In this document: one piece after another, positions 1-64,000 of the stretch | Layout: each line of letters begins with the position of its first letter | Numbering within the stretch: position 1 is the stretch's first letter | Assembly (NCBI GenBank): GCA_963708075.1 | Contig: OY970194.1 | Span: 3,616,001 to 3,680,000, forward strand | Origin: Sedimentisphaerales bacterium | GTDB lineage: Bacteria; Planctomycetota; Phycisphaerae; Sedimentisphaerales; Anaerobacaceae | Direction: 5' to 3' | DNA: 64,000 nucleotides | The notes under the pieces: generated by a model | Told to the model about the DNA's origin: nothing | Database searches by the model: none | Seen by the model: the letters and a program-made list of their open reading frames with translations, nothing else | Made by a program: the position numbers and the translations under genes

Positions 1-347
1 TCGACGCATGATTGGCTCCTTGTCACTCAATGCTCTGCTCGATGAACAGGATATCCGATTCATCGGGAGAAGTCGAGCGAGCACTGCATGGAAGACGTTC
101 AGACGCGCAATAAGAAAGGGGAGCATAAGCTCCCCTTCGGTGGCGGTGTGACGATTCTTGCCGGGGACTAGTTTTCCCGTCCGTAGCCCTCAAGCGATAT
201 CGTAAGCTCAGTAAACTCTTTGGAGGTGATAATCCTGTCTTCCACCAGCTCTTTGAGAATGAAGAAGACCCAGGATACACCGTCGCTGTTTCTTGTTCGT
301 ACACATTTGTATTCTTCGGGCAGATTCGGTGGATACACAAGACACCT

Positions 348-707
348 CTACTTTACAAGTTCTACAAGTGTGGCGTACAAAAACATGACCTGCTCCAGCC
401 CTCCTTCTTCTCCGAGACACCAGGCCCTGTTCCACAGCATATTGGCCTTGGCATGCTCTCTCATGCGGAACGCCTCCTCCAGGGCCGCCCGGAATTTCCT
501 TCTGCGGTCCAGTTCGGCTTGCAGGCACGTATGGGACGGCTCTCGCGGGATGGAACACTTCGCACGCTCCAGCGCCTCGATATACGCCTGTAACGCCTGG
601 ATCTGCTGGTCGAACATCGATTGAGCCGGGTCCTGCTCCTCCAGAAAGAATGAGTTGTCAAACTCCCCCTCTTGAATCCGCTCTAAGAGTGACTTCTGGT
701 TCTTCAT
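348..707 (-). CDS. hypothetical protein (~119 aa)
   Basis: Open frame with purine-rich RBS-like AGGAAGAAAGG before ATG at 707; helical, charged composition; no recognisable family. Confidence 0.55.
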   Translation of the reverse strand: MKNQKSLLERIQEGEFDNSFFLEEQDPAQSMFDQQIQALQAYIEALERAKCSIPREPSHTCLQAELDRRRKFRAALEEAFRMREHAKANMLWNRAWCLGEEGGLEQVMFLYATLVELVK

Positions 708-1714
708 GTCGACCTTTCTTCCTACACGACGAGAGGGGCGAAACACGATAACTCGCCCCTCGGACTGCGTTCCGTTCCATTCAAGGTCCTACTGCTTCGC
801 GCGTATCTCCTTATTCATGAACATGACTACACCGTGGATGCTGCGATTCATAGATGCTGTTGCATCGCGGATGCTATCAGGCACTCTTGCTGCATGGAGC
901 CTGTAAACCCCCAGGAACGTCTGTATCGTCCAACCCATGTGCCGCTCATATCGGCGTCGATATTCCCTTTGCTGTAACTTTTTTCACCCGTTTACAGAGA
1001 TGAGCTATCCGGCGGCTTCTTAGCGGACTATCGTGCTCTTGCCGTGCGGATAGTCCGCTCACAACAGGCTCGACAACGTGACATGCAGGACTCTTTACGA
1101 CACGGCGACCGCGCGACGGACAGTACTGCTGTGGGACTCTATATTATTGGCCCCCGCCTCAGACCCCCGCCTCGCTCACGGAGGCAAGCGGCCCCAACTC
1201 TCCGCTGGTGGCGATAATCGGCAGGCGGACAATCCCGATATCGCGGCTCGTGCTTTCCCACCACGCGAGTTTCACGCCGGACGACCCGATCTCAAAGTCG
1301 CCCCGAGTGATACCGACGAGCCGATCTCCTCGAAAACCGCCATAAAAGGGTAGAGACATACGATTTTCTCGAACGTTTGCCCATCTACGGCAATTTGGGC
1401 AAACCCCGGCTTCGGCGAAAGAGCAAACTGGGAAATACCCCAGACTGCTCTCCCAATTCCCCCCCCCCCCGCCCGCGTGCAAAGGGCGTGACAAACACAG
1501 GTCACTATGCCCCCGGAACTTCACGTCCCTCCATTCCTGCCTAATAAGATTTCATGTATCTTTATACCTGGAAATAGGCCAAACCAGCGAATGACCACTG
1601 AAACACTGTGTTTTCAATTCGAGTCGGAACAGGTGCCGACCGAGGACCCCGGCACGGACAAGGGTTCAGCGGCCTCGCTGCGGCCCCGGTGAGTGTTTGT
1701 CAGCAGTCTCGTGT

Positions 1715-4309
<2,595 letters not shown>

Positions 4310-4364
4310 AACCGTATCCTCGTTCGTCGGATTCGTTTCATCACATTAGGTTATACGCTCAGTG

Positions 4365-4380
4365 TGCAAACCGTGTGCCC
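4365..4380 (-). promoter_or_regulatory. sigma54 (-24/-12) promoter of clpB
   Basis: Minus strand GGGCACACGGTTTGCA = GG-N10-GC consensus ~55 nt upstream of the start codon; palindrome TGCCATTCTGGCA at 4447-4459 is a candidate activator site. Confidence 0.7.
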
Positions 4381-4545
4381 GACCGGGTAATAATCATAAC
4401 CCATTATCAGGCAATGGATTATGCGCTTGTGCAGGCAACAATGGAGTGCCATTCTGGCAGGTCGTGCACCTGCCGTGGGTGCAAACCATCCCCGCTCATC
4501 CTCTCGCTGAGGCTCTTAAAGGCGATGCCGGAATGAGCCTTGCTA

Positions 4546-4640
4546 TGTCACCCCCGCGTAGGCGGGGGTCCAGAGCTTGCCCTCGCGAAGGCGGGGGATC
4601 GTTCGATAGGGGCTGGCTTCCCGCTTTCGCGGGAATGACA
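4546..4640. repeat. palindromic REP/RPE-like element (TGTCA-CCCGCG..GCGGG family)
   Basis: TGTCACCCCCGCGTAGGCGGGGGTCCAG ... CTGGCTTCCCGCTTTCGCGGGAATGACA inverted arms with internal hairpins. Confidence 0.8.
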
Positions 4641-4680
4641 TGTGGGCCGCCTTGCCATATCTTCCTTGTGTCAGAGATTC

Positions 4681-5130
4681 TTAGAACGTCGCCCAGTCGT
4701 ACTCGATTTCCAGCCGGAGCTTGTGTTCGGCTTCCTCCTGCGCGAGTTTCGTGAGCACGTCGCGCAGGGCCTGGCTCCTCGCAAGCGATGCCAGATTCGT
4801 GTACAGTCTGAACGCGGCCTTCTCCTTCTTCATGGCGACGACCAGCAGATCGGCATAGCTCATTCCCGGTTGCGGCGAGACCTCCGCCAACGCTTCCTCG
4901 ATATCAAGGCTGCCGACTTCCTCGTCGCCCGCGAACGCCACCTCGCCGGCTCTGATGGCCTGCAAGTGGATGCTGTGCTGCAACTCATCCGTCGCGAGCC
5001 GGCCGATGATTTCGCGCACCTCGGGCTTCGTCGCGAGCTGAGCCAGTTCCCCGTAGAATCGCCGCGATTCCACCTCCCTGGCAATCGCGAAATCCAGAAC
5101 ATCGTTCACAGTCCTGAATCGTGTCCCCAC
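4681..5130 (-). CDS. ferritin-like / rubrerythrin family protein
   Basis: Two repeats of the A..E...FY..LA...L...E..H diiron-ligand pattern (DELQH, EEAEH); probable GTG start at 5130. Confidence 0.85.
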   Translation of the reverse strand: MGTRFRTVNDVLDFAIAREVESRRFYGELAQLATKPEVREIIGRLATDELQHSIHLQAIRAGEVAFAGDEEVGSLDIEEALAEVSPQPGMSYADLLVVAMKKEKAAFRLYTNLASLARSQALRDVLTKLAQEEAEHKLRLEIEYDWATF

Positions 5131-5248
5131 GCAAACCAGTCTACCATCCCCCGCCCGCAAAGCAAGTCCCCTGTCAAACCGTGCATGAACGAGAGGTGGA
5201 GAAATCCGAAGCACGAAATCCGAAATTTGAGGCCAATCGGATCAGGTA

Positions 5249-5835
5249 TTGAATAGTTAAAGAAAATCGCCTTAGTCGGTCGATCTTTTCAGGCATGCGG
5301 ACACCAGGAAAACCCGAAGAGCTCGAGCGACAGCGGTTTAAGGCCGTTGCTCTGGTTGAAGCCGGTCACCGGCCCGGTGAAGTGGCCCGGCGACTCGGCG
5401 TCTCGCCGGGAGCCGTCTCCCGATGGAAGAAGATCTATCAGCGAACCGGGCTGGCCGGCTTGAAGGCCAAGCCGCATCCCGGCCGCCGGCCCAAGCTGAC
5501 GGCCCGGCAGCGGCGGAAGCTGGAACAGTTGCTGCGGAAAGGTCCTCTCGCCCACGGGTATGCGACCGATCTATGGACGGTGAAGCGGATCGCCGAAGTC
5601 ATCGAGGAGCATTTCGGGGTCTGCTACGACCCTTCCGGGGTCTGGCACGTGCTACACAGCATTGGCTGGACGTGCCGGAAACCCGAAGGCCAGGCGCGCG
5701 AACGCGACGCAATGCCCATCGCCGGTCGCCATCAGCAAGACCGGCCTCGCGCCAAGAGAAGCTCGCCCAAGCGGCCGTAATCCCGTGCCTCACACATCCC
5801 AGGCTTGAATAGTGCCATTTTCTTTATCTATTCAA
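5249..5835 (+). mobile_element. IS630-family remnant: HTH-only ORF (5295-5780) between 19-bp inverted repeats, no DDE domain
   Basis: ORF has IS630 N-terminal features (VARRLGVSPGAVSRW, GRRPKL, DLWTVKRIAEVIEEHFGVCY, GWTCRKP); TTGAATAGTTAAAGAAAAT (5249-5267) versus ATTTTCTTTATCTATTCAA (5817-5835), 1 mismatch. Confidence 0.8.
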
Positions 5836-6000
5836 AGACCGATAAATGCAAAACCCGAACGACAGAAAGGCAATCGCTAGTCTGACCCCATTTTGAGTTT
5901 CGACATTCGCTCATTCGAGCTTGTTTCGAATTTCGATATTCGGATTTCGAATTTCCACCTTGGGCAGCGTTCCTTCCATTCCCCCGAAAACGACCGCCTT

Positions 6001-6270
6001 TTGAATAGATAAAGCAAATCGCCCCCACTCACGGCCATTTCATTTAACTATTCAAAGGTCAATGGCATGGGGTCTCCAGATTCCATCCACGCCGAATAAT
6101 GAATAATGAAGACACGACCCCCGCCCCCGAATCAATACCGACCTGTGAACGGATAAATGAAATAGCTCACACTCACGGCCATTTCGTTTAACTATTCAAA
6201 GGCCAGCAGTATGGGGTCTCCAGACAACGTCCGCGCGAATAATTGCCAATTGCAGACCTGACGACCCCCA
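6001..6270. repeat. tandemly duplicated ~125-145 bp module carrying miniature copies of the IS630-like inverted repeat
   Basis: CACTCACGGCCATTTC.TTTAACTATTCAAAGG...ATGGGGTCTCCAGA occurs at ~6026-6080 and ~6170-6224; each unit ends in GACCCC. Confidence 0.75.
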
Positions 6271-6336
6271 GACCTGTCGAATGAGCAAAATGAGAAGAAG
6301 TACCGCGTACCTCCAGTTCCCCACTCCTCTGTCTGC

Positions 6337-7059
6337 TTACTTGATTCTCAGAGGATATACAAGTCGCTGAGTGTTTGGGTCAAAAAGAATGCGAATCATT
6401 GTATCCGCGTAGGCATCCAACACCGCTACAATCTTCCTGTTCTGCGCTACCATTGTTTGCCTGCACTGGCTCCTAGCAAGCCTGCATGCACGGTCGAAAT
6501 CATCCGACACGTGTTTGATCTTGTTCATTCGCGGGTTCGTTCTGAGCAGATCGAACTCATCCAAGATATCCATTCCTGCAGGTTCAAACCGCCGTTGATG
6601 TACATGATGCGACCTGATGTCGACAATCGGTTTGAACGTCAACTTGATGACCTCGCGCAGCTGCTCAGATTTGGAGCGCGTTTGCGAAGACCGTTTATCG
6701 TTCCTCAGAGCTCTCTCAATAGTTGTGAGACAAGCCAGAAGGCGTTCTTTCAGTATATATGCCTCTTGAAGGTAATTCTGGACATGGTACTTCAGACACC
6801 TTAGCTCTGTCACTTGGCTATTGCGATGAGGGAAACTGCCAACATAGACAGCGATGTCTTTGAGAGCTTGGAAGGAAGCCTCAATCTCGTCAAAGCCTCC
6901 CAACATCTTGTCCCAGTAGAAATCAGTAGACCTCCGCATCGTGACCCATTGATCCAGTTTTGTCTCCAGAGGCAGCGACGTATGCTCAATATCTGTTCGG
7001 CGAATCAACTGTTTTCCTTCACCTGTAACCAGATCTAAGAGATCCTGCCATCCTGCCAT
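6337..7059 (-). CDS. putative HEPN-domain protein (Cthe_2314-like)
   Basis: All-helical 240 aa; LKYHVQNYLQEAYILKER helix followed by R-x4-H motif (IRSHHVH); lower GC than flanks. Confidence 0.6.
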   Translation of the reverse strand: MAGWQDLLDLVTGEGKQLIRRTDIEHTSLPLETKLDQWVTMRRSTDFYWDKMLGGFDEIEASFQALKDIAVYVGSFPHRNSQVTELRCLKYHVQNYLQEAYILKERLLACLTTIERALRNDKRSSQTRSKSEQLREVIKLTFKPIVDIRSHHVHQRRFEPAGMDILDEFDLLRTNPRMNKIKHVSDDFDRACRLARSQCRQTMVAQNRKIVAVLDAYADTMIRILFDPNTQRLVYPLRIK

Positions 7060-7169
7060 GTTATGCCTCTTGTGAAGAGGTTCGCGACGATAAGGTGTGG
7101 AACGTACGGCGGTCCCTAAACATACGATATGTCCACAGGGTCAAGGCTCGTCTTCCTCGACACGCCATG

Positions 7170-8168
7170 TCATGAATCCGCCTTGAACTTCTTACTCGTT
7201 TTGTATAGATACGTCGCCACCTGATCGCCCGGTGGCTTCGCATCATCGATCACACCTGCGATCTTGAGAATTACTTTGGCGAACGAGGCCCAAGAGAATG
7301 TGCCGGCGTCGACCAAGACGGGGGCACTCCGCAAAATCATCCTCCTGATACGGCTACTCTCATGCTTCCTCATCCGATTCTCCAGAGACATCAGTGCGCC
7401 TTTGATCTCCGTATTGACCAGCACATTGGCCTCCTGGCGGATTTCGTGTAGGTCACGTATCCCCTTGATCTGGCGGTAAAGCTGCCATGTCAACTTCCGT
7501 ATTCCACCACGGAATTCAAGCAATTCATCCCTCAGGGCGGTCCTCACTTCTAACAGATCGTCGATCTCAACCGCTCTGATGCCGGGCAGGGCCAGTTGGC
7601 AGATCGCGGATTGAGCAAGCACAGCATTCAGAAGTTCTGTAGCCTCTCCTGGAGTGCCTACTTTGCGCGACGTTGTACAGTCCAGGGCTATCGGATAGCC
7701 TTTCTCATGCGAGATTGCGCAAGCCAACAATGCGTGCTCCAGACTGACCTGCGGATGTGTTTCTTTCACATCGCACATTTCCTCTCTCGTAACTGCTCTG
7801 TATCCGCCGGTTGAACGCAGACGGCGAGCCCAGTCCCACGACTTTGTATCCACGATGCCTTCACGCTCTAATGCATCAAGCATATCTATGAACTTCGTTC
7901 CTGCTTTGATGCATGCCAGATCGGTTGCCGCAGCAAGCTCACGGATGCCGGGGAATAGAGAGTCGCTTACTTCACCCTCCTGAGCAGCCGTCATTTGTTC
8001 AAGCACTTTTTGCACGATATGCAGCGGCCAACTGCAGACGACCACTTGATCATGATACAGACACAGGCTTGCCCAGACGGTCAGATCTGGTAGAGTCGTA
8101 AAGTGCTCGGCCGCAGGAAACCACACCACAACAGATTTGTCAGAACCTTCATCAACCATTCTTCGCAC
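7170..8168 (-). CDS. hypothetical protein, possibly DUF6236-like
   Basis: 332 aa lower-GC ORF; LCLYHDQV and LPGI..VEIDDLLEVR...RDELLEFR segments resemble DUF6236-type proteins (by recollection, not searched). Confidence 0.6.
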   Translation of the reverse strand: MRRMVDEGSDKSVVVWFPAAEHFTTLPDLTVWASLCLYHDQVVVCSWPLHIVQKVLEQMTAAQEGEVSDSLFPGIRELAAATDLACIKAGTKFIDMLDALEREGIVDTKSWDWARRLRSTGGYRAVTREEMCDVKETHPQVSLEHALLACAISHEKGYPIALDCTTSRKVGTPGEATELLNAVLAQSAICQLALPGIRAVEIDDLLEVRTALRDELLEFRGGIRKLTWQLYRQIKGIRDLHEIRQEANVLVNTEIKGALMSLENRMRKHESSRIRRMILRSAPVLVDAGTFSWASFAKVILKIAGVIDDAKPPGDQVATYLYKTSKKFKADS

Positions 8169-8451
8169 TCAAGGATGTCCGGTTATGTTATCCTCTCTCC
8201 GGGTTCAGGAGTCAAGACGCGCCCGCAGGCTGTCAGTTCTAGCACTGTTCAGGATTGCGGAGAGCGGCGACGGAGGTCCTTATTCTCCCCCCTGTCGAAG
8301 GGCACAGTAGCCTGCGAATCCATATCCTATTGTAGGGACAAGTCGGGGGAGAGGCAAATGGAAACCAGGACAGTAGCCACTTGGCAGTTCTCGGTCGTCG
8401 CCGAAGAACCTTGTGAAGACCGCCGAGGGACAGTTTCCATTTGCCTTCGGT

Positions 8452-9156
8452 CTACCAGACGCCGGGGATCAGGCGGCGGGGAACTCGGGCGGCGTAGTCT
8501 TTGTAGCCTGGCAGTTCCTTTTGGAGCGTTCTGTCCTCCAGGATGGTTCGCACCACGAGGACTACCGTCGCGACGGCGGATGGGATCAGGGCGTACAAGG
8601 AGCCTAAGGACAGGGGAATGCCGGCCATCATGAAGAGGGCGCCGAGGTAGAGGGGGTGGCGGACGACGGCATAGGGGCCGGTGTCGATCACTTTGTGGCC
8701 TCGCTCGGTCTGGATTCGCACGCTCGGCTCGGCGAACTTGTTGACGCTCTCGGCCCAGATGGAAATGAGGTAGCCGATGCACAGCAGGATGTAGCCGAGG
8801 ACGATCAGCCAGGGCGGAACGCTGGACCAGTGGAATCGGCCGGAGTCGAAGGCGGCTAATGGGAACATCGCGGCGAATGAGAGCATCAGCGGCACGATCA
8901 GCGCTTTGTCCCAGCGTTTCGTGCCCGCACCGAACATCCTGCTTCGGGCAGCGAAGATTTCGGGGTTGGTGCGCCGCAGATAGATGATGCTCGGGACCGT
9001 CAAGACGAAGAAGACCAGGAGAAAGAGCCAGCCTTTCCACCAGCGGATATCGCCGGCGGGGAGGAAGATCAGGACGCCGAGAACGACGAAGGATATCCCA
9101 AGCGAGAGAATACCCCGCCCAAGCACGGCCGTCGGTCCCCGTTGTCCATCTGACAT
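8452..9156 (-). CDS. isoprenylcysteine carboxyl methyltransferase (ICMT) family membrane protein
   Basis: Multiple TM helices; HKVIDTGPYAVVRHPLYLG and EDRTL...LPGYKDYAARVPRRLIPGVW motifs; RBS before ATG 9156. Confidence 0.9.
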   Translation of the reverse strand: MSDGQRGPTAVLGRGILSLGISFVVLGVLIFLPAGDIRWWKGWLFLLVFFVLTVPSIIYLRRTNPEIFAARSRMFGAGTKRWDKALIVPLMLSFAAMFPLAAFDSGRFHWSSVPPWLIVLGYILLCIGYLISIWAESVNKFAEPSVRIQTERGHKVIDTGPYAVVRHPLYLGALFMMAGIPLSLGSLYALIPSAVATVVLVVRTILEDRTLQKELPGYKDYAARVPRRLIPGVW

Positions 9157-9345
9157 GTCCCTGACCCTCCCTGCTGACTCTTCCGACTCGTCCTGTAGAG
9201 CGTAGAGAACGCATAACTCGATTGTAGGCCCGGGCCAGGCGAAAGGCAAACGGAATCAAGATGGCGGTCGATACACGTGTCGCAAGGATTACTTACGTGC
9301 CTGTGGCGGGCCAACAAAAAAAGACGTGCAGCACCCGGATTTCGC

Positions 9346-9374
9346 TTGACAGGAAGTCTCGATGTTCGTATAGT
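9346..9374 (+). promoter_or_regulatory. near-consensus sigma70 promoter upstream of repeat array 1
   Basis: TTGACA (9346-9351) - 17 nt - TATAGT (9369-9374). Confidence 0.75.
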
Positions 9375-9552
9375 ATCTAAACAACTGAATAGAGAATCAT
9401 GGGCAGCGGTTTCGGAGGATCATGAGCGGCAAGATGCAAGTCCGCGTCAGTGGCCACAATACCCCAAAGTCCATCGCGGAGGCGCGGGAAATGAGATCAG
9501 AACCAATCCCCCCATGGATCATCTCCGCAGTCTGTGTGGCGAGGAATCTGTA

Positions 9553-10100
9553 TGTGAAACAAAGCCAATTGCGGGCCGGGGCTCTGGGATTGCGGATTGT
9601 CGATTGCGGAGTGCGGATTGAAGGACGGATGCCGGCAATGACACACATGCGCGGCGCGCAGAACGAGGCCAATTCGGCACGCCGGGGTCGGCCGCGAAAC
9701 AAAGCCAATTTTGGGAAGGATAGGTTATCTGGGAACAATAGAACATTGCGTGCGGGGCAGTCCCACCGCGAGCAGCCTTTGCGAAATAAAGCCAATTGCC
9801 ATGGCAAGACAAGGCCGAGACGGCCTCGCCACGCGGCTCCCGGCGAGTTGTGCGAAACAAAGCCAATCTATTGGCAGAGGGCAGCAGGCGAGAGGCGGCA
9901 GGCTGAAGGAAACTGCACGGATGACTCTGCGAAACAAAGCCAACTGGAGAGGCTGGAATTAACCCTAAGTCCTTTGTGGTAAAGCGGTTACGTTCAATTC
10001 CGCGAGAATGCGAAACAAAGCCAATTCCCGGACCGGGCTGCTGGCAGGCAATCCGGGGCGAGCGGGGACGCCGGCCCTGCTGCGCGAAACAAAGCCAACT
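9553..10100 (+). repeat. interspaced array 1: 8 copies of 18-nt (T/C)GCGAAACAAAGCCAA(T/C)T
   Basis: Copies start at 9553, 9657 (degenerate), 9693, 9780, 9851, 9928, 10009, 10083; spacers 86, 18, 69, 53, 59, 63, 56 nt. Confidence 0.95.
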
Positions 10101-10117
10101 GGCGGATGAGCGATATC

Positions 10118-10165
10118 AAAAAGCACGCCGGTCGAGGCGGGAGAGCTTTCCTGCCTCGACCGGCG
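10118..10165 (-). terminator. long GC-rich hairpin/terminator between array 1 and the GEVED gene
   Basis: CGCCGGTCGAGGCGGGA-loop-TCCTGCCTCGACCGGCG; A-run at 10118-10122 gives a U-tail on the minus strand. Confidence 0.7.
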
Positions 10166-10219
10166 GTGGGTTGCGTATTCGGTTCGGACCCGCAGAGCAC
10201 GCGGGGCCCCGGCGTTTTG

Positions 10220-12421
10220 TTACTTGGCCGGAGGTCTCTCGAAGGTGTTCCAGGCGACGCCTTCCGACTTCCACACCGCAGGCTGGCGCTCCAGCGTCAG
10301 TCTCTCAGTTTCGCTCATGGTATAGATGTGGCGATTCAGGCTGGCGGACCAGAAGCGATAGACGGGCTTTGTCCCGGCGGCCTTACTCTCCGGCGGGTAG
10401 GCGTAGAACACGATGCCTTCGTACTTCCACACGGTAGGAAAGTCGCGAATCAGTGAGGCCTTCTCAGTCTCGCTGATCGTGTAGAAGTATGCGTTATTCT
10501 TCGCGGAATAGAAGCGGTAGATCGGCGCCAGATTGGGATTGCCGGACTGTTGTCCGCCCTGATTCGTCAGTAATTCGAAGGCAAGGTCCCACTTGGTACC
10601 CCTGGGGTACTCGACAGACTCCCCCGCCAGCCAGCGGGCGCCGATGACCGGAGGCCAGGAGCCGGTGGATGAGCTGCCGGCGGCGACCTGTGAGACACGG
10701 GCTGCGGCGTTGTTGAAGGAGTACGGCCGGGTCGTCCAGCCCCATGGATTCAAAGGCGTGGGTGCACCCGTGTCATAAACGGCGGCGATGCTCAGCCAGT
10801 AAACGGTGGGCACCGATGCGCCGGTGGACCCGGTTGTCGGACTTTGATAGAACCATTCGTCCTGAGACAGCAGGCAGGTGAACTGGAAGCAGGTTTCGCC
10901 GCGATTGATCCCCCGCGGGTCGTCATCCTGCCCCGCCAGGTTCCACGTCCAGTGCGTACAATACGTCTCCCAGAGGAGGGTATTGGGGTGATTCGAATCG
11001 GCGGTCTTTCCGGGCGCATCCGTCCAAATGCCGATATGGAAAGCCAGCGGCTGCACGGACGGCAGCATGGGCTTGGTCCAGCTCTGGAAGGAGCCCCACC
11101 ACTGGAACCCCGTGATCGGCCGCTCATCGGTGCACTGCCAGTCATCGGCGTTGATCTGATGCAGATGCAGGCCGGAGACCTCGTCCCATCCACGGAATAT
11201 GAATGGCGTGGCGGCATCGGAACTCTGGGCCGGCTGGCTCCATTTGAGACCTCCCTTGCCGGCATTGGTTTGCGGCTCAAAGTCGCGCACCGCGGAAACC
11301 TTGTAGTCCTCCACCTCGCCATCCTGCGCCGGACCATAATAGGGCAACAGGCCCCGGGTGTTGAAACGGAACCTTGCATAGGTATCGCCGGGGGCAACGG
11401 TTGCCGGAATGCGGAAGGAAAGGTGGTTTACGCCGCTCCTGAGCAGCACATCCTCGAATATCTGCTCATCCCTGCCATCGAAACTGCCATCGCCGTCGAA
11501 ATCCATCCACGCATTCAGATAGCCCTGGACAGAGGCCGTCACGTCAATGGTGGCGGTTTCCCCGGGCGACAGGCTGCTGGTGAATTGAACTCCATCCTCG
11601 TCGTCGCGATCGTCGTCATCGCCGGTGGCGGACGCGGTCGGCCTGCCGTTGGACTCGGTGTCGACGCCGGCTCCCAGGTAGACCCCGGCGGAGACCAGGT
11701 GCCGGGCTCCATTGCTGGCGAGGGTAGTTCCATAGGAATCGGGAGCATCGCCATAGTCCTGCTGTGTCGGCTGCTGGGTGCCTCCGTCAGAGTCGCCGCC
11801 TTTGGCCCGGCATTCGCGCATGACCCCGCGATGGATATCGACGTTCCTTCCGCGGATATCGATCGAGACCCAGTCCGGGTTGTACTGCCCGATCGTAAGC
11901 TCCTTGTTTGGCTCCACGGATCCGGGGTTCTCCGGATTTCCTAGGAATACACTGTCGAGGGCCTGGAACTCCTCGCTGTCCATATACTTGGCTTCATCGC
12001 TTTCCGTCGGCGCATCGTCCGGCAAGGGGGGCCGGTTGCGGCCGAGTTGGGACCACTGCGGCGTAGCCCAATTGAAGCGGACATCGAAAGACACGCTTCT
12101 GGCGTAGTCGTTAGCCGTGATGAACACCCTGTAATATAGCAATCCTTCCCGATCGGGGCTGTACGGCTCGTTGTAGAACCACTGTCTCCAGCATCCGCTG
12201 GCAGGGTAATAATACCACGTGCCGCCGCCGTAACCGTCGCCCTCGCCCTGCACGTAGTCACCATTGTGATCCAGGACAATGCGGAAGAAAGAGCCCGGAA
12301 ACGCGCTCGGGTCTATCTCGAAGATCAAGTCGCGCGAATCGGCCCGGGCGGTGGAGCAGAAAAACGCGAGAATGAGGAACAGCAGCCATATCGGCAGTGG
12401 TCTGGATTGCGACTCGTTCAT
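10220..12421 (-). CDS. secreted multidomain protein with GEVED domain and C-terminal DUF5648-like repeat
   Basis: RBS AAGGAG before ATG 12421; signal peptide; DYGDAPDSYGT...DDEDGV...NAWMDFDGDG...GEVEDY; C-terminal PIYRFYS..FYTISETEK..WKYEGIVFYAY. Confidence 0.85.
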   Translation of the reverse strand: MNESQSRPLPIWLLFLILAFFCSTARADSRDLIFEIDPSAFPGSFFRIVLDHNGDYVQGEGDGYGGGTWYYYPASGCWRQWFYNEPYSPDREGLLYYRVFITANDYARSVSFDVRFNWATPQWSQLGRNRPPLPDDAPTESDEAKYMDSEEFQALDSVFLGNPENPGSVEPNKELTIGQYNPDWVSIDIRGRNVDIHRGVMRECRAKGGDSDGGTQQPTQQDYGDAPDSYGTTLASNGARHLVSAGVYLGAGVDTESNGRPTASATGDDDDRDDEDGVQFTSSLSPGETATIDVTASVQGYLNAWMDFDGDGSFDGRDEQIFEDVLLRSGVNHLSFRIPATVAPGDTYARFRFNTRGLLPYYGPAQDGEVEDYKVSAVRDFEPQTNAGKGGLKWSQPAQSSDAATPFIFRGWDEVSGLHLHQINADDWQCTDERPITGFQWWGSFQSWTKPMLPSVQPLAFHIGIWTDAPGKTADSNHPNTLLWETYCTHWTWNLAGQDDDPRGINRGETCFQFTCLLSQDEWFYQSPTTGSTGASVPTVYWLSIAAVYDTGAPTPLNPWGWTTRPYSFNNAAARVSQVAAGSSSTGSWPPVIGARWLAGESVEYPRGTKWDLAFELLTNQGGQQSGNPNLAPIYRFYSAKNNAYFYTISETEKASLIRDFPTVWKYEGIVFYAYPPESKAAGTKPVYRFWSASLNRHIYTMSETERLTLERQPAVWKSEGVAWNTFERPPAK

Positions 12422-13114
12422 GAATAAGCTCCTTAAGGCAGTTTTCCTTTGGGTGATGTCCCATCCATGGCAAGACGCGTTCTGCTGTCCGAACACACAT
12501 CCTGTGCGGAACGCCGGTATGGAATCGGCGTTTGACTGACCCTCCTCCAGAAAATCAGTGGCACATGCGCGAGACCTCTCTCCGTAGGGGTCCTCCAACC
12601 GGCTGGTGCCGATAATATACGGCGACAGCGATTGGAAATCAAGTGCCAGGAACGCACTTTTGGTAACGGAAATAACCGGAAATCCGGAAACTTTTCTGGA
12701 GCGACCCTCATGGCAAAGGCGAGGCCTCCGGACGCGATGCAGGTGATGTCGGCCATCAGCAGATGCTTGGGTGCCCAAGGCTGCCACACGTCCGAAAATA
12801 TGATTCCAACTGGACTTACGAGTGCTGACGGTGTAGATTGAAGGCATCCTGCCCCACTGGCGGCCGGCCGACAGAGGAGCAGCATCGCTCTCGGGGGATG
12901 CTTCCCTTGGTTTATCAGTTCGCAGTCAGGCATGATATAGAGATGCCCGGGCCGGACAGTATTTCTGTGTCTTGGATACGAGCGGATCGGTACGCAACAG
13001 CCGGCCTGCGGAAGGTCCGATATGCAAGTGCCCGCAAGGGCAAACGCAGTACGGGTCTTGTGCGTACGTAGAAGATCGAGCGGCTGAAAGCCGCGGAGAC
13101 AGAAGGATGTGACT

Positions 13115-14047
13115 ATGCGAGTGATTATCGCCGGAGCTACGGGCTTCATCGGCCAGGCGCTATGCCGGGAGCTTCGCGGCGACTATGAGCTTGTCGCTCT
13201 GACGCGGGATGCCAGGCGAGCCGCCTCTGTTATGAAGGAATGCGCAAAGATCGTGGAGTGGGACGCCAGAACCACCAGCGGCTGGGCGGGCCAGGCGGAA
13301 GGCGCCTACGCCATCATCAATCTGGCCGGTGAGAGCCTGGCGGAAGGCCGTTGGACGCCGTCGCAGAAGATGAGCATTTTGCAGAGCCGAACCAACAGCG
13401 CCAACGCGATCTCCGATGCGGTCGAAGGGGCCAGAAACAGGCCTGGCGTGGTCATCCAAGCCTCCGCCGTGGGCTATTACGGCTCTCGCGGCGACGAAAC
13501 GCTCACGGAGGATTCGCCGCCCGGAGACGGCTTTCTCGCCGAAGTATGCCGCAAAACAGAGGTGATTGCGGCGAGAGTCGGCCGGCAGAACGTCCGGCAC
13601 GTGCAACTCCGTTCGGGTATCGTGCTGGCGCAGGAAGGAGGTGCGCTGCCGCGGATGATGCGGCCTTTCCGCTTCTTTCTTGGAGGATGGGTAGGCAGCG
13701 GGAGCCAATGGCTTTCGTGGATCAGTCTGCAGGACGAGATCCGGGCGATCCGGTTTCTCATGGAGAACTCAAGCCTGCAGGGGCCGTTCAACCTCACCTC
13801 GCCCAGACCGGTCACGATGAAGGAGTTCAGCCGGATCCTGGGGCAGGTCCTTCGAAGACCGGCATGGACGATGCTTCCCGCCTTTGCCGCACGTCTAACG
13901 TTCGGCGAGATGGCCGACGAGGTGCTCCTCGCCAGCCAGCAAGCCATCCCCAAGCGACTTCAGGAGGCAGGGTTCAAGTTCAGCTACGTCGATTTGAGAA
14001 ACGCTTTAGAGGCGATTGTTCGAGGAGAAGAACATGAGTCTGGGTGA
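13115..14047 (+). CDS. TIGR01777/YfcH-family NAD-dependent epimerase
   Basis: GATGFIG, INLAGE, ASAVGYYG, GSGSQWLSWI, GPFNLTSP motifs. Confidence 0.93.
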   Translation: MRVIIAGATGFIGQALCRELRGDYELVALTRDARRAASVMKECAKIVEWDARTTSGWAGQAEGAYAIINLAGESLAEGRWTPSQKMSILQSRTNSANAISDAVEGARNRPGVVIQASAVGYYGSRGDETLTEDSPPGDGFLAEVCRKTEVIAARVGRQNVRHVQLRSGIVLAQEGGALPRMMRPFRFFLGGWVGSGSQWLSWISLQDEIRAIRFLMENSSLQGPFNLTSPRPVTMKEFSRILGQVLRRPAWTMLPAFAARLTFGEMADEVLLASQQAIPKRLQEAGFKFSYVDLRNALEAIVRGEEHESG

Positions 14048-14423
14048 GTACTTCGAGAATGTTGAGGGTATCGGAATTCTGAGCACGGCGGATGCCGAGG
14101 GTAACGTGGATTCGGCCATCTTTGCACGTCCGCACGTCGTGGACGAGGATACAGTGGCATTCATCATGGGGGACCACCTCAGTCACAGCAACATCGAGTC
14201 GAATCCGCACGCGGCGTATCTGTTCCTGGAACAAAGCCAGGGCACAGGCGGGGAAGGATATAACGGTCTGCGGCTGTACCTGACCAAGACGGCAGAGGAG
14301 ACTGATCCGAAGAAAATCGAAGCGATGCGACGAAAAGAGCGGAAAGAGGAGAGCTACGGCGGCAAAAAGAAATTCCTCGTGCAGTTCAAGGTCGATCAGG
14401 CACGCCGCCTTGTCGGGGATTGA
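14034..14423 (+). CDS. pyridoxamine 5'-phosphate oxidase-like FMN-binding protein
   Basis: GILSTADAEGNVDSA..ARPHV, SHSNIESNPHAAYLF. Confidence 0.8.
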   Translation: MSLGEYFENVEGIGILSTADAEGNVDSAIFARPHVVDEDTVAFIMGDHLSHSNIESNPHAAYLFLEQSQGTGGEGYNGLRLYLTKTAEETDPKKIEAMRRKERKEESYGGKKKFLVQFKVDQARRLVGD

Positions 14424-14485
14424 GAGCCAGCGTAGTCGGACACGCCTTGCCGACCACGGCTGAGAGACTATCTCAAAGCGGCGAA

Positions 14486-14710
14486 TGTCATTGCGAGTCG
14501 GTCAGCCGCTGCGCGGCGGGTGCCAGGAAGAACCTGATGGTTTGGGTGCCATGCTTACGCTCGCGTAAGCATGCCTTGCCCATCGAGTGGAACATGTCTA
14601 CGCAAGCGTAGACATGGCACCCGGCCGGTCAGTTTCTTAGGAGGAGCGCAGCGACGAAGCAATCTCAATCCCAGGGGGTGGGAGATTGCTTCGCTGCGCT
14701 CGCAATGACA
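14486..14710. repeat. nested palindromic repeats (TGTCATTGCGAG/GAAGCAATCTC element interrupted by a GGGTGCCATG hairpin doublet)
   Basis: TGTCATTGCGAG at 14486; GGGTGCCATG..CATGGCACCC at 14543-14620; GAGGAGCGCAGCGACGAAGCAATCTC..GAGATTGCTTCGCTGCGCTCGCAATGACA at ~14641-14710. Confidence 0.8.
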
Positions 14711-14902
14711 AGTCAGAGTCGGTTTTCGGATAGTTTCCAAGCATTTCATATCTCCCGGGGGCAGCGTTTCACGTCCTCTTGGGGGTCGAACGGGCCGTCG
14801 TTCGGGATTTTCCTGCGGTTTCGAGGCTGACCTAACCTGTGATTTTTGCGCGGCTTGCGTCACGGTGCAGCTTGCGCCGGGCGCAAATATCGCGCCCGGG
14901 TG

Positions 14903-14931
14903 TTGACAACGGACGCGCCATCCCTTATAGT
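14903..14931 (+). promoter_or_regulatory. sigma70 promoter of rex-hydrogenase operon
   Basis: TTGACA-17 nt-TATAGT. Confidence 0.8.
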
Positions 14932-14945
14932 AGCCCGGCCTTGTT

Positions 14946-14963
14946 TTGTGAATGTGAACACAA
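14946..14963 (+). promoter_or_regulatory. Rex operator
   Basis: TTGTGAATGTGAACACAA versus Rex consensus TTGTGAANNNNTTCACAA, between promoter and rex start. Confidence 0.8.
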
Positions 14964-14988
14964 GTACGAAGTGTTCGTAGTGCTGGAC

Positions 14989-15633
14989 ATGCGGTATCAC
15001 AGAATTCCGGATGAAACGGTTCGGCGGTTGCCCGTGTATTTGCGAGGCCTGATGGTTTCTGCAAACCAGGGCGAGCGGTATATCTCCAGCCAGGCCCTGG
15101 CGGATTTCGTGGGCGTGAACTCCTGGCAGATCCGCAAGGATTTCTCATACTTCGGCGACTTTGGCACGCGCGGCGTCGGCTACGATATTGAGAAGCTGGC
15201 CAGGGAAATCAAGAAGATCCTCCGCCTGGATGTGATCCGCAGGGCCGCTCTGATAGGCGTGGGCGATCTGGGCTCGGCGCTGCTGGCGTATCCGGGTTTC
15301 GGCGTATACGGTCTGGACATCGCGGCCGCCTTCGATGTCGACCCGAAGAAAATCGGCACGACGATGAACAACGGGATCACGATCGAGGATTTCGCCCGGA
15401 TCGATACGGTGAAGGAGCGTGACATCAGCCTGGCGATCATCGCGGTCCCCCGTGCGGCGGCGCAGCCTGCCGTCGATAAACTCGTGGCCACCGGAATCAA
15501 GGGGATTCTGAACTTCGCCCCGTGCAAGGTCAGCGTCCCCAAGCGGGTCAAAGTGATCACGCTGGATATCGCGATGGAGTTGGCTCGTCTGCCCTACTAT
15601 ATTCCTCGGGCCGGGCGGACGGAGGAGCCATAG
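14989..15633 (+). CDS. rex: redox-sensing transcriptional repressor Rex
   Basis: IPDETVRRLPVYLR, ISSQALA, QIRKDFSYFGDFGTRGVGY, GILNFAP. Confidence 0.96.
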   Translation: MRYHRIPDETVRRLPVYLRGLMVSANQGERYISSQALADFVGVNSWQIRKDFSYFGDFGTRGVGYDIEKLAREIKKILRLDVIRRAALIGVGDLGSALLAYPGFGVYGLDIAAAFDVDPKKIGTTMNNGITIEDFARIDTVKERDISLAIIAVPRAAAQPAVDKLVATGIKGILNFAPCKVSVPKRVKVITLDIAMELARLPYYIPRAGRTEEP

Positions 15634-15638
15634 CGGCC

Positions 15639-15717
15639 GAGATTGCTTCGCTACGCTCGCAATGACATAGACAGGTACTGTATGTCATTGTGAGGAGCAC
15701 AGCGACGAAGCAATCTC
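15639..15717. repeat. palindromic GAGATTGCTTCG..CGCAATGACA element (second copy)
   Basis: GAGATTGCTTCGCTACGCTCGCAATGACA ... TGTCATTGTGAGGAGCACAGCGACGAAGCAATCTC. Confidence 0.8.
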
Positions 15718-15796
15718 CGGTCACGCGATTTGCAGGATGAGGTTGTGCGTAATGGTCGGAAATGGTTTTTGAGGCTTTTGGAGCCGGGATTTTCGC

Positions 15797-16831
15797 ATGA
15801 GTGTAAAGAAGATAACGAAGGATGATTTTGCGAAGTTTGTCGATGCCTTGATCAAGACGGAGAAGACCATCGGCGTGCAGGCGAAGGGCGACCGGTTCGA
15901 CTTTGCCCCGCTGGAATCGGCGAAGGATCTGCGTCTGGACTATGACGTGACGCTTCAGCCGCCCAAGAAGTTCTTCCTGCCCCCGGCGGAGGTGCTCCTG
16001 ACGTATGAGGTCGGCGGCCCCTACCAGTCGCAATGCGGCGCCGAGAAGTTCATCCTCCTTGGCGTGCATCCCTACGATGTGATCGCCATCAACCAGATGG
16101 ATGAGCTGTTCCGGCAGGACAACTACGACACGCACTACATGACGCGCCGGAATAACGCAACGATCATCGCCTGTGACGTGGCCAGAGCGTCCGACAACGT
16201 CTTCGCATCCTCCATGGGGACCGCCGTCGCGGAGGAAGGTTACGACATTCTGCTGACGGACATCGGCGATGCCTACGTGGCGGAGGCCGCGACACCGAAG
16301 GGCGAGCAACTGTTGGCCAAGGCCAAAGGCGCCCCGGCCGATGCGAAGGCCCTGAACAAGAGAGAGGACGTCTGGGCCCGCAACAGAAAGTCCCTGAACA
16401 AGCACGAGCTCAAGTGCGATCCCGCCTATCTGCCCAAGCTTCTTGCCAAGGCATACAAGCATCCCATCTGGGAGGAGAGGGCCAAGACGTGCTTCTCGTG
16501 CGGCTCGTGCAACCAGGTCTGCCCCACATGCTACTGCTTCAACGTGCAGGACGACGTGAGCTGGGACCTCCAGACCGGCCAGCGATCGCGGGCCTGGGAC
16601 GGCTGCCTGCTCGACGGATTCACCAAGGTCGCACCGGCCCATGAATTCCGCAAGGCCAGGGCCGACCGGTTCAGGCACCGATTGTACCGCAAGGCCAAGT
16701 ACGTCCCGGAGAAGATCGGCGGCCAGATCGCCTGTGTCGGCTGCGGACGCTGCATCGGCGCGTGCCTGCCGGACATCGCGAACCCCGTAAGCGCATACAA
16801 CCGCCTGATCGATGACCTGGGGATCGGCTGA
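15797..16831 (+). CDS. group 3b [NiFe] hydrogenase (sulfhydrogenase) beta subunit, 4Fe-4S
   Basis: CFSCGSCNQVCPTCYC and CVGCGRCIGAC motifs, AsrA/HydB-like. Confidence 0.9.
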   Translation: MSVKKITKDDFAKFVDALIKTEKTIGVQAKGDRFDFAPLESAKDLRLDYDVTLQPPKKFFLPPAEVLLTYEVGGPYQSQCGAEKFILLGVHPYDVIAINQMDELFRQDNYDTHYMTRRNNATIIACDVARASDNVFASSMGTAVAEEGYDILLTDIGDAYVAEAATPKGEQLLAKAKGAPADAKALNKREDVWARNRKSLNKHELKCDPAYLPKLLAKAYKHPIWEERAKTCFSCGSCNQVCPTCYCFNVQDDVSWDLQTGQRSRAWDGCLLDGFTKVAPAHEFRKARADRFRHRLYRKAKYVPEKIGGQIACVGCGRCIGACLPDIANPVSAYNRLIDDLGIG

Positions 16832-16837
16832 AAGCAA

Positions 16838-16917
16838 TTGATGATGGATGATTGATAATTGATGATTGGTCCAGTGGCCAGCATCAATAATCAATCATCA
16901 ATAATCCATAATCAATA
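16838..16917. repeat. inverted 7-mer periodic repeat hairpin
   Basis: TTGATGA/TGGATGA/TTGATAA/TTGATGA ... TCAATAA/TCAATCA/TCAATAA/TCCATAA/TCAAT. Confidence 0.8.
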
Positions 16918-16928
16918 GGAGTCCACTA

Positions 16929-17768
16929 ATGTGTGAGTGTTGTACTCAAAAGAAAGACATCTACCTGCCGCAGATGGCGACCGTCGACGACGTGAGCCAG
17001 ATGAACGTCACGGAGAAGTACCTGCGGCTCTCCATGGATGACGGCCAGTTCGATTTCATTCCCGGCCAGTTCGTGGAGGTCTCGATCGCCGGATTCGGTG
17101 AGGCCCCGATCACGATCAGCTCGTCGCCGACGCTTGCGGACAGCTTTGAGCTGGTGGTTCGCAAGATCGGCCGGGTCAGCGGCGCCATCCACGGCCTCAA
17201 ACGCGGCGACAAGCTCGGCATCCGCGGGCCGCTCGGCAAAGGCATCTATCCCGTGGACGAGGCCAAGGGCAAGAACCTGGTCTTCGTCTGCGGCGGTCTC
17301 GGCCTGGTGCCGCAGCGGTCGTTCATCAACTACGTGCTCGACAATCGCGGCGACTACGGCGACGTGGCCATCCTCCAGGGAACCAAGTCCTACGACATGC
17401 GGCTGTTCACCTCCGAGATCGAGGCCTGGAGCAAGCGCGGCGACGTGCAGATCCTCGAAACCCTCGATGAAGGCGATGCACGCTGGAAGGGCAACGTCGG
17501 CGTCGTGACCAAGCTGGTTTCCAAGGTCGAGACCGATCTCAAGTCGGCCACGATCCTGGTCTGCGGCCCGCCGATCATGTACAAGTTCGTGCTGATGGCC
17601 CTGGCCGATCACAACGTGCCGCACGAGAACATCTTCCTGAACCTCGAACGGAAAATGAAATGCGGCGTAGGCAAGTGCGGGCATTGCCAGATCAACAACG
17701 CGTATGTCTGCATGTCCGGCCCGGTGTTCCGATATTCTGATTTGGCTTCTCTGCCGGAGGCGATTTAA
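16929..17768 (+). CDS. sulfhydrogenase gamma subunit (FAD/NAD(P)-binding, 2Fe-2S)
   Basis: PGQF, RGPLG, GGLGLVP, CGPPIM, MKCGVGKCGHC motifs. Confidence 0.92.
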   Translation: MCECCTQKKDIYLPQMATVDDVSQMNVTEKYLRLSMDDGQFDFIPGQFVEVSIAGFGEAPITISSSPTLADSFELVVRKIGRVSGAIHGLKRGDKLGIRGPLGKGIYPVDEAKGKNLVFVCGGLGLVPQRSFINYVLDNRGDYGDVAILQGTKSYDMRLFTSEIEAWSKRGDVQILETLDEGDARWKGNVGVVTKLVSKVETDLKSATILVCGPPIMYKFVLMALADHNVPHENIFLNLERKMKCGVGKCGHCQINNAYVCMSGPVFRYSDLASLPEAI

Positions 17769-17770
17769 CA

Positions 17771-18523
17771 ATGGCGAAACCCAAAATTGCGATATTCGAT
17801 TTTGCCTGCTGCGAAGGATGTCAGCTCCAGATCGTCAACCTCGAAGAGGAGATTCTCAGTCTCCTCGGAGGCGCCGACGTCGTGGAGTGGCGCGAGGCAA
17901 TGAGTGAAAAGAGTGACGAGTATGACATTGCCATCATCGAAGGTTCGATCACCCGCCTGGAGGATGAGGAGCGGATCAAGATGATCCGAAGCCGGGCCAA
18001 GGTGCTGATCGCCCTGGGTGCCTGCGCGGTGATCGGCGGGATCAATAAGCTCAAGAACAACTTTGACCTCGATGAGGTCAAGAAGTGCGTTTACGGCAAG
18101 GCGGCCGGCAAACCGCACCTGAGAACGGGTCCGACCAAGGCGGTCGGCGAGGTCGTGCAGGTGGACTACGCCGTGCCCGGCTGCCCCATCGACAGGAAAG
18201 AATTCACGTACATCGTGCGATCCCTGCTGATGGGCAAGAAGCCGGAGATTCCCGATTACCCCGTCTGCGTCGAGTGCAAGGCCGCCGGCAATCCGTGCCT
18301 GTGGCAATACGATCAGGTGTGCCTCGGGCCCATCATCCGCGCCGGCTGCGGGGCTCGGTGCCCGTCGAACGGGTTCCGTTGCTTCGGCTGCCGGGGCTAC
18401 GTCGATAATGCGAACGTAGACGCGGCGAAAGATGTCATCACCCGGTACGGCCTGAACATCGACGATCTGAAGACCAAGATGGTTCTCTTTGGCAGCAAAC
18501 AGGAGCCGACGATCTATGAGTAA
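17771..18523 (+). CDS. sulfhydrogenase delta (small) subunit
   Basis: CCEGC, EGSI, GACA, PGCP, VCVEC, CLGP...GCGARCP...CFGCRG. Confidence 0.93.
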   Translation: MAKPKIAIFDFACCEGCQLQIVNLEEEILSLLGGADVVEWREAMSEKSDEYDIAIIEGSITRLEDEERIKMIRSRAKVLIALGACAVIGGINKLKNNFDLDEVKKCVYGKAAGKPHLRTGPTKAVGEVVQVDYAVPGCPIDRKEFTYIVRSLLMGKKPEIPDYPVCVECKAAGNPCLWQYDQVCLGPIIRAGCGARCPSNGFRCFGCRGYVDNANVDAAKDVITRYGLNIDDLKTKMVLFGSKQEPTIYE

Positions 18524-19826
18524 AGGCACAGTCAGTATAAACGTACATCACGTGACCCGCATCGAAGGGCACGGCAATATCGTTCTCAACGCCAAGAACG
18601 GCAAGATCGAGAAGCTCGAGTGGCAGGTGCCCGAGGCACCCCGCTTCTTCGAGGCCATGATGCGCGGACGCAGCTACGAGGACATCCAGACCATCGTCAG
18701 CCGAATCTGCGGCATCTGCTCGATCTCCCACTCCCTCGTGGCGACCAAGGCGGTCGAGAACGCCATCGGCGTCGAGGTCACCGAGCAGACGGACAAGATT
18801 CGGCTGCTCATGCACTTCTCGGAGCAGTTCCAGAGCCACGTGCTGCACGTCGGCTACCTGGTGGCCCCCGATCTCTTCAACGCTCCGTCGGTCGTGCCGC
18901 TTGTGGCGAAGGCCCCCGACGCGGTCAAGACGATCATTGGCCTGCATCGCCTGGCGAATGAATGGTCCGACCTGATCGCCGGGCGGACGACGCACCCGGT
19001 GACGCTGCGTCCGGGCGGAATGACGAAGATCCCCACCGAAGCACAGCTTCGTGACCTGCAGGACCGGCTCAAGAAGTGCATGCCGGCCGTCAAGGTCGTG
19101 GCCGATGTCGTGCTTTCCGCCGCCGGCGCGCTGCCGAATTTCGAGCGGCCGACCGAGTACATCTCGCTCAAGCAGGGTAATCCGCCCACCTATACCTTCT
19201 ATCACGGCGAGATCGGCTCGACCGACTACGACAGTACCGTGCCGGTCAACGCGTGGAAGACGGTAGCCAATGAGTACGTGAACGATCAATCGACCGCCAA
19301 GTGGACAAAATGGCATCGCGATTCCTACGCCGTCGGGGCGCTGGCCCGGTTCAACAACAATGCGGAGATGCTGTCGCCCACGGCCAAAGCCGTCGCGAAA
19401 ATGTTCGGCCTCAAGAAAGGCTGCTGCAACCCCTACATGAACAGCGTTGCCCAGCTTGCCGAGGCCGTCCACGTCGTGGAGACAGCGATCCAATTGATCG
19501 ATGAGCTTCTGACGACGGGCTTGAAGCAGGAAACGGTCCGGGTCAGTCCGAGGGCCGGCAAGGCCAGCGGCGCCGTCGAGGCGCCTCGCGGCATCCTGTT
19601 CCATGAGTATGAGTTCGATCGCAAGGGCACCTGCGTCGGCGCGGATGTCTGCATTCCGACGAATCAGAATCATGCGAATATCCAGAAGGATTTTGAGAAG
19701 CTCGTGCCGGAGATCCTTGACGAGAGCGAGGACTCCATCCGGCTGAAGCTGGAGATGCTGGTTCGCGCGTACGACCCATGTGTGTCCTGCTCGACACACA
19801 TGCTGGACGTGCAGTTCGTTAAGTGA
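18516..19826 (+). CDS. [NiFe] hydrogenase large (alpha) subunit, group 3b
   Basis: TRIEGHG, L1 RICGIC, EAPRG, L2 DPCVSCSTH plus cleavable tail MLDVQFVK. Confidence 0.96.
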   Translation: MSKGTVSINVHHVTRIEGHGNIVLNAKNGKIEKLEWQVPEAPRFFEAMMRGRSYEDIQTIVSRICGICSISHSLVATKAVENAIGVEVTEQTDKIRLLMHFSEQFQSHVLHVGYLVAPDLFNAPSVVPLVAKAPDAVKTIIGLHRLANEWSDLIAGRTTHPVTLRPGGMTKIPTEAQLRDLQDRLKKCMPAVKVVADVVLSAAGALPNFERPTEYISLKQGNPPTYTFYHGEIGSTDYDSTVPVNAWKTVANEYVNDQSTAKWTKWHRDSYAVGALARFNNNAEMLSPTAKAVAKMFGLKKGCCNPYMNSVAQLAEAVHVVETAIQLIDELLTTGLKQETVRVSPRAGKASGAVEAPRGILFHEYEFDRKGTCVGADVCIPTNQNHANIQKDFEKLVPEILDESEDSIRLKLEMLVRAYDPCVSCSTHMLDVQFVK

Positions 19827-19843
19827 AGTTTGAAGTGTGAAGT

Positions 19844-20344
19844 TTGATGTTTGATGTTGAAAATCAGAAATCAAAAATCAGACTTCAAAAACCGATTGTG
19901 GTGCTTGGTCTCGGCAATCCGCTGATGGGTGATGAAGGGGTCGGCGTGTACCTCATCGAGCGGCTCGCAGGTTCTGCGGCGGACTATCCATCGGTCGATT
20001 TCCTCGACGCGGGGACCGGGGGGCTGTCGGTGCTGCACGACATCGAGGGCCGGCGTAAGGTGATCTTCATAGACTGTGCTTTCATGGACGAGGAGCCGGG
20101 CACGATCAGGCGATTCACGCCGGAAGAGGTCCGTAGCAGAAAGGTGCTCGCGCATCAGTCTCTGCACGAGGCGGACCTCATGCGGATTATCGAAATCGCC
20201 CGGCAGCTTGGGCAAGCCCCTGAGGAGATTGTCATCTTCGGCATTCAGCCGCAGCGGGTCGAATTCACTCAAGGCCTGAGCCCGACGTTGATGGAGCGAG
20301 CCGATGAGTACGTTTCTCTGATTCTGCAGGAGCTGGAGGAATGA
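19844..20344 (+). CDS. hydrogenase maturation protease
   Basis: GLGNPLMGDEGVG, DAGTGG, IDCA, SLHE, GIQP; exact start uncertain (overlaps 7-mer repeats). Confidence 0.92.
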   Translation: MMFDVENQKSKIRLQKPIVVLGLGNPLMGDEGVGVYLIERLAGSAADYPSVDFLDAGTGGLSVLHDIEGRRKVIFIDCAFMDEEPGTIRRFTPEEVRSRKVLAHQSLHEADLMRIIEIARQLGQAPEEIVIFGIQPQRVEFTQGLSPTLMERADEYVSLILQELEE

Positions 20345-20464
20345 TTGAACATGAAGAAGATGGGCCAAAGTGCGGGATTTCCGATTCCAGCATTTCGACC
20401 TTCAGATTATCATATAGTGATTACCACGAAAAATTGAGGCTTCGGAGTTGCCAAAGGAGAAACC

Positions 20465-20857
20465 ATGGGCCAGAGCTCGATTCTCATTATCGATGACGAT
20501 CCGGATATCACGGAAGCTATGACGGTGATTCTGACGAACAGGGGCTACGACGTCCGCAGCGCGGAGGACGGTTCCAAGGGCATGGAGCGGCTGAAGGAAG
20601 CCCAACCTGACCTGATCATCCTCGACGTGATGATGAGAACCTCGCAGGAGGGGTTTGAGCTGTCGAGGGAGCTCAAGCACAACAAGAAGTACAAGGACAT
20701 CCCCATCCTCATGCTCACGGGCGTCAAGCAAAAGACGGGGCTGGATTTCAAGACCACCGCCGGCGACGAATCCTGGCTGCCCGTGGACGAGTACCTCGAC
20801 AAGCCGGTCAAGCCGGACGTGCTTCTGGCCAAAGTCGAAGACCTCCTCGGCAAGTAG
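20465..20857 (+). CDS. single-domain response regulator
   Basis: IIDDD, PDLIILDVMM, ILMLT, YLDKP; RBS AAGGAG. Confidence 0.95.
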   Translation: MGQSSILIIDDDPDITEAMTVILTNRGYDVRSAEDGSKGMERLKEAQPDLIILDVMMRTSQEGFELSRELKHNKKYKDIPILMLTGVKQKTGLDFKTTAGDESWLPVDEYLDKPVKPDVLLAKVEDLLGK

Positions 20858-20870
20858 CGCCGGAATCAAC

Positions 20871-20997
20871 GATTTACAGTTTACCACTTTACGGATGTCA
20901 TCGCAGGCTGAAGCTGACAGCCTATGACGGTATTTGTATGTTGGTTTGCAGTTGTTACGCAGCCAAATCGTAAATCGTAAATTGTAAATAGTAAATC
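20871..20997. repeat. inverted 7-mer periodic arms (GATTTAC / GTAAATC)
   Basis: GATTTAC AGTTTAC CACTTTAC ... AAATCGT AAATCGT AAATTGT AAATAGT AAATC; same family at 47632-47745. Confidence 0.75.
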
Positions 20998-21001
20998 CCA
21001 T

Positions 21002-22375
21002 ATGGAAAACCTTCTGAAAAGTCCCAGTTTGATCCAGAGGGCGTATTGGCTCATTCGATTGCGGTGGGTGGCGATTGCAGTTCTAGCTATTGCCACGTTT
21101 ATCTCTCACGAGCTGATGGATGTATCCCTCGCCGCCCCGGCGCTGTATGCTCTTGCCGCCACATTGGTTGTCTACAACTTCATTCTCCTCAGCCTGTTGC
21201 GGTACTGGACGCGGCGAGATGAACAGGGGCCCGGGAACGGCACCACTGCGCCCGCCGCCCACTCAGCGGTCGAGGGAATCATCACGTTTCAGATCTCCGC
21301 GGATTTGCTGATCCTCGCCACCATCCTGCACTTTTCCGGCGGCATCGAGAATCCGTTCTCCTTCTTCTTCGTCTTTCACATGATCATCGCCAGCATCCTG
21401 CGGTCCAAGCGGCAGAGCTATCTGCAGGCGACGTTGGCAGGCCTCCTGTTCGGGGGGCTGGTCCTTCTCGAAGGCGCCGGAATCCTCAGGCATCACGGCC
21501 TGGTGGGTTTTGCCGGGCACGATCTCTACCGGAGCGGCACGTTTATCTTTGGCTTTCTCTTTACCTTCGTCGTCACGCTGTACCTCGTCGTTTACATGAC
21601 TACCTCCATCAGCGAGCAGCTCCGCCTCCAGCAGGAGGGCCTGGAGAAGGCCAACGCGCAACTCGAGGAGAAAGACCAGGTCAAAAACGAATACGTGCTT
21701 CGCGTGACGCATGACATCAAGGGGCATCTGGCCGCCGTGCAAAGCTGCCTGGATACCGTTATCAGTGGGATGGTCGGGCCGCTCAACGAAAAGCAGAAGG
21801 ACATGGTCGGCAGGGCCCACCGGCGAACGACCAAGTGCATGGAATTCATCACCGCCCTGCTGAAATTGACCCGAATGAAGCTGACGGGACAACTTGACAG
21901 GGAGCGATTCTCGCTGCGCAAGACCCTCCTCAGTGCCCTGGCCCTCGTCCAAAACAGGGCCCAGAGCAAGTCCATCGTCCTGAATCATCACATCGATCCG
22001 GCGATTGACATGATCGATGGGGAAGCTGTCCTCATCGAAGAGACGATCACGAACATCCTTCTCAATGCCGTCAAATACACTCCTGCCGGTGGACGGGTGG
22101 GAATTGAGGCGAAGCAGGATGGCGCGTTCGTCCAGATGAAAATCACCGATACGGGCATCGGCATCCCTCCGGCCGACCTGACGCGAATCTTCGAGGAGTT
22201 CTACCGGGCCGACAACGCACGTGCGGCCGAGCGGGACGGAACGGGCTTGGGACTGGCCTTTGCCAAGCAGGTGGTCGAGCGCCACGGCGGCCGAATCTGG
22301 GCCGAGAACAACCCCACCGGCGGCAGCACCTTCACCTTCACGCTGCCGAGCCACCCCAGCGAGCCCAATTCGTAG
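21002..22375 (+). CDS. membrane-bound sensor histidine kinase
   Basis: Several TM helices; H-box THDIKGHL, N-box NILLNAVKYT, DTGIGI, GTGLGL. Confidence 0.95.
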   Translation: MENLLKSPSLIQRAYWLIRLRWVAIAVLAIATFISHELMDVSLAAPALYALAATLVVYNFILLSLLRYWTRRDEQGPGNGTTAPAAHSAVEGIITFQISADLLILATILHFSGGIENPFSFFFVFHMIIASILRSKRQSYLQATLAGLLFGGLVLLEGAGILRHHGLVGFAGHDLYRSGTFIFGFLFTFVVTLYLVVYMTTSISEQLRLQQEGLEKANAQLEEKDQVKNEYVLRVTHDIKGHLAAVQSCLDTVISGMVGPLNEKQKDMVGRAHRRTTKCMEFITALLKLTRMKLTGQLDRERFSLRKTLLSALALVQNRAQSKSIVLNHHIDPAIDMIDGEAVLIEETITNILLNAVKYTPAGGRVGIEAKQDGAFVQMKITDTGIGIPPADLTRIFEEFYRADNARAAERDGTGLGLAFAKQVVERHGGRIWAENNPTGGSTFTFTLPSHPSEPNS

Positions 22376-22554
22376 CCCCTTTGGTCACACAGCAATTTCC
22401 GCCAGAGTGACACCTTTTCCTCTTGACTTTCAGGACAGAAGGCGGATAAAATTCGTGTGCTGTGGGTTACCAGGGAACACGTACGGCTCCGGCCTCGCCG
22501 GGCCGATCAGACCGTGCGTACTCAATCTACCTCAACCTGTGAAGGAGAAGGAGA

Positions 22555-25125
22555 ATGAAGAAGCACGCATTCCTCGCGGTGAGTTCAATTCTGTTGGTTT
22601 CTGTTTGTCTCTGGGCTGGACAATTCGCACGGGATGCGTGGTCGGCGCCGAGCGACGGGGCGGGCCCCGACGACACGGCGGCGGAGTATGCCCTGACGGC
22701 CGGCGGCGATGAGCCGGCCCGAGGCACGATTCTCTTCGAGTACTATTGGGGCGCTGACGGCACCATAAGCTCACTGGAAAGCCTGCCCACCTTCCCGAAC
22801 TACCCGGACGACCGGGAGTGGCGGACCAGTTTGGAGGGTCCGACGGACTGGAGAGACCACTATGTCACCTACGTGCGCGGGTACCTCTATCCCCCCGCGA
22901 CGGGCAATTACACCTTCTGGATTGCCAGCGACGACCAGAGCCAACTGTGGCTGAGCACGGATGAAACCCCTGGTCATGCCGTGCAGATTGCCAGCGTGCT
23001 GGTTTGGACACCTGCCCGAGATTTCGACAATACCGGGGGCGGGGCCGGCGGTCCTCAACAGAAGTCCGCCCCCATCCGGCTGACGGCCGGCAAGAGGTAC
23101 TACATTGAAGCCTTGCAGGCCGAAGGTATTGGTGGCGACAACCTAGCCGTGGCTTGGCAAGGGCCCGGCATTCCCAACCGAACCATCATCGCAGGCAAGT
23201 ATTTGTCCCCTCTCATTGGGCCGCAAGACGTGACGGATCCGAATCTCCTCGGTTGGTGGAAGCTGGATGAGACCTCCGGGATGACTGCGGCCGATGCATC
23301 CGGCAACGGGCACGATGGCGCGATCCAGGGGACGCCGACCCGGGTGGATGGCCCGCCCGGATTCGGCAAGGCTCTGCACTACAATGGCCAGAACCCGGCG
23401 TCCGGGTGGGTCAACTGTGGTACGTGGAACCCCTCCGCTGCCACAGGCCAGTTGACCGTGACCTTCTGGGCCAAATGGGCGGGCCCTGTAGGACCGAACA
23501 ACTGGCAGGGCGTGGTCGGCAAACGCAATGACTGGGACTCGACCGGCGCCAATCAGATGTGGGAGTTCGAGATCGACGCCACCAACAACCAGATTCGTTT
23601 CTTCCGCGGTGACAGCTATCCGAATTGCGGCGGGCGCATTCTGCCCATCGGCGAATGGACGCATGTAGCCGCGACGTTCGACGGCGCGACGCTGGTTTTC
23701 TACATCGACGGCCAGGAGACCGGCCGGGGTGCTTTCTCCTTCGGACCTACGACCGATGCCATGATCACCATCGGTTGCGACGACTCGTTCGGCTGGAACA
23801 GCTTCAATGGGGCACTGGATGATGTGCGGATCTACGACCGGGCCCTGTTGCCGGGCGAGATCCGGTGGCTGACGGGTTTGTTCCAAGGGGAATACTTCGC
23901 CAACATGACCCTCTCGGGCAGTCCGGCCCTGACTCGTCTCGATCGAGAAATCAACTTCAACTGGGGCACCGGCGAGGTCTTCCCGGGCACTTCCGACTGG
24001 TGTTCGGTCCGATGGACCGGCGAAGTGGAGCCGGCATTCACGGAGCCGTACACGTTCTATGTGAACGCGGACGATGGTGCCCGGCTGTGGCTGGATGACG
24101 ACCTGATCATCGATGCCTGGCAAGACCAGGCGGCTACCGAGTATGCGAGCCAGCCGATCCCGCTTGTCGCCGGACAGAGGTATCATATCCGATTGGAATG
24201 GTATGAGAATGGCGCCGAGGCGGTCTGCGAGCTGCGCTGGTCGAGCCCGTCCACGCCCAAGCAGGTGATCCCATCAGGCCGGCTGCACCCGCCGGAGCCA
24301 GGCTCAGGTGGTGGCACAAGTAGTGGAAGTGCAAGCATGACCTTGAAGCCCACCAGCGGACCAGTGGGTACTGTGATAGCGATTACCGGTAGCGGCTTTG
24401 CGGCCAACACGTCCGGCAACGTGATCTCCCCGTGGGTCTCCAAGTTACTGACGACGACCCCGGACGGCGCCTTCTCGACAACAGTAACCGTGCCCGAGAA
24501 GACGCCGGGAGGCGATTACCCCTTTGCAGCGGATTTCCCGCTCGGCGGGATCGAGGAAGCTTTGGCCACCTTCACCGTGACTGGGAGCATCACCCTGAAT
24601 CCCGCCAGTGGACACGTGGGCGACGCGATAACGATCACGGGCACTGGGTTTGCGGGAAGTGCTTCCGGCAACGTGATCTTCGCGGGTGTAAGCCAGCCCG
24701 TAACGACGGCCCCGGACGGCACGTTCTCAACGACCATGACAGTACCGACAGTGCCGGCGGGGAACCACTCAGTGCAGGCCGATATCCCGTCCGGCACACC
24801 TCCAGAGGCTTCCGCCGTCTTCGAAGTTGTCCCAAAGATAACCTTGACGCCAAGGACCGCACGCGTGGGTCAAAAGGTTACGATCACTGGGACCGGTTTC
24901 CAGGAACGGATTGGCGGGAGCGTGTTCTGTGATGTGAACGGCAACGGGCGATACGACTCCGGAGAGCCAAGCATTAGTGTGACGACGACACTTTATGGTA
25001 TGTTCACAGGGTACTGGAATGTGCCTGCGGGAACGCCGCCTGGACTCTATGACATCCTCGCTGATTGCCCCATCGGATCACCCATAGAAGATTCGGAGAC
25101 TCTCGTAGTTGTTGCTGGCCCGTGA
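22555..25125 (+). CDS. secreted PA14-LamG-PA14-Ig-like multidomain protein (copy A)
   Basis: Signal peptide; PA14 (GNYTFWIASDD), LamG (WTHVAATFDG..LDDVRIYDRAL), second PA14 (ADDGARLW), IPT-like ITGSGF repeats. Confidence 0.9.
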   Translation: MKKHAFLAVSSILLVSVCLWAGQFARDAWSAPSDGAGPDDTAAEYALTAGGDEPARGTILFEYYWGADGTISSLESLPTFPNYPDDREWRTSLEGPTDWRDHYVTYVRGYLYPPATGNYTFWIASDDQSQLWLSTDETPGHAVQIASVLVWTPARDFDNTGGGAGGPQQKSAPIRLTAGKRYYIEALQAEGIGGDNLAVAWQGPGIPNRTIIAGKYLSPLIGPQDVTDPNLLGWWKLDETSGMTAADASGNGHDGAIQGTPTRVDGPPGFGKALHYNGQNPASGWVNCGTWNPSAATGQLTVTFWAKWAGPVGPNNWQGVVGKRNDWDSTGANQMWEFEIDATNNQIRFFRGDSYPNCGGRILPIGEWTHVAATFDGATLVFYIDGQETGRGAFSFGPTTDAMITIGCDDSFGWNSFNGALDDVRIYDRALLPGEIRWLTGLFQGEYFANMTLSGSPALTRLDREINFNWGTGEVFPGTSDWCSVRWTGEVEPAFTEPYTFYVNADDGARLWLDDDLIIDAWQDQAATEYASQPIPLVAGQRYHIRLEWYENGAEAVCELRWSSPSTPKQVIPSGRLHPPEPGSGGGTSSGSASMTLKPTSGPVGTVIAITGSGFAANTSGNVISPWVSKLLTTTPDGAFSTTVTVPEKTPGGDYPFAADFPLGGIEEALATFTVTGSITLNPASGHVGDAITITGTGFAGSASGNVIFAGVSQPVTTAPDGTFSTTMTVPTVPAGNHSVQADIPSGTPPEASAVFEVVPKITLTPRTARVGQKVTITGTGFQERIGGSVFCDVNGNGRYDSGEPSISVTTTLYGMFTGYWNVPAGTPPGLYDILADCPIGSPIEDSETLVVVAGP

Positions 25126-25139
25126 TGTGGAGGATGGCA

Positions 25140-27740
25140 ATGAAAAGACATGCATTTCTCGCAGTGAGTTCAATTCTGTTGGTCTCTGTTGGTCTTTGGG
25201 CTGGACAGTTCGCACAGGATGCGTGGCCGGCGCCGAGCGACGGGGCGGGCCCCGACGACACGGCGGCGGAGTATGCCCTGACGGCCGGCGGCGATGAGCC
25301 GGCCCGAGGCACGATTCTCTTCGAGTACTATTGGGGCGCTGACGGCACCATAAGCTCACTGGAAAGCCTGCCCACCTTCCCGAACTACCCGGACGACAGG
25401 GAGTGGCGTGCCAGTTTGGAAGGGCCGACGGACTGGAGAGACCACTACGGCACCTACGTGCGCGGGTACCTCTATCCCCCCGCGACGGGCAATTACACCT
25501 TCTGGATTGCCAGCGACGACCAGAGTCAGCTATGGCTGAGCACGGATGAAACCCCTGGTCATGCCGTGCAGATTGCCAGTGTGCCGGCGTGGACTCCGCC
25601 CCGTGATTTCGACAATACCGGGGGCGGGCTCGGCGGTCCTCAACAGAAGTCCAGTCCCATCCCCTTGACGGCCGGCAGGAGGTATTACATCGAGGTCCTG
25701 CACGCCGAAGGGATTGGTGGCGACAACTTGGCCGTGGCGTGGCAAGGGCCGCGCATTCGCGACCGAAGCATCATCACCAGCGAATACTTGTCCCCCATCA
25801 CTGGGCCACAAGACGTGATCGATCCGAACCTTATCGGCTGGTGGAAGATGGAAGAGGGTTCGGGCACCGCAGTACAAGATTCTTCCGGTCATGACCAGCA
25901 CGGCACAATCTACAACAGCAACGCCGGCCTCGGCCCAAACGGAGCCGTTTGGGTCAGCGACCCCGAACGCGGCACTGTCCTGAGCTTCGATGGCGATGAC
26001 GCCACCGGCGCTTACGTCGATGCCGGAACCATTCCGGCCATGGACCTCGCCGGCGGCTTCACCTGGACCTTCTGGGCCAGGCAGGATGCGGCCCAATCGA
26101 CCGCAGTGCCGGGTGGGGGCAATGATGTCATGCTCGGCAACCGTTTTGGCGGCACCGAGACTCCCCTGCAGTTCGTCAAGTTCACCCCCACGAAGTTCGA
26201 GTACTTCAACGACTTCGACTTAATGGCGATTGACTACCAGGACCTCCCGGGCAGGCAGTGGGTCCATCATGCCGTGGTCAAGAAAGGGGCGACGCTCACG
26301 TACTATCGCGACGGGGTCGAGGCCGGGACCAGAACCCTGACCAAGACGATGGATGAGAACCCGTTCTTCATGGGTGGTGACGCCGGCGGGGAACGCTGGC
26401 GAGGCTCACTTAGCGATGTCCGCATTTACGACCGTGGCCTCTCAGCCACCGAGATCCGGGCGTTGATTCACGGCGTGCGAGGCGAGTACTTCACCAATAT
26501 GACCCTCTCCGGCAGCCCGGCCCTGATCCCTATCGATCCTCAAATCTACTTCAACTGGCCCGGCGAGGTCTTCCCGGGCACTTCCGACCAGTGTTCCGTC
26601 CGATGGACCGGTGAGGTGGAGCCGGCATTCACGGAACCGTATACGTTCTATGTGAACACGGACGATGGCGCCCGCTTGTGGTTGAACGGCAACCTGATCA
26701 TCGATGCGTGGTGGGACCAGGGTGCCACCGAGCACGCCGGCCAGCCGATCCAGCTTGTCGCCGGACAGAAGTATCCCCTTCGGCTGGAATGGTATGACAA
26801 CACGCTCAGCGGGACCTGCGAGCTGCGATGGTCGAGTCCCTCCACGCCGAAGCAGGTGATTCCCTCCGCCCGGCTGCACCCGCCGGAGCCAAGTACAAGT
26901 GGTGGCACAAGTAGTGGCAGCTCAAGCATAACCTTGAAGCCGACCAGTGGACCAGTGGGTACTGTGATAGCGATTACCGGTAGCGGCTTTGCGGCCAACA
27001 CGTCCGGCAATGTGATCTCCCCGTGGGTCTCCATGTTGCTGACCACGACCCCGGACGGCACCTTCTCGACAACAGTGACCGTGCCCGAGAACACGCCGGG
27101 AGGCGATTGCCCCTTCGCGGCGGATTTCTCTCTCGGCGGGCCGGAGGAAGCCTCGGCAACCTTCATCGTGACCGGGAGCATCACCGTGAGCCCCACCAGC
27201 GGACCTGACTATACGTGGATAACCATTACCGGCAGTGGCTTTGCACGTGCCACCGGTACTGTGTTCTTTGACAACGACCGCGATGGCATCCTTGATCCGG
27301 GTGAGCCAAGCCAGTCCATGATGGCGGGGACCGACGGGACCTTCTCCGGGGTAACCCTGCCTGTGCCCGATGTGGCGGGGGGCACCTACCCGGTCGAGGC
27401 GGACATCCCGTCCGGCGGGTCTGTAGAGGCTGAGGCAACCTTCACCATGACGACACGTATGTGGTTGGGCCTCAGCGAGGGACACGCGGGCTCTAAGATG
27501 TTGACTGCAGGATCCGGCTTCGCGGCAAACACGTCCGGGATCGCGTTCATTGATTTGAACCACAACGGGCGACATGACCCCCTCGAGCCAAGCGAGTCTC
27601 TGACGACGGAGTCGAACGGCAGTATCTGGACGTTCCTGACGGTGCCCCCAAAAACGACGCCAGGACAGTATGATTTCATGGTGGATTGCCCCATCGGCTT
27701 ACCCATAGAAGAGTCGGCGACTTTCACGGTTCTGCCGTGA
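25140..27740 (+). CDS. secreted PA14-LamG-PA14-Ig-like multidomain protein (copy B)
   Basis: Same architecture as copy A; near-identical N-terminus; RBS GGAGG before ATG 25140. Confidence 0.9.
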   Translation: MKRHAFLAVSSILLVSVGLWAGQFAQDAWPAPSDGAGPDDTAAEYALTAGGDEPARGTILFEYYWGADGTISSLESLPTFPNYPDDREWRASLEGPTDWRDHYGTYVRGYLYPPATGNYTFWIASDDQSQLWLSTDETPGHAVQIASVPAWTPPRDFDNTGGGLGGPQQKSSPIPLTAGRRYYIEVLHAEGIGGDNLAVAWQGPRIRDRSIITSEYLSPITGPQDVIDPNLIGWWKMEEGSGTAVQDSSGHDQHGTIYNSNAGLGPNGAVWVSDPERGTVLSFDGDDATGAYVDAGTIPAMDLAGGFTWTFWARQDAAQSTAVPGGGNDVMLGNRFGGTETPLQFVKFTPTKFEYFNDFDLMAIDYQDLPGRQWVHHAVVKKGATLTYYRDGVEAGTRTLTKTMDENPFFMGGDAGGERWRGSLSDVRIYDRGLSATEIRALIHGVRGEYFTNMTLSGSPALIPIDPQIYFNWPGEVFPGTSDQCSVRWTGEVEPAFTEPYTFYVNTDDGARLWLNGNLIIDAWWDQGATEHAGQPIQLVAGQKYPLRLEWYDNTLSGTCELRWSSPSTPKQVIPSARLHPPEPSTSGGTSSGSSSITLKPTSGPVGTVIAITGSGFAANTSGNVISPWVSMLLTTTPDGTFSTTVTVPENTPGGDCPFAADFSLGGPEEASATFIVTGSITVSPTSGPDYTWITITGSGFARATGTVFFDNDRDGILDPGEPSQSMMAGTDGTFSGVTLPVPDVAGGTYPVEADIPSGGSVEAEATFTMTTRMWLGLSEGHAGSKMLTAGSGFAANTSGIAFIDLNHNGRHDPLEPSESLTTESNGSIWTFLTVPPKTTPGQYDFMVDCPIGLPIEESATFTVLP

Positions 27741-27920
27741 TCCGGTGGGCGGGTCAACAGAGGCGTCAGCAACCTTTACGATACCCTGATGGCAAGCCAG
27801 ACAGTTGAAAAGACCAGGTGGAACTTCGCCGGCGACAGTGGCGGCCCTGTAGCAGGCAGGCGGACCGGGCGGTATAGTACGGGGCGTGATCAGGTTCTCG
27901 TTCTATCCGTGTGACGGGCC

Positions 27921-28445
27921 ATGAGTCTTGCACAACTGCTGCTGAAAGCGTACTACGAGCGTCTGTATGAGCGGCTGGCGGGCAATCGAGCCGGCCTGCT
28001 TGTACGGATGGACGAGCTGCTGGCGGCGGAGGTGGCAAGGCAGGGCTTCAATGACATGAATGAGGACAAGCTCGCCGCCTATCGCGAGGCCTGCATCGCG
28101 TTCATCGACGAGCGATTGGAGAGCTATAACCCGATCGGGATTCAATACACCTTTGACCGATCCACGTCCCGCACAGCGGCCGAGTTGGAGTTTCAGCTCA
28201 ACTGGTACAACAGCCGGCCCGAATTCACGGAGCTTGTGGCGACAGCCCGATCCCTCGCCGCCGAGGTCGCGTCGGACAACCTGTTGCCGGAAGCAGTCGA
28301 AGAGTTGATCCGCCGGGCCGGCGCCTTTCCCGACCGAAGCATCATCGAAGCCTACCACGCGGCACCCGCCCTCCAGAAGCTGCCTGACTACATCGTGGCC
28401 TGCGCTATCGAAGAAATCGTCTGCGGCCGCAAATCTGCGCAGTGA
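27921..28445 (+). CDS. hypothetical protein
   Basis: 174 aa with host-like codon usage; no recognised domain. Confidence 0.7.
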   Translation: MSLAQLLLKAYYERLYERLAGNRAGLLVRMDELLAAEVARQGFNDMNEDKLAAYREACIAFIDERLESYNPIGIQYTFDRSTSRTAAELEFQLNWYNSRPEFTELVATARSLAAEVASDNLLPEAVEELIRRAGAFPDRSIIEAYHAAPALQKLPDYIVACAIEEIVCGRKSAQ

Positions 28446-28494
28446 CCGCTCTGATTGACACATCGCACGTGTATGTGAAAACAACTTGGCGGCC

Positions 28495-28587
28495 GGGTGG
28501 CAGCGGCAAGCGATAGCTTGCCGACGGCTCCTCCGATGCATAGCACCATCGGCAAGCTTCGCTGCTCTTCGCTTGCCGCTGCCACCC
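28495..28587. repeat. GGGTGGCAGC..GCTGCCACCC palindromic element (divergent copy)
   Basis: Terminal inverted arms shared with the copies at 29630, 52109 and 63456. Confidence 0.8.
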
Positions 28588-28740
28588 GGCACAACGTGCA
28601 AGACTTGCACAGACACCATGGCATCCAGAACAGGATAGAATTGTGTCACCATGAGGGGTATCATAGTCGTCTGGTGGCCTCGGGATGTGTCCGGGGTTCG
28701 TGATCGGTCATGCCAGAGTCGAGTCCGGAGAAAGGAGAAC

Positions 28741-29547
28741 ATGATGAGAGGCAAATCGAGGTTGGCGAAATCCGCCGGTTACCTGCTTGCAGTTGTGCTC
28801 TTATTGGGGGTCACCGCCTACGCGGCGAAGGAGAAGTTCTCGGTCCATGACAAGGAGCGTCCGCACCCGCCGGTCGTCAAGTCAGAAGCTTATGGACAGC
28901 CTCCGTCGGACGCGATTGTGCTCTTCAATGGCAAGGACCTGTCGAAGTGGAAGAGCGACAAGGGAGGCGAGGCCAAATGGACAATCGTGGACGATGATCA
29001 TATGGTCGTCCCGCCGAAGGCCGGCGGTATCCATACCGAGCAGGCCTTTGGCAACTGTCAGTTGCACATCGAGTGGAAGACGCCGGAAGGCGTGCCCGCG
29101 AAGGTCACAGACCAGAGCCGCAGCAACAGCGGCGTGTTCTTCATGGGGCGCTACGAGGTCCAGGTGCTGGACTCCTACACCGATGACAACTACGGGACGA
29201 ACAAGACCTATGCCGACGGCCAGGCCTCTGCGATCTATGGCTCCCACCCGCCGATGGTCAACGCCTGCCGCAAACCCGGCGAATGGCAGACATATGACAT
29301 TGCCTTCGTGAAGCCGCTGTTCGACGGTAACGGCAACTGCATCCGCAAGGCGCGCATCACCGTCTTCCACAATGGCGTATGCGTGCACAACAACCTCGAG
29401 ATCGAGGGCACCACGTCGCACAAGGTGAAGGCTGCTTATAAACCGCACGGCGACGGCCCGATCGGCTTGCAGGACCACGGCAATCCCCTTGCCTTCCGCA
29501 ATATCTGGATTCGCCCGCTGCCCGAGCAGCCGTACCTGATCGAGTAG
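28741..29547 (+). CDS. DUF1080 / 3-keto-disaccharide hydrolase family protein
   Basis: Signal peptide; PPSDAIVLFNG, LHIEW, NSGVF, YEVQVLDS, GEWQTYDI, LQDHGNP..FRNIWIR. Confidence 0.92.
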   Translation: MMRGKSRLAKSAGYLLAVVLLLGVTAYAAKEKFSVHDKERPHPPVVKSEAYGQPPSDAIVLFNGKDLSKWKSDKGGEAKWTIVDDDHMVVPPKAGGIHTEQAFGNCQLHIEWKTPEGVPAKVTDQSRSNSGVFFMGRYEVQVLDSYTDDNYGTNKTYADGQASAIYGSHPPMVNACRKPGEWQTYDIAFVKPLFDGNGNCIRKARITVFHNGVCVHNNLEIEGTTSHKVKAAYKPHGDGPIGLQDHGNPLAFRNIWIRPLPEQPYLIE

Positions 29548-29629
29548 AACCGCAAACACAGGACCGCCGGCCTAACCATTTGGCAACGTCCCACATTCTT
29601 GAGATTGGGCCTGTGCAAGCTACGCAGAC

Positions 29630-29709
29630 GGGTGGCAGCGTCAAGGCCGAAGGCCTTGGCGATGGCGAATGGGCAAACCATCGCCAAGCTGCGCTTGACG
29701 ATGCCACCC
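29630..29709 (+). repeat. GGGTGGCAGCGTCAAG.. ~80-bp palindromic element
   Basis: Nearly identical to 52109-52188 and to the reverse complement of 63456-63537. Confidence 0.9.
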
Positions 29710-29755
29710 AAAACTCGAGAACTCGGCATGTTGCCAATTATTTTGGGAGACAGCA

Positions 29756-32618
29756 ATGATTCCGGTGCGTCAAGGAGATCGAGAAGGCAGACTCTCAGCA
29801 TTGAAAGCCCTCCATGCCAGCGTAATCCTCGCCCTGGTCTGTTTGGCAGCGATCGGCCGAGCGGCCGCCCCGGCTGATGGGAGTTGGCCCATGCTGGGAC
29901 ATGACTGTGCCCGGTCGGGGGCGACAAGCACGGAGATCCGGCCGCCGTTCGCGCAAATGGTACAGGCTGTTTGCAGATGAAGGCCTGATGGCCGGCGTGC
30001 AGCCCGTGATCGCCGATGGCAAGGTTTTCATCGGCACGATGCGAGGAACGATCCATGCCATCGACAGCGAAACGGGCAAGGACGTGTGGGTATACTCGGC
30101 AGGCGGGGCGATTCTGCATGCGTGTGCCATCGGCGAGGGCAAGGTGGTCTTTGGCTGTGCGGATGGGAAGATCTATGCCCTGAACGTCGCCGATGGCAAG
30201 CCGGCATGGTCCGTGCAAACCAGCCAGGCGGTCTGGAATGCTCCACTGATCCACGAAAGCACCGCTCTCATCGGCGGCCGGGATGCAAGGCTCTACGTGA
30301 TTGATCTTGGTACTGGAGCCATCAAGTGGAAAGCCCTGACTGGCGGGCCGTTGCTCTCAAGTCCGGCCTTGAATGCCTCCAAAGGACAGGTGTATGTCGC
30401 CAGCGAGGACATGCATGTCTATGCATTCGATTTCGGCAACGGCAAGCAGATCTGGCAGAGCGAGAAACTGCCCGGCGTCAGCTTTCGAGGGTATCATCCC
30501 GTCGTCGCGCCCGATGGCTCGGTTATGGTCACGACCTCGCCGGCTATCAACCTGGACTCGTTCGAGCCGATCCTGATGGATATGGCCAAGGAGATATTCG
30601 GCGACTTCGCCAGTTGGCGGCATAAAAAGGAGGAGAACGACCGCCTGCGCGAGGCGAACTTCAAAAAGATGGCGGAGCCGGGCACTTATGAGGCCCAGTT
30701 GACCTACATCCGCAAACGTCTCACCCACGAGCCGATCTATCAAACGTTCTTCGTTCTCGACCCGAACACCGGCCGGCAGAAATTCGTCACACCGATTGTC
30801 TATGCCGAGAGCATGAACGGCACAGGGGCGCCACCCGTGGTGATTGCGAATGGGAAAATCATCGTGAAGTTTCAGGCCCTGCTGCGGAGCCGGTACGAGC
30901 ACTACTCGCCGTTCCTCAACGTCGGCTACCTCGACACGGTGACAGGCCATATCACACCGATCATGGACCAGTCACGAACCTACGGATGGCATGACAGCCT
31001 CCTTCTCGTGCACGATGAGCAATGCCAGCTCTCTGCCGCCGGCCGCGTGCTGATCAACACACATCAGGATAATGTCAACGCGATGGACCTCGACACGCTG
31101 CAGGGTTACGGCCAGCCCTTCTGCCGGAATATTCACGAGCCCAAGCCCGGCGAGGCCGTCGGCATCTGGGCAATGATCCTTCGCGGACAGCCCCTGCCCA
31201 CCGGCAAGGAATGGCTCGCCCGAGGCACAGCGGTCTACGGAGGGGGCTCCGTGATCGACACCGCCGTTTCCGTTGCCGGCGATAGCTTCTACTACATCCC
31301 CACTCACGAGATGAGCGCCGGTGCTGCAATCATCGCGTACAAGATGGCCGCGGATGGCGGAGCAAGCAGGGAATCTGATCCACCCTCTGCGAAGCTGACC
31401 GATGAGGAATGGACGAAAATTCAGAAGCTGCCCTGGGACTGGGACACCCTGCGATTTCAAAGGCTCAGCCATGTCCTCGACGCCCTGTCCGGCAAGGTTC
31501 AGGGCACGACCCAGAGCCCGCTCACCGAACAAGCGAGTGAGCGCGTCGGAAAGATCACGGACACCGATCTGGACCGTGTCATCTGGGAAGTTGATGCCGT
31601 GACATTCTCCGAAAGTGATAAGTCCAACGACCTGAAGGCGCAATTGGCGTCACAAGTCAAGGAGTTGATCTCCCAGCAATGGCAACCGCTCATTTTCCCG
31701 CCCGGCAAGCACCCTACCGAGGCATATCGCATTTTCGCCGACCCGACAGAGACTCTCTTCACGCTGGCCCGCGCGTACAACTACCTCGATGAGGACCTGC
31801 GGACAAACGTGAGACAGTACGTGGAGCGACTGAGTGATCCGGGCGGTCCGCTGGAGGGGCCTGTGGGCCGACGTACCGTTGACCCGTCCGCCGGCGCGGT
31901 TCGCTCATTCTACGATATCGCCCCCGACAAGCTGTTTCGGCTGAAGGATGACATCACTCGCAGTGACGTGGCTCGCCTGTACCCGCTCTGGTTTTGGGCC
32001 CGCGTGGCAGACGACTGGCAACGAATCGAAGGCAACTGGGGCCAACTGAAAGACCTGGCGGACCAGCCGCCGGGCAAAATGGAGGAGGATTGCCGCAACG
32101 GCTACGTAGCCGGACTGATCGCCTACTGCAGGATCGCGGATCATTTGAAGGACAAACAGGCCGTCGAGAAAGCTCTGCCGGCTACACGCAAGGCGCTTCG
32201 CGAGCGGTTGATGTATGAGTTCGCCTACACCGAGGGAGGACTCATCACAGAGGTACCGGTCTCGCGGAGCATCTTCGCTCGCTGGCGCCATATGACGGCC
32301 GAGGTCGGTCGCCTATTGGCCCGGTACGCAGGGCCAACGCATAAGCACCTCATGGATGTGTACGTGGACTACCATCGGCCGACCTGGTACCTGGCCTGGG
32401 GCGTCGAAACGATGTGGCGTAACGAGTCGCCCTTCGCATTCCCAACGATGTCCGCCGAGGTTTTCGCCGCACGTGCGTGGGTCCTGAACGAGCCGGTCGA
32501 GACGCTGACGCGTTACCTCGATGTCCCCTGGTGCAATGCCGACCTGTTCTACATCCAGAAGCTGGTCTGGTGCCTCGATGCTCACGGCCAGACCACTTGG
32601 AGCAACGAATCACAATGA
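29756..32618 (+). CDS. secreted PQQ/BamB-type beta-propeller protein (apparent frameshift ~29950)
   Basis: Signal peptide and WPMLGHDCARSG in the 29756 frame continue as KWYRLF.. with PQQ repeats (GKIYALNVADGKPAW) in the 29877 frame. Confidence 0.8.
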
Positions 32619-32619
32619 A

Positions 32620-33438
32620 TCACACCAGGCCGGCGGTGTCGTCGGGGATCCAGGCTTCGGAGCCGTTGGACAGGATGATGTGAAGCCAGCCGGGACGCTG
32701 CTCGACCAATTGAAACTCTGTGCCCGCGTGCAGCGAGTCCTTGAAGCTGGGCGGATAATTCGGACCGTCGCCCTGGCGGGCCACCACCTCGCTCGCCGTG
32801 ATGACGCCATAGCGAGTATTTGCCTGGCGGCTCGTCTCGATAGCAGTCGATGCGAGAAGACAGACCAGGAGCACGCCCGAGAGCAACACGGCTGTGAAAG
32901 TGACAGGCCTCCGACCAAACCATACCATCAGGGTCAGCCCTATGCACAGGGCCGCGAAGGACAGACACGCCAGAAGGACTCTCGTCTTGAGCACGAGATC
33001 ATAATGCCAGAAGAACAGCGTCTCCAGCACGCGTTTCTCGGCGCCGACCTCCACGGTATCCACTCTCCTGCTCCGGGCGAACGCGAGGTTCTTCTGGATA
33101 TCCACATCGGCTCCATCGAGCTTCCCTGCCCGGCGATAATTCAGAATCGCCCGACCGATATCCTCCTTGAGCAGGTACGCGTTTGCGAGGTTGTAGTAGA
33201 GTCCGGCATTCTCCACCTTGCCCTGATCGATGATCTTCTCGTATAGCAGAGTCGCCTTCTCATAGAGCTGACGGGCGACATCCGGATGATCGGAGGCGGC
33301 ATTCGCCTGCCGGAACGTGGTGTTCGCCTCGTTGAGCAGCGAGTAGAGTTGCTCGCGAGGCAACTGGGCCGATGCAATGGCGGCCATCCCGAACACGATC
33401 GCACCAGACAGAACGATAAGAAGTGTGTGAATTCTCAT
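32620..33438 (-). CDS. batE: BatE-like TPR + SH3 protein
   Basis: LYYNLANAY..GRAILNYRRA, DIQKNLAFAR, TM segment, LHAGTEF..GW...L.NGSEAWIP. Confidence 0.85.
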   Translation of the reverse strand: MRIHTLLIVLSGAIVFGMAAIASAQLPREQLYSLLNEANTTFRQANAASDHPDVARQLYEKATLLYEKIIDQGKVENAGLYYNLANAYLLKEDIGRAILNYRRAGKLDGADVDIQKNLAFARSRRVDTVEVGAEKRVLETLFFWHYDLVLKTRVLLACLSFAALCIGLTLMVWFGRRPVTFTAVLLSGVLLVCLLASTAIETSRQANTRYGVITASEVVARQGDGPNYPPSFKDSLHAGTEFQLVEQRPGWLHIILSNGSEAWIPDDTAGLV

Positions 33439-35232
33439 TTTCCCGATTTCTTCTCTACCTGTCCAATGAGCTGGATCGCCTCAGTCACATGATCCTCCCC
33501 GACATCAGCACCGACGGACGCATACCGGGCGGCCTCACACGCAGCAACCAGTTCCTTGTAGCGTGTCGCCGCGTTCACGTCGCCGGTGGATTGGGCAATG
33601 ATCTGATAACAGTCGTCGGCCGTGAGGGAGGCGGCGATCCTGTCGAAGCGATCCCCGATGTATCCTTTCATCGCCGCCGCCAGCAATTCATGTCGTTCCT
33701 TCGGATCGGCCGATCCCATACTCTTCAACTGCCGCACCGCCGTGCTGCGAGCCTGTCGCCGTCGTTTGCGGGCGAGCAGTTCGGGGCTGGTCCGCCCGGC
33801 AAACCTTATCACCGCGCTGACAATCAAACCGGTCAGCGGAATCGACCAGAGCGCCACGTATGCGGGGCTGGTGATGACCGCCAACGGCGAGATACTCTGA
33901 TTAATCAGGACCTCCGGCACGTAATAGTTCGCCGAAATGCCCTTTTGAATCGCCTCCACCTCCCGATTGACCGGCGAGGAGCCTGTCCCTTGCACGTCGG
34001 CGCTCGTCAGCACTTTCGTCGGCGCCACTTCCACCTTGATCGGATCGGTCCTGGCTACCACGTACTGGCCCTTCTGCGGATCGAAGTACACCAGCGGAAT
34101 CGCCGGGATTTGGACGACACGGTCGTTGTTGGCCCGGATCGTCTGCGTGAAGACCTTGGCACCGTCCTCGACGACAGGGGATGCCTTCTCGGTGGGGATT
34201 CTGAAGTTGTCCGCCAGTTCCGCAATCTGCTCAAGCTGGGGCCATTGCACAGGCTTGAGATACGGATTGCCCCCAATACGCACAGTCAGGGTAATCGGGT
34301 CGCCGACGCTGACTTTCGTTGGCGCGGCCGACGCGGAGATCGTGTACTGCCCGACCAGACCGTAGAATTGGGGCGGCTTGCCCGCCTCCGGCAGCGGCAG
34401 AATCTCCAGCTCGACAGGATCGGATTGCACGGAGACTCGCTTGTACTGGGTCTGAAAGGGGTTGAAAACATCGCCCGTCCGCACGCGACCTGCCGCCATG
34501 TTCGTCGCAACGGTGACCGGATCAAGCCGGATGGAGCCGGCACGCCTCGGGATAAGGACCTTGCTGAACGAGATGATCTGGGCCTCCATGCCCTTGATGA
34601 GCTGACGGCCTCCGGTGATAGTCACCGGGACGCCGTGAATGGCGACCTGCTGGGCAGCCTGGGTAGCGGCAGGCTCGGACAGATCCTCGATGTAGAAGTC
34701 CTCTGACTTGAAGACCGGCACATCAAACGCCCCGCCTTCCACGCGGGCCGTGATGATCCATTTGACGGTCATCACGATGGGCTGCCCGACATAGCATCGC
34801 GTCTCCGAGACCGTGAATTCCACGGAGATCCGGTCGGTCGTCCCCGGCGGCGAGAACCGGCACTTCCACCGGGTTGGTCGTGTACGTCTGATTCCCCACG
34901 GTCACGGTCACGGCCGGCAGGGTCATCTTCCCGGCCTTGCCCGCCGTGATGACGTAGTTCTCCGAATAGCTGACTGTGGTTCGGTCGTTCACGGTTTGGA
35001 CCGAGGTGCCGCCGCCCGCCCGCTGCGGATTGAATGGGGCCAGTGGTGAGATGTCCACCTTGTTTGGTGGTCCCCCGCCCTCGACCACGATGGAGAGCAC
35101 AAACTGATCGCCGGGGTAGATGGTCGTCCCTGCATCGACCTTGGCATAAACTCGCACCGTGGCCGGGTTGCTCGCCGCGGCTGACTGCGCGAGAAGTGCT
35201 ACCCAGAATATGTATACGAAGAGACGATTCAT
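33435..35232 (-). CDS. batD: BatD-like protein (apparent frameshift ~34854)
   Basis: Signal peptide and BatD repeats (YVGQPI, GLVGQYTISAS, VGDPITL, IPAIPLVYFDP); two overlapping frames join. Confidence 0.8.
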
Positions 35233-35233
35233 G

Positions 35234-36052
35234 CTACCAGTCTTTGTCCACCTGCTGATATTGTGCCCTTTGTAGAATCTCGCGATCCCTCTTCTGCCGC
35301 TGTTCCCGATCCAGGATTTCCTGAGCCGTCGCATCCGGGGCCATGCGCTGTTCCTGCTGTTGCTTTTGCTCCTGCGCCTGTTGCTGGTCGGGCTGCTGCT
35401 GATCCTTTGCCTGATTGGGGTCCTTCGGCTGAGCTTCTTTTTGCTGCGCCTGATTTGGATCTTGCGGCTGGTTGGGATCGTTCTGAGACTGCTGCTGTTG
35501 CTGCTTCTGTTGGTCCTGCTGGTTCTGCTGTTGCTTCTGTTGCTCCTGCTGCTTCTTGAGCTGATCCATGATGTCCTTGATGGTCAGCCGGGCCACTTCG
35601 ATGTTTCTCGCCGCCTTTTCGTTCTTCGGGTCGATATCGAGCACCTGCCGCCAATGCGTGATGCTCGTCTTCATGTCATCGACGGCCTTCTGCAGGTCGG
35701 AGTCCCGCTGCTTGGAGCCTCGCTGGAAGAAGCAGTTGCCGAGGTTGTACTTGGCCCTGGCGACCAGCGACATATCCTTGCTGCCCGCCGCCACTTCCTG
35801 GTACAGGTCCATCGCCTCGCCAAGATCGTCCATACGATAGTAGCCGTTGCCCTTGTTGAACTTCGGCTCCAGGGCCTGCGGCTGCTCGACCAGGACCTCG
35901 TTGTACTTGTTGATGGCCTCCGTGTACTTCGAGTCTCCGAAAAGCCGGTTGCCCTGCTGCAACGCCTCCCGCGCAGAGTCCGCCCGCGCCGTCTGGATCG
36001 ACGTCGAAATCAGCACAACCAGGATGCAGCTATGCCACGCGTTTGCGTTCAC
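35234..36052 (-). CDS. batC: BatC-like TPR protein with Q-rich tail
   Basis: FNKGNGYY, YNLGNCFF, AARNIE, Q-rich linker, terminal DKDW. Confidence 0.88.
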   Translation of the reverse strand: MNANAWHSCILVVLISTSIQTARADSAREALQQGNRLFGDSKYTEAINKYNEVLVEQPQALEPKFNKGNGYYRMDDLGEAMDLYQEVAAGSKDMSLVARAKYNLGNCFFQRGSKQRDSDLQKAVDDMKTSITHWRQVLDIDPKNEKAARNIEVARLTIKDIMDQLKKQQEQQKQQQNQQDQQKQQQQQSQNDPNQPQDPNQAQQKEAQPKDPNQAKDQQQPDQQQAQEQKQQQEQRMAPDATAQEILDREQRQKRDREILQRAQYQQVDKDW

Positions 36053-37044
36053 CGATCAGTACCTCACCAATCAACAGGACGATGGCCAGCGCGACGAAGA
36101 CCTGGAACTTCTCATCATACTTCATCATGGTCGTCGATTCGAGCTCGCGTTTCTCCGCCGAGGCGATCTGGCTCTCGTAGATCTGGCCCAAATCCATGTC
36201 CGTCCGGGGTGACACCGACAGATGGACCCCGTTCGTCGCATAGGCAACCTCTCGCAGGGTGTCGCTGTCCAGCTTGGACCACACTTCCTGGCCTTTGTAT
36301 TTCAAGAACGTCTTTTCGCCGTTCGGGCCGGTGATCGGGATTCGCGAGCCGGTGGCGTCGTCGCCCAAACCGATGGCGATAATCCGAATCCCCTCCTCAC
36401 CGGCCTTCTTGGCCGCCTCGACAGGGAAACTGTCGTGGTCCTCGCCGTCTGTGATCAGGATCAGATCCTTGTACTGGCGGCTTTGCTTGTCGAAGACCTC
36501 TTCGGTCGCCTTGCGGATGGCATCGCCGATCATCGTGCCACCCCGGCTGGAGCTCTCCGGCGAGATGTCCGCCAGGACCATCCGAACAAATGCGTAGTCC
36601 TGTGTCAACGGGCATTTCACCGTCGCGTTGCCGGCGAATGTGACAATAGCGATGCGGTCGCCGCGCAGAACCTCCAGCAGGTCGCGGATGGCGAGCTTGG
36701 AGGCGCTCGAGCCGGTTCGGCTTGATGTCCTCGGCGAGCATGGACTTCGACGTGTCCAGGAGAATCGCGATGTCGCGGCCCTGGCGGCGGATTTGCTGCG
36801 GCTGCGGGTTCCACTTTGGCTCGGTCAATGCCAGTACGATGCTGACGAAGGCAAGCAGCAGCAGAGCGGCTTTGAGCATCTGCTTTTGCAGACTGACGCC
36901 GCTGTTGATCTTGCGGAGCATCTCGTTGCTGGCCAGGATGCGAAGTGCCAAGGCCTTGCGCCAGAAGCACCAGGCGTACACCGGGATCAGCACCACCGGC
37001 ACCGCAAACAGCAGCCACAACGCTTTGTCATTGCCAAGATTCAT
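36030..37044 (-). CDS. batB: BatB-like VWA protein (apparent frameshift ~36702)
   Basis: LALTEPKW, LDTSKSMLAEDIKPNRLE, CPLTQD, GGTMIGDAI, ITDGED. Confidence 0.82.
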
Positions 37045-38135
37045 GGGATCTTCCGAAACACCGTGCAGCCCGCGAGCATCTCCAGGCCCAGCAGCACCAG
37101 GGCAGGCAGGGTCAGCCAACTGAAGTGCTCCGCGTACTGCATGTACTGCACCGATTTGACTTCGGTCTTCTCCAACTCATCAATCCTCTTCACAACCTTG
37201 CGAAGCGAATCGGCATCGTCGGCCCGGCTGTAGAAACCGCCCGTTTTGTTGGCAATCGCCTTGAGCAACCCTTCGTCCAGTTCCTCCGCCGCAGGCATGC
37301 GGAACGTGCCCAGCGGGGTCTGCATCGTCGTATATGCCTGGCCCGACCCGATACCGATTGTGTAAATCTTGATCCCCCACTGCTTTGCGAGCTCCGCGGC
37401 CTCCAGAGGGTCGTACTGGCCCATGTTGTTGCGGCCATCGGTCAGGAGGATCATGGCCTTGCTCTTGATTTTGAAATTGTCCTTGACGGCTTCCTGCGCC
37501 CTGTCTCCGCCGGCGAACCCCAGGCCGGCATTGCGGCGGTGGAGTTCCTCCTCGGCTTTTCTCAGGCGGGCCGCCGCCAGGGCGATGGCATCGCCGATCG
37601 ACGTGCCGTCCTCGTTTCGCATCGCGACGATTTCCGTCTTCTTCAGGAATTCGGTCAGGACGTTATGGCTGAGCACGAGCGGGCAGGTGGTGTCCGCATA
37701 GCGGGCAAACGTCACCAGTCCGATCAGGTCGCCCGTCCGGCCGCCCAGGCCTTTCTTGTCGCCTTCGATGAAGTCCGCCAGGACCCGCTTGACTGCCTCC
37801 AGCCGGTTCAGGTTCTCGCCATAGTAGTCCATCTCCGCGTTCATGCTGCCGGAGTGGTCCACCACCGCCTCGATGGCGACGCCCTCCGTGGAGATTTCCG
37901 ACAGGACGGTCCCCTTGCGAGGCCGGGCCAGGGCGAGAATCAGCAGCGCCAGGCACAGCAGCCGGGCGACGACCAGCACCGGCCGCAGCCGCAGCCGCCA
38001 TGAAACTGGGCAACGCCGCATGTCCACAAGACTGGGGAACTTCACCGCCGCACCACGCTTCTTGCGCAGCAGCAGGTATCCCAGCACGGGAAGCACAAGC
38101 AACAGCAGCAATGCCCATGGCGAATACAACTGCAT
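37041..38135 (-). CDS. batA: BatA-like VWA protein
   Basis: ALARPR, DHSGSM, DLIGLVTFA, GTSIGDAI, LLTDGRNN, IKIYTIGIG. Confidence 0.92.
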   Translation of the reverse strand: MQLYSPWALLLLLVLPVLGYLLLRKKRGAAVKFPSLVDMRRCPVSWRLRLRPVLVVARLLCLALLILALARPRKGTVLSEISTEGVAIEAVVDHSGSMNAEMDYYGENLNRLEAVKRVLADFIEGDKKGLGGRTGDLIGLVTFARYADTTCPLVLSHNVLTEFLKKTEIVAMRNEDGTSIGDAIALAAARLRKAEEELHRRNAGLGFAGGDRAQEAVKDNFKIKSKAMILLTDGRNNMGQYDPLEAAELAKQWGIKIYTIGIGSGQAYTTMQTPLGTFRMPAAEELDEGLLKAIANKTGGFYSRADDADSLRKVVKRIDELEKTEVKSVQYMQYAEHFSWLTLPALVLLGLEMLAGCTVFRKIP

Positions 38136-39226
38136 CTATCTTACTCCGAAGGTCCCACGCCGCCGGTTCTCAGGCACAGTCGTCTCCTGTTCCTGCACCT
38201 TGTCGGTCACATCCACTTTGCGTTCATCAGACCGGGTCTTCTCGATAAAGTCCTTCACCAGGTCGAACGTCTGTTGAACCTGTTCCGTCGTCGGCTCGTG
38301 TTTGGCGAATTTCACCAAGTCGCAATGTGTCAGGAACTCTCCAAGCATTTCCTTGTACGATGAAGAAAGCGCGTCGGCGAATCGCAGCTCCGCCAGGAAT
38401 TCTTCCGTGGTTCGCTCGGCGCGCGCAGATCGAAGCGGTCCTCAATGTAGTGCCTCAGGATGCCGCTGATGCGATCATAGAATTCCTTGATCCTGCCCGC
38501 CTCGACCAGCTCTTCAGCGACAAGGGCCCGCAAGCGTGCGTAGGCAAGCTCGTGCGCAGGCCGGAAGATTCGCACCAGTTCCTTCGCCCGCCGGCTGCGC
38601 AGCAGAAGCCATCCGGCCGGGACCGCCGCGACACCGAGCAGACCCAGTCCCCAGAGCCACCATCGTAAAGGCTTCTTAGGCATCGCGACCACGCCCTCGA
38701 TATCCTCGATCACCAGCTTGGCTCTCTGCTCGCCAAGCAGGGACGTCACCTCCACCGGGACCGGCTCGCTGGCCAATTCGTGTTTGGAGTTGGGGTCGTT
38801 GACATCGTGGAACTCAAACGTGAACACCGGGATTTCGTACTTGCCCGACAGGAAAGGCTCCAGCCGATACTGATACGTCGTCACGACGTTGTTCTTGTCA
38901 TCCAGCTTGTTGCCGAGATTGTCCCAGTCCACAATACCGAAGTTCTCGAGCACCTTGTCCACCTTGGGCATTTGCAGCTCATACCCCTGCTGCACGCTCG
39001 CTTCGAGCTGCAGCAGGACCGTGTCGGCAATGCTCATTTTCGTCTTGTCCAGCCGGACATGGACCGACGCAGGCCCCCGCTCGTAGATCTTATCCACTTC
39101 AAACGCGGTCTTGCCCGCCCGCTCTTTGGAATCCTTTCCGCAGCCCGCGCACATGAGCATCAGACTCGCGCCGGCGAGCAGACATATCTGGAGCCATCGT
39201 CTTATCATCGCGTTCAGTTCACTCAT
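38136..39226 (-). CDS. Bat-operon membrane protein (DUF4381/BatD-like; apparent frameshift ~38418)
   Basis: Lipoprotein-like signal, TM segment, PAHELAYARL..FYDRISGILRHYIE..RF, then (other frame) TTEEFL..CDLVKFAK. Confidence 0.78.
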
Positions 39227-40611
39227 GGCTTCGGCTGCACGCTGTTCGGGTCTTTCTGCTCGACGGGGGCCAGGACCGCTGTATGGATGATCACGCCATG
39301 CTTGTCCATCATCTCGCGGATGTACTCGCGCTGCACGTCCTCGCGCTTCTGCCGCAATAGCTGCATCGTGACCTGCTGCTGGACTTCGTCAAAGCTCATC
39401 TGTCGCTGCGGATGCTTCTCCTCGACCTTGATCACCTCCCAGCCCTTGTCGGTCTTGAAGGGCTTTTCGAGGACTGCCGGCGCATTGGCGGCGAAGATTG
39501 CATCGTTGATCGCGTTCGAGTCGCCGATGCCGGGGACAGAGGAACCCTTGACGACATCGCCCTGGATCAGTCCGCCGCTGGCCTTCGTGCTCTCATCCTC
39601 GGATGACTGCTTCGCCAATTCCGCGAAATCCTCGCCCTGCTTGAGGCCGTTCAGCAGCGCGTTGGCCCGTGCTTCATCGCTCACGCGGATGTGGCGTATC
39701 CTCGCACGCTCAGGCTCGACGTACTGATCCTTATTGGCCGTGTAATACGTTTGCACGTCCGTGTCCGTAATATGGATGCGCGAGGCGAGCTGCTCATTCA
39801 TCAATTGCTGGCTCAGCGCCCCCCGCGTCAGCTCGTGCATAAGCCGCTTCACCTCAGGCTTCTCGCCCAGTTCCTCCTGCAGTGCCTGACGATACAGGAT
39901 TTCCTGGGCCAGCCAGCCCGGCAGGAATTCCTGCTTCGCTTGCGGATTTCGGGACTGTTCCAGCGCGCGTTTTTTCTGCTCGTTGAACTGCTCCGGCGTC
40001 ATGAATGCCTTCATCGCCGCCAACTGGTTTTCAATGCTCTCCTCGATCAAGGCATCCAACTGCGATTCCGTGATCTTCTCGGCGCCGATTTCCGCGACGA
40101 CCTTGCCGCCGGCAGACTGCGATGGATTGAGACTGGTGCGATCCATCAGCTCGTAGCGCAGGGCGGAGAACTTGCCCAGATTCTCGAAGCATTCCTGCAC
40201 GTGAGCATTGATCTGCGGGCTAAGCTCGCCGACCTTGGCGGCCGCCTCGCTGCGATAGAAATGACCGATGGCCTGGCCGGGGAGCCCCGCTTTCTGCAAC
40301 AGGACACCGATCTGGAAATGAATCCGCGCGCGTTCGGGGCCGTCAAGTCCGGCCGTTGCCAGATAGTCCTGCCATGCAACAGCCGCCTGTTCATACAGGT
40401 TTCGCTGGGCCAGCTTCGACGCCAGGTCCTTGACCTGCTCCGCCGAGAGTCCCTGGCCCGCAGGAGACCCGCCCCGCCTTGAAGATAGCGTGACGACCAG
40501 GTTCACGACTGCCAGGATCACCAAGCCCGTAAGCAGCAGCACTGTGAAAGCGCCTGCCGCCGAGCTGCGTGACTTCTTCTGTGGAAGCGAGAAATCCAGC
40601 TTTTCTGCCAT
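39223..40611 (-). CDS. membrane-anchored TPR + PpiC-type peptidylprolyl isomerase
   Basis: RARIRHI, GEDFAELAKQSSED, GGLI, PFKTDKGWEVIKV. Confidence 0.85.
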   Translation of the reverse strand: MAEKLDFSLPQKKSRSSAAGAFTVLLLTGLVILAVVNLVVTLSSRRGGSPAGQGLSAEQVKDLASKLAQRNLYEQAAVAWQDYLATAGLDGPERARIHFQIGVLLQKAGLPGQAIGHFYRSEAAAKVGELSPQINAHVQECFENLGKFSALRYELMDRTSLNPSQSAGGKVVAEIGAEKITESQLDALIEESIENQLAAMKAFMTPEQFNEQKKRALEQSRNPQAKQEFLPGWLAQEILYRQALQEELGEKPEVKRLMHELTRGALSQQLMNEQLASRIHITDTDVQTYYTANKDQYVEPERARIRHIRVSDEARANALLNGLKQGEDFAELAKQSSEDESTKASGGLIQGDVVKGSSVPGIGDSNAINDAIFAANAPAVLEKPFKTDKGWEVIKVEEKHPQRQMSFDEVQQQVTMQLLRQKREDVQREYIREMMDKHGVIIHTAVLAPVEQKDPNSVQPKP

Positions 40612-40639
40612 TGTCCTCTATCACCTCACCTGTTTGCCA

Positions 40640-41515
40640 TCAACGTCGCCGATGCCGCATATGGAAAAACTGAATCAGATCGTTCATATATGGCTTGTCT
40701 GTCGCAATCGGGATGAAATCCACGTTGCTGGATCGGAACAAGCCTTTCAGCTCATCGAACCGCCGCGAGCTGCGGTCGTCGTACTGGCTGCGGAACCTGC
40801 GGCTGGAGGTGTCGACGAGCATAATCTCGCCCGTCTCGGCGTCCTGTACCTCGATCAGGCCCACCGAGGGCATGGCGATCTCCACGCGATCGCGGACCGG
40901 CACGGCGACCACGTCGTGACGCTTGCTCAGCAGGCTCAGCGGCTTCTTGAAGCCTGTCTCGATGAAGTCGGAGACCACGAACACGGTGGCGCGCTTGCGC
41001 ATCACCTTCGCCAGGTAGTCCAACGCCAGCGGGATATTCGTCTTACGCTTGGGCATCTTGAAGGCGAGCAGTTCGCGAATCAGCCGCAGGACGTGCCGGC
41101 TGCCCTTCTTCGGCGGGATGAACAGCTCGATCCGGTCTGTGAAGATCATCAGCCCGACTTTATCATTGTTCTTGGCCGCCGCGAACGCCAGGACCGCACA
41201 GAACTCCGCCGCCAGCTCGTTCTTCATCTTGTTGACCGTGCCGAACTCGCCGGAGGCACTGAGGTCCACAGCGAACAGCACCGTCAGCTCCCGCTCCTCG
41301 ACGAATCGCTTGATGAAGGGTTTGCCCGTGCGTGCGGTGACGTTCCAGTCGATGGCCCGGATGTCGTCGCCGGGGGTGTACTCGCGGACCTCGTCGAACT
41401 GCATCCCCCGGCCCCTGAAAACGCTCTCATACTGGCCCGCGAAGCTGGCGTTGACCATGCGGGAGGTGTAAATCTGTATCTGCCGTATTCGCTTGATCAG
41501 GTCTTGTGGAATCAT
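40640..41515 (-). CDS. DUF58 protein
   Basis: GMQFDEVREYTPGDDIRAIDWNVTAR, FVEEREL, VDLSAS, VVSDF. Confidence 0.95.
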   Translation of the reverse strand: MIPQDLIKRIRQIQIYTSRMVNASFAGQYESVFRGRGMQFDEVREYTPGDDIRAIDWNVTARTGKPFIKRFVEERELTVLFAVDLSASGEFGTVNKMKNELAAEFCAVLAFAAAKNNDKVGLMIFTDRIELFIPPKKGSRHVLRLIRELLAFKMPKRKTNIPLALDYLAKVMRKRATVFVVSDFIETGFKKPLSLLSKRHDVVAVPVRDRVEIAMPSVGLIEVQDAETGEIMLVDTSSRRFRSQYDDRSSRRFDELKGLFRSSNVDFIPIATDKPYMNDLIQFFHMRHRRR

Positions 41516-41523
41516 AGGGGAAT

Positions 41524-41546
41524 CGGTGGGGCAAGCCCCACCCTGC
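41524..41546 (-). repeat. GTAG-type REP (variant)
   Basis: CGGTGGGGCAAGCCCCACCCTGC; near-identical copy at 62379-62401. Confidence 0.75.
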
Positions 41547-41552
41547 CACTTC

Positions 41553-42542
<990 letters not shown>

Positions 42543-42749
42543 AAAGACTTTCCCCAACTAAGTTTACAAAAACCGTAGATCCTCAAACCCTACCCAGTCG
42601 GACGGACTGGTCTTTATGCGCGTCGCACGCAACGCGTGCCCGAAACTACGTCGCAAGCCGCCAAAAGGTTCTCTTGTACAGGAAGGAAGGCCCGCTTTCA
42701 AGAGGCCAACCTGGCTGCCGCCAAATAGGACCAATAGGACAGATCGGAC

Positions 42750-43481
42750 CTATGATTTCAGTCGACTAACGGCCTGATGGGCCAGGCGGGTAGGCTCGGG
42801 AATACGGTATCTCGTTGTGCAGGCAAGGGTTATGCGAATCGCGTCTTCCAGCGTGCACTTATGACCCACGGACACAAAGACCGGCCTGACCCGGCTCCGC
42901 GTCCGGACGACCGCCCCGATCACCTCCCGGCCATCATACAGCAAGCTGTACGCCCCCTTCTGAGGATCGGGCTCTTTATACGTGCCGATCAGGCGGCTCT
43001 TGGCGCAGCCGATGGTAGGCTTATCGAGGAACAAACCCAGGTGCGAGGCCAATCCCAGCCGGCGGGGATGCGCCACCCCCTGCCCATCGATCATGAACAG
43101 ATCCGGCTGCCGACGGAGTCTCCCCACCGCCTCCAAGCACACTGGCGCCTCCCGAAAGGACAACAGCCCGGGAATATAAGGAAAACGTGTCTCCTGCTCT
43201 GCTGCGGCCGTCTCAACATGCTCGAACCCGAAGGCCAAAGGCAATGTGGCACCCCCGCCCTCGGGGGTAATGGTTTCCCAGCCGGGGGCGGCTGGGCTAC
43301 ACACCTTCAGCACAACCACCGCCGCGAAAGTCCGTTTGCCGTCCTTGCTGAACGCACAATCCAGCCCCGCGATGAGCCGGGGCTTCTCCTTCAATGGCAC
43401 GAGCTCTACGCGCCCGGCCAATTCCGTCTGCAACCGTCGGGCCTCGGCATACGAGAGATTCCATTCGTGCAGGTTGCGCAT
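42750..43481 (-). CDS. nfi: endonuclease V (with in-frame repeat-derived insertion)
   Basis: AGLDCAF, FPYIPGLLSFREAP, IDGQGVAHPRRLGLASHLG, IGCAKS, PVFVSVGH, YRIPEPTRLAH. Confidence 0.95.
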   Translation of the reverse strand: MRNLHEWNLSYAEARRLQTELAGRVELVPLKEKPRLIAGLDCAFSKDGKRTFAAVVVLKVCSPAAPGWETITPEGGGATLPLAFGFEHVETAAAEQETRFPYIPGLLSFREAPVCLEAVGRLRRQPDLFMIDGQGVAHPRRLGLASHLGLFLDKPTIGCAKSRLIGTYKEPDPQKGAYSLLYDGREVIGAVVRTRSRVRPVFVSVGHKCTLEDAIRITLACTTRYRIPEPTRLAHQAVSRLKS

Positions 43482-43503
43482 CCGCCCTCCGCAAGCCGGC
43501 CTG

Positions 43504-43740
43504 TTATCTCTTGGTGAACAGGTCCTCGAACAGCTCCTCGGCCCTGGCATATCCCTCTTCCGTGAGAATCACGGACAGGGCTTTGCTCTTGGGGTTGCTG
43601 ATATAGCCCTTTTCATGCAGACGATTCATCGTCTCCCAATCAAAGGATTTCCAGGCCCGAGCCCCGAACTTGTCCTTGGACGTGACCAGGAAAAGGAGGG
43701 CTAACGTGAAGTCGTCGATCTTGTCGTAATCCATGTCCAT
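43504..43740 (-). CDS. DUF6429 family protein
   Basis: DKIDDFTLALLFL..RAWKSFDWETMNRLHEKGYIS.P.SKA.SVILTEEG. Confidence 0.8.
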   Translation of the reverse strand: MDMDYDKIDDFTLALLFLVTSKDKFGARAWKSFDWETMNRLHEKGYISNPKSKALSVILTEEGYARAEELFEDLFTKR

Positions 43741-43744
43741 CGGA

Positions 43745-44099
43745 TCACTCTTTCTGAGCATGAGATTGCCCCCGGGCAAACGTCAGAATATGATCAATCG
43801 CCTCACGCTTGTCTTCGCCCAGACCCTCCAATTCCTTGAGGCTCAGCCAGCCCTCACGAACCAGCCGGGCGAACACAAGGATGAGCACGGAGTATCGGTA
43901 ATCGTATTTCTCATCGACATCCTTCAATGTCCGTCTCAAGAAGTCATGGAGCCTCCACAGGTCGCCGGGCTCCTGCATTCGGTTGGCCATTTCGCGTGTC
44001 TTGTGCAGCAGGTTCTCGATACTCCCTCTCATGCGCAGCATCAAACGCCCGCCGGGCGATTTCCTTCTCCCTCTTGGACCACGACATCTCGAATGTCAT
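43745..44099 (-). CDS. fluorescence recovery protein (FRP)-like protein (apparent frameshift ~44022)
   Basis: WSKREKEIARRAFDAAHERE + IENL..DLWRLHDFL..DEKYDYRYSVLILVFARLVREGWLSLKELEGLGEDK; ATGA overlap with upstream gene. Confidence 0.75.
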
Positions 44100-44393
44100 A
44101 TCAGTTCCCACAAAAGCCAACATGCAAACAGCACCACAATCACTATCGCCAGGAATATGAACGCCCGCTTTCGGCGCTCGCGGAAGTATGATTGAGCGAG
44201 GGTTCTCGTCGAGATAGCACCTGTCGCCGACCTTCTTGATGACGCCCCGGCCGACGAGCCGCCTGTAGTACCATCGATCCGAGTACGGAACCTGCGACTC
44301 TGCAACGGCCGATTCAGGAGAGATTGCCCGTCGCTCCCGCAGGAACGAGAAGATCCGCTTGATTCGTATTACGATAACCGCACCCGCCGACAT
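44096..44393 (-). CDS. small membrane hypothetical protein (apparent frameshift ~44200)
   Basis: RBS AAGGAG; N-terminal frame ..GDRCYLDE joins LAQSYFRERRKR + C-terminal TM helix in the adjacent frame. Confidence 0.55.
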
Positions 44394-44713
44394 CTCCTTC
44401 TCCTGTTCTGTGATCTTATATCCCTCGGCCAGCCGGGGGCTCCCACGGTCCGATACCGCCTTTCATTGACAGTGATCATCTCCCGGACTCTTTCCATAGC
44501 GTTTCTCCTTGGCCTCTTAGCTTACTATCTATGGTACCTCTCCTGCATCAGAAAACAACCGTATCGGCTGGTTTTCGGGGGAATCCCATGGATAGGCGAT
44601 TTGCCTTTTCCCGGGAGTCTGCTACAATACGTGGTTTGTGCCGCCGTGGAAAAAAGCAGATGCACAACGGGAGGTGGGGAATCGTATAGTTTCGGGGAAG
44701 ACGGACTCAATAG

Positions 44714-44781
44714 GTAGGGTGTGCATCGCACACCGGGAAACAACGACGAGGCCAGGAAATGGTGTGCAGTGCACACCCTGC
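44714..44781. repeat. GTAG-type REP doublet (REPIN-like) upstream of uvrA
   Basis: GTAGGGTGTGCATCGCACACC ... GGTGTGCAGTGCACACCCTGC. Confidence 0.8.
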
Positions 44782-44787
44782 AGGACT

Positions 44788-47631
44788 ATGGTTGATCATA
44801 CAGAGAAAGTCATTCGGGTCGAGGGTGCCGCCGAGCACAACCTGAAGAATATCAGTCTGGACATCCCGCGCGACAAGCTCGTGGTCATCACGGGCATCAG
44901 CGGCTCGGGCAAAAGCTCGCTGGCGTTCGACACGATCTACGCCGAGGGCCGGCGCAAGTACGTCGAATCGCTCAGCGCGTATGCGCGGCAGTTCCTGGAG
45001 CAGATGCAAAAGCCCGCGGTCAACGAGATCTCGGGCCTGCCGCCGACGATCGCCATTGAGCAGCGAAGCGCCAGCAGCAACCCGCGCTCGACGGTGGCGA
45101 CGACCACGGAGATCTACGACTACTTCCGGCTGCTCTTCGCCCGGGTAGGTCAGCCTCACTGCTGGGTCTGCGGCCGGGAAATCACCAGCCAGCACTCCTC
45201 GCAGATCGTCGAGTCGATCCTCACCCGGCCGGAAGGGACCAAGATTCAGGTCTGCGCCCCCCTGATCCGAGGCAAGAAGGGCGAGCACAAGGATATCTTC
45301 GCCAACATTCAGCGGGAGGGATTCGTCCGCGTCCGCGTCGATGGCTCCGTATATGACCTGCGAAACGCGCCCACCCTGAACAAGAACAAGAAGCATGACA
45401 TCGCTGCCGTCGTGGACAGGCTGATCATCCGCGAAGGCGTCAGCATCCGCATGGCGGACTCCGTCGAGACCGCGCTGAAGCTGGCCGATGGAATCCTGCT
45501 CGTGCTCCTCCAGGAGCCTGGGGCCGAAAAAGGCGGCGAAGGCGACGGCAAATGGGAAGAGGCGATCTACAGCGAGAAATTCGCCTGTCCTGAGCACCCG
45601 GAGGCGAGCCTGGAAGAGCTCTCGCCGAGACTGTTCAGCTTCAACAGCCCGTATGGAGCGTGCAAAAGCTGCGATGGGCTCGGCACCATCCTGGAGTTCG
45701 ACCCCGATCTCATTGTGCCCGATAAGAGCGTTTCGCTCGAAAGTGGGGCCGTGGACGCCTGGCGCCGTAGCGGCAAGCGAATGAACATCTACTACAACCG
45801 CCTGGTCAAGCGGTTCTGCCGCGATACCGGGATCAGCAAATCCATCCCCTACGAAGAGATCCCGAAGGATGTCCAGCGGATACTGATGTACGGCACGACC
45901 GAGGAGGACGAAGAGAAGCACGGCGTGTGGTTCGAGGGGGTCATCCCCAACCTGGATCGACGCTGGAAGAACACCACGAGCGAGTACGTCAAGACGCGGC
46001 TGCACGGGTACCTGTCGGAGCAACCCTGCCAGGCGTGCCACGGCGCGAGGCTTCGGCCGGAAGCCATCGCCGTGACCGTCGGAGGCATGAACGTCCAGGC
46101 GCTGGCTCGCCTGAGCGTCGAGAATGCCCAGCGGTTCTTCAACGATCTCAAGCTCGACAAGGAGCAGACGATTATCGCCGCCCAGATCCTCAAGGAGATC
46201 AAGGCCCGGCTGCAATTCATGATGGACGTCGGGCTCGGCTACTTGACGCTGGACCGCATGAGCAGCACGCTGGCCGGGGGCGAAGCCCAGCGTATCCGGC
46301 TGGCCACCCAGGTCGGCAGCGGCCTGGTCGGAGTCTGCTATGTGCTCGATGAGCCGACCATCGGCCTGCACAAGCGGGACAACGACCGGCTCCTGGGCAT
46401 CCTGCAAAAGCTCAGCCAGATCGGCAACACGGTGCTGGTCGTCGAGCACGACGAGGACATCATGCGTGCCGCCGACCATATCATCGATATCGGCCCGGCG
46501 GCCGGGGCGCATGGCGGCGAGCTTCTCGTACAAGGCACCATGGAGGACATCATCAAGTGCGAGCGGTCGCTCACCGGCGAGTACCTCAGCGGCAAAAAGA
46601 GTATCGCCGTACCTGCGAAGCGACGCTCGTACAGTCTGAAAAAATGCATCGAAGTCAAGGGGGCCGCAGAGCACAATCTCAAAGAGATCGATGTCAAGTT
46701 CCCACTTGGCGCGTTCATCTGCGTCACCGGCGTCTCCGGCTCCGGCAAGAGCACGCTCGTCAATCACATCCTCGTGCGAGCCCTGAAACGCCACCTGTAC
46801 CAATCCCGCGAGAAGCCGGGCACACACAAGAACGTCCTCGGAATCTCGCAGGTCGACAAGGTCATCGAGATCGACCAGTCGCCCATCGGCAAGACGCCGC
46901 GAAGCAACCCCGCGACCTACACAGGCGCTTTCGATCTGATCCGCAAGCTCTTCGCGATGACGCGCGAGGCCAAGATTCGCGGCTACACCGCCGGTCGGTT
47001 CAGCTTCAACGTCAAGGGCGGCCGCTGCGAGTCCTGCCGCGGCCAGGGCACCAAAAAGATCGAGATGCACTTCTTGCCCGACGTTTACGTCACCTGCCAG
47101 AGCTGCAAGGGCACCCGGTACAACCCGGAGACCCTCCAGATCACGTACAAGGGCAAGAACATCGCCGACGTGCTCGACATGCGGATTGAGGATGCGGTGG
47201 ATTTCTTCGCCAATTTCCCGACGATTGTCCGGGTCCTCAAAACGCTGACCGAGGTCGGGCTGGGCTATATGCAGGTCGGCCAGTCCTCGACGACACTCTC
47301 GGGCGGCGAGGCCCAGCGGGTGAAGCTCTCGGCCGAGTTGGGCAAGGCGGCGACCGGCCACACGCTCTACATCCTCGATGAGCCGACGACCGGCCTGCAC
47401 TTCGCGGACATTCACAACCTTCTGAACGTCTTGCAACGGCTGTGTGACATGGGCAATACCATCATCGTCATCGAACATAACCTTGATGTCGTCAAGACGG
47501 CGGATTATATAATAGACCTCGGTCCCGAGGGTGGTGACGCCGGTGGAACGGTCGTGGCCGCCGGGACGCCTGAGGAAATTGTAAAGAATCCGAAAAGCTA
47601 TACGGGCAGGTTCCTCAAAGCGAAGCTTTGA
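44788..47631 (+). CDS. uvrA: excinuclease ABC subunit A
   Basis: HNLKNI, TGISGSGKSSLAFDTIYAEG, zinc fingers, LAGGEAQRIRLA, second ABC module LSGGEAQRVKL, LDEPTTGLH. Confidence 0.98.
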   Translation: MVDHTEKVIRVEGAAEHNLKNISLDIPRDKLVVITGISGSGKSSLAFDTIYAEGRRKYVESLSAYARQFLEQMQKPAVNEISGLPPTIAIEQRSASSNPRSTVATTTEIYDYFRLLFARVGQPHCWVCGREITSQHSSQIVESILTRPEGTKIQVCAPLIRGKKGEHKDIFANIQREGFVRVRVDGSVYDLRNAPTLNKNKKHDIAAVVDRLIIREGVSIRMADSVETALKLADGILLVLLQEPGAEKGGEGDGKWEEAIYSEKFACPEHPEASLEELSPRLFSFNSPYGACKSCDGLGTILEFDPDLIVPDKSVSLESGAVDAWRRSGKRMNIYYNRLVKRFCRDTGISKSIPYEEIPKDVQRILMYGTTEEDEEKHGVWFEGVIPNLDRRWKNTTSEYVKTRLHGYLSEQPCQACHGARLRPEAIAVTVGGMNVQALARLSVENAQRFFNDLKLDKEQTIIAAQILKEIKARLQFMMDVGLGYLTLDRMSSTLAGGEAQRIRLATQVGSGLVGVCYVLDEPTIGLHKRDNDRLLGILQKLSQIGNTVLVVEHDEDIMRAADHIIDIGPAAGAHGGELLVQGTMEDIIKCERSLTGEYLSGKKSIAVPAKRRSYSLKKCIEVKGAAEHNLKEIDVKFPLGAFICVTGVSGSGKSTLVNHILVRALKRHLYQSREKPGTHKNVLGISQVDKVIEIDQSPIGKTPRSNPATYTGAFDLIRKLFAMTREAKIRGYTAGRFSFNVKGGRCESCRGQGTKKIEMHFLPDVYVTCQSCKGTRYNPETLQITYKGKNIADVLDMRIEDAVDFFANFPTIVRVLKTLTEVGLGYMQVGQSSTTLSGGEAQRVKLSAELGKAATGHTLYILDEPTTGLHFADIHNLLNVLQRLCDMGNTIIVIEHNLDVVKTADYIIDLGPEGGDAGGTVVAAGTPEEIVKNPKSYTGRFLKAKL

Positions 47632-47745
47632 GATTGATGATTTACGATTGACGATTTACGATTTGGCTTTGCCGGCCGAACGTAGTCACGCGAACCAACG
47701 CGACATGCCTGCAAATCGTAAATGGTAAATCATAATTCGTAAATT
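47632..47745. repeat. inverted 7-mer periodic arms (GATTTAC / GTAAATC)
   Basis: GATTGAT GATTTAC GATTGAC GATTTAC GATTT ... AAATCGT AAATGGT AAATCAT AATTCGT AAATT. Confidence 0.8.
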
Positions 47746-47796
47746 CCAGGAGGTGGCAAGATAGAAGCCGCACAGCCCCGACAGTGGGAATTTCAG

Positions 47797-50426
47797 TTGA
47801 GCAGCGTTGAAGACCTCAGAAACCTCAGCGGCAGGCTGGGCGTCTCGGTCGATGCCATTGACGATGTCTCGATTCTCGCCCAACCGGTGCCATTCGCCGG
47901 GCTTACGATCCCCAACTCTCTGGCGGTGCATCCGATGGAAGGCTGTGACGGCGACGCCCTGGGCCGGCCGGACAAGCTCACCTTCCGGCGGTACGAGCGA
48001 TTCGCCGCCGGCGGTGCGGGCCTGATCTGGGCGGAGGCCATCGCCGTCGTGCAGGAGGCCCGGGCCAACCCGCGCCAACTGTGGCTGCATCAGGGCAGCA
48101 AGGAGGCCTTCGCGGCGATGGTCAAGCGGGCGAGGGAGAAGGCCGCCGAGGCCAATGGGGCCGGGCACAGGCCCGTGATGATCGCCCAACTGACCCACTC
48201 GGGCCGGTACAGCAAGCCGGGCCCGGCGCCAAAGCCGATCATTCCGGAGCGTGACCCCTATCGCGACGCGATGACGCCGCAACCGAAGCCCGACACGAAT
48301 CGAAAGAGCAGGATTCCCGAGGACTATCCTCTCGTCACGGATGAGTACCTCGACCAGCTTCAGGAGGCATACGTCGAGGCCGCACGAATTGCCTTCGAAG
48401 TCGGCTTCGATGCGGTGGACATCAAATCATGTCACGGCTACCTCATCAACGAATTGCATGCCTGTCATAATCGGCCCGGCAAGTACGGCGGATCGTTCGA
48501 GAACCGCACGAGATTCATCCTGGAGGTGATCGACAGAATCCGCGGCGAGCTTGGCGACAAGGCCCGGATCGTCACCCGCATGGGCATTTATGATGCCATC
48601 CCGTACCCCTACGGCTGGGGCGTGGACAAGAACGATTACACGAAGCCCGACCTGACCGAGCCCAAGAGGCTCATCGGCCTGCTGCGCCAGCGAGGCGTCA
48701 GGCTCATCAACATCACCATCGCCAATCCTTACTACAATCCCCACGTGGGCCGGCCGTTCAATGAGCCCATCGTCGGTGGGTACCCCGAGCCGGAGCATCC
48801 GCTGGTCGGCGTGGCAAGGCTCGTCAGACTGACGGGTGAAATTCAAAGGGAGTTCCCCGACGTCGCGTTCGTCGGCACAGGCTATAGCTGGCTGCGAACG
48901 CTCTTCGCCAACGTCGGGGCTGCCAACAAAACAAACGGCCTGGTGACCCTGATCGGCGCAGGGCGCATGGGATTCGCCTATCCCGATTTCGCACGCGACA
49001 TCATCAACGACGGCAGGATGTATCCGGAGAAGGTCTGCGTCGGCTGCAGCGCGTGCACACAGATCATGCGGGACAGCGGCAGGACAGGCTGCGTCGTTCG
49101 AGACAATGAGAACCTATGGCCCAATCTTCAGGCACGGCCGGATGAGTGACCGGGAGAACCTGCTGCGTCTGGCCTCGGCCTGCCGCAAGTGCCAGGAGCC
49201 GACCTGTCAACTCGCCTGCCCGGCTGGAGTCCCGATCCCGCAGTTCATCGGCCTGTTCCTCGACGGCAAGGAGCGCGAGGCCTACGAGGCCATCCGCCAG
49301 GCGAACGTGTTCCCCGAGGTCTGTGCCTGGCTGTGCCCGGTGGAGCAGCAGTGCCAGGGCAACTGCCTGCAGAGCTTCATCGGCGACGGCCCCCTGCCGA
49401 TTGCGGATATCCAGAAGTACCTCGCCGTACAAGCGAACAAGAACGGCTGGTCCAGATTGCGCATCCCCGACAAAGCGACGGGAAAGAAGATCGCGATCAT
49501 CGGGGCCGGTCCCGCAGGCTTGGCCTGCGCCGCACGATTGCTCGAAGCCGGCCATACTGCGACAATCTTCGACAAGAGCGCCGCGTTCGGCGGCACAGTC
49601 GAATCCGTCATCCCGCCCGACAGACAATGCAACTCGCTCAAGAACGAGCTATCCGCCATTTTCGCCGACGTGCCCAAGGACCGGATGATTCTGCGTCTTG
49701 GCAAGAAGCTCGACGTCAATCACAATCTTGACACGATTCTGTCCCAGGGATTCGACGCCGCGTTCATCGGGCTGGGCCTGCAGGAATCCGTCAGCATCGA
49801 GAGCCGACGGCTCAGCGGCCTGTGGAATGCGATGGACTTCCTGTCCGCCGCGAAACAACCGGGCGCGATGAGCCTTGCGGACAGGAGCGTTGCCGTCATC
49901 GGCGGCGGCAATACGGCGATGGACGTCGCCGTCACGGCCAGGCAGCTTGGCGCGGGATGTCTATGTGATCTATCGCCGGTCCTTCCAGGAGATGCCCGCG
50001 TGGAGCGCCGAGCGGGACCGCGCCATCCGCGAGGGCGTGCATTTCCTTGTGCTGACCCAGCCACTCGAATACAGCGGCATCAACGGCAGACTCACGGGGA
50101 TCAGGCTCTGTCCCACGCGTCTGGGCGACCCGGATGCAAGCGGCCGCAGGCGACCCACACCGATTGAATCAAGTGTCTACAATCTCAGCATGGACATAGT
50201 CGTCGAAGCTATCGGCCAGACTGCATCGGGCGGTATCCGGGAGATACTTTCGGGCATCGAGTTCGATGGTAATCTCATCCGAACGCGGGACGATACGCTC
50301 GCCACGTCCCGCAAGGGCGTCTTCGCCGGCGGCGATCTCGTCCGGGGACCCTCCACGGTGGTGGCCGCCGTCGCCGACGGCATGAGAGCCGCCAAAGAAG
50401 TAGACCTGTTTCTTCAGAAACGATAG
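47797..50426 (+). CDS. NADH:flavin oxidoreductase (OYE-like) probably fused to a GltD/PreT-like Fe-S flavoprotein (apparent frameshifts ~49110, ~49950)
   Basis: HPMEGCD, QLTHSGR, DIKSCHGYL, YGGSFENRTRF, CVGCSAC; then CRKC..PTCQLACP, IIGAGPAG, IGGGNTAMD, YRRS, FAGGD; frame is open back to ATA 47761, which follows GGAGG. Confidence 0.8.
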
Positions 50427-50441
50427 AGAAGGAATTACGCC

Positions 50442-51212
50442 ATGAGAGATCGACCCGTCGCCATCGTCACGGGCGCCAGCCGCGGTATCGGCAGAAGTGT
50501 GGCCATGGAACTCGCCTCCCTGGGCTACGATCTGGTGATCAATCGGGTCCAGGAGCAGCAGCCGGATGTCCTGCAGGAAGCCGGCGGACTGGGCTCGCGT
50601 TGTGAGTTTGCCCCGGGCAGTGTCGCGGAGGCGGAAGTACGAAGACAAATCGTGGAGCTGACGAAGACCACATTCGGCCGATGCGACCTGCTCGTCAATA
50701 ACGCCGGCACCGGCCCGATGAAACGCCTCGACATCCTCGAAGCGACGGAGGAGAGCTACGATCGCGTTCTCAGCATCAACCTCAAAGGCCCTTACTTCCT
50801 CACCCAGATCGTGGCCAACTGGATGATCGAGCAGAGGAAGCAGGACCCGGGCCGGCCCATGCGGATCGTCAATATCGGCTCCATCTCCGCCTATGCCAGC
50901 TCGCCCTCCCGCGGGGAGTACTGCATCAGCAAGGCAGGCATCGCTATGATGACCAAGCTCTACGCCGACCGCCTGGCCGAGTATGGAATCGGGGTCTTCG
51001 AGATCAGTCCCGGCATCATCGAAACCGATATGACGAGCGTCGTGAAAGAGAAATACGACAAGCTCATCGCCGAGGGGCTCACTCCCATCCGCCGCTGGGG
51101 CAAGCCCGGCGATGTGGCCAAGGCCGTCGGCGCGATCGCGGAAGGCCGCCTCGACTTCTCGACAGGCAGTGTCATCAACGTTGACGGCGGATTTCATTTG
51201 AAACGACTGTGA
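50442..51212 (+). CDS. short-chain dehydrogenase/reductase
   Basis: TGASRGIG, LVNNAG, YCISK, PGIIETDM, NVDGG. Confidence 0.93.
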   Translation: MRDRPVAIVTGASRGIGRSVAMELASLGYDLVINRVQEQQPDVLQEAGGLGSRCEFAPGSVAEAEVRRQIVELTKTTFGRCDLLVNNAGTGPMKRLDILEATEESYDRVLSINLKGPYFLTQIVANWMIEQRKQDPGRPMRIVNIGSISAYASSPSRGEYCISKAGIAMMTKLYADRLAEYGIGVFEISPGIIETDMTSVVKEKYDKLIAEGLTPIRRWGKPGDVAKAVGAIAEGRLDFSTGSVINVDGGFHLKRL

Positions 51213-51272
51213 GAACGCCTATAGGTCCTATGCGTCCTATAGGTCCTATTCCACAAATCGCGAGGGACCCTT

Positions 51273-52058
51273 ATGAATATAGATGCCACGCTCACCACGC
51301 TCCTGCGTGATGGTTTCATTCTCGTTTTCAACCAGGACAAGCTCGACATCGTCAAGACGGCCGAGGCCCTGCTGGCGGCGGGGATCAACAACATGGAGGT
51401 CACCTGCCGGATCAGCCGGCCGCTCGAGAAACTCTCGCGGCTCCGCAAGGAGTTGCCCGATTTCGTGGCCGGCTCGGCCAGCCTCATCGATTGGCCCGGC
51501 ATGCTCGCCGTCTACAACGACGCGCACCGCGACGATCCCCTGCCCACTCTTCAGCAGGTGGTCGATGCCGGGGCCTGCTACCTCGTCTCGGCGGTCAATT
51601 TCAGCGACGCGAGTCTCCACAAGTTCGCAGGCAAGGTGCCGATGATCCCGGGCTGCGGCAGCGCCACGGAAGTCGTGACGCAGTTCGGCAAAGGCGCGAA
51701 CCTGTGCAAGGTCTTCCCCGCCCAGGAGTTGGGCGGTCCGGCGTTTGTCAAGGCAATCGATCCGGCCATTCACAAGACGATCAGCCTCGTGCCCACGGGG
51801 GGCACCACCGCGGCGAATATCCCCGACTACATCGACGCCGGCGTCCTCGTCCTCGGCGGCTCGTTCAGCATGATCGACAAGGCAAAGATGCAGAAGATCG
51901 TGGACGAGCAGGACTATAAGCTGCTGGCCGGCGAGCTTACACAGATCAAGCAGCTTATCGACCGGCTGCGCGCGGCCAAGTACCGCGGTCTCGATTTCGC
52001 AAGCGCCTCCATCGAGCAGATCAGCACGAAGACCGGCCGCAACTTCAACGTCGCTTGA
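51273..52058 (+). CDS. KDPG/KHG aldolase family protein
   Basis: MEVT, IPGCGSATEV, KVFPA..LGG, LVPTGG. Confidence 0.82.
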   Translation: MNIDATLTTLLRDGFILVFNQDKLDIVKTAEALLAAGINNMEVTCRISRPLEKLSRLRKELPDFVAGSASLIDWPGMLAVYNDAHRDDPLPTLQQVVDAGACYLVSAVNFSDASLHKFAGKVPMIPGCGSATEVVTQFGKGANLCKVFPAQELGGPAFVKAIDPAIHKTISLVPTGGTTAANIPDYIDAGVLVLGGSFSMIDKAKMQKIVDEQDYKLLAGELTQIKQLIDRLRAAKYRGLDFASASIEQISTKTGRNFNVA

Positions 52059-52108
52059 GAACTCATACCAACTACAGTTGAGTTTTTCGTAATACGGAAC
52101 AGCAATCC

Positions 52109-52188
52109 GGGTGGCAGCGTCAAGGCCGAAGGCCTTGGCAATGGCGAATGGGCAAACCATCGCCAAGCTGCGCTTGACGCTGCCACTC
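52109..52188 (+). repeat. GGGTGGCAGCGTCAAG.. ~80-bp palindromic element
   Basis: Near-identical to 29630-29709. Confidence 0.9.
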
Positions 52189-52234
52189 AAGATGCCAAAT
52201 GCTCAGGAGAAATCGGTATCAGGAGTGAAATCTG

Positions 52235-53704
52235 ATGATGGGGTCTCTCTCTGTCCTGGTCGTTTTATCGCTCGCCGCCACCGAGGGCAACCATGAGTCC
52301 GCCCTGACGTTGAATCGCAAAGACACCGGCTACCGCGGCGTCTGGTACATGAACGAGCCGCTCAAGAACGAGTATCGCTTCAAGTACAGCGGCGGGCTGG
52401 GCACGTTCTGTGCCAAGCACAGCCCCTTCGCCGTCTACTGCGACAAGGTCAAAAAGACCTTCTTCTGTTACGGCGGGACTACGGAGGACTCGCATCTCCG
52501 GCACGATCTGACAACCGCCGGCGACTCAAAGGACATGCCCGGCATCCTGCTGCACATGGTCTCGTACTACGACCACACGACCGGCAAGGTCCCGCGTCCC
52601 ACCATCCTGCTCGACAAGCGGACCAAGGACGCACACGACAACCCGGTGATCGCGGTGGATGATAAAGGATACATCTGGATCTTCTCCACATCCCATGGGA
52701 CCTCGCGACCTTCCTACATCCACCGGAGCAGGCAGCCTTACAACATTGATGAGTTCGAGCAAGTCCACGCCACGAAACTCGAGGACGGCCGGGAAGTCCC
52801 CATGACGAACTTCTCGTACATGCAGTCCTGGTTTGTCCCCGGGCAGGGTTTTGCGGCCTTCTTCACGCGTTACAACTACCCGGCCAAGCGCACGGCCTGC
52901 TTCATGACCAGCCCCGACGGCGCGCATTGGTCCGCCTGGCAGAGGCTCGCCGCCATCGACGAGGGACACTACCAGATCAGCACGGCAAACGGGCACAAGG
53001 CCGGCTCGGCTCTCGATTACCACCCGAAGGGCAAAGGCCTCAATTGGCGGACCAATCTCTACTACATGGAGACGACAGACCGCGGACGGTCGTGGCATAG
53101 TGCGGACGGAGCCAGTCTCACGCTGCCTTTGACCGAATCGCGGAACGCCGCGATGGTCCGTGATTACGAGAAAGACGGCCTGCTCGTCTACCTGAAGGAC
53201 ATCTGCTTCGATGAAGCCAACCAGCCCGTGATCCTGTTCATCACGAGCAAGGGATTCCGATCCGGCCCGGAAGATGGTCCCCGCACGTGGACGACCGCTC
53301 GATGGACGGGCAGCGCGTGGGAGATTCGGCCCATCACCACCTCGGGCAACAACTACGACATGGGCTCGCTGTACATCGAAGCCGACGGCCTCTGGCGGAT
53401 CATCGGCCCGACCGAGCAGGGGCCGCAGCCGTACAATCCCGGGGGCGAGATGGCCATGTGGACCAGCGACGATCAAGGCGCCACGTGGAAAAAGGTGCGG
53501 CAGCTTACCAGCAGCAGTCCGTTCAACCACACCTTTGCCAGGCGACCGGTGAACGCCCATGACGACTTCTACGCGTTCTGGGCCGACGGGCACGGCCGGC
53601 AGCCTTCTGCCTCTTCCCTTTACTTCTGCACCAAGGCCGGTACCGTCTTTCGTCTGCCCCAAACCATGACGCAGGATTTCGAAGCACCAGCTCAAGCACA
53701 GTAA
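52235..53704 (+). CDS. secreted BNR-repeat (BNR_4-like) beta-propeller protein
   Basis: Signal peptide; DAHDNP, FSY, TSPDGAHW, TTDRGRSW, SDDQGATW Asp-boxes, NYDMG. Confidence 0.8.
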   Translation: MMGSLSVLVVLSLAATEGNHESALTLNRKDTGYRGVWYMNEPLKNEYRFKYSGGLGTFCAKHSPFAVYCDKVKKTFFCYGGTTEDSHLRHDLTTAGDSKDMPGILLHMVSYYDHTTGKVPRPTILLDKRTKDAHDNPVIAVDDKGYIWIFSTSHGTSRPSYIHRSRQPYNIDEFEQVHATKLEDGREVPMTNFSYMQSWFVPGQGFAAFFTRYNYPAKRTACFMTSPDGAHWSAWQRLAAIDEGHYQISTANGHKAGSALDYHPKGKGLNWRTNLYYMETTDRGRSWHSADGASLTLPLTESRNAAMVRDYEKDGLLVYLKDICFDEANQPVILFITSKGFRSGPEDGPRTWTTARWTGSAWEIRPITTSGNNYDMGSLYIEADGLWRIIGPTEQGPQPYNPGGEMAMWTSDDQGATWKKVRQLTSSSPFNHTFARRPVNAHDDFYAFWADGHGRQPSASSLYFCTKAGTVFRLPQTMTQDFEAPAQAQ

Positions 53705-53877
53705 ACATGAATTTCGAAATTGAATGCCCGTAGGGATTTCCCGACCGCATGGCTGACAGGAGGTTGGCATTCTGGTAAGGTAGAGGCGCAAGATTTTGCG
53801 TCTCCACGGCTTGAGATCGGGATTCGAACTTCGAAATTGACGGCGGGCACCGCCCGCCCCATGGAGTGGTGCCGGAC

Positions 53878-55929
53878 ATGAAACGGGCAAATGCGAGGAC
53901 AAGACAGATCGCCGGCCGAAGGGTTGCGTTTCACCGCTATAACACGGTGATCGTCGGCGCGGGCGCCGCGGGCATGAACTGCGCCGTCCATCTTTATGAG
54001 TTCATGAAGGCCAAGGGGGTCGAGGACGCCGCGGACCGAATCGCCGTGATTGCGAGGGGCATCGGCCTCGGGGCGTCGCGGATGAGCGGCTCGGACAAGC
54101 AGACGTACTACAAGCTCGGCACCAGTCCGGAAGTACCCGACTGCGCCGAGGCGTTTGCCAGAACCCTGACGGCGGCCGGCTGCTGTCACAGCGATCTGGC
54201 GATGGCCGAGGGCATCGGCTCCCTTCGCGAGTTCTACCATCTCGTGGAGGCGGGCGTCGCTTTTCCCACCGACTCGATGGGCTCCTTCATCGGCTACAAG
54301 ACCGACCACGACCCGGCCGAACGAGCCACCAGCGCCGGGCCGAAGACCAGCAGGTTCATGAGCGAATGTCTCCAAAGGCAGGCCGAACAGGCCGGCATCC
54401 GGATATTCGACAACCAGGAGGCGGCGCATCTGCTCACCATCGGCGAGGGCAGATCGAAGCGAATCGCCGGCATTGTGACTATCGAGAATCTGAAATCTGA
54501 AATTCCACATTCGACCTTGCACGTCTTTCTCGCAGTCAACGTGGTGCTCGCTGCCGGCGGGCCGGGCGAGCTGTACAAGACCAGCGTCTATCCGAAGGGC
54601 CAGTTCGGCATTCATGGACTGGCCTTCAAAGCCGGCCTCGCGGCGGAGAACCTCACGGAGTCGCAATTCGGCCTGGCCAGCATCAAATTCCGCTGGAACG
54701 TCTCAGGCACGTACATGCAGGCCATCCCGCGAATCGTCAGCACGGATGCGGACGGCGGGCACGAGCATGAATTTCTCGCTGACTTCTTCCCCTCCATGAA
54801 GTCTATGGCGACGGACATCTTTCTCAAGGGATACCAGTGGCCGTTCGATCCACAGCGGATCGAGAACCTGCAATCGTCGCTGATCGATGTCCTCGTATTC
54901 AACGAGAACCGGAAGGGCCGGCGGGTCTTCCTCGATTTCCGGCAAAATCCCGTCGGCGCCCACGGCATGGGCTCATTCAATATCGACGATCTCGAGCCGG
55001 AAGCCTTCGAGTATCTCCGCGACGCCGGCGCGCTGCAGAAGACCCCGATCGAACGCCTGGCGCACATGAATCCCCTCGCCGTCGAGATTTACCGGGAGAA
55101 CGGCATCGACCTGGCCGGCGAGCCGCTGGAGATCGCCGTCTGCGCCCAGCACAACAACGGGGGCTTCGCTGTGAATAAATGGTGGGAGTCCAGCATCCGC
55201 CACACGTTCGTGATCGGCGAGATGGCGGGCACGCACGGCGTGAAGCGACCGGGCGGCTCGGCCCTCAATGCCGGCCAGGTCGGCGGCCTGCGGGCGGCCG
55301 AGTATATCGTCAACGCCTACGGCAGTGACGCGGCCGACCACCCGGACAACGCCGGGCAGATCGACGAGCAGGTCCGGAGTCTTATCGAGAAGCTCGGCCG
55401 CTGGAGTGAGTCCTCGGGGCCGGCCCCGCACGAGGCAATCGAACAAATCCAGAACCGAATGACCGCTTCGGCCGCTCACATCAGGCAAGAGGAGGACGCC
55501 AACGAGAGCCTCAAGCAGGCCATTCAGCTCTTCAAGGAGATCCAGGACAAGGGTCTGGCAGCCCCGGATGCACGGTCGCTCGTCGCAGCGATCCAGGCCG
55601 AGCACCTGGCCCTCGCGAGCATCGCGTATCTCAAGGCCATCGTCGATCTGCTCACGCAGGACGGCGGCTCGCGGGGCTCGTACCTCGTACTCAGTCCGCA
55701 CGGCAGCCCGATCCACCCGGACATCAAGCATAAGGCCACAGGCGAGCCCCTGGCCTTCCGGCCGGAGAATCAGGCCCTGCGAGATCGGATTCTGCGAACC
55801 GAGTATGACGAGACTTCGGCAGACTTGTTCAAATGCAGTGTGATCACCCTAAGGATGGCGCCGACGGAGAACAAAGCCTTTGAGCCGGCGTGGCAGGAGT
55901 ATCGAAAGGGCAGAATCTATGGGATCTGA
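53878..55929 (+). CDS. FAD-binding protein, SdhA/FrdA flavoprotein-like family
   Basis: IVGAGAAG, GSDKQTYYK, YKTDHD, AQHNNGG, GEMAGTHGVKRPGGSALNAGQVG. Confidence 0.85.
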   Translation: MKRANARTRQIAGRRVAFHRYNTVIVGAGAAGMNCAVHLYEFMKAKGVEDAADRIAVIARGIGLGASRMSGSDKQTYYKLGTSPEVPDCAEAFARTLTAAGCCHSDLAMAEGIGSLREFYHLVEAGVAFPTDSMGSFIGYKTDHDPAERATSAGPKTSRFMSECLQRQAEQAGIRIFDNQEAAHLLTIGEGRSKRIAGIVTIENLKSEIPHSTLHVFLAVNVVLAAGGPGELYKTSVYPKGQFGIHGLAFKAGLAAENLTESQFGLASIKFRWNVSGTYMQAIPRIVSTDADGGHEHEFLADFFPSMKSMATDIFLKGYQWPFDPQRIENLQSSLIDVLVFNENRKGRRVFLDFRQNPVGAHGMGSFNIDDLEPEAFEYLRDAGALQKTPIERLAHMNPLAVEIYRENGIDLAGEPLEIAVCAQHNNGGFAVNKWWESSIRHTFVIGEMAGTHGVKRPGGSALNAGQVGGLRAAEYIVNAYGSDAADHPDNAGQIDEQVRSLIEKLGRWSESSGPAPHEAIEQIQNRMTASAAHIRQEEDANESLKQAIQLFKEIQDKGLAAPDARSLVAAIQAEHLALASIAYLKAIVDLLTQDGGSRGSYLVLSPHGSPIHPDIKHKATGEPLAFRPENQALRDRILRTEYDETSADLFKCSVITLRMAPTENKAFEPAWQEYRKGRIYGI

Positions 55930-55938
55930 AATGGAGGC

Positions 55939-57042
55939 ATGATGGCGATCCTCAACCTGAAACCGGAATCACAATGCAAGTACGACATTCTATCGCTGGG
56001 CGAGATTATGATCCGGCTCGATCCCGGCGATGAACGCATCCACACGACGCGGTGCTTTCACGTCTGGGAGGGCGGCGGCGAGTACAACGTCGCCCGCGGC
56101 CTGAGACGGACGTTCCGCAAGCGGGCCGCCGTGGTCACGGCCATCGTCGATAATCCCGTGGGCAGGCTGCTCGAAGACCTCCTGCTGCAGGGCGGTGTCA
56201 GTCTGGAATACGTCAAGTGGGTGCCTTTCGACGGCATCGGCAGGAAGGTGCGCGTCGGCCTGAATTTCACCGAGCGGGGCTTCGGCGTGCGCGGCGCCGT
56301 CGGCTGTTCCGACCGCGCCAATAGCGCCGCCTCGCAACTGAAAAAGGGCGACATCGACTGGGAACGGATTTTCGGGCGGGACGGCGTTCGCTGGTTCCAC
56401 ACCGGCGGCATCTTCGCCGGCCTGTCCCCCACCACGCCCGACGTCATCCTGGAGGCTGTGGCGGCGGCAAAGAAGCACGGCACCGTCGTCTCCTATGACC
56501 TGAATTATCGCGATTCGCTCTGGCGTGACATCGGCGGCCAGAAGAAGGCCCGAGAGGTGAATCGCGCCATCGCATCATACGTCGATGTGATGCTCGGCAA
56601 CGAGGAGGATTTTACGGCGGCGCTGGGCTTTGAGGTCACGGGCCTGGACAAGAGCTACTCCACGCTCGATCCGACGAACTTCAAGCGGATGATCGAGACC
56701 GCCGTCAAGGAATTCCCGAACTTCAAAGTCGTGGCGACGACGTTGCGAAACGCCCGGACCGCCACGATCAATGATTGGGGCGCGGTGATGCACGCCGCGG
56801 GGCAGTTCTATGATGCCGTGCCGCGGCCCGGCCTGGAAATCTACGACCGCGTCGGCGGCGGCGACAGTTTCGCCTCCGGCCTGATCTACGCTCTCATGGA
56901 GGGCAAGGACCCCGACCAGGCAGTCAACTACGGGGCCGCACACGGCGCACTGGCCATGACCACGCCGGGCGATACGACCACGGCGACCCTGAAGGAAGTA
57001 GAAAAAGTAATGAAAGGCGGCGGCGCCCGCGTGGAACGATAG
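55939..57042 (+). CDS. kdgK: 2-keto-3-deoxygluconate kinase-like PfkB sugar kinase
   Basis: GEIMIRLDP, GGGEYNVA, WFHTGGI, SYDLNYR, GNEED, DRVGGGDSF. Confidence 0.88.
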   Translation: MMAILNLKPESQCKYDILSLGEIMIRLDPGDERIHTTRCFHVWEGGGEYNVARGLRRTFRKRAAVVTAIVDNPVGRLLEDLLLQGGVSLEYVKWVPFDGIGRKVRVGLNFTERGFGVRGAVGCSDRANSAASQLKKGDIDWERIFGRDGVRWFHTGGIFAGLSPTTPDVILEAVAAAKKHGTVVSYDLNYRDSLWRDIGGQKKAREVNRAIASYVDVMLGNEEDFTAALGFEVTGLDKSYSTLDPTNFKRMIETAVKEFPNFKVVATTLRNARTATINDWGAVMHAAGQFYDAVPRPGLEIYDRVGGGDSFASGLIYALMEGKDPDQAVNYGAAHGALAMTTPGDTTTATLKEVEKVMKGGGARVER

Positions 57043-57073
57043 TCTCTCGCGGATGCACCTATCGAGGATGAGC

Positions 57074-58174
<1,101 letters not shown>

Positions 58175-58205
58175 GTCCTATCGGTCCTATTCGTCCAATT
58201 CCGTC

Positions 58206-58493
58206 CTAAGCGACGGCGACGACCTGCTTCACGTCAGGGATGCGCTCCTTCAGGATTCGCTCGATGCCCATTCGCATGGTCATGGTCGCGCCGGGGCAAC
58301 CCCGGCAGGCCCCTTGCAGGCGAACCCGGACGGTCTTATCCTCATCCACACTGATGAACTCTACATCGCCACCGTGGCCCTGCAGCGCCGGCCGGACCAT
58401 CTCGATGACGTCTTTGACCTGATCTTCGAAGCTCTTTTCTGCACCGGCTTCTTTGCCCGTGCTGGTCTCTTTACGACCTTGTGTATCAGACAT
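58206..58493 (-). CDS. NifU C-terminal (Nfu-like) Fe-S carrier
   Basis: VRPALQGHGGDVEF, LQGACRGCP. Confidence 0.92.
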   Translation of the reverse strand: MSDTQGRKETSTGKEAGAEKSFEDQVKDVIEMVRPALQGHGGDVEFISVDEDKTVRVRLQGACRGCPGATMTMRMGIERILKERIPDVKQVVAVA

Positions 58494-58573
58494 AGAAATC
58501 TCCAGAAAATGACCGCATACCATTATACGGTCATTGCGGCGATTAGCCAACTACCATTCATACCGTTTTCAGG

Positions 58574-60715
58574 TCAGCGAGTTCGCTCCTTTTTCGACTT
58601 GCCCGGCTGACGGCCGGCTGCCGTTTGTCCGCTCAATTCATCGACGAGGCGGTCGGCTCGATAGACCTTTCGCAGGGCTTCGAGGATCGACGCCGAATGG
58701 ACCGACACGGCCCGGGCCTCCTTCTCCGTATAGGTGAAATCGAGGACCAGCGACTGGATGTTGCCGTCGAAGATGATCCCGACGAACTCTCCCTTGCGAT
58801 TGACGACGGGGCTGCCGGAGTTGCCGCCGATGATGTCCGCCGTCGAGACGAAGTTGAAAGGCGTCTTGAGGTTGAGCTTGCTCTTCTGCTTGAGCCAGAG
58901 CTCGGGCAGCTCGAATGGCGGCTGGTTACCCTGCTCCTGGGCACGCTCGTAAAGGCCGGCAAAAGTCGTCCACGGCGGAATCTGCTTACCCTGCTCCGTG
59001 TAGCCCTTGACCTCCCCGAAGGCCAGCCGCAGCGTGAACGTGGCATCGGGATAGATGTCCGTTCCATAAATGGCGAATCTCGCGTTCGCCAGCTTCGCGT
59101 AAGCCTGGCGCATCGGCTCTTCAACCTGCTCCTCATACGTCTTTCGCAAGTCCCTTGCCGGCTCATTCACGAGCAGGGCCAGTTGGATCATGGGGTCTTT
59201 CGACTGGCGAATCCCTTCCGGTTTCTGCGCCGCCAGCTCCTTGCGGAATGCGACATCCTTGAGCTTCGTGCCATTGATGAGCTCTGCCGCCCGATCCCGC
59301 GGCGACTTGCCTCCGAGCACGTCCTTGACCAGCGGATCGCCCGGCCCTTTCATCTCCACGAATCTCATCAACGAATCGGCCAACAGGATCGTTTCCAAGT
59401 CCTCGTAGATCGGGGCCTCCGAGAACAGCTCGAACTTGAGCGACTCAAGATTCGATTCGCGGTACTCACGCAGCCGCTCGGGATTCGGCTTGGCCGACTC
59501 GTCGGCCAATCGCACCAACGTCCGGGCAATGCCAAAAAGACGGGTGCTGAAGGCGGACCCCTGTTCCAGCAGGTCCCAGTCATAGTAGATCCCGTCCCAG
59601 GTTTTCAGAGCGGCGGCCACATCGGCCCACGGATCGCCGACGGGCTCCTTAAGCTGCGAGCCCTTCTCCTGGATGGCCCCGCGGAGTTTCTCCTCTTCCG
59701 CGCGTTTGCGATCCATGATGGCAGGGTCCTGGAGTCCGGCGAGCATGCCGAGCCGGGCCTTGCGGCTGTTCTGGACGCCGAACAGGTCGTCCTGTGCGCG
59801 GCGGGCGTTCTCCCGGCTCTCGGCACTGTAGGCGGACAACATGACCTCCGCGCGGAACAGCCTTTGCAGCCGGTATGGGAAAACCTTGTCGCGGAGGAAC
59901 TCGATGTGCGCCATGGTGTCGAGCCGGTCGGTCCGACCGGGATGGCCCGAGACGAATACCAGCTCGCCATCGCCCGCGCCCTTCGGGCTCCACTTCAGGT
60001 AGTGCTCGATCCTGGCGGGCTTGCCATCCTCGTACACGCGGAACAGGCAGATATCAAGGTCGTAGCGGGGATACTCGAAGTTGTCCGGATCGCCGCCGAA
60101 GAAAGCGATGTCCTTTTCGGGCGCGAAGACCAGTCGAACGTCGGTGTACTTCTTGAACCGGTAAAGGTGGTACATGCCGCCGTGATAAAGCGTCACGACA
60201 TCGCTCCGCAGCCCTGTCTTATCGAGCGATTCCTTCTCGACGGTGTTCATCGCCGCCCGGCGGGCCTGGTTGGCCTCGGCCGGGGTCATCTCCGGCTTGA
60301 CCGCTGCGTTGATCCGCTCGGTCACGTCCTCGATGTTCTGCAGCACGTTCAGCTCCAGGTCCACGCACCGGACCTCCTCCTGCAAGGTCTTGGCGTAGAA
60401 GCCCAGGGCGATCAAGTCTTTTTCTTTGGTGCTCAGCTTCTGCAGACAGTCGGCGCCGACGTGGTGATTCGTCAGCACCAGCCCATCGGCGGAGACGAAC
60501 GAACCCGACCCGCCGCTATTGAAGCGAACGCTGGACCGCTGCAAGTGGGTATACCACTCCTGCCCCGGGGCGAAATTGTACTTCTCCTTGAGCAGCTTTT
60601 CCGGCGGATTGTTGAACAGCCACATCCCTTCATCCGCCGGCGCCTCGGTCGGGATCAGGCAGATCATCACAGTCATCGGGAGAATCGGACACATCCATCT
60701 GGTCAGGTGATTCAT
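58574..60715 (-). CDS. S46 family dipeptidyl peptidase
   Basis: DEGMW, GSGSFVS, LTNHHV, DVRLVFAP, FGGDPDNFEYPR, YPDATFTLRL, DIIGGNSGSP, FDGN. Confidence 0.95.
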   Translation of the reverse strand: MNHLTRWMCPILPMTVMICLIPTEAPADEGMWLFNNPPEKLLKEKYNFAPGQEWYTHLQRSSVRFNSGGSGSFVSADGLVLTNHHVGADCLQKLSTKEKDLIALGFYAKTLQEEVRCVDLELNVLQNIEDVTERINAAVKPEMTPAEANQARRAAMNTVEKESLDKTGLRSDVVTLYHGGMYHLYRFKKYTDVRLVFAPEKDIAFFGGDPDNFEYPRYDLDICLFRVYEDGKPARIEHYLKWSPKGAGDGELVFVSGHPGRTDRLDTMAHIEFLRDKVFPYRLQRLFRAEVMLSAYSAESRENARRAQDDLFGVQNSRKARLGMLAGLQDPAIMDRKRAEEEKLRGAIQEKGSQLKEPVGDPWADVAAALKTWDGIYYDWDLLEQGSAFSTRLFGIARTLVRLADESAKPNPERLREYRESNLESLKFELFSEAPIYEDLETILLADSLMRFVEMKGPGDPLVKDVLGGKSPRDRAAELINGTKLKDVAFRKELAAQKPEGIRQSKDPMIQLALLVNEPARDLRKTYEEQVEEPMRQAYAKLANARFAIYGTDIYPDATFTLRLAFGEVKGYTEQGKQIPPWTTFAGLYERAQEQGNQPPFELPELWLKQKSKLNLKTPFNFVSTADIIGGNSGSPVVNRKGEFVGIIFDGNIQSLVLDFTYTEKEARAVSVHSASILEALRKVYRADRLVDELSGQTAAGRQPGKSKKERTR

Positions 60716-60843
60716 GGTGATTCCTCCTTAACTCACTCAATTGTCAAAGGGGCCTGCGTACCCCCCTATTCCACCCACATTATCATAATCAGCCACCCCA
60801 GTCCACTTTCTCCACGGAAACTCGCCTTCATCCAGCCCCCTGA

Positions 60844-61490
60844 AATTGGCTTTGTTTCGCACGACAGGTTCTTGGCCGTCTTGCAGGGCGGGCCATACCT
60901 ACCATCTGTCCGGCAGAGCAAATTGGCTTTGTTTCGCACAGTCGCGTCCCCACTCACCCGAGGTCGCCTGTCCCGTCCTCGGAATTGGCTTTGTTTCGCA
61001 GACCAGTCCAGCATGTGGAATTGGCTTTGTTTTGCGCGCCCGCCCATGTCCGCCACTGCCGGCATTCGCCCCTATTCCGCATTCCGCACTCCGCATTCTC
61101 AGGTTCCTGGCCCCGAATTGGCTTTGTTTCACAAGATCACCCATGCGGTTCACTCCTACCCGCTGCCCGCTGCCTGTCCCCGCCTTAGCAATTGGCTTTG
61201 TTTGGCGCGACCGGGCCACCCAGGAATTGGGTTTGTTTTGAATACTGCGCGTCGGCTTCCTGCAACCCAGCATTTCCCACTCCCGAACCAGGGTTTCCAT
61301 AAATTGGCTTTGTTTCGCAAGGTAGGGCGAGCGTCCCCGCTCGCCCCCGATTGCCGTCCAGGCCCGACCCCGAAATTGGCTTTGTTTCGCACGCCTGCCC
61401 ATGTTGGTGTTGCCGATATCCGCCTTTCATTCCGCACTCCGCATTCCGCATTCCCACGGCCCCCCGGCCCGTAATTGGCTTTGTTTCGCC
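60844..61490 (-). repeat. interspaced array 2: 10 copies of the same 18-nt motif (AATTGGCTTTGTTTCGCA on +)
   Basis: Copies start at 60844, 60921, 60983, 61019, 61116, 61190, 61225, 61302, 61374, 61473; spacers 59, 44, 18, 79, 56, 17, 59, 54, 81 nt. Confidence 0.95.
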
Positions 61491-61934
61491 TAACTTGGCG
61501 CCCACCGGCGGCGGCTTGTGCTCCAGTGGTCACGGAAAGCCCTCCGGGGATTCATGGCTTGTTGATGTTTGATTTTTGATTTGAGCAGGGCCTGGCGGGG
61601 CGCACCGACACCCGATGAAATTTGGTCATCAGACCATATACTAGAGACGCTCCGAGAAGCAAATTGTTGCAGGAATTTATGTTAGATAGTAAAATACCCC
61701 TAAGTCCTCATGGCCCGGAGACTTAAATCGCAATATTCTTGCGCATAAGTGGAAGGCAGGCGTAAGTTCGTAGGATGGGCTTTAGCCCATGCGGACGGGT
61801 CTGGAATTGCCAAGCCAGGAACTGCATGCGCCCTTCTTCTTCCTGTGACCGCTTCCTTTGCATTCCTGTCGGCCCGCCTATAGAATACGGGCAACGCCGC
61901 GGCCTGTGGTGCTCTTGAGGACAGAGTACGACCT

Positions 61935-62372
61935 ATGGATATGATTGAGCAGATCAATTCGTGTGACTGGTTCTACTTGGCCCAGATTGGTGAACCGAAG
62001 GATAACATGCTGCGTCTTGTCATTGAAGAGGCAGTGCTCGGTACGCCAGAGGATATCAACCTGGGCGGCCTTCCCCTTCCGCAGGCGCAGCGTATCATCT
62101 CAACCGACCAGTGCCTTGCCTATGAAATCATCTTCCGCACGTATATAGCTTATGTAGTCTGCAATGAGTCGTTCGCGAAGTCAGACCCTGGGGATGTCTT
62201 CACGGGGCGACATTTTCGCATGTACAGGAAATCCCAATTTCTCAGCTACGTTCGGGAGACGACTCTTGCCTGCGATCTGCATCCTGGACCCTATAAGCAC
62301 TTTGAAATCATCTGCCTGAATCACGTCGTGGACGTGGCGTCCGTTGATGAGCCCTCCATCAGAATCCTGTAG
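61935..62372 (+). CDS. hypothetical protein flanked by inverted GTAG REPs
   Basis: 145 aa lower-GC ORF with GAGGA RBS; REPs at 61770-61790 and 62379-62401. Confidence 0.75.
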   Translation: MDMIEQINSCDWFYLAQIGEPKDNMLRLVIEEAVLGTPEDINLGGLPLPQAQRIISTDQCLAYEIIFRTYIAYVVCNESFAKSDPGDVFTGRHFRMYRKSQFLSYVRETTLACDLHPGPYKHFEIICLNHVVDVASVDEPSIRIL

Positions 62373-62440
62373 GCAGGACGGTGGGGCAAGCCCCACCCTA
62401 CGGACATGCTGTCGCAATGAGATCAGACCTCGCAGGCGTG

Positions 62441-64000
62441 CTATGGCAGTGTGGCGACGCGGGGCCAGGCGTCTTCCCAGACCATGGTCGAGATCTTCAG
62501 TTCGGGGCGGCCGGTTTGGCCGTGGTAGGCGTGAAAGACCAGGTAGTCGCCGGTCTTGTCCTGGAGGACGGCTTCGTGGCCGGGACCGCGCCAGTTCGGC
62601 GTTGTCGCTTCGATGACCATCGTGCCGCCGCCTTCTAGCATGGGGACGCCGGCTTTATCCACGTAAGGACCTGTGACATCTTTCGAGCGGCCTACGCGGA
62701 TGTTGTACGTGCTTTTTGCGCCCCGGCAGCAGAAGTCGAAGGAGGCGAACAGGTACCACCAACCGTCGTGGCGGACGATGAACGGGGCTTCGATAGCCCC
62801 TGACTGCGGCGGCGTCTCATGCGGGCCGGTGCGCGGACGCCTCGCCAGGTTGTGCAGCGTCGTGTCGGTGGTCGAGCACTTGCCGGTCTGCGGGTCGATC
62901 CGGCGCATCATGATCCCGCCCCAGAAGCTGCCCCAGCACAGCCACGCGTTCTGCTCATCCTGGATCACCAGATTGCCGTCGATGGCGTTCCAGTCGTCCT
63001 TGCCTTCGGTTGACCGGACGACGAGGCCCTGATCGACCCATTTGTAGTCGGGGCTGTTTGGATCGAGAGTGCCGTTTGTGGCCAGGCCGATGGCCGAGTT
63101 GTTTTTGCCAAACGTGGAGACGGAATAATAGAGATGGTATTTGCCGTTGAAGTAAGAGATATCAGGCGCCCAGGCACCGCGAGTCCCCGGGATTTCCTTC
63201 GGGGCCCATTCCGGCAGCGCACTGAAGACACTGCCGGACCTTGTCCAGTGGCGCATGTCTTTGGATTGCTTAATCGGAACAATCCCCGATCCTCGGCCGG
63301 CGCTCGTGCAGAAGACGTAGAACGTGTCCCCCTGCCGGATGATGACTGGGTCGTGCGCGCCCAGATCGCCCGAAAGCTCAAGCATCTGTGGCGCTCCCGT
63401 GGCCGAAGATGCCGCCCCCTCAGACTGGCCAGATGCGTCCCGACTTGCTGAGTTTTGGGTGGCAGCGTCAAGCGCAGCTTGGCGATGGTCTGCCCGTTCG
63501 CCATCGCCAAGGCCTTCGGCCTTGACGCTGCCACCCATCGCGGCCGGAGTTGCGAGAACCTCCAGCCCGCCTTTGAGCCGGATATCCTCCGACGAGCTGC
63601 CCACCATCACCTCAAACGCACCGGGCTCCACGATGAATCCATGCGTCTTCGTGTCGTAGAAGGAGAGCTTCTCCACCGGCAGTTCCAGCGTCACAGTTTT
63701 CTTCTGGCCCGGCTGAAGGCTGATCCGCTGGAATCCTCGCAGCTCTTTCGCAGGCCGCTTCACGCTGCACTCCAAATCGCGTACATAGAGCTGCACGACC
63801 TCATCGCCCGCGCGCTTGCCGGTGTTCGCCACGTCCGCCATCACCGTGACTTTGCCGTTGGGCGGGACCTGCTTCGGGGAAATCTGAAGGTTGGAGTACG
63901 CAAAGTCTGTGTAGCTCAGGCCGTGGCCGAAGGCGAAAAGCGGCGAGCCGTTGAGGTACATGTACGTGAAGCCTTTGGTGATATCGTACTCATCCTGTGG
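62441..64000 (-). CDS. GH3 beta-glycosidase C-terminus (Fn3-like) fused to GH43 endo-arabinanase; 5' end outside window
   Basis: PLFAFGHGLSYTDF, GDEVVQLY, KELRGFQRI, then AHDP, WAPDI, NAID, GSFWGG, IEAPF, GPGH. Confidence 0.92.
   Translation of the reverse strand, partial: PQDEYDITKGFTYMYLNGSPLFAFGHGLSYTDFAYSNLQISPKQVPPNGKVTVMADVANTGKRAGDEVVQLYVRDLECSVKRPAKELRGFQRISLQPGQKKTVTLELPVEKLSFYDTKTHGFIVEPGAFEVMVGSSSEDIRLKGGLEVLATPAAMGGSVKAEGLGDGERADHRQAALDAATQNSASRDASGQSEGAASSATGAPQMLELSGDLGAHDPVIIRQGDTFYVFCTSAGRGSGIVPIKQSKDMRHWTRSGSVFSALPEWAPKEIPGTRGAWAPDISYFNGKYHLYYSVSTFGKNNSAIGLATNGTLDPNSPDYKWVDQGLVVRSTEGKDDWNAIDGNLVIQDEQNAWLCWGSFWGGIMMRRIDPQTGKCSTTDTTLHNLARRPRTGPHETPPQSGAIEAPFIVRHDGWWYLFASFDFCCRGAKSTYNIRVGRSKDVTGPYVDKAGVPMLEGGGTMVIEATTPNWRGPGHEAVLQDKTGDYLVFHAYHGQTGRPELKISTMVWEDAWPRVATLP

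Follow-up and report, generated by a model that had tools for sequence, protein, structure and literature searches.

CsrB/RsmZ (for CsrA/RsmA) and CrcZ/CrcY (for Hfq/Crc) are protein-sponge RNAs of a few hundred nucleotides that carry one short single-stranded motif in many copies. Such RNAs occur in several copies per genome behind dedicated promoters (sigma-54 for CrcZ), and it is the number of motifs that matters, not the sequence between them. Type III antitoxin RNAs of the ToxI kind consist of tandem, near-identical repeats of ~34–36 nt placed before an endoribonuclease toxin gene. CRISPR repeats are near-identical and roughly 23–50 nt long, and many of them end in GAAAC. The BIME/REP elements of E. 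coli and the BOX elements of Streptococcus pneumoniae are modular, intergenic, multi-copy mosaics of boxes that are often transcribed; the REP/BIME unit is a palindromic stem-loop of 20–40 nt associated with the RAYT transposase. Rickettsia palindromic elements are inserted in frame in genes. To our knowledge, post-transcriptional control has hardly been explored in Planctomycetota.

In Rhodobacter sphaeroides and relatives, the CcaF1-CcsR1-4 system (‘cuckoo’ RNA) comprises a small RNA-binding protein gene followed by an array of repeated sRNAs, under an alternative stress-related sigma factor promoter, as set out in the sections considered here of Grutzner et al. 2021 (PMC8034643). According to the same sections, the CcaF1 protein binds RNAs made from its own 3′ UTR, and duplicated CcsR arrays are loosely tied to the gene, some of them having sigma-70 promoters (PMC8034643).

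Here we describe a repeat array, array 1, within a window of a planctomycete genome (the whole stretch of DNA that was analysed, 64,000 nt), together with the family to which it belongs and an associated gene, from here gene X, that encodes an unannotated helical protein of ~175 aa and is present in nine copies in the genome. CcaF1-CcsR appears to be the nearest known layout: judged from the consulted part of its description, both have a small protein gene followed by repeated units on what is predicted to be the same transcript. Promoters of alternative sigma factors and additional arrays detached from the gene, some of them behind sigma-70 promoters, are further points in common. Unlike CcaF1, the ~175-aa gene X protein is all-helical and has no DUF1127 or other Pfam match. 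The repeated motif is a linear A-rich 18-mer, whereas CcsR units are described in that part as paired hairpins with CCUCCUCCC loops; moreover, the fillers between motifs are heterogeneous and there are 38 arrays per genome rather than the one or two mentioned there. The reading frame of gene X also runs into the array, and the arrays are without Rfam match, again unlike CcaF1-CcsR. We consider it most likely that the arrays are regulatory RNAs of an undescribed kind with many sites. More specifically, we give a probability of roughly 45% to the reading that they act as multivalent RNA that offers single-stranded motif copies to one factor, possibly the gene X protein.

Array 1 spans 9553–10100 on the + strand and contains seven clear copies of the motif (T/C)G(C/T)GAAACAAAGCCAA(T/C)T and one degenerate copy. 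The core GAAACAAAGCCAA occurs seven times between 9556 and 10098 (+), six times exactly and once with one mismatch, and the start-to-start spacings are 140, 87, 71, 77, 81 and 74 nt. At up to two mismatches, 19 motif matches were found in the window compared with 1.10 ± 1.07 in shuffles; ten of the other matches form a second array on the − strand. The initial annotation had counted eight copies in array 1. Seven of these are clear, while the eighth, at ~9660–9673, is degenerate (10 of 14 positions matching by eye) and was missed by the motif search. The promoter it had named was confirmed, and the leader that it had put at ~180 nt measures ~172 nt when counted from a transcription start presumed near 9381 up to motif copy 1 at 9553. 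The features are as follows.

9346..9374, + strand: sigma-70-type promoter TTGACA-N17-TATAGT of array 1, matching the consensus at 11 of 12 positions
9382..9394, + strand: leader box CAACTGAATAGAG, just past the presumed transcription start, conserved upstream of six of the 38 arrays
9414..9470, + strand: GGAGGA and ATG (9422), first codons MSGKMQVRVSG..., read as a decayed gene X start; remnants also in other orphan leaders
9553..9570, + strand: motif copy 1 (TGTGAAACAAAGCCAATT), from the motif search
9571..9692, + strand: family 0 module from filler clustering, with a GCGGAUU/GCGGAGU heptad run, many GGA and the degenerate eighth copy (~9660–9673)
9693..9710, + strand: motif copy 2
9780..9797, + strand: motif copy 3, with one mismatch (GAAATAAAGCCAA)
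9851..9868, + strand: motif copy 4
9928..9945, + strand: motif copy 5; the module after it can still be recognised in the orthologous arrays of genomes G013 and G007
10009..10026, + strand: motif copy 6, followed by a family-4 module also found in array 2
10083..10100, + strand: motif copy 7, the last
10126..10165, either strand: strong hairpin, from folding and sequence; on the − strand it is followed by GUGCUUUUUGAUAU and forms the intrinsic terminator of the convergent gene 10220–12847
60846..61487, − strand: array 2, ten motif copies, with module families 0, 1 and 4 in common with other arrays
61645..61671, − strand: array 2 promoter of the ECF type, TGCAAC-N16-CGTCT; downstream come an (AAUCAAA)n leader and GGAGG-GTG, left over from a gene X start

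The strong hairpin that had been placed at the 3′ end of array 1 is real (20-nt arms, −46.3 kcal/mol, z −5.95), but it is chiefly a feature of the neighbouring gene. With its U-tract on the − strand, it is primarily the terminator of the convergent gene 10220–12847, which encodes DUF7901, DUF5648 and GEVED domains, and two-way at best; it may also stop the array 1 transcript. The array, its promoter and its distinctness from CRISPR stood as the initial annotation had them. The 38-array family, the shared filler families, the tie to gene X, the openness of reading frames in the arrays and the main affiliation of the terminal hairpin lie beyond that account.

In the multivalent-RNA reading, array 1 would be a stand-alone transcription unit whose strong sigma-70 promoter yields an RNA of ~750–800 nt, with seven copies of the 18-nt motif (eight with the degenerate one) amid freely changing G-rich fillers. 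The complete form of the family would consist of a promoter, gene X and, in the 3′ portion of their common transcript, a single motif or an array of them, and array 1 would be an ‘orphan’ member of this gene X-motif family. The A-rich halves of the motif would stay single-stranded and thereby provide many identical docking sites for one trans-acting factor, most plausibly the gene X protein. As sponges or scaffolds at the RNA level, arrays could titrate, gather or deliver this factor under different conditions, according to whether their promoter is of the sigma-70, ECF or sigma-54 class. Among the 13 runs listed for 9250–10250, no RNA run containing this sequence was found.

Like the sponge RNAs, the arrays carry many copies of one motif behind dedicated promoters, several per genome. 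The motif is, however, longer and far stricter (13 invariant bases) than GGA or AAnAAnAA. Unlike CsrB/RsmZ, it contains no GGA, runs of GGA being confined to the family-0 modules, and the arrays have no Rfam match; with CsrA encoded in this genome, it is conceivable that the family-0 modules are in part CsrA targets. An Hfq sponge of the CrcZ type differs as well, in that the genome gave no match to Hfq (PF17209) and the arrays none to Rfam. The mean predicted probability of being unpaired was 0.64 in the 13-mer compared with 0.35 elsewhere and reached 0.58–0.89 over GAAACAAA, largely because of composition. Folding of the whole predicted array 1 transcript was no better than that of shuffles (z −0.5). 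In agreement with the earlier impression that no described RNA family is involved, Rfam 15 gave no match at gathering thresholds in the 64-kb window, and at E up to 10 the region 9200–10300 returned only seven chance-level rows of miRNA and lncRNA models. A ToxI-like antitoxin differs from the arrays, whose units vary in length and sequence, and in which the all-helical gene X lies upstream and has no PADLOC match.

Genome-wide, the copies cluster into 38 arrays, most of which have the motif in sense orientation to an upstream promoter; a search for such clusters had been proposed in the initial annotation. These arrays hold 283 motif copies in total, and exact 13-mers number 204 compared with 0 for the reversed control. 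The start-to-start spacings range from 32 to 375 nt. A promoter of the ECF type, of near-consensus sigma-70 type or of sigma-54 type lies upstream on the motif strand of 28 of the 38 arrays (15, 11 and 2, respectively, against expectations of 0.02, 0.68 and 0.06), and in other Planctomycetota genomes such a promoter precedes 23/48 arrays compared with 0/48 controls. The leader box CAAC[TGC][GC]AAT[AG]G was found upstream of six of the 38 arrays, while 0.02 would be expected per 38 random 400-nt windows; five further arrays share the promoter class of array 1 and the same downstream box. In a logo of all 283 copies, conservation is confined to ~17–18 nt and the information content outside is at background. 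Clustering placed 136 of the 245 fillers in 21 multi-member families; the 35 members of family 0 are spread over 19 arrays and frequently stand in first position.

Several other roles were considered and set aside. For a role as 5′ leaders, a crude, noisy ORF-based test found the downstream gene co-oriented in 17 cases and convergent in 21, and hence no orientation bias. Reverse-strand terminators were considered because the reverse complement of the motif resembles a U-tract, which follows a weak stem at three places in 9200–10400; most units have no stem. Isolated motif copies as antisense targets numbered 15 at up to one mismatch and resemble mini-arrays in the usual context. The notion of a graveyard of dispersed repeats was rejected as just 51/245 fillers are copied outside arrays, mainly those of families 0, 2, 10 and 13.

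With BIME/REP and BOX elements the arrays have in common that they are modular, intergenic and multi-copy, with a few boxes in varying number and order. They differ in the non-palindromic motif, for which no inverted repeat was reported, in their own strong promoters with one fixed orientation to them, in their tie to a specific protein gene and in the positional conservation of one array across species.

This tie to gene X is a new observation: every gene X copy (9/9) has same-strand motif copies downstream. For eight of the nine copies this is an array of at least three motifs at 49–216 nt; the ninth copy, which is frameshifted, has two motif copies ~250 nt downstream. In other Planctomycetota genomes, gene X precedes the array in the same orientation in all three gene X-holding loci among the matches listed, and in congeners a sense motif was found within 1.5 kb downstream in 34/44 gene X loci. 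Array-rich genomes contain a median of 20 gene X matches compared with 5 (Spearman 0.50, relatives not being independent). Orphan arrays such as array 1 have a leader that we read as keeping a decayed gene X start, and clearer remnants occur in other orphan leaders, e.g. ‘ARIVPDRRDAGK’ next to the gene X consensus ‘AQIxANRxNAQK’ (by eye).

The gene X protein carries a basic, invariant N-terminal motif. Sequence searches against Pfam (0 families, E up to 1), NCBIfam, PADLOC, PHROGs and PDB gave no match, and only one of 51 aligned homologues has any Pfam match, an unrelated one. At the structural level, Foldseek returned no match at E up to 0.001 and VIA-align only generic helical hairpins (Z up to 7.7); with the best matches thus generic, no RNA-binding fold was recognisable. 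In the ESM Atlas, matches were confined to ‘hypothetical protein’ clusters. No tRNA-like end was found downstream of gene X-linked arrays (aragorn, 0 genes in seven sequences).

The orthologous locus of array 1 was found in two congeners, G013 and G007, with the same neighbouring gene, the same divergent arrangement and seven copies each. As the flanking protein is 47–51% identical among the three species, the shared locus and copy number indicate that array 1 is old and retained. Between these arrays, the 18-mers are 81–86% identical but the fillers only 47–52%; most modules drift to ~50% identity or are replaced.

This pattern bears on whether the transcript is a precursor of many small RNAs, cut at each motif by RNase E or a dedicated nuclease, with the modules as separate small RNAs or aptamers and the motif as a processing signal only. 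Cleavage into units would be possible also in the multivalent-RNA reading. The layout resembles that of CcsR1-4, which are cut by RNase E from the ccaF1 3′ UTR according to the part of that report considered here (PMC8034643). The module families common to arrays and genomes fit such a precursor, as does a 91–93-nt module with 33 occurrences in 27 loci of other genomes, and one Bryobacteraceae locus has a Cas6-family gene immediately before a motif array. However, orthologous arrays that keep the motif and let the modules drift are unexpected for target-specific small RNAs, 109/245 fillers are singletons, and the best-conserved module (33 sequences) gave no consensus fold in RNAalifold and is thus without covariation support for RNA. 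Furthermore, Cas6 (PF10040), the sole cas family searched, had no match in this genome (completeness 92.8%). Hence, we regard the precursor as unlikely. The initial annotation had left the choice between many binding sites and processed units in a modular RNA. Conservation of the motif rather than of the fillers fits many sites for one factor better than distinct small RNAs, and we favour the former version.

The distribution of the family is patchy, with 0 to 354 motif copies per genome within one genus, and in an even sample of the phylum (300 genomes) 33 genomes had 1–4 motif matches, near control counts, and 21 had gene X. Such a distribution resembles that of a mobile or selfish element. 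Gene X and its ends would then be an autonomous element, and the orphan arrays its non-autonomous derivatives, shortened by deletion to the promoter and motif ends; the motif would be the DNA site of the element-encoded protein, and the arrays would grow by one-ended events or recombination at the motif. The 29 orphans, which keep the 5′ leader with the decayed gene start, outnumber the nine gene-bearing units. Identical motif and modules occur, despite their rarity, in distant groups among the matches listed (Pirellulales, Phycisphaerae, Planctomycetaceae MAGs and Bryobacterales). Gene X relatives are present on 23 IMG/VR contigs, and with 23,004 matching clusters this unannotated family is very large. 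In addition, an antisense and a sense motif copy form the terminal inverted repeats of a 120–300-nt palindromic unit in congeners. This unit lies inside the gene X ORF and is read through, which is reminiscent of the Rickettsia palindromic elements. Unlike these, it is always found in the same host gene family and position, and the genome studied here multiplies the sense half only, outside any conserved protein; no antisense copy was found within −700 to +400 nt of any array. Mobility is opposed by the constant locus and copy number of array 1 in three diverged species, by family and library searches that gave no transposase, recombinase or nuclease signature in gene X, and by the lack of matches in 72,556 plasmids. 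Neither target duplications nor empty sites were seen at the single locus examined, and a DNA parasite would not need strong promoters of three sigma classes. We judge a selfish or mobile origin about as improbable as the small-RNA precursor.

The coding potential of the arrays was addressed as well. ORF 9422–9982 crosses five of the seven motif copies of array 1 and then stops, and inside it the motif is read in all three frames (by eye), as noticed before. This ORF is not a conserved protein: it has no Pfam match, and BLASTP against the ORFs that cover the orthologous arrays gave best E values of 0.043 and 0.087, over motif-encoded peptides only, and hence no protein similarity. Array 1 is supported as non-coding insofar as it encodes no conserved protein.

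Nevertheless, the arrays might extend gene X by variable low-complexity C-terminal tails and the orphans give basic peptides, the motif being a DNA-level recombination or slippage site. Reshuffling of such tails would be comparable to shufflons or PE-PGRS-type families. The gene X frame is stop-free up to the array and through every motif copy in seven of eight linked arrays, where the other two frames close within 13–86 nt, and ORFs of 270 and 264 aa span all seven copies in G013 and G007, respectively. One ORF spans the whole array in 14 of the 38 cases compared with 8.9 ± 1.6 after shuffling the unit order. Stop triplets in the fillers are depleted on the sense strand (312 versus 397 ± 15) and not on the antisense strand. 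In congeners, the antisense copy is read as ELASFG/ELGSFG in 33/33 loci and the sense copy as CET[NK]PI in 28/34, despite the variable distance between them. That the motif lies within the frame of gene X and prefers one phase there (28/34 congener loci) hints at translation or at a role at the DNA level. Frames kept open across a repeat conserved merely as nucleotides thus pose a puzzle. Against translated tails stand the occurrence of the motif in all three frames within one ORF, unit lengths that genome-wide fall 104/64/77 into the classes 0/1/2 modulo 3, and orthologous arrays that are in different frames and lack protein similarity. A Shine-Dalgarno sequence and start with an ORF entering the array was found in only 13/29 orphans, ORF 9422–9982 ends early, and shuffled arrays are already 60% ‘open’ from composition. 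Therefore, we give translated tails little credence.

A role at the DNA level was also considered, in which the arrays would serve a DNA-binding protein, or the part of an ECF sigma factor that recognises the −35 box, as decoy or organising platform. The motif starts (T)G(C/T)GAAAC, and TGTGAAAC variants contain TGAAAC, the −35 box of the family’s own ECF-type promoters, which read TG[ACT]AAC-N15–17-CGTYT. Conservation as sequence without a conserved fold would also suit DNA sites. However, a promoter and a fixed orientation to it are unnecessary for DNA sites and yet are the rule here, the logo shows no −10-like CGTCT at the right distance after the motif, and the arrays (15 on the + and 23 on the − strand, intermixed) show no link with replication direction. 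Such platforms are very improbable.

Regularly interspaced direct repeats behind a leader, together with the GAAAC in the motif, might suggest a degenerate or atypical CRISPR array. The initial annotation had already argued otherwise, and rightly so: the conserved repeat measures only ~18 nt, the fillers vary in length (from ~15 to more than 120 nt), fall into families common to several arrays and in places stand five times in tandem, identical ‘spacers’ turn up in distant genomes, and a single genome holds 38 arrays with no Cas6 match. The probability of a CRISPR origin is negligible.

A wider reading than that of a multivalent RNA is possible, if doubtful: gene X and the 18-nt motif could constitute an unrecognised protein-nucleic-acid system, in which the arrays are either a genome-wide decoy or scaffold network or non-autonomous copies of a mobile element of a new kind, spreading between Planctomycetota and Acidobacteriota and kept open to ribosomes. 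The gene X family would recognise a signature in the 3′ part of its own transcript, and this signature would have been multiplied in some lineages into dozens of gene-less, separately regulated arrays under ECF, sigma-54 and sigma-70 promoters. If this were true, the 38 arrays would be either a major network of regulatory RNAs in the phylum or a genetic element of a new type. In both cases, they would provide a first handle on the function of an unannotated protein family with tens of thousands of members.

In the literature searched, the 13-mer appeared only in unrelated contexts, and keyword searches found nothing pertinent on Planctomycetes repeats or non-coding RNAs. Among the matches listed, double-motif matches in Alphaproteobacteria, Clostridia and Thaumarchaeota were rejected as different repeats that share the 13-mer and are probably unrelated; they consist of simple 18-nt tandems, of repeats within coding sequence or of a unit of 90 nt next to gene starts. 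Finally, gene callers run gene X on into the arrays (called lengths 200–450 aa) and call spurious ORFs over orphan arrays, so that recognising the family would clean up annotation.

GAAACAAAGCCAA occurs seven times in array 1 (window 9556-10098, + strand), with six exact copies and one that carries a single mismatch; an eighth copy counted in the initial annotation, at ~9660-9673, is degenerate and agrees at 10/14 positions by reading of the sequence. Over the 64-kb window the motif was matched 19 times with ≤2 mismatches, against 1.10 ± 1.07 times in 100 shuffles. The proposed promoter TTGACA-17-TATAGT at 9346-9374 matches at 11/12 positions. The hairpin at 10126-10165 is as strong as claimed (-46.3 kcal/mol, z -5.95), but the - strand carries its U-tract (GUGCUUUUUGAUAU), which makes it primarily a terminator for the convergent gene 10220-12847, encoding a DUF7901/GEVED/DUF5648 protein. 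Divergent from array 1 is a gene for a predicted 310-aa membrane protein (8327-9259, - strand), for which a Pfam search gave no hit. Ten of the 19 matches form array 2, the leader of which contains (AAUCAAA)n heptads and a GGAGG-GTG remnant of the start of gene X, an unannotated gene for a helical protein of ~175 aa; array 2 ends ~130 nt ahead of a gene starting at 60714 (- strand).

Features of the two arrays in the window
9414-9424, + strand: decayed gene X start, GGAGGA-ATG, in the array 1 leader (by reading)
60846-61487, - strand: array 2, ten motif copies
61671-61645, - strand: array 2 promoter, ECF-type, TGCAAC-N16-CGTCT

The source genome is a single contig of 7.5 Mb with 60% G+C, in which the exact 13-nt motif core (13-mer) occurs 204 times and its reversed control not at all. 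With ≤2 mismatches 413 motif hits were obtained, 283 of them in 38 same-strand arrays of 3-13 copies each; the genome-wide search for clusters suggested in the initial annotation thus places array 1 as one of 38. The consensus of the 283 in-array copies is (T)G(C/T)GAAACAAAGCCAAT(T), with information at background on either side. The 245 fillers between copies fall into 130 clusters and are not unique 'spacers', since 136 of them group into 21 multi-member families (sizes 35, 22, 18, 11 and smaller). The arrays are mosaics of these modules, some with one 87-nt unit five times, and module families 0 and 4 are common to arrays 1 and 2. Only 51/245 fillers were also found outside arrays, among them a module related to a ~96-nt palindromic dispersed repeat with >100 copies. 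This repeat (GGTGGCAGCGGCAAGC...GCTTGCCGCTGCCACCC) occurs on both strands of the genome, with one copy at window 28492-28588, and module family 2 is related to one of its arms. Runs of 7-nt repeats were seen in the leaders of many arrays, with AAUCAAA in ECF-class leaders; GCGGAUU/GCGGAGU runs occur at window 9586-9630 and in modules, and further modules contain different heptads.

Three promoter classes precede the 38 arrays: ECF-type TG[ACT]AAC-N15-17-CGTYT (15 arrays, 0.02 expected), sigma-70 with ≥10/12 matches (11, 0.68 expected) and sigma-54 TGGCAC-N5-TTGC (2, 0.06 expected), the expectations being derived from random 400-nt windows and given per 38. Nine arrays have no promoter under strict rules. 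The box CAACTGAATAGAG stands 3′ of the sigma-70 promoter in six arrays, array 1 among them. At loci of other Planctomycetota, a promoter of these classes was found upstream of 23/48 scorable arrays (leaving out 21 too close to the locus end), versus 0/48 in the antisense downstream control. The arrays are therefore best described as candidate transcription units on the motif strand, as judged from the sequence.

Eight arrays sit 49-216 nt 3′ of gene X on the same strand. The copies of this gene (protein P0001; G000:C1:940929-941453 and eight more) all lie outside the window; the ninth is frameshifted and followed by two motif copies ~250 nt downstream. The conserved part comprises the first 165-175 residues; as there is no stop ahead of the array, gene callers lengthen the protein to 200-450 aa. 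No match was found in Pfam, NCBIfam, PADLOC, PHROGs or PDB sequences. Matching cluster representatives number 23,004 at E ≤ 0.001 and 6,031 at E ≤ 1e-10, the named ones being 'hypothetical protein', mostly of Planctomycetota. The predicted structure consists of helices only, including a long helical hairpin (pLDDT 79), and fold searches returned generic coiled-coil matches only. Invariant residues are concentrated in a basic N-terminal motif, ANRxNAxKSTGPRTxEGKxxxxxNAxKHGL. The first codons of gene X persist in decayed form, along with a ribosome-binding site and a start codon, in the leaders of orphan arrays, i.e. the 29/38 without gene X (by reading). The gene X-linked arrays 5, 10, 11, 13, 14, 27 and 33 share a ~165-nt end block (e.g. 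G000:C1 942026-942190) with a T-arm-like GGCTCGAATCCGCC, in which Aragorn found no tRNA or tmRNA.

A less likely alternative is that the arrays are translated tails, read as coding extensions. The gene X frame passes through every motif copy in 7/8 linked arrays, 14/38 arrays are spanned by one ORF versus 8.9 ± 1.6 with unit order permuted, and filler stop triplets are depleted on the sense strand (312 versus 397 ± 15) and not on the antisense strand, which suggests that one frame is kept open. However, only 13/29 orphan arrays have a Shine-Dalgarno sequence and start leading into the array. In congeners with few arrays, two motif copies lie in the gene X tail: at congener loci (G001-G023; L126, L140-L170) an antisense ATTGGCTTCGTTTG and a sense GAAACGAA[GC]CCAAT lie downstream of the gene X domain. 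The antisense copy is read as ELASFG/ELGSFG at 33/33 loci and the sense copy as CET[NK]PI at 28/34, both within the open gene X frame, and they pair at the base of a 120-300-nt hairpin with heptad-repeat arms at 10/10 loci tested. No antisense partner of the arrays was found in the source genome. Together with the open-frame signal, these in-frame paired copies keep alive the readings of the arrays as a coding extension and as a DNA element.

Homologues of the 8327-9259 gene were detected in three congeners (protein identity 47-51%). Of these, G013 and G007 each have a 7-copy array in the equivalent divergent position; in G005, no array lies within 1.5 kb of the homologue. Among the three orthologous arrays, that of the source genome included, 18-mer identity is 81-86% and filler identity 47-52%, with one or two modules recognisably orthologous and some module turnover. 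Retention of the motif while most fillers diverge points to selection on the motif itself, the number of copies and their approximate spacing, and not on most fillers; it argues for function and against recent insertion at the array 1 site. Array 1 is old, and the motif is the part retained. ORFs of 270 and 264 aa span the G013 and G007 arrays, respectively, in phases differing from that of ORF 9422-9982, and similarity to the latter is limited to motif-encoded peptides. The initial annotation had judged the motif not to be a protein repeat; ORF 9422-9982 is not a conserved protein and lacks a Pfam hit. Array 1 is real, not a product of chance, not a protein gene and, as also noted initially, not a CRISPR.

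Most likely, the arrays encode a putative RNA that would present many identical single-stranded motif sites to one factor. In favour of an RNA are the promoter logic, the one fixed strand, the fact that the motif is conserved while the fillers are not, and the A-rich half being predicted to be accessible (P(unpaired) 0.58-0.89); against it, no covariation was found in the best-conserved module and the whole array transcript folds no better than shuffles. Its cis linkage makes the gene X protein the obvious candidate for the factor. The closest known mode of action is that of CsrB/CrcZ-type sponge RNAs. CsrA is present in the source genome, a search there gave no Hfq hit, and GGA runs are restricted to family-0 modules. 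The nearest known layout to the gene X-array units is the RpoHI/HII-controlled ccaF1-CcsR1-4 operon (PMC8034643), in which the gene for a small RNA-binding protein precedes repeated sRNAs that are cut from the gene's 3′ UTR, and duplicated arrays are only loosely tied to the gene. Membership in the CcsR, CsrB or CrcZ families was rejected, given no DUF1127, no Rfam match and a different motif. An Rfam search gave no match, and a literature search (13-mer, Planctomycetes repeats and non-coding RNAs) no pertinent finding; hence the family seems undescribed, consistent with the initial annotation. New findings are the link of the arrays to gene X, their three classes of promoter, the conservation of array position with selective motif retention, the signal of an open frame and, in congeners, the form with paired antisense and sense copies. 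We rate the family as a putative protein-linked multi-motif regulatory RNA, with a sizeable chance that it stands further from known systems.

Within the genus, a genome has between 0 and 354 exact motif copies. Gene X is present in 21/23 congeners, with a median of 20 matches in array-rich genomes versus 5, these genomes being related and not independent. Among 300 other genomes sampled evenly across the phylum, 33 have 1-4 occurrences of GAAACRAASCCAAT, barely exceeding the reversed control, and 21 have gene X. A scan of species-representative genomes yielded at least 93 stretches; among the matches listed, arrays with the same 18-mer and modules occur in MAGs with the labels Pirellulales, Phycisphaerae, Sedimentisphaerales, Planctomycetaceae, Isosphaeraceae and Bryobacterales. 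The 13-mer is also shared by repeats in Alphaproteobacteria, Clostridia and Thaumarchaeota that look unrelated. On a Bryobacteraceae MAG contig (L072:551-1700), a lone Cas6-family gene (PF10040, E 1.2e-13) stops 10 nt short of a small motif array, an adjacency that may be due to chance as it concerns a single locus; an IS1595-like transposase fragment lies downstream of this array (by reading). The gene X N-terminal motif alone was found in other proteins on 23 IMG/VR contigs. On viral contigs (L216, L222 and other IMG/VR loci among L205-L227) its 45 residues (RRxNAQKSTGPxTxEGK...NxWKHG) are embedded in otherwise different proteins of 259-292 aa, and one 36-kb viral contig carries a full gene X homologue at its end, followed by motif-like sequences (by reading of reverse-frame translations).

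Follow-up and report, generated by a model that had tools for sequence, protein, structure and literature searches.

CRISPR loci combine a promoter leader with a polar repeat-spacer array whose spacers match other DNA, and in integrons the cassettes reassort as single units and the promoter-proximal position is special. According to the accessible part of PMC3733652, CRISPR repeats are 24-48 bp long, and the REP/BIME/REPIN-RAYT systems form dispersed intergenic mosaics with gene-bearing masters and many gene-less copies. Another mosaic, the Neisserial NIME, is described in the accessible part of PMC3898611 as a 20 bp repeat, dRS3, alternating with spacer families of 30-160 bp in arrays 200-2700 bp long that are scattered through intergenic DNA. 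The dRS3 repeat carries 6-bp terminal inverted repeats, ATTCCC(N8)GGGAAT, and is proposed in the same text to be the target of a recombinase (phage integrase).

The window analyzed here, a stretch of 64,000 nucleotides from a Sedimentisphaerales bacterium, contains two real arrays of another repeat. Array 1 (9554..10100, plus strand) possesses eight direct repeats with the consensus GCGAAACAAAGCCAATT, starting at 9554, 9658 (degenerate), 9694, 9781, 9852, 9929, 10010 and 10084. Array 2 (60844..61489, minus strand) possesses ten, starting at 61489, 61390, 61318, 61241, 61206, 61132, 61035, 60999, 60937 and 60860. The 17-nt repeat is non-palindromic and polar, running one way, with an asymmetric consensus from which 16 of the 18 repeats differ by at most one mismatch. 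Its 12-nt core, with up to two mismatches, has 20 matches in the window versus 2.35 expected by chance, and 17 of them lie inside the two arrays. Array 2 ends about 130 nt ahead of a peptidase S46 gene; upstream of the orthologue of this gene the array is absent in all 15 other species with enough sequence. An assembly artefact is unlikely: in two sequencing runs of separate studies, the first of them possibly the source sample, contigs cover the last repeat or repeats of array 2 plus the beginning of the S46 gene and differ there at 0 and 3 positions; the arrays in genus relatives speak against it as well. Joints in the run contigs that skip units were left out, being flanked by little sequence and perhaps derived from other arrays or organisms.

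The likeness to NIME, within the accessible text on the latter, consists of a short repeat, spacer families and dispersed arrays. However, the 17-nt repeat is asymmetric, unrelated to dRS3 and without inverted arms, and the present arrays have a conserved promoter leader, an origin in a one-gene element and REP-like cores from the host. By this analogy, the element would work like the dRS3/RS mosaics of Neisseria, yet it is separate from them. The dispersed intergenic mosaics and the division into gene-bearing masters and gene-less copies are shared with the REP/BIME/REPIN-RAYT systems as far as the accessible source describes them, and GTAG-type hairpins occur here as well, though as cargo inside spacers only. 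In contrast to those systems, the organising repeat has neither a hairpin nor a GTAG/CGTC tag, the element's gene is not a HUH (Y1) transposase, and the REP pieces are single and one-way, with inverted pairs absent. With CRISPR the arrays share the promoter leader, the polarity and spacers with matches elsewhere, whereas the repeat is 17 nt long and the spacers of 15-165 nt are reused across arrays and match self repeats. CRISPR identity is ruled out by the repeat size, the irregular and reused spacers, the absence of any cas1 (PF01867) match in the genome, and the absence of any match of either window array among the 50,697 phage records searched. Like integron cassettes, the units reassort singly and the leader-adjacent place is special, whereas an attC-like folded site, an adjacent integrase and cassette genes are lacking. 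We know of no cognate integrase for the present arrays.

Spacer classes and single-unit reassortment

All seven spacers of array 1 were aligned with all nine of array 2, with 1000 dinucleotide shuffles each, and three of the 63 pairs score above every shuffle (z 11-15). These are pairs already named in the initial annotation. Spacer 1 of array 1 (9571..9657, plus strand), a class B spacer with a 7-mer run, is related to the class B spacers 1 (61391..61472, z 15.1) and 6 (61036..61115, z 10.9) of array 2, both on the minus strand, and it is 87% identical to a unit in an array at genome position 7,460,330. Spacer 7 of array 1 (10027..10083, plus strand) and spacer 2 of array 2 (61319..61373, minus strand), both class G spacers whose core is a REP-like hairpin, match with z 13.5. 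A fourth proposed resemblance, between spacer 5 of array 1 (class F, 9869..9928, plus strand) and 61134-61189, holds at the level of the class but not for the pair, whose p of 0.042 is non-significant among 63. With a class F profile of nine other members the two rank first and second among the non-training spacers, at 32.8 and 12.1 bits versus 8.3 for the best of 500 shuffles, although spacer 5 of array 1 had helped to define the class; its counterpart, spacer 5 of array 2 (61133..61189, minus strand), is a diverged member. Once per array the long unit is followed by a short one, as had been noticed, with a period of 36, that is 19 nt between 17-nt repeats (9675..9693, plus strand, in array 1; 61018-61000, minus strand, after spacer 6 in array 2); the two short spacers are unlike each other (p 0.95, dinucleotide shuffles). 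The shuffled order that had been reported is also seen, array 1 reading B..F..G and array 2 B-G..F-B without collinearity.

The host genome is a single contig, 92.8% complete, and has about 45 arrays with 297 repeats in total. In an all-versus-all comparison of its array spacers, 167 of 252 are related to a spacer of another array, a threshold reached by none of 20,000 shuffled pairs. Among the longer spacers the proportion is 160 of 192, which indicates a small vocabulary. In the gene-less arrays, 50 of the 924 neighbours of homologous units are themselves homologous, with a background of 4.1%, and no block order was detected (adjacency p 0.32, precedence p 0.93); in the 27 gene-less arrays, reassortment proceeds by single units and blocks are not moved. 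Because homology covers whole units, which are reassorted singly across these 27 arrays, the earlier reading of units as cassettes, exchanged or duplicated with the repeat as boundary, is supported; the repeat may in addition be a recombination site, as had been suggested. One simple duplication, or an ancestral order with losses, is ruled out by the non-collinear order and the single-unit reassortment.

Unit order is not wholly free. Class B leads the array in 14 of 27 cases versus 4.7 expected, and class B followed by a short unit occurs seven times genome-wide, both window cases counted, versus 2.8 expected (p 0.004). The 24 pairs with at least 90% identity each involve gene-bearing arrays and move in blocks (23 of 34); tandem duplication of a single unit is common in these arrays. 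Among gene-less units identity reaches at most 87%, so there is no sign of recent exchange between their arrays. The helical phasing in the lengths of the units is weak, with Rayleigh p 0.003 at 10.5 here and 0.058 in the genome G013, the units being non-independent.

It had further been stated that the repeat is almost invariant and that selection acts mainly on it. The repeat is indeed more alike than the spacers (identity 0.90 versus 0.65 in 1051 homologous unit pairs). The statement about selection is incomplete, because in many genomes a 25-bp dyad is maintained at constant spacing inside one spacer class, because gene-bearing arrays retain an open frame, and because homogenisation too could hold the repeat uniform.

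Against the host genome, 107 of 225 spacers match DNA outside the arrays, compared with 1 of 225 for shuffles. About half of the spacers hold a core from REP-like or heptamer repeats of the host, such as the class G core with 70 copies outside arrays and the GTAG-type REP-like core of class C in spacer 9 of array 2 (60861..60920, minus strand). The cores are strongly one-way (97:0, 19:2 and 15:1), counts which represent few independent events as the units share descent. In a second species, 23 of 142 spacers match its own repeats versus 0 for shuffles. A piece of a host repeat would once have entered a unit and then spread as a cassette, and therefore the arrays of each species, judging from these two, sample their own repeats.

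Leaders, dyad module and the element's gene

The leader of array 2 is of type A (61507..61827, minus strand) and shares homology with the leader that precedes the gene in six copies of the element. It contains a dyad (61725-61701), a promoter-like motif TGCAAC-N16-CGTC (61671-61646), which we take to be ECF-sigma-like, a 7-mer run and a ribosome-binding site, and a remnant of the start of the element's gene, about 13 codons (61495..61533, minus strand), runs directly into the first repeat. Of 36 regions upstream of gene-less arrays, 11 match a gene-leader profile at E < 1e-12, the best being array 2 (E 1.8e-49). As this sequence homology indicates, the array 2 leader is the leader of the element's gene, with the gene deleted. 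Array 1 has a type B leader with a predicted sigma-70-like promoter (9346..9374, plus strand; 11/12), whose motif is common to eight gene-less arrays. A ribosome-binding site with an ATG at 9422 (9414..9460, plus strand) is possibly the remnant of the element's gene start; the likeness was seen by eye, and a gene-start pattern search of the segment gave no match. Array 2 is a gene-less copy of the element, and we infer the same for array 1. Directly 3' of the arrays, promoters were found by a strict test in 3 of 38 cases versus 0.5% of random windows.

In many genomes, the spacers of one class hold a 25-bp dyad whose distance to the repeat on either side is constant. A representative is spacer 6 of array 1 (class E; dyad at 9966..9990, plus strand, of the TAA-N19-TTA type), part of a conserved repeat-dyad-repeat module. 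Its frequent form is repeat-35 nt-25-bp dyad-30 nt-repeat; the repeat-to-dyad gap is 34-36 nt in 44 of 47 units, while the linker sequence is free. Most dyad sites of the genome (85 of 114) lie elsewhere than in the element. The dyad was found in none of the nine gene-bearing arrays of this genome, nor inside array 2, and the array 1 leader has no good copy. An inverted and a direct repeat flank a segment of 142-289 nt in nine loci of other genomes.

All nine gene copies in the genome precede an array, and 36 of the 45 arrays are without a gene. The repeat lies downstream of the gene, at no more than 1.5 kb, in 62 of 75 loci, and upstream in one of 58. Several phyla are represented, and the loci with the downstream repeat include records titled Bryobacterales and Alphaproteobacteria. 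In 128 of 150 homologues the tail contains a translated copy of the repeat (shuffles mean 4). One to twenty gene matches per genome were found in 21 of 23 other members of the genus; the other two, G006 and G011, which are fragmented assemblies, have repeat pairs and no gene match. Arrays are present in 7 of 18 genus relatives. Among 200 other genomes drawn across the phylum, one has the strict repeat-dyad-repeat pattern and 13 have the gene, and exact repeat pairs occur in none of 12 other families of the order; the system is therefore patchy.

The gene belongs to a family of 24,985 clusters, helical and unnamed in Pfam, NCBIfam and PHROGs; three copies from the genome gave no Pfam or NCBIfam family. 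The predicted model of the protein is all-helical with a helical hairpin. Searches against viral models and the PDB gave no significant fold match and no catalytic domain; the matches are generic helical hairpins only (best Z 8.2, rmsd 4.8, 99 aligned), in a comparison with little reach over residues 1-64. A PDB sequence search gave none, and the ESM Atlas returned unnamed clusters only. The N-terminal motif STGP..NAVKHG is common to terminase small subunits (PF05119, 'HGGxSTG domain' proteins), for which phage-satellite terS is a comparison case, and the all-helical make-up with a long helical hairpin is a further likeness. However, profile-profile homology is limited to 26-43 N-terminal residues with none beyond about residue 45, and no terminase, portal or integrase gene lies beside array-bearing copies. 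In 5 element copies, with ends set by eye, no target-site duplication or terminal inverted repeat was found. The genome has four tyrosine recombinases, none of them at the window arrays.

Alternative explanations and significance

In our judgement there is about an even chance that the arrays make up the 3' portion of a small one-gene element whose units are shuffled singly with the repeat as boundary. The element would measure 1.2-1.7 kb, be selfish or domesticated, and read 25-bp dyad, promoter, 7-mer run, gene, array. One repeat with its spacer would be excised, inserted or converted singly between arrays; the polar repeat as boundary of exchange is observed as a pattern, while the chemistry is what we infer. 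Most likely the basic N-terminal motif lets the protein recognise the repeat as DNA, and perhaps the dyad too; the protein would organise the site, and an enzyme of the host or of a mobile element, acting in trans, would presumably cut and join. Weighing against this reading are the lack of a catalytic domain, of a neighbouring recombinase and of target-site duplications in the five copies, the short reach of the terminase homology, the many dyad sites elsewhere, the absence of recent exchange between gene-less arrays, the partly constrained order and the two genus members without a gene match. Rather unlikely is that an old element merely became a passive mosaic, where units are shuffled by slippage and by conversion of the RecA type, in intergenic DNA that tolerates such change, REP machineries drop repeats, and the 17-nt repeat is only homology, kept for example for autoregulation. 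The 13 Y1/RAYT-like matches and four four-helix-bundle genes over the cut-off in the genome, the hundreds of free repeat copies, the age of the gene-less units, the one-unit tandem duplications in gene-bearing arrays, and the absence of a recombinase among 84 neighbouring frames, 41 without a family, conform to it. The single-unit grain of exchange with boundaries at the repeat, which is short for RecA, the strong polarity of the captured cores, though from few events, and the repeat-dyad spacing fixed in distant genomes do not. It is improbable that the array acts as RNA, transcribed from the leader promoter, with the repeat as a handle for protein binding or processing and the spacers as guides or decoys for host repeats. 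Promoter-led polar arrays do persist after gene loss, the repeat is constant while the variable spacers match the same genome elsewhere, species by species, the repeat core is predicted mostly unpaired relative to the spacers, and one class prefers the leader-proximal place. But spacer lengths are irregular (CV 0.41), the matches span a median of 48% of the spacer and comprise repeat cores only, never a unique locus, shuffled sequence folds as well as array 1 (z -0.28), the window has no Rfam match at gathering score, gene-bearing copies have the array within the reading frame, and a nuclease fold is absent.

Packaging offers a highly improbable account, in which the protein derives from the terminase small subunit of phage satellites. 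Bound to the repeats, it would recruit or block the packaging motor of a helper phage, with cutting at the dyad, and the scattered arrays would serve to initiate transduction or to titrate phage terminase. Direct repeats set at a constant spacing from a dyad are reminiscent of cos sites, the N-terminal motif matches two proteins encoded beside terminase-large or portal genes, one with PF05119 above cut-off, and array-less distant homologues adjoin tyrosine integrases (2 loci) or a primase. The match is confined to the N-terminal motif, though, with no PHROG terminase match for 133 members, no Pfam one, PF05119 included, for three, and no match in the 50,697 phage records, and spacer shuffling is left unexplained. 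That the array encodes a hypervariable C-terminal tail, gene-less arrays being decayed remains, is barely credible even though the frame is open through all six gene-bearing arrays with at least four repeats versus 4 of 28 gene-less ones, and six such frames share a terminal peptide. The reading frame of the repeat varies, even inside one protein, the stop often lies ahead of the first repeat in other genomes, and most arrays keep the repeat without the gene. Distinctly improbable, finally, is a widespread Cas-free memory, in which a small protein with the terminase-type DNA-binding motif and a trans enzyme would place captured pieces of host mobile repeats behind a promoter, as polar cassettes that are shuffled singly between arrays and whose transcript, as guides or decoys, would find, mark or restrain the repeat families.

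No description of the element was found in the main texts of the openly accessible literature, and one may exist in subscription papers or supplements; a term search of PMC6344855 gave no mention of the taxa concerned. The gene-plus-array element is apparently undescribed, although the mosaic layout alone has an analogue in Neisseria. A nameless protein family of about 25,000 clusters is now tied to a defined DNA site, a module of fixed geometry and single-unit shuffling, and its function is therefore directly testable. If the protein and a partner work on the repeat as a site-specific boundary, short DNA cassettes would here be moved and reordered in a novel manner; an array that acts as RNA would be a guide array of a new type. 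Even if passive, the element accounts for a large group of 'hypothetical proteins' whose tails are encoded by repeats.

Repeat-spacer arrays in the window and in the host genome

Two repeat-spacer arrays are present in the window, array 1 at 9554-10100 on the plus strand with 8 repeats and array 2 at 61489-60844 on the minus strand with 10, in a host genome (G000) of 7.5 Mb assembled as a single contig. A total of 16 of the 18 repeats are within one mismatch of GCGAAACAAAGCCAATT, and of the 20 window matches to the 12-nt repeat core (2.35 expected), 17 fall inside the two arrays. The initial annotation proposed that both arrays share spacers in shuffled order. Of the 63 spacer pairs, the three it named first are the ones that outscore every one of 1000 dinucleotide shuffles (z 15.1, 10.9 and 13.5), and the shared classes are indeed ordered differently in the two arrays. 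The pair with spacer 5 reached only p 0.042 in pairwise comparison, but a class profile supports it (12.1 bits vs 8.3 for the best shuffle). Separately, a tandem pair of large paralogous genes, spaced by about 2.6 kb, lies at 22544-27740; the two are 85-93% alike in parts and contain internal 250-nt repeats.

A weight-matrix scan of the host genome found 58 loci, 45 with at least two repeats (297 repeats) and 38 with at least three. The all-versus-all spacer comparison suggested earlier revealed relatives in another array for 167 of 252 spacers (160 of the 192 of at least 40 nt), against 0 of 20,000 shuffled pairs at the homology threshold. The spacers form 14 clusters, 8 having at least five members. 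In arrays without a gene, the neighbours of homologous units (repeat plus spacer) are also homologous in 50 of 924 cases (5.4%, background 4.1%), shared adjacencies are no more common than chance predicts (p 0.32, 27 arrays), and no consistent order of precedence is found once the first unit is excluded (p 0.93). The grain of reshuffling is thus one repeat and one spacer. Departures from free order are the first place of spacer class B (14 of 27 gene-less arrays, 4.7 expected), the single class E (at most one copy in 26 of 27, p 0.014; often present twice in arrays of a second species, G013), and class B followed by a short unit (7 cases in G000, 2.8 expected). No pair of gene-less units reaches 90% identity, so exchanges among these arrays are old or fast-diverging; gene-bearing arrays are involved in all 24 unit pairs above 90%, and there the units travel in blocks (23 of 34 neighbours). 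Other mobile DNA has interrupted one leader and array (G000:C1:3,463,165-3,465,767) two or more times, so that it now lies in three pieces.

The gene family and the array leaders

In G000, nine arrays stand 3' of a gene that always belongs to the same family, and none of the nine gene copies, 8 whole and 1 frameshifted, lacks an array behind it. At the frameshifted copy (L009, G000:C1:4,778,158-4,780,457) the array is split in two by an insertion-sequence-like insert of about 1.2 kb. The gene product belongs to no family in Pfam, NCBIfam or PHROG and has 24,985 relatives among 50%-identity clusters, the close homologues coming from records titled Sedimentisphaerales, Phycisphaerae or Planctomycetota. 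The translated repeat, searched with some motif variants included, was found in the tails of 128 of the best 150 relatives (shuffled tails: mean 4, maximum 10). Among 80 gene loci of other genomes, several per genome and hence non-independent, 5 were removed for short flanks; a repeat lies within 1.5 kb downstream of the gene in 62 of 75, compared with 1 of 58 on the upstream side, in a survey including records titled Bryobacterales, Alphaproteobacteria and Rhodospirillales. Within the genus, 21 of the 23 other members have the gene (1-20 matches each), and 7 of 18 have exact repeat pairs. In none of the 15 other species with at least 800 nt of flank was a repeat found upstream of the orthologous S46 peptidase gene (8 of 23 other loci being too short, broken or duplicates), and array 2 is therefore a lineage-specific arrival.

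Of the 36 upstream regions of gene-less arrays, 11 matched, at E <1e-12, a leader profile from six gene-bearing copies. The best match is array 2 (E 1.8e-49, window 61827-61507), where the ribosome-binding site is still present and roughly the first 13 codons of the gene run directly into the first repeat. Array 1 has a leader with a sigma-70-like promoter motif at 9346-9374 on the plus strand, common to 8 gene-less arrays and found in no gene-bearing copy of G000; its probable descent from the one-gene element is deduced from the shared repeat and spacers. Six gene-bearing copies (L001, L003, L004, L006, L007, L008) have a common tail beyond their last repeat, shared over about 70 nt by all six and over about 135 nt by five, the end of which resembles, by eye, the start of their own 5' untranslated region. 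No target duplication was seen at 5 copies. For 42 array-type loci the longest frame on either side was examined; of these 84 frames, 41 belong to no family, one is a reverse transcriptase and another a Y1 transposase, and no partner recurs.

The protein is modelled as all-helical with a long hairpin (pLDDT 89, pTM 0.71), and fold searches with this model gave generic matches only. Residues 3-45 match a PF05119 terminase small subunit (HHalign 97.8%) that is encoded ahead of terminase-large and portal genes, and the 'HGGxSTG domain' family of NCBI matches over 26 columns (91%), one member preceding a large terminase. Distant array-less homologues adjoin tyrosine integrases or a primase, which suggests an origin in satellite-like elements. 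A single-copy homologue in one family of the phylum (L158:4216-4833, L159:4162-4773, L160, L161, L165) has neither the N-terminal motif nor an array; in 4 of the 5 loci it is near fatty-acid-synthesis-like genes, named by eye, surroundings that suggest domestication.

Spacer content and the dyad module

With arrays masked, spacers of at least 30 nt were matched to the rest of G000 at a score of at least 20. Matches were found for 107 of 225, against 1 of 225 shuffles. Neither window array matched any of 50,697 phage records. Rfam had no match within the window, and no cas1 was found in G000. The matched DNA belongs to families of dispersed repeats, whose cores are hairpins of GTAG type, other palindromes or runs of 7-mers; a core has as many as about 300 hits. 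In 79 spacers of gene-less arrays, a median 48% of the spacer lies within its best match, and some 15 and 16 nt remain uncovered at the two ends. Likeness of spacer 5' ends is 0.48 within and 0.33 between classes, which denotes that units spread whole. Core orientation inside arrays is one-way (97:0, 19:2, 15:1), although, given shared descent, the counts stand for few independent events. In G013, about 5% of the genome was covered, as 20 regions of 20 kb picked for their known hits; these yielded 24 arrays and 152 spacers with the G000 layout; 23 of 142 spacers match flanking DNA (0 shuffles), several of the matched families are without a good match in G000, and 115 of 142 spacers have no counterpart among G000 spacers. 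The window also holds three copies (29627-29726, 52108-52190, 63440-63539) of an 80-100 nt palindromic repeat whose family is the class D spacer core, and inverted 7-mer runs, of the kind in array leaders, at 20961-21014 and 47622-47748.

The repeat-to-repeat interval is 89-92 nt in 27 of 71 cases at gene loci of other genomes. Units of this length and class E contain a 25-bp dyad, TAA-N19-TTA. Among 47 dyad units preselected by length or class, it starts 34-36 nt from the repeat start in 44, usually 30-31 nt ahead of the next repeat, with linkers free in sequence. It lies at 9966-9990 within array 1, and similar dyads stand in the array 2 leader (61725-61701) and at the head of most leaders. 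The dyad is not private to the element, since 85 of 114 sites are away from arrays (control 3 vs 30 per 2 Mb). This dispersed family has window sites at 4397-4421 and 51707-51731, and some off-array dyads stand before other promoter-like motifs. At nine loci of other genomes (L049, L050, L053, L054, L057, L059, L064, L069, L070), an inverted and a direct repeat copy flank a 142-289 nt segment 30-500 nt after the gene core. These segments contain host repeats, with AA and TT directly outside; the bracket occurs at no G000 array and at 0 of 20 G013 arrays.

Candidate mechanism and known systems

The layout, the gene-repeat link, single-unit reassortment, host-repeat cargo and patchy presence are direct observations. 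To the following account we give an even chance: the protein would bind the repeat as DNA, the bound protein would set up an exchange site, and an enzyme acting in trans would carry out the exchange; gene-less copies would also be served in trans. Passive conversion in tolerant DNA is considerably less probable. Somewhat less probable again is a transcribed array of guides or decoys (array 1 folds no better than its shuffles), and packaging or decoy sites are improbable. An array acting as a coding tail is very improbable: an open reading frame runs through the array in 6 of 6 gene-bearing and 4 of 28 gene-less cases, but the frame in which the repeat is read varies and a stop often comes before it, which argues that it acts as nucleic acid.

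The arrays were rejected as CRISPR and as integrons. The nearest analogue is the Neisseria dRS3/RS mosaic, in which a 20-bp repeat is combined with spacer families of 30-160 bp and the repeats are proposed to be recombined by an integrase (PMC3898611). The G000 arrays behave like this mosaic, but their repeat lacks the palindrome that defines dRS3, and they are polar and additionally have a cognate gene and a leader with a promoter. In G000 arrays, REP/BIME elements (PMC3733652) are cargo and not the frame. No description was found in the main texts of open-access papers, and the gene-plus-array system is apparently undescribed. The phenomenon is real and larger than the initial annotation had it; trans-acting exchange at a protein-bound repeat is our proposal for its mechanism.
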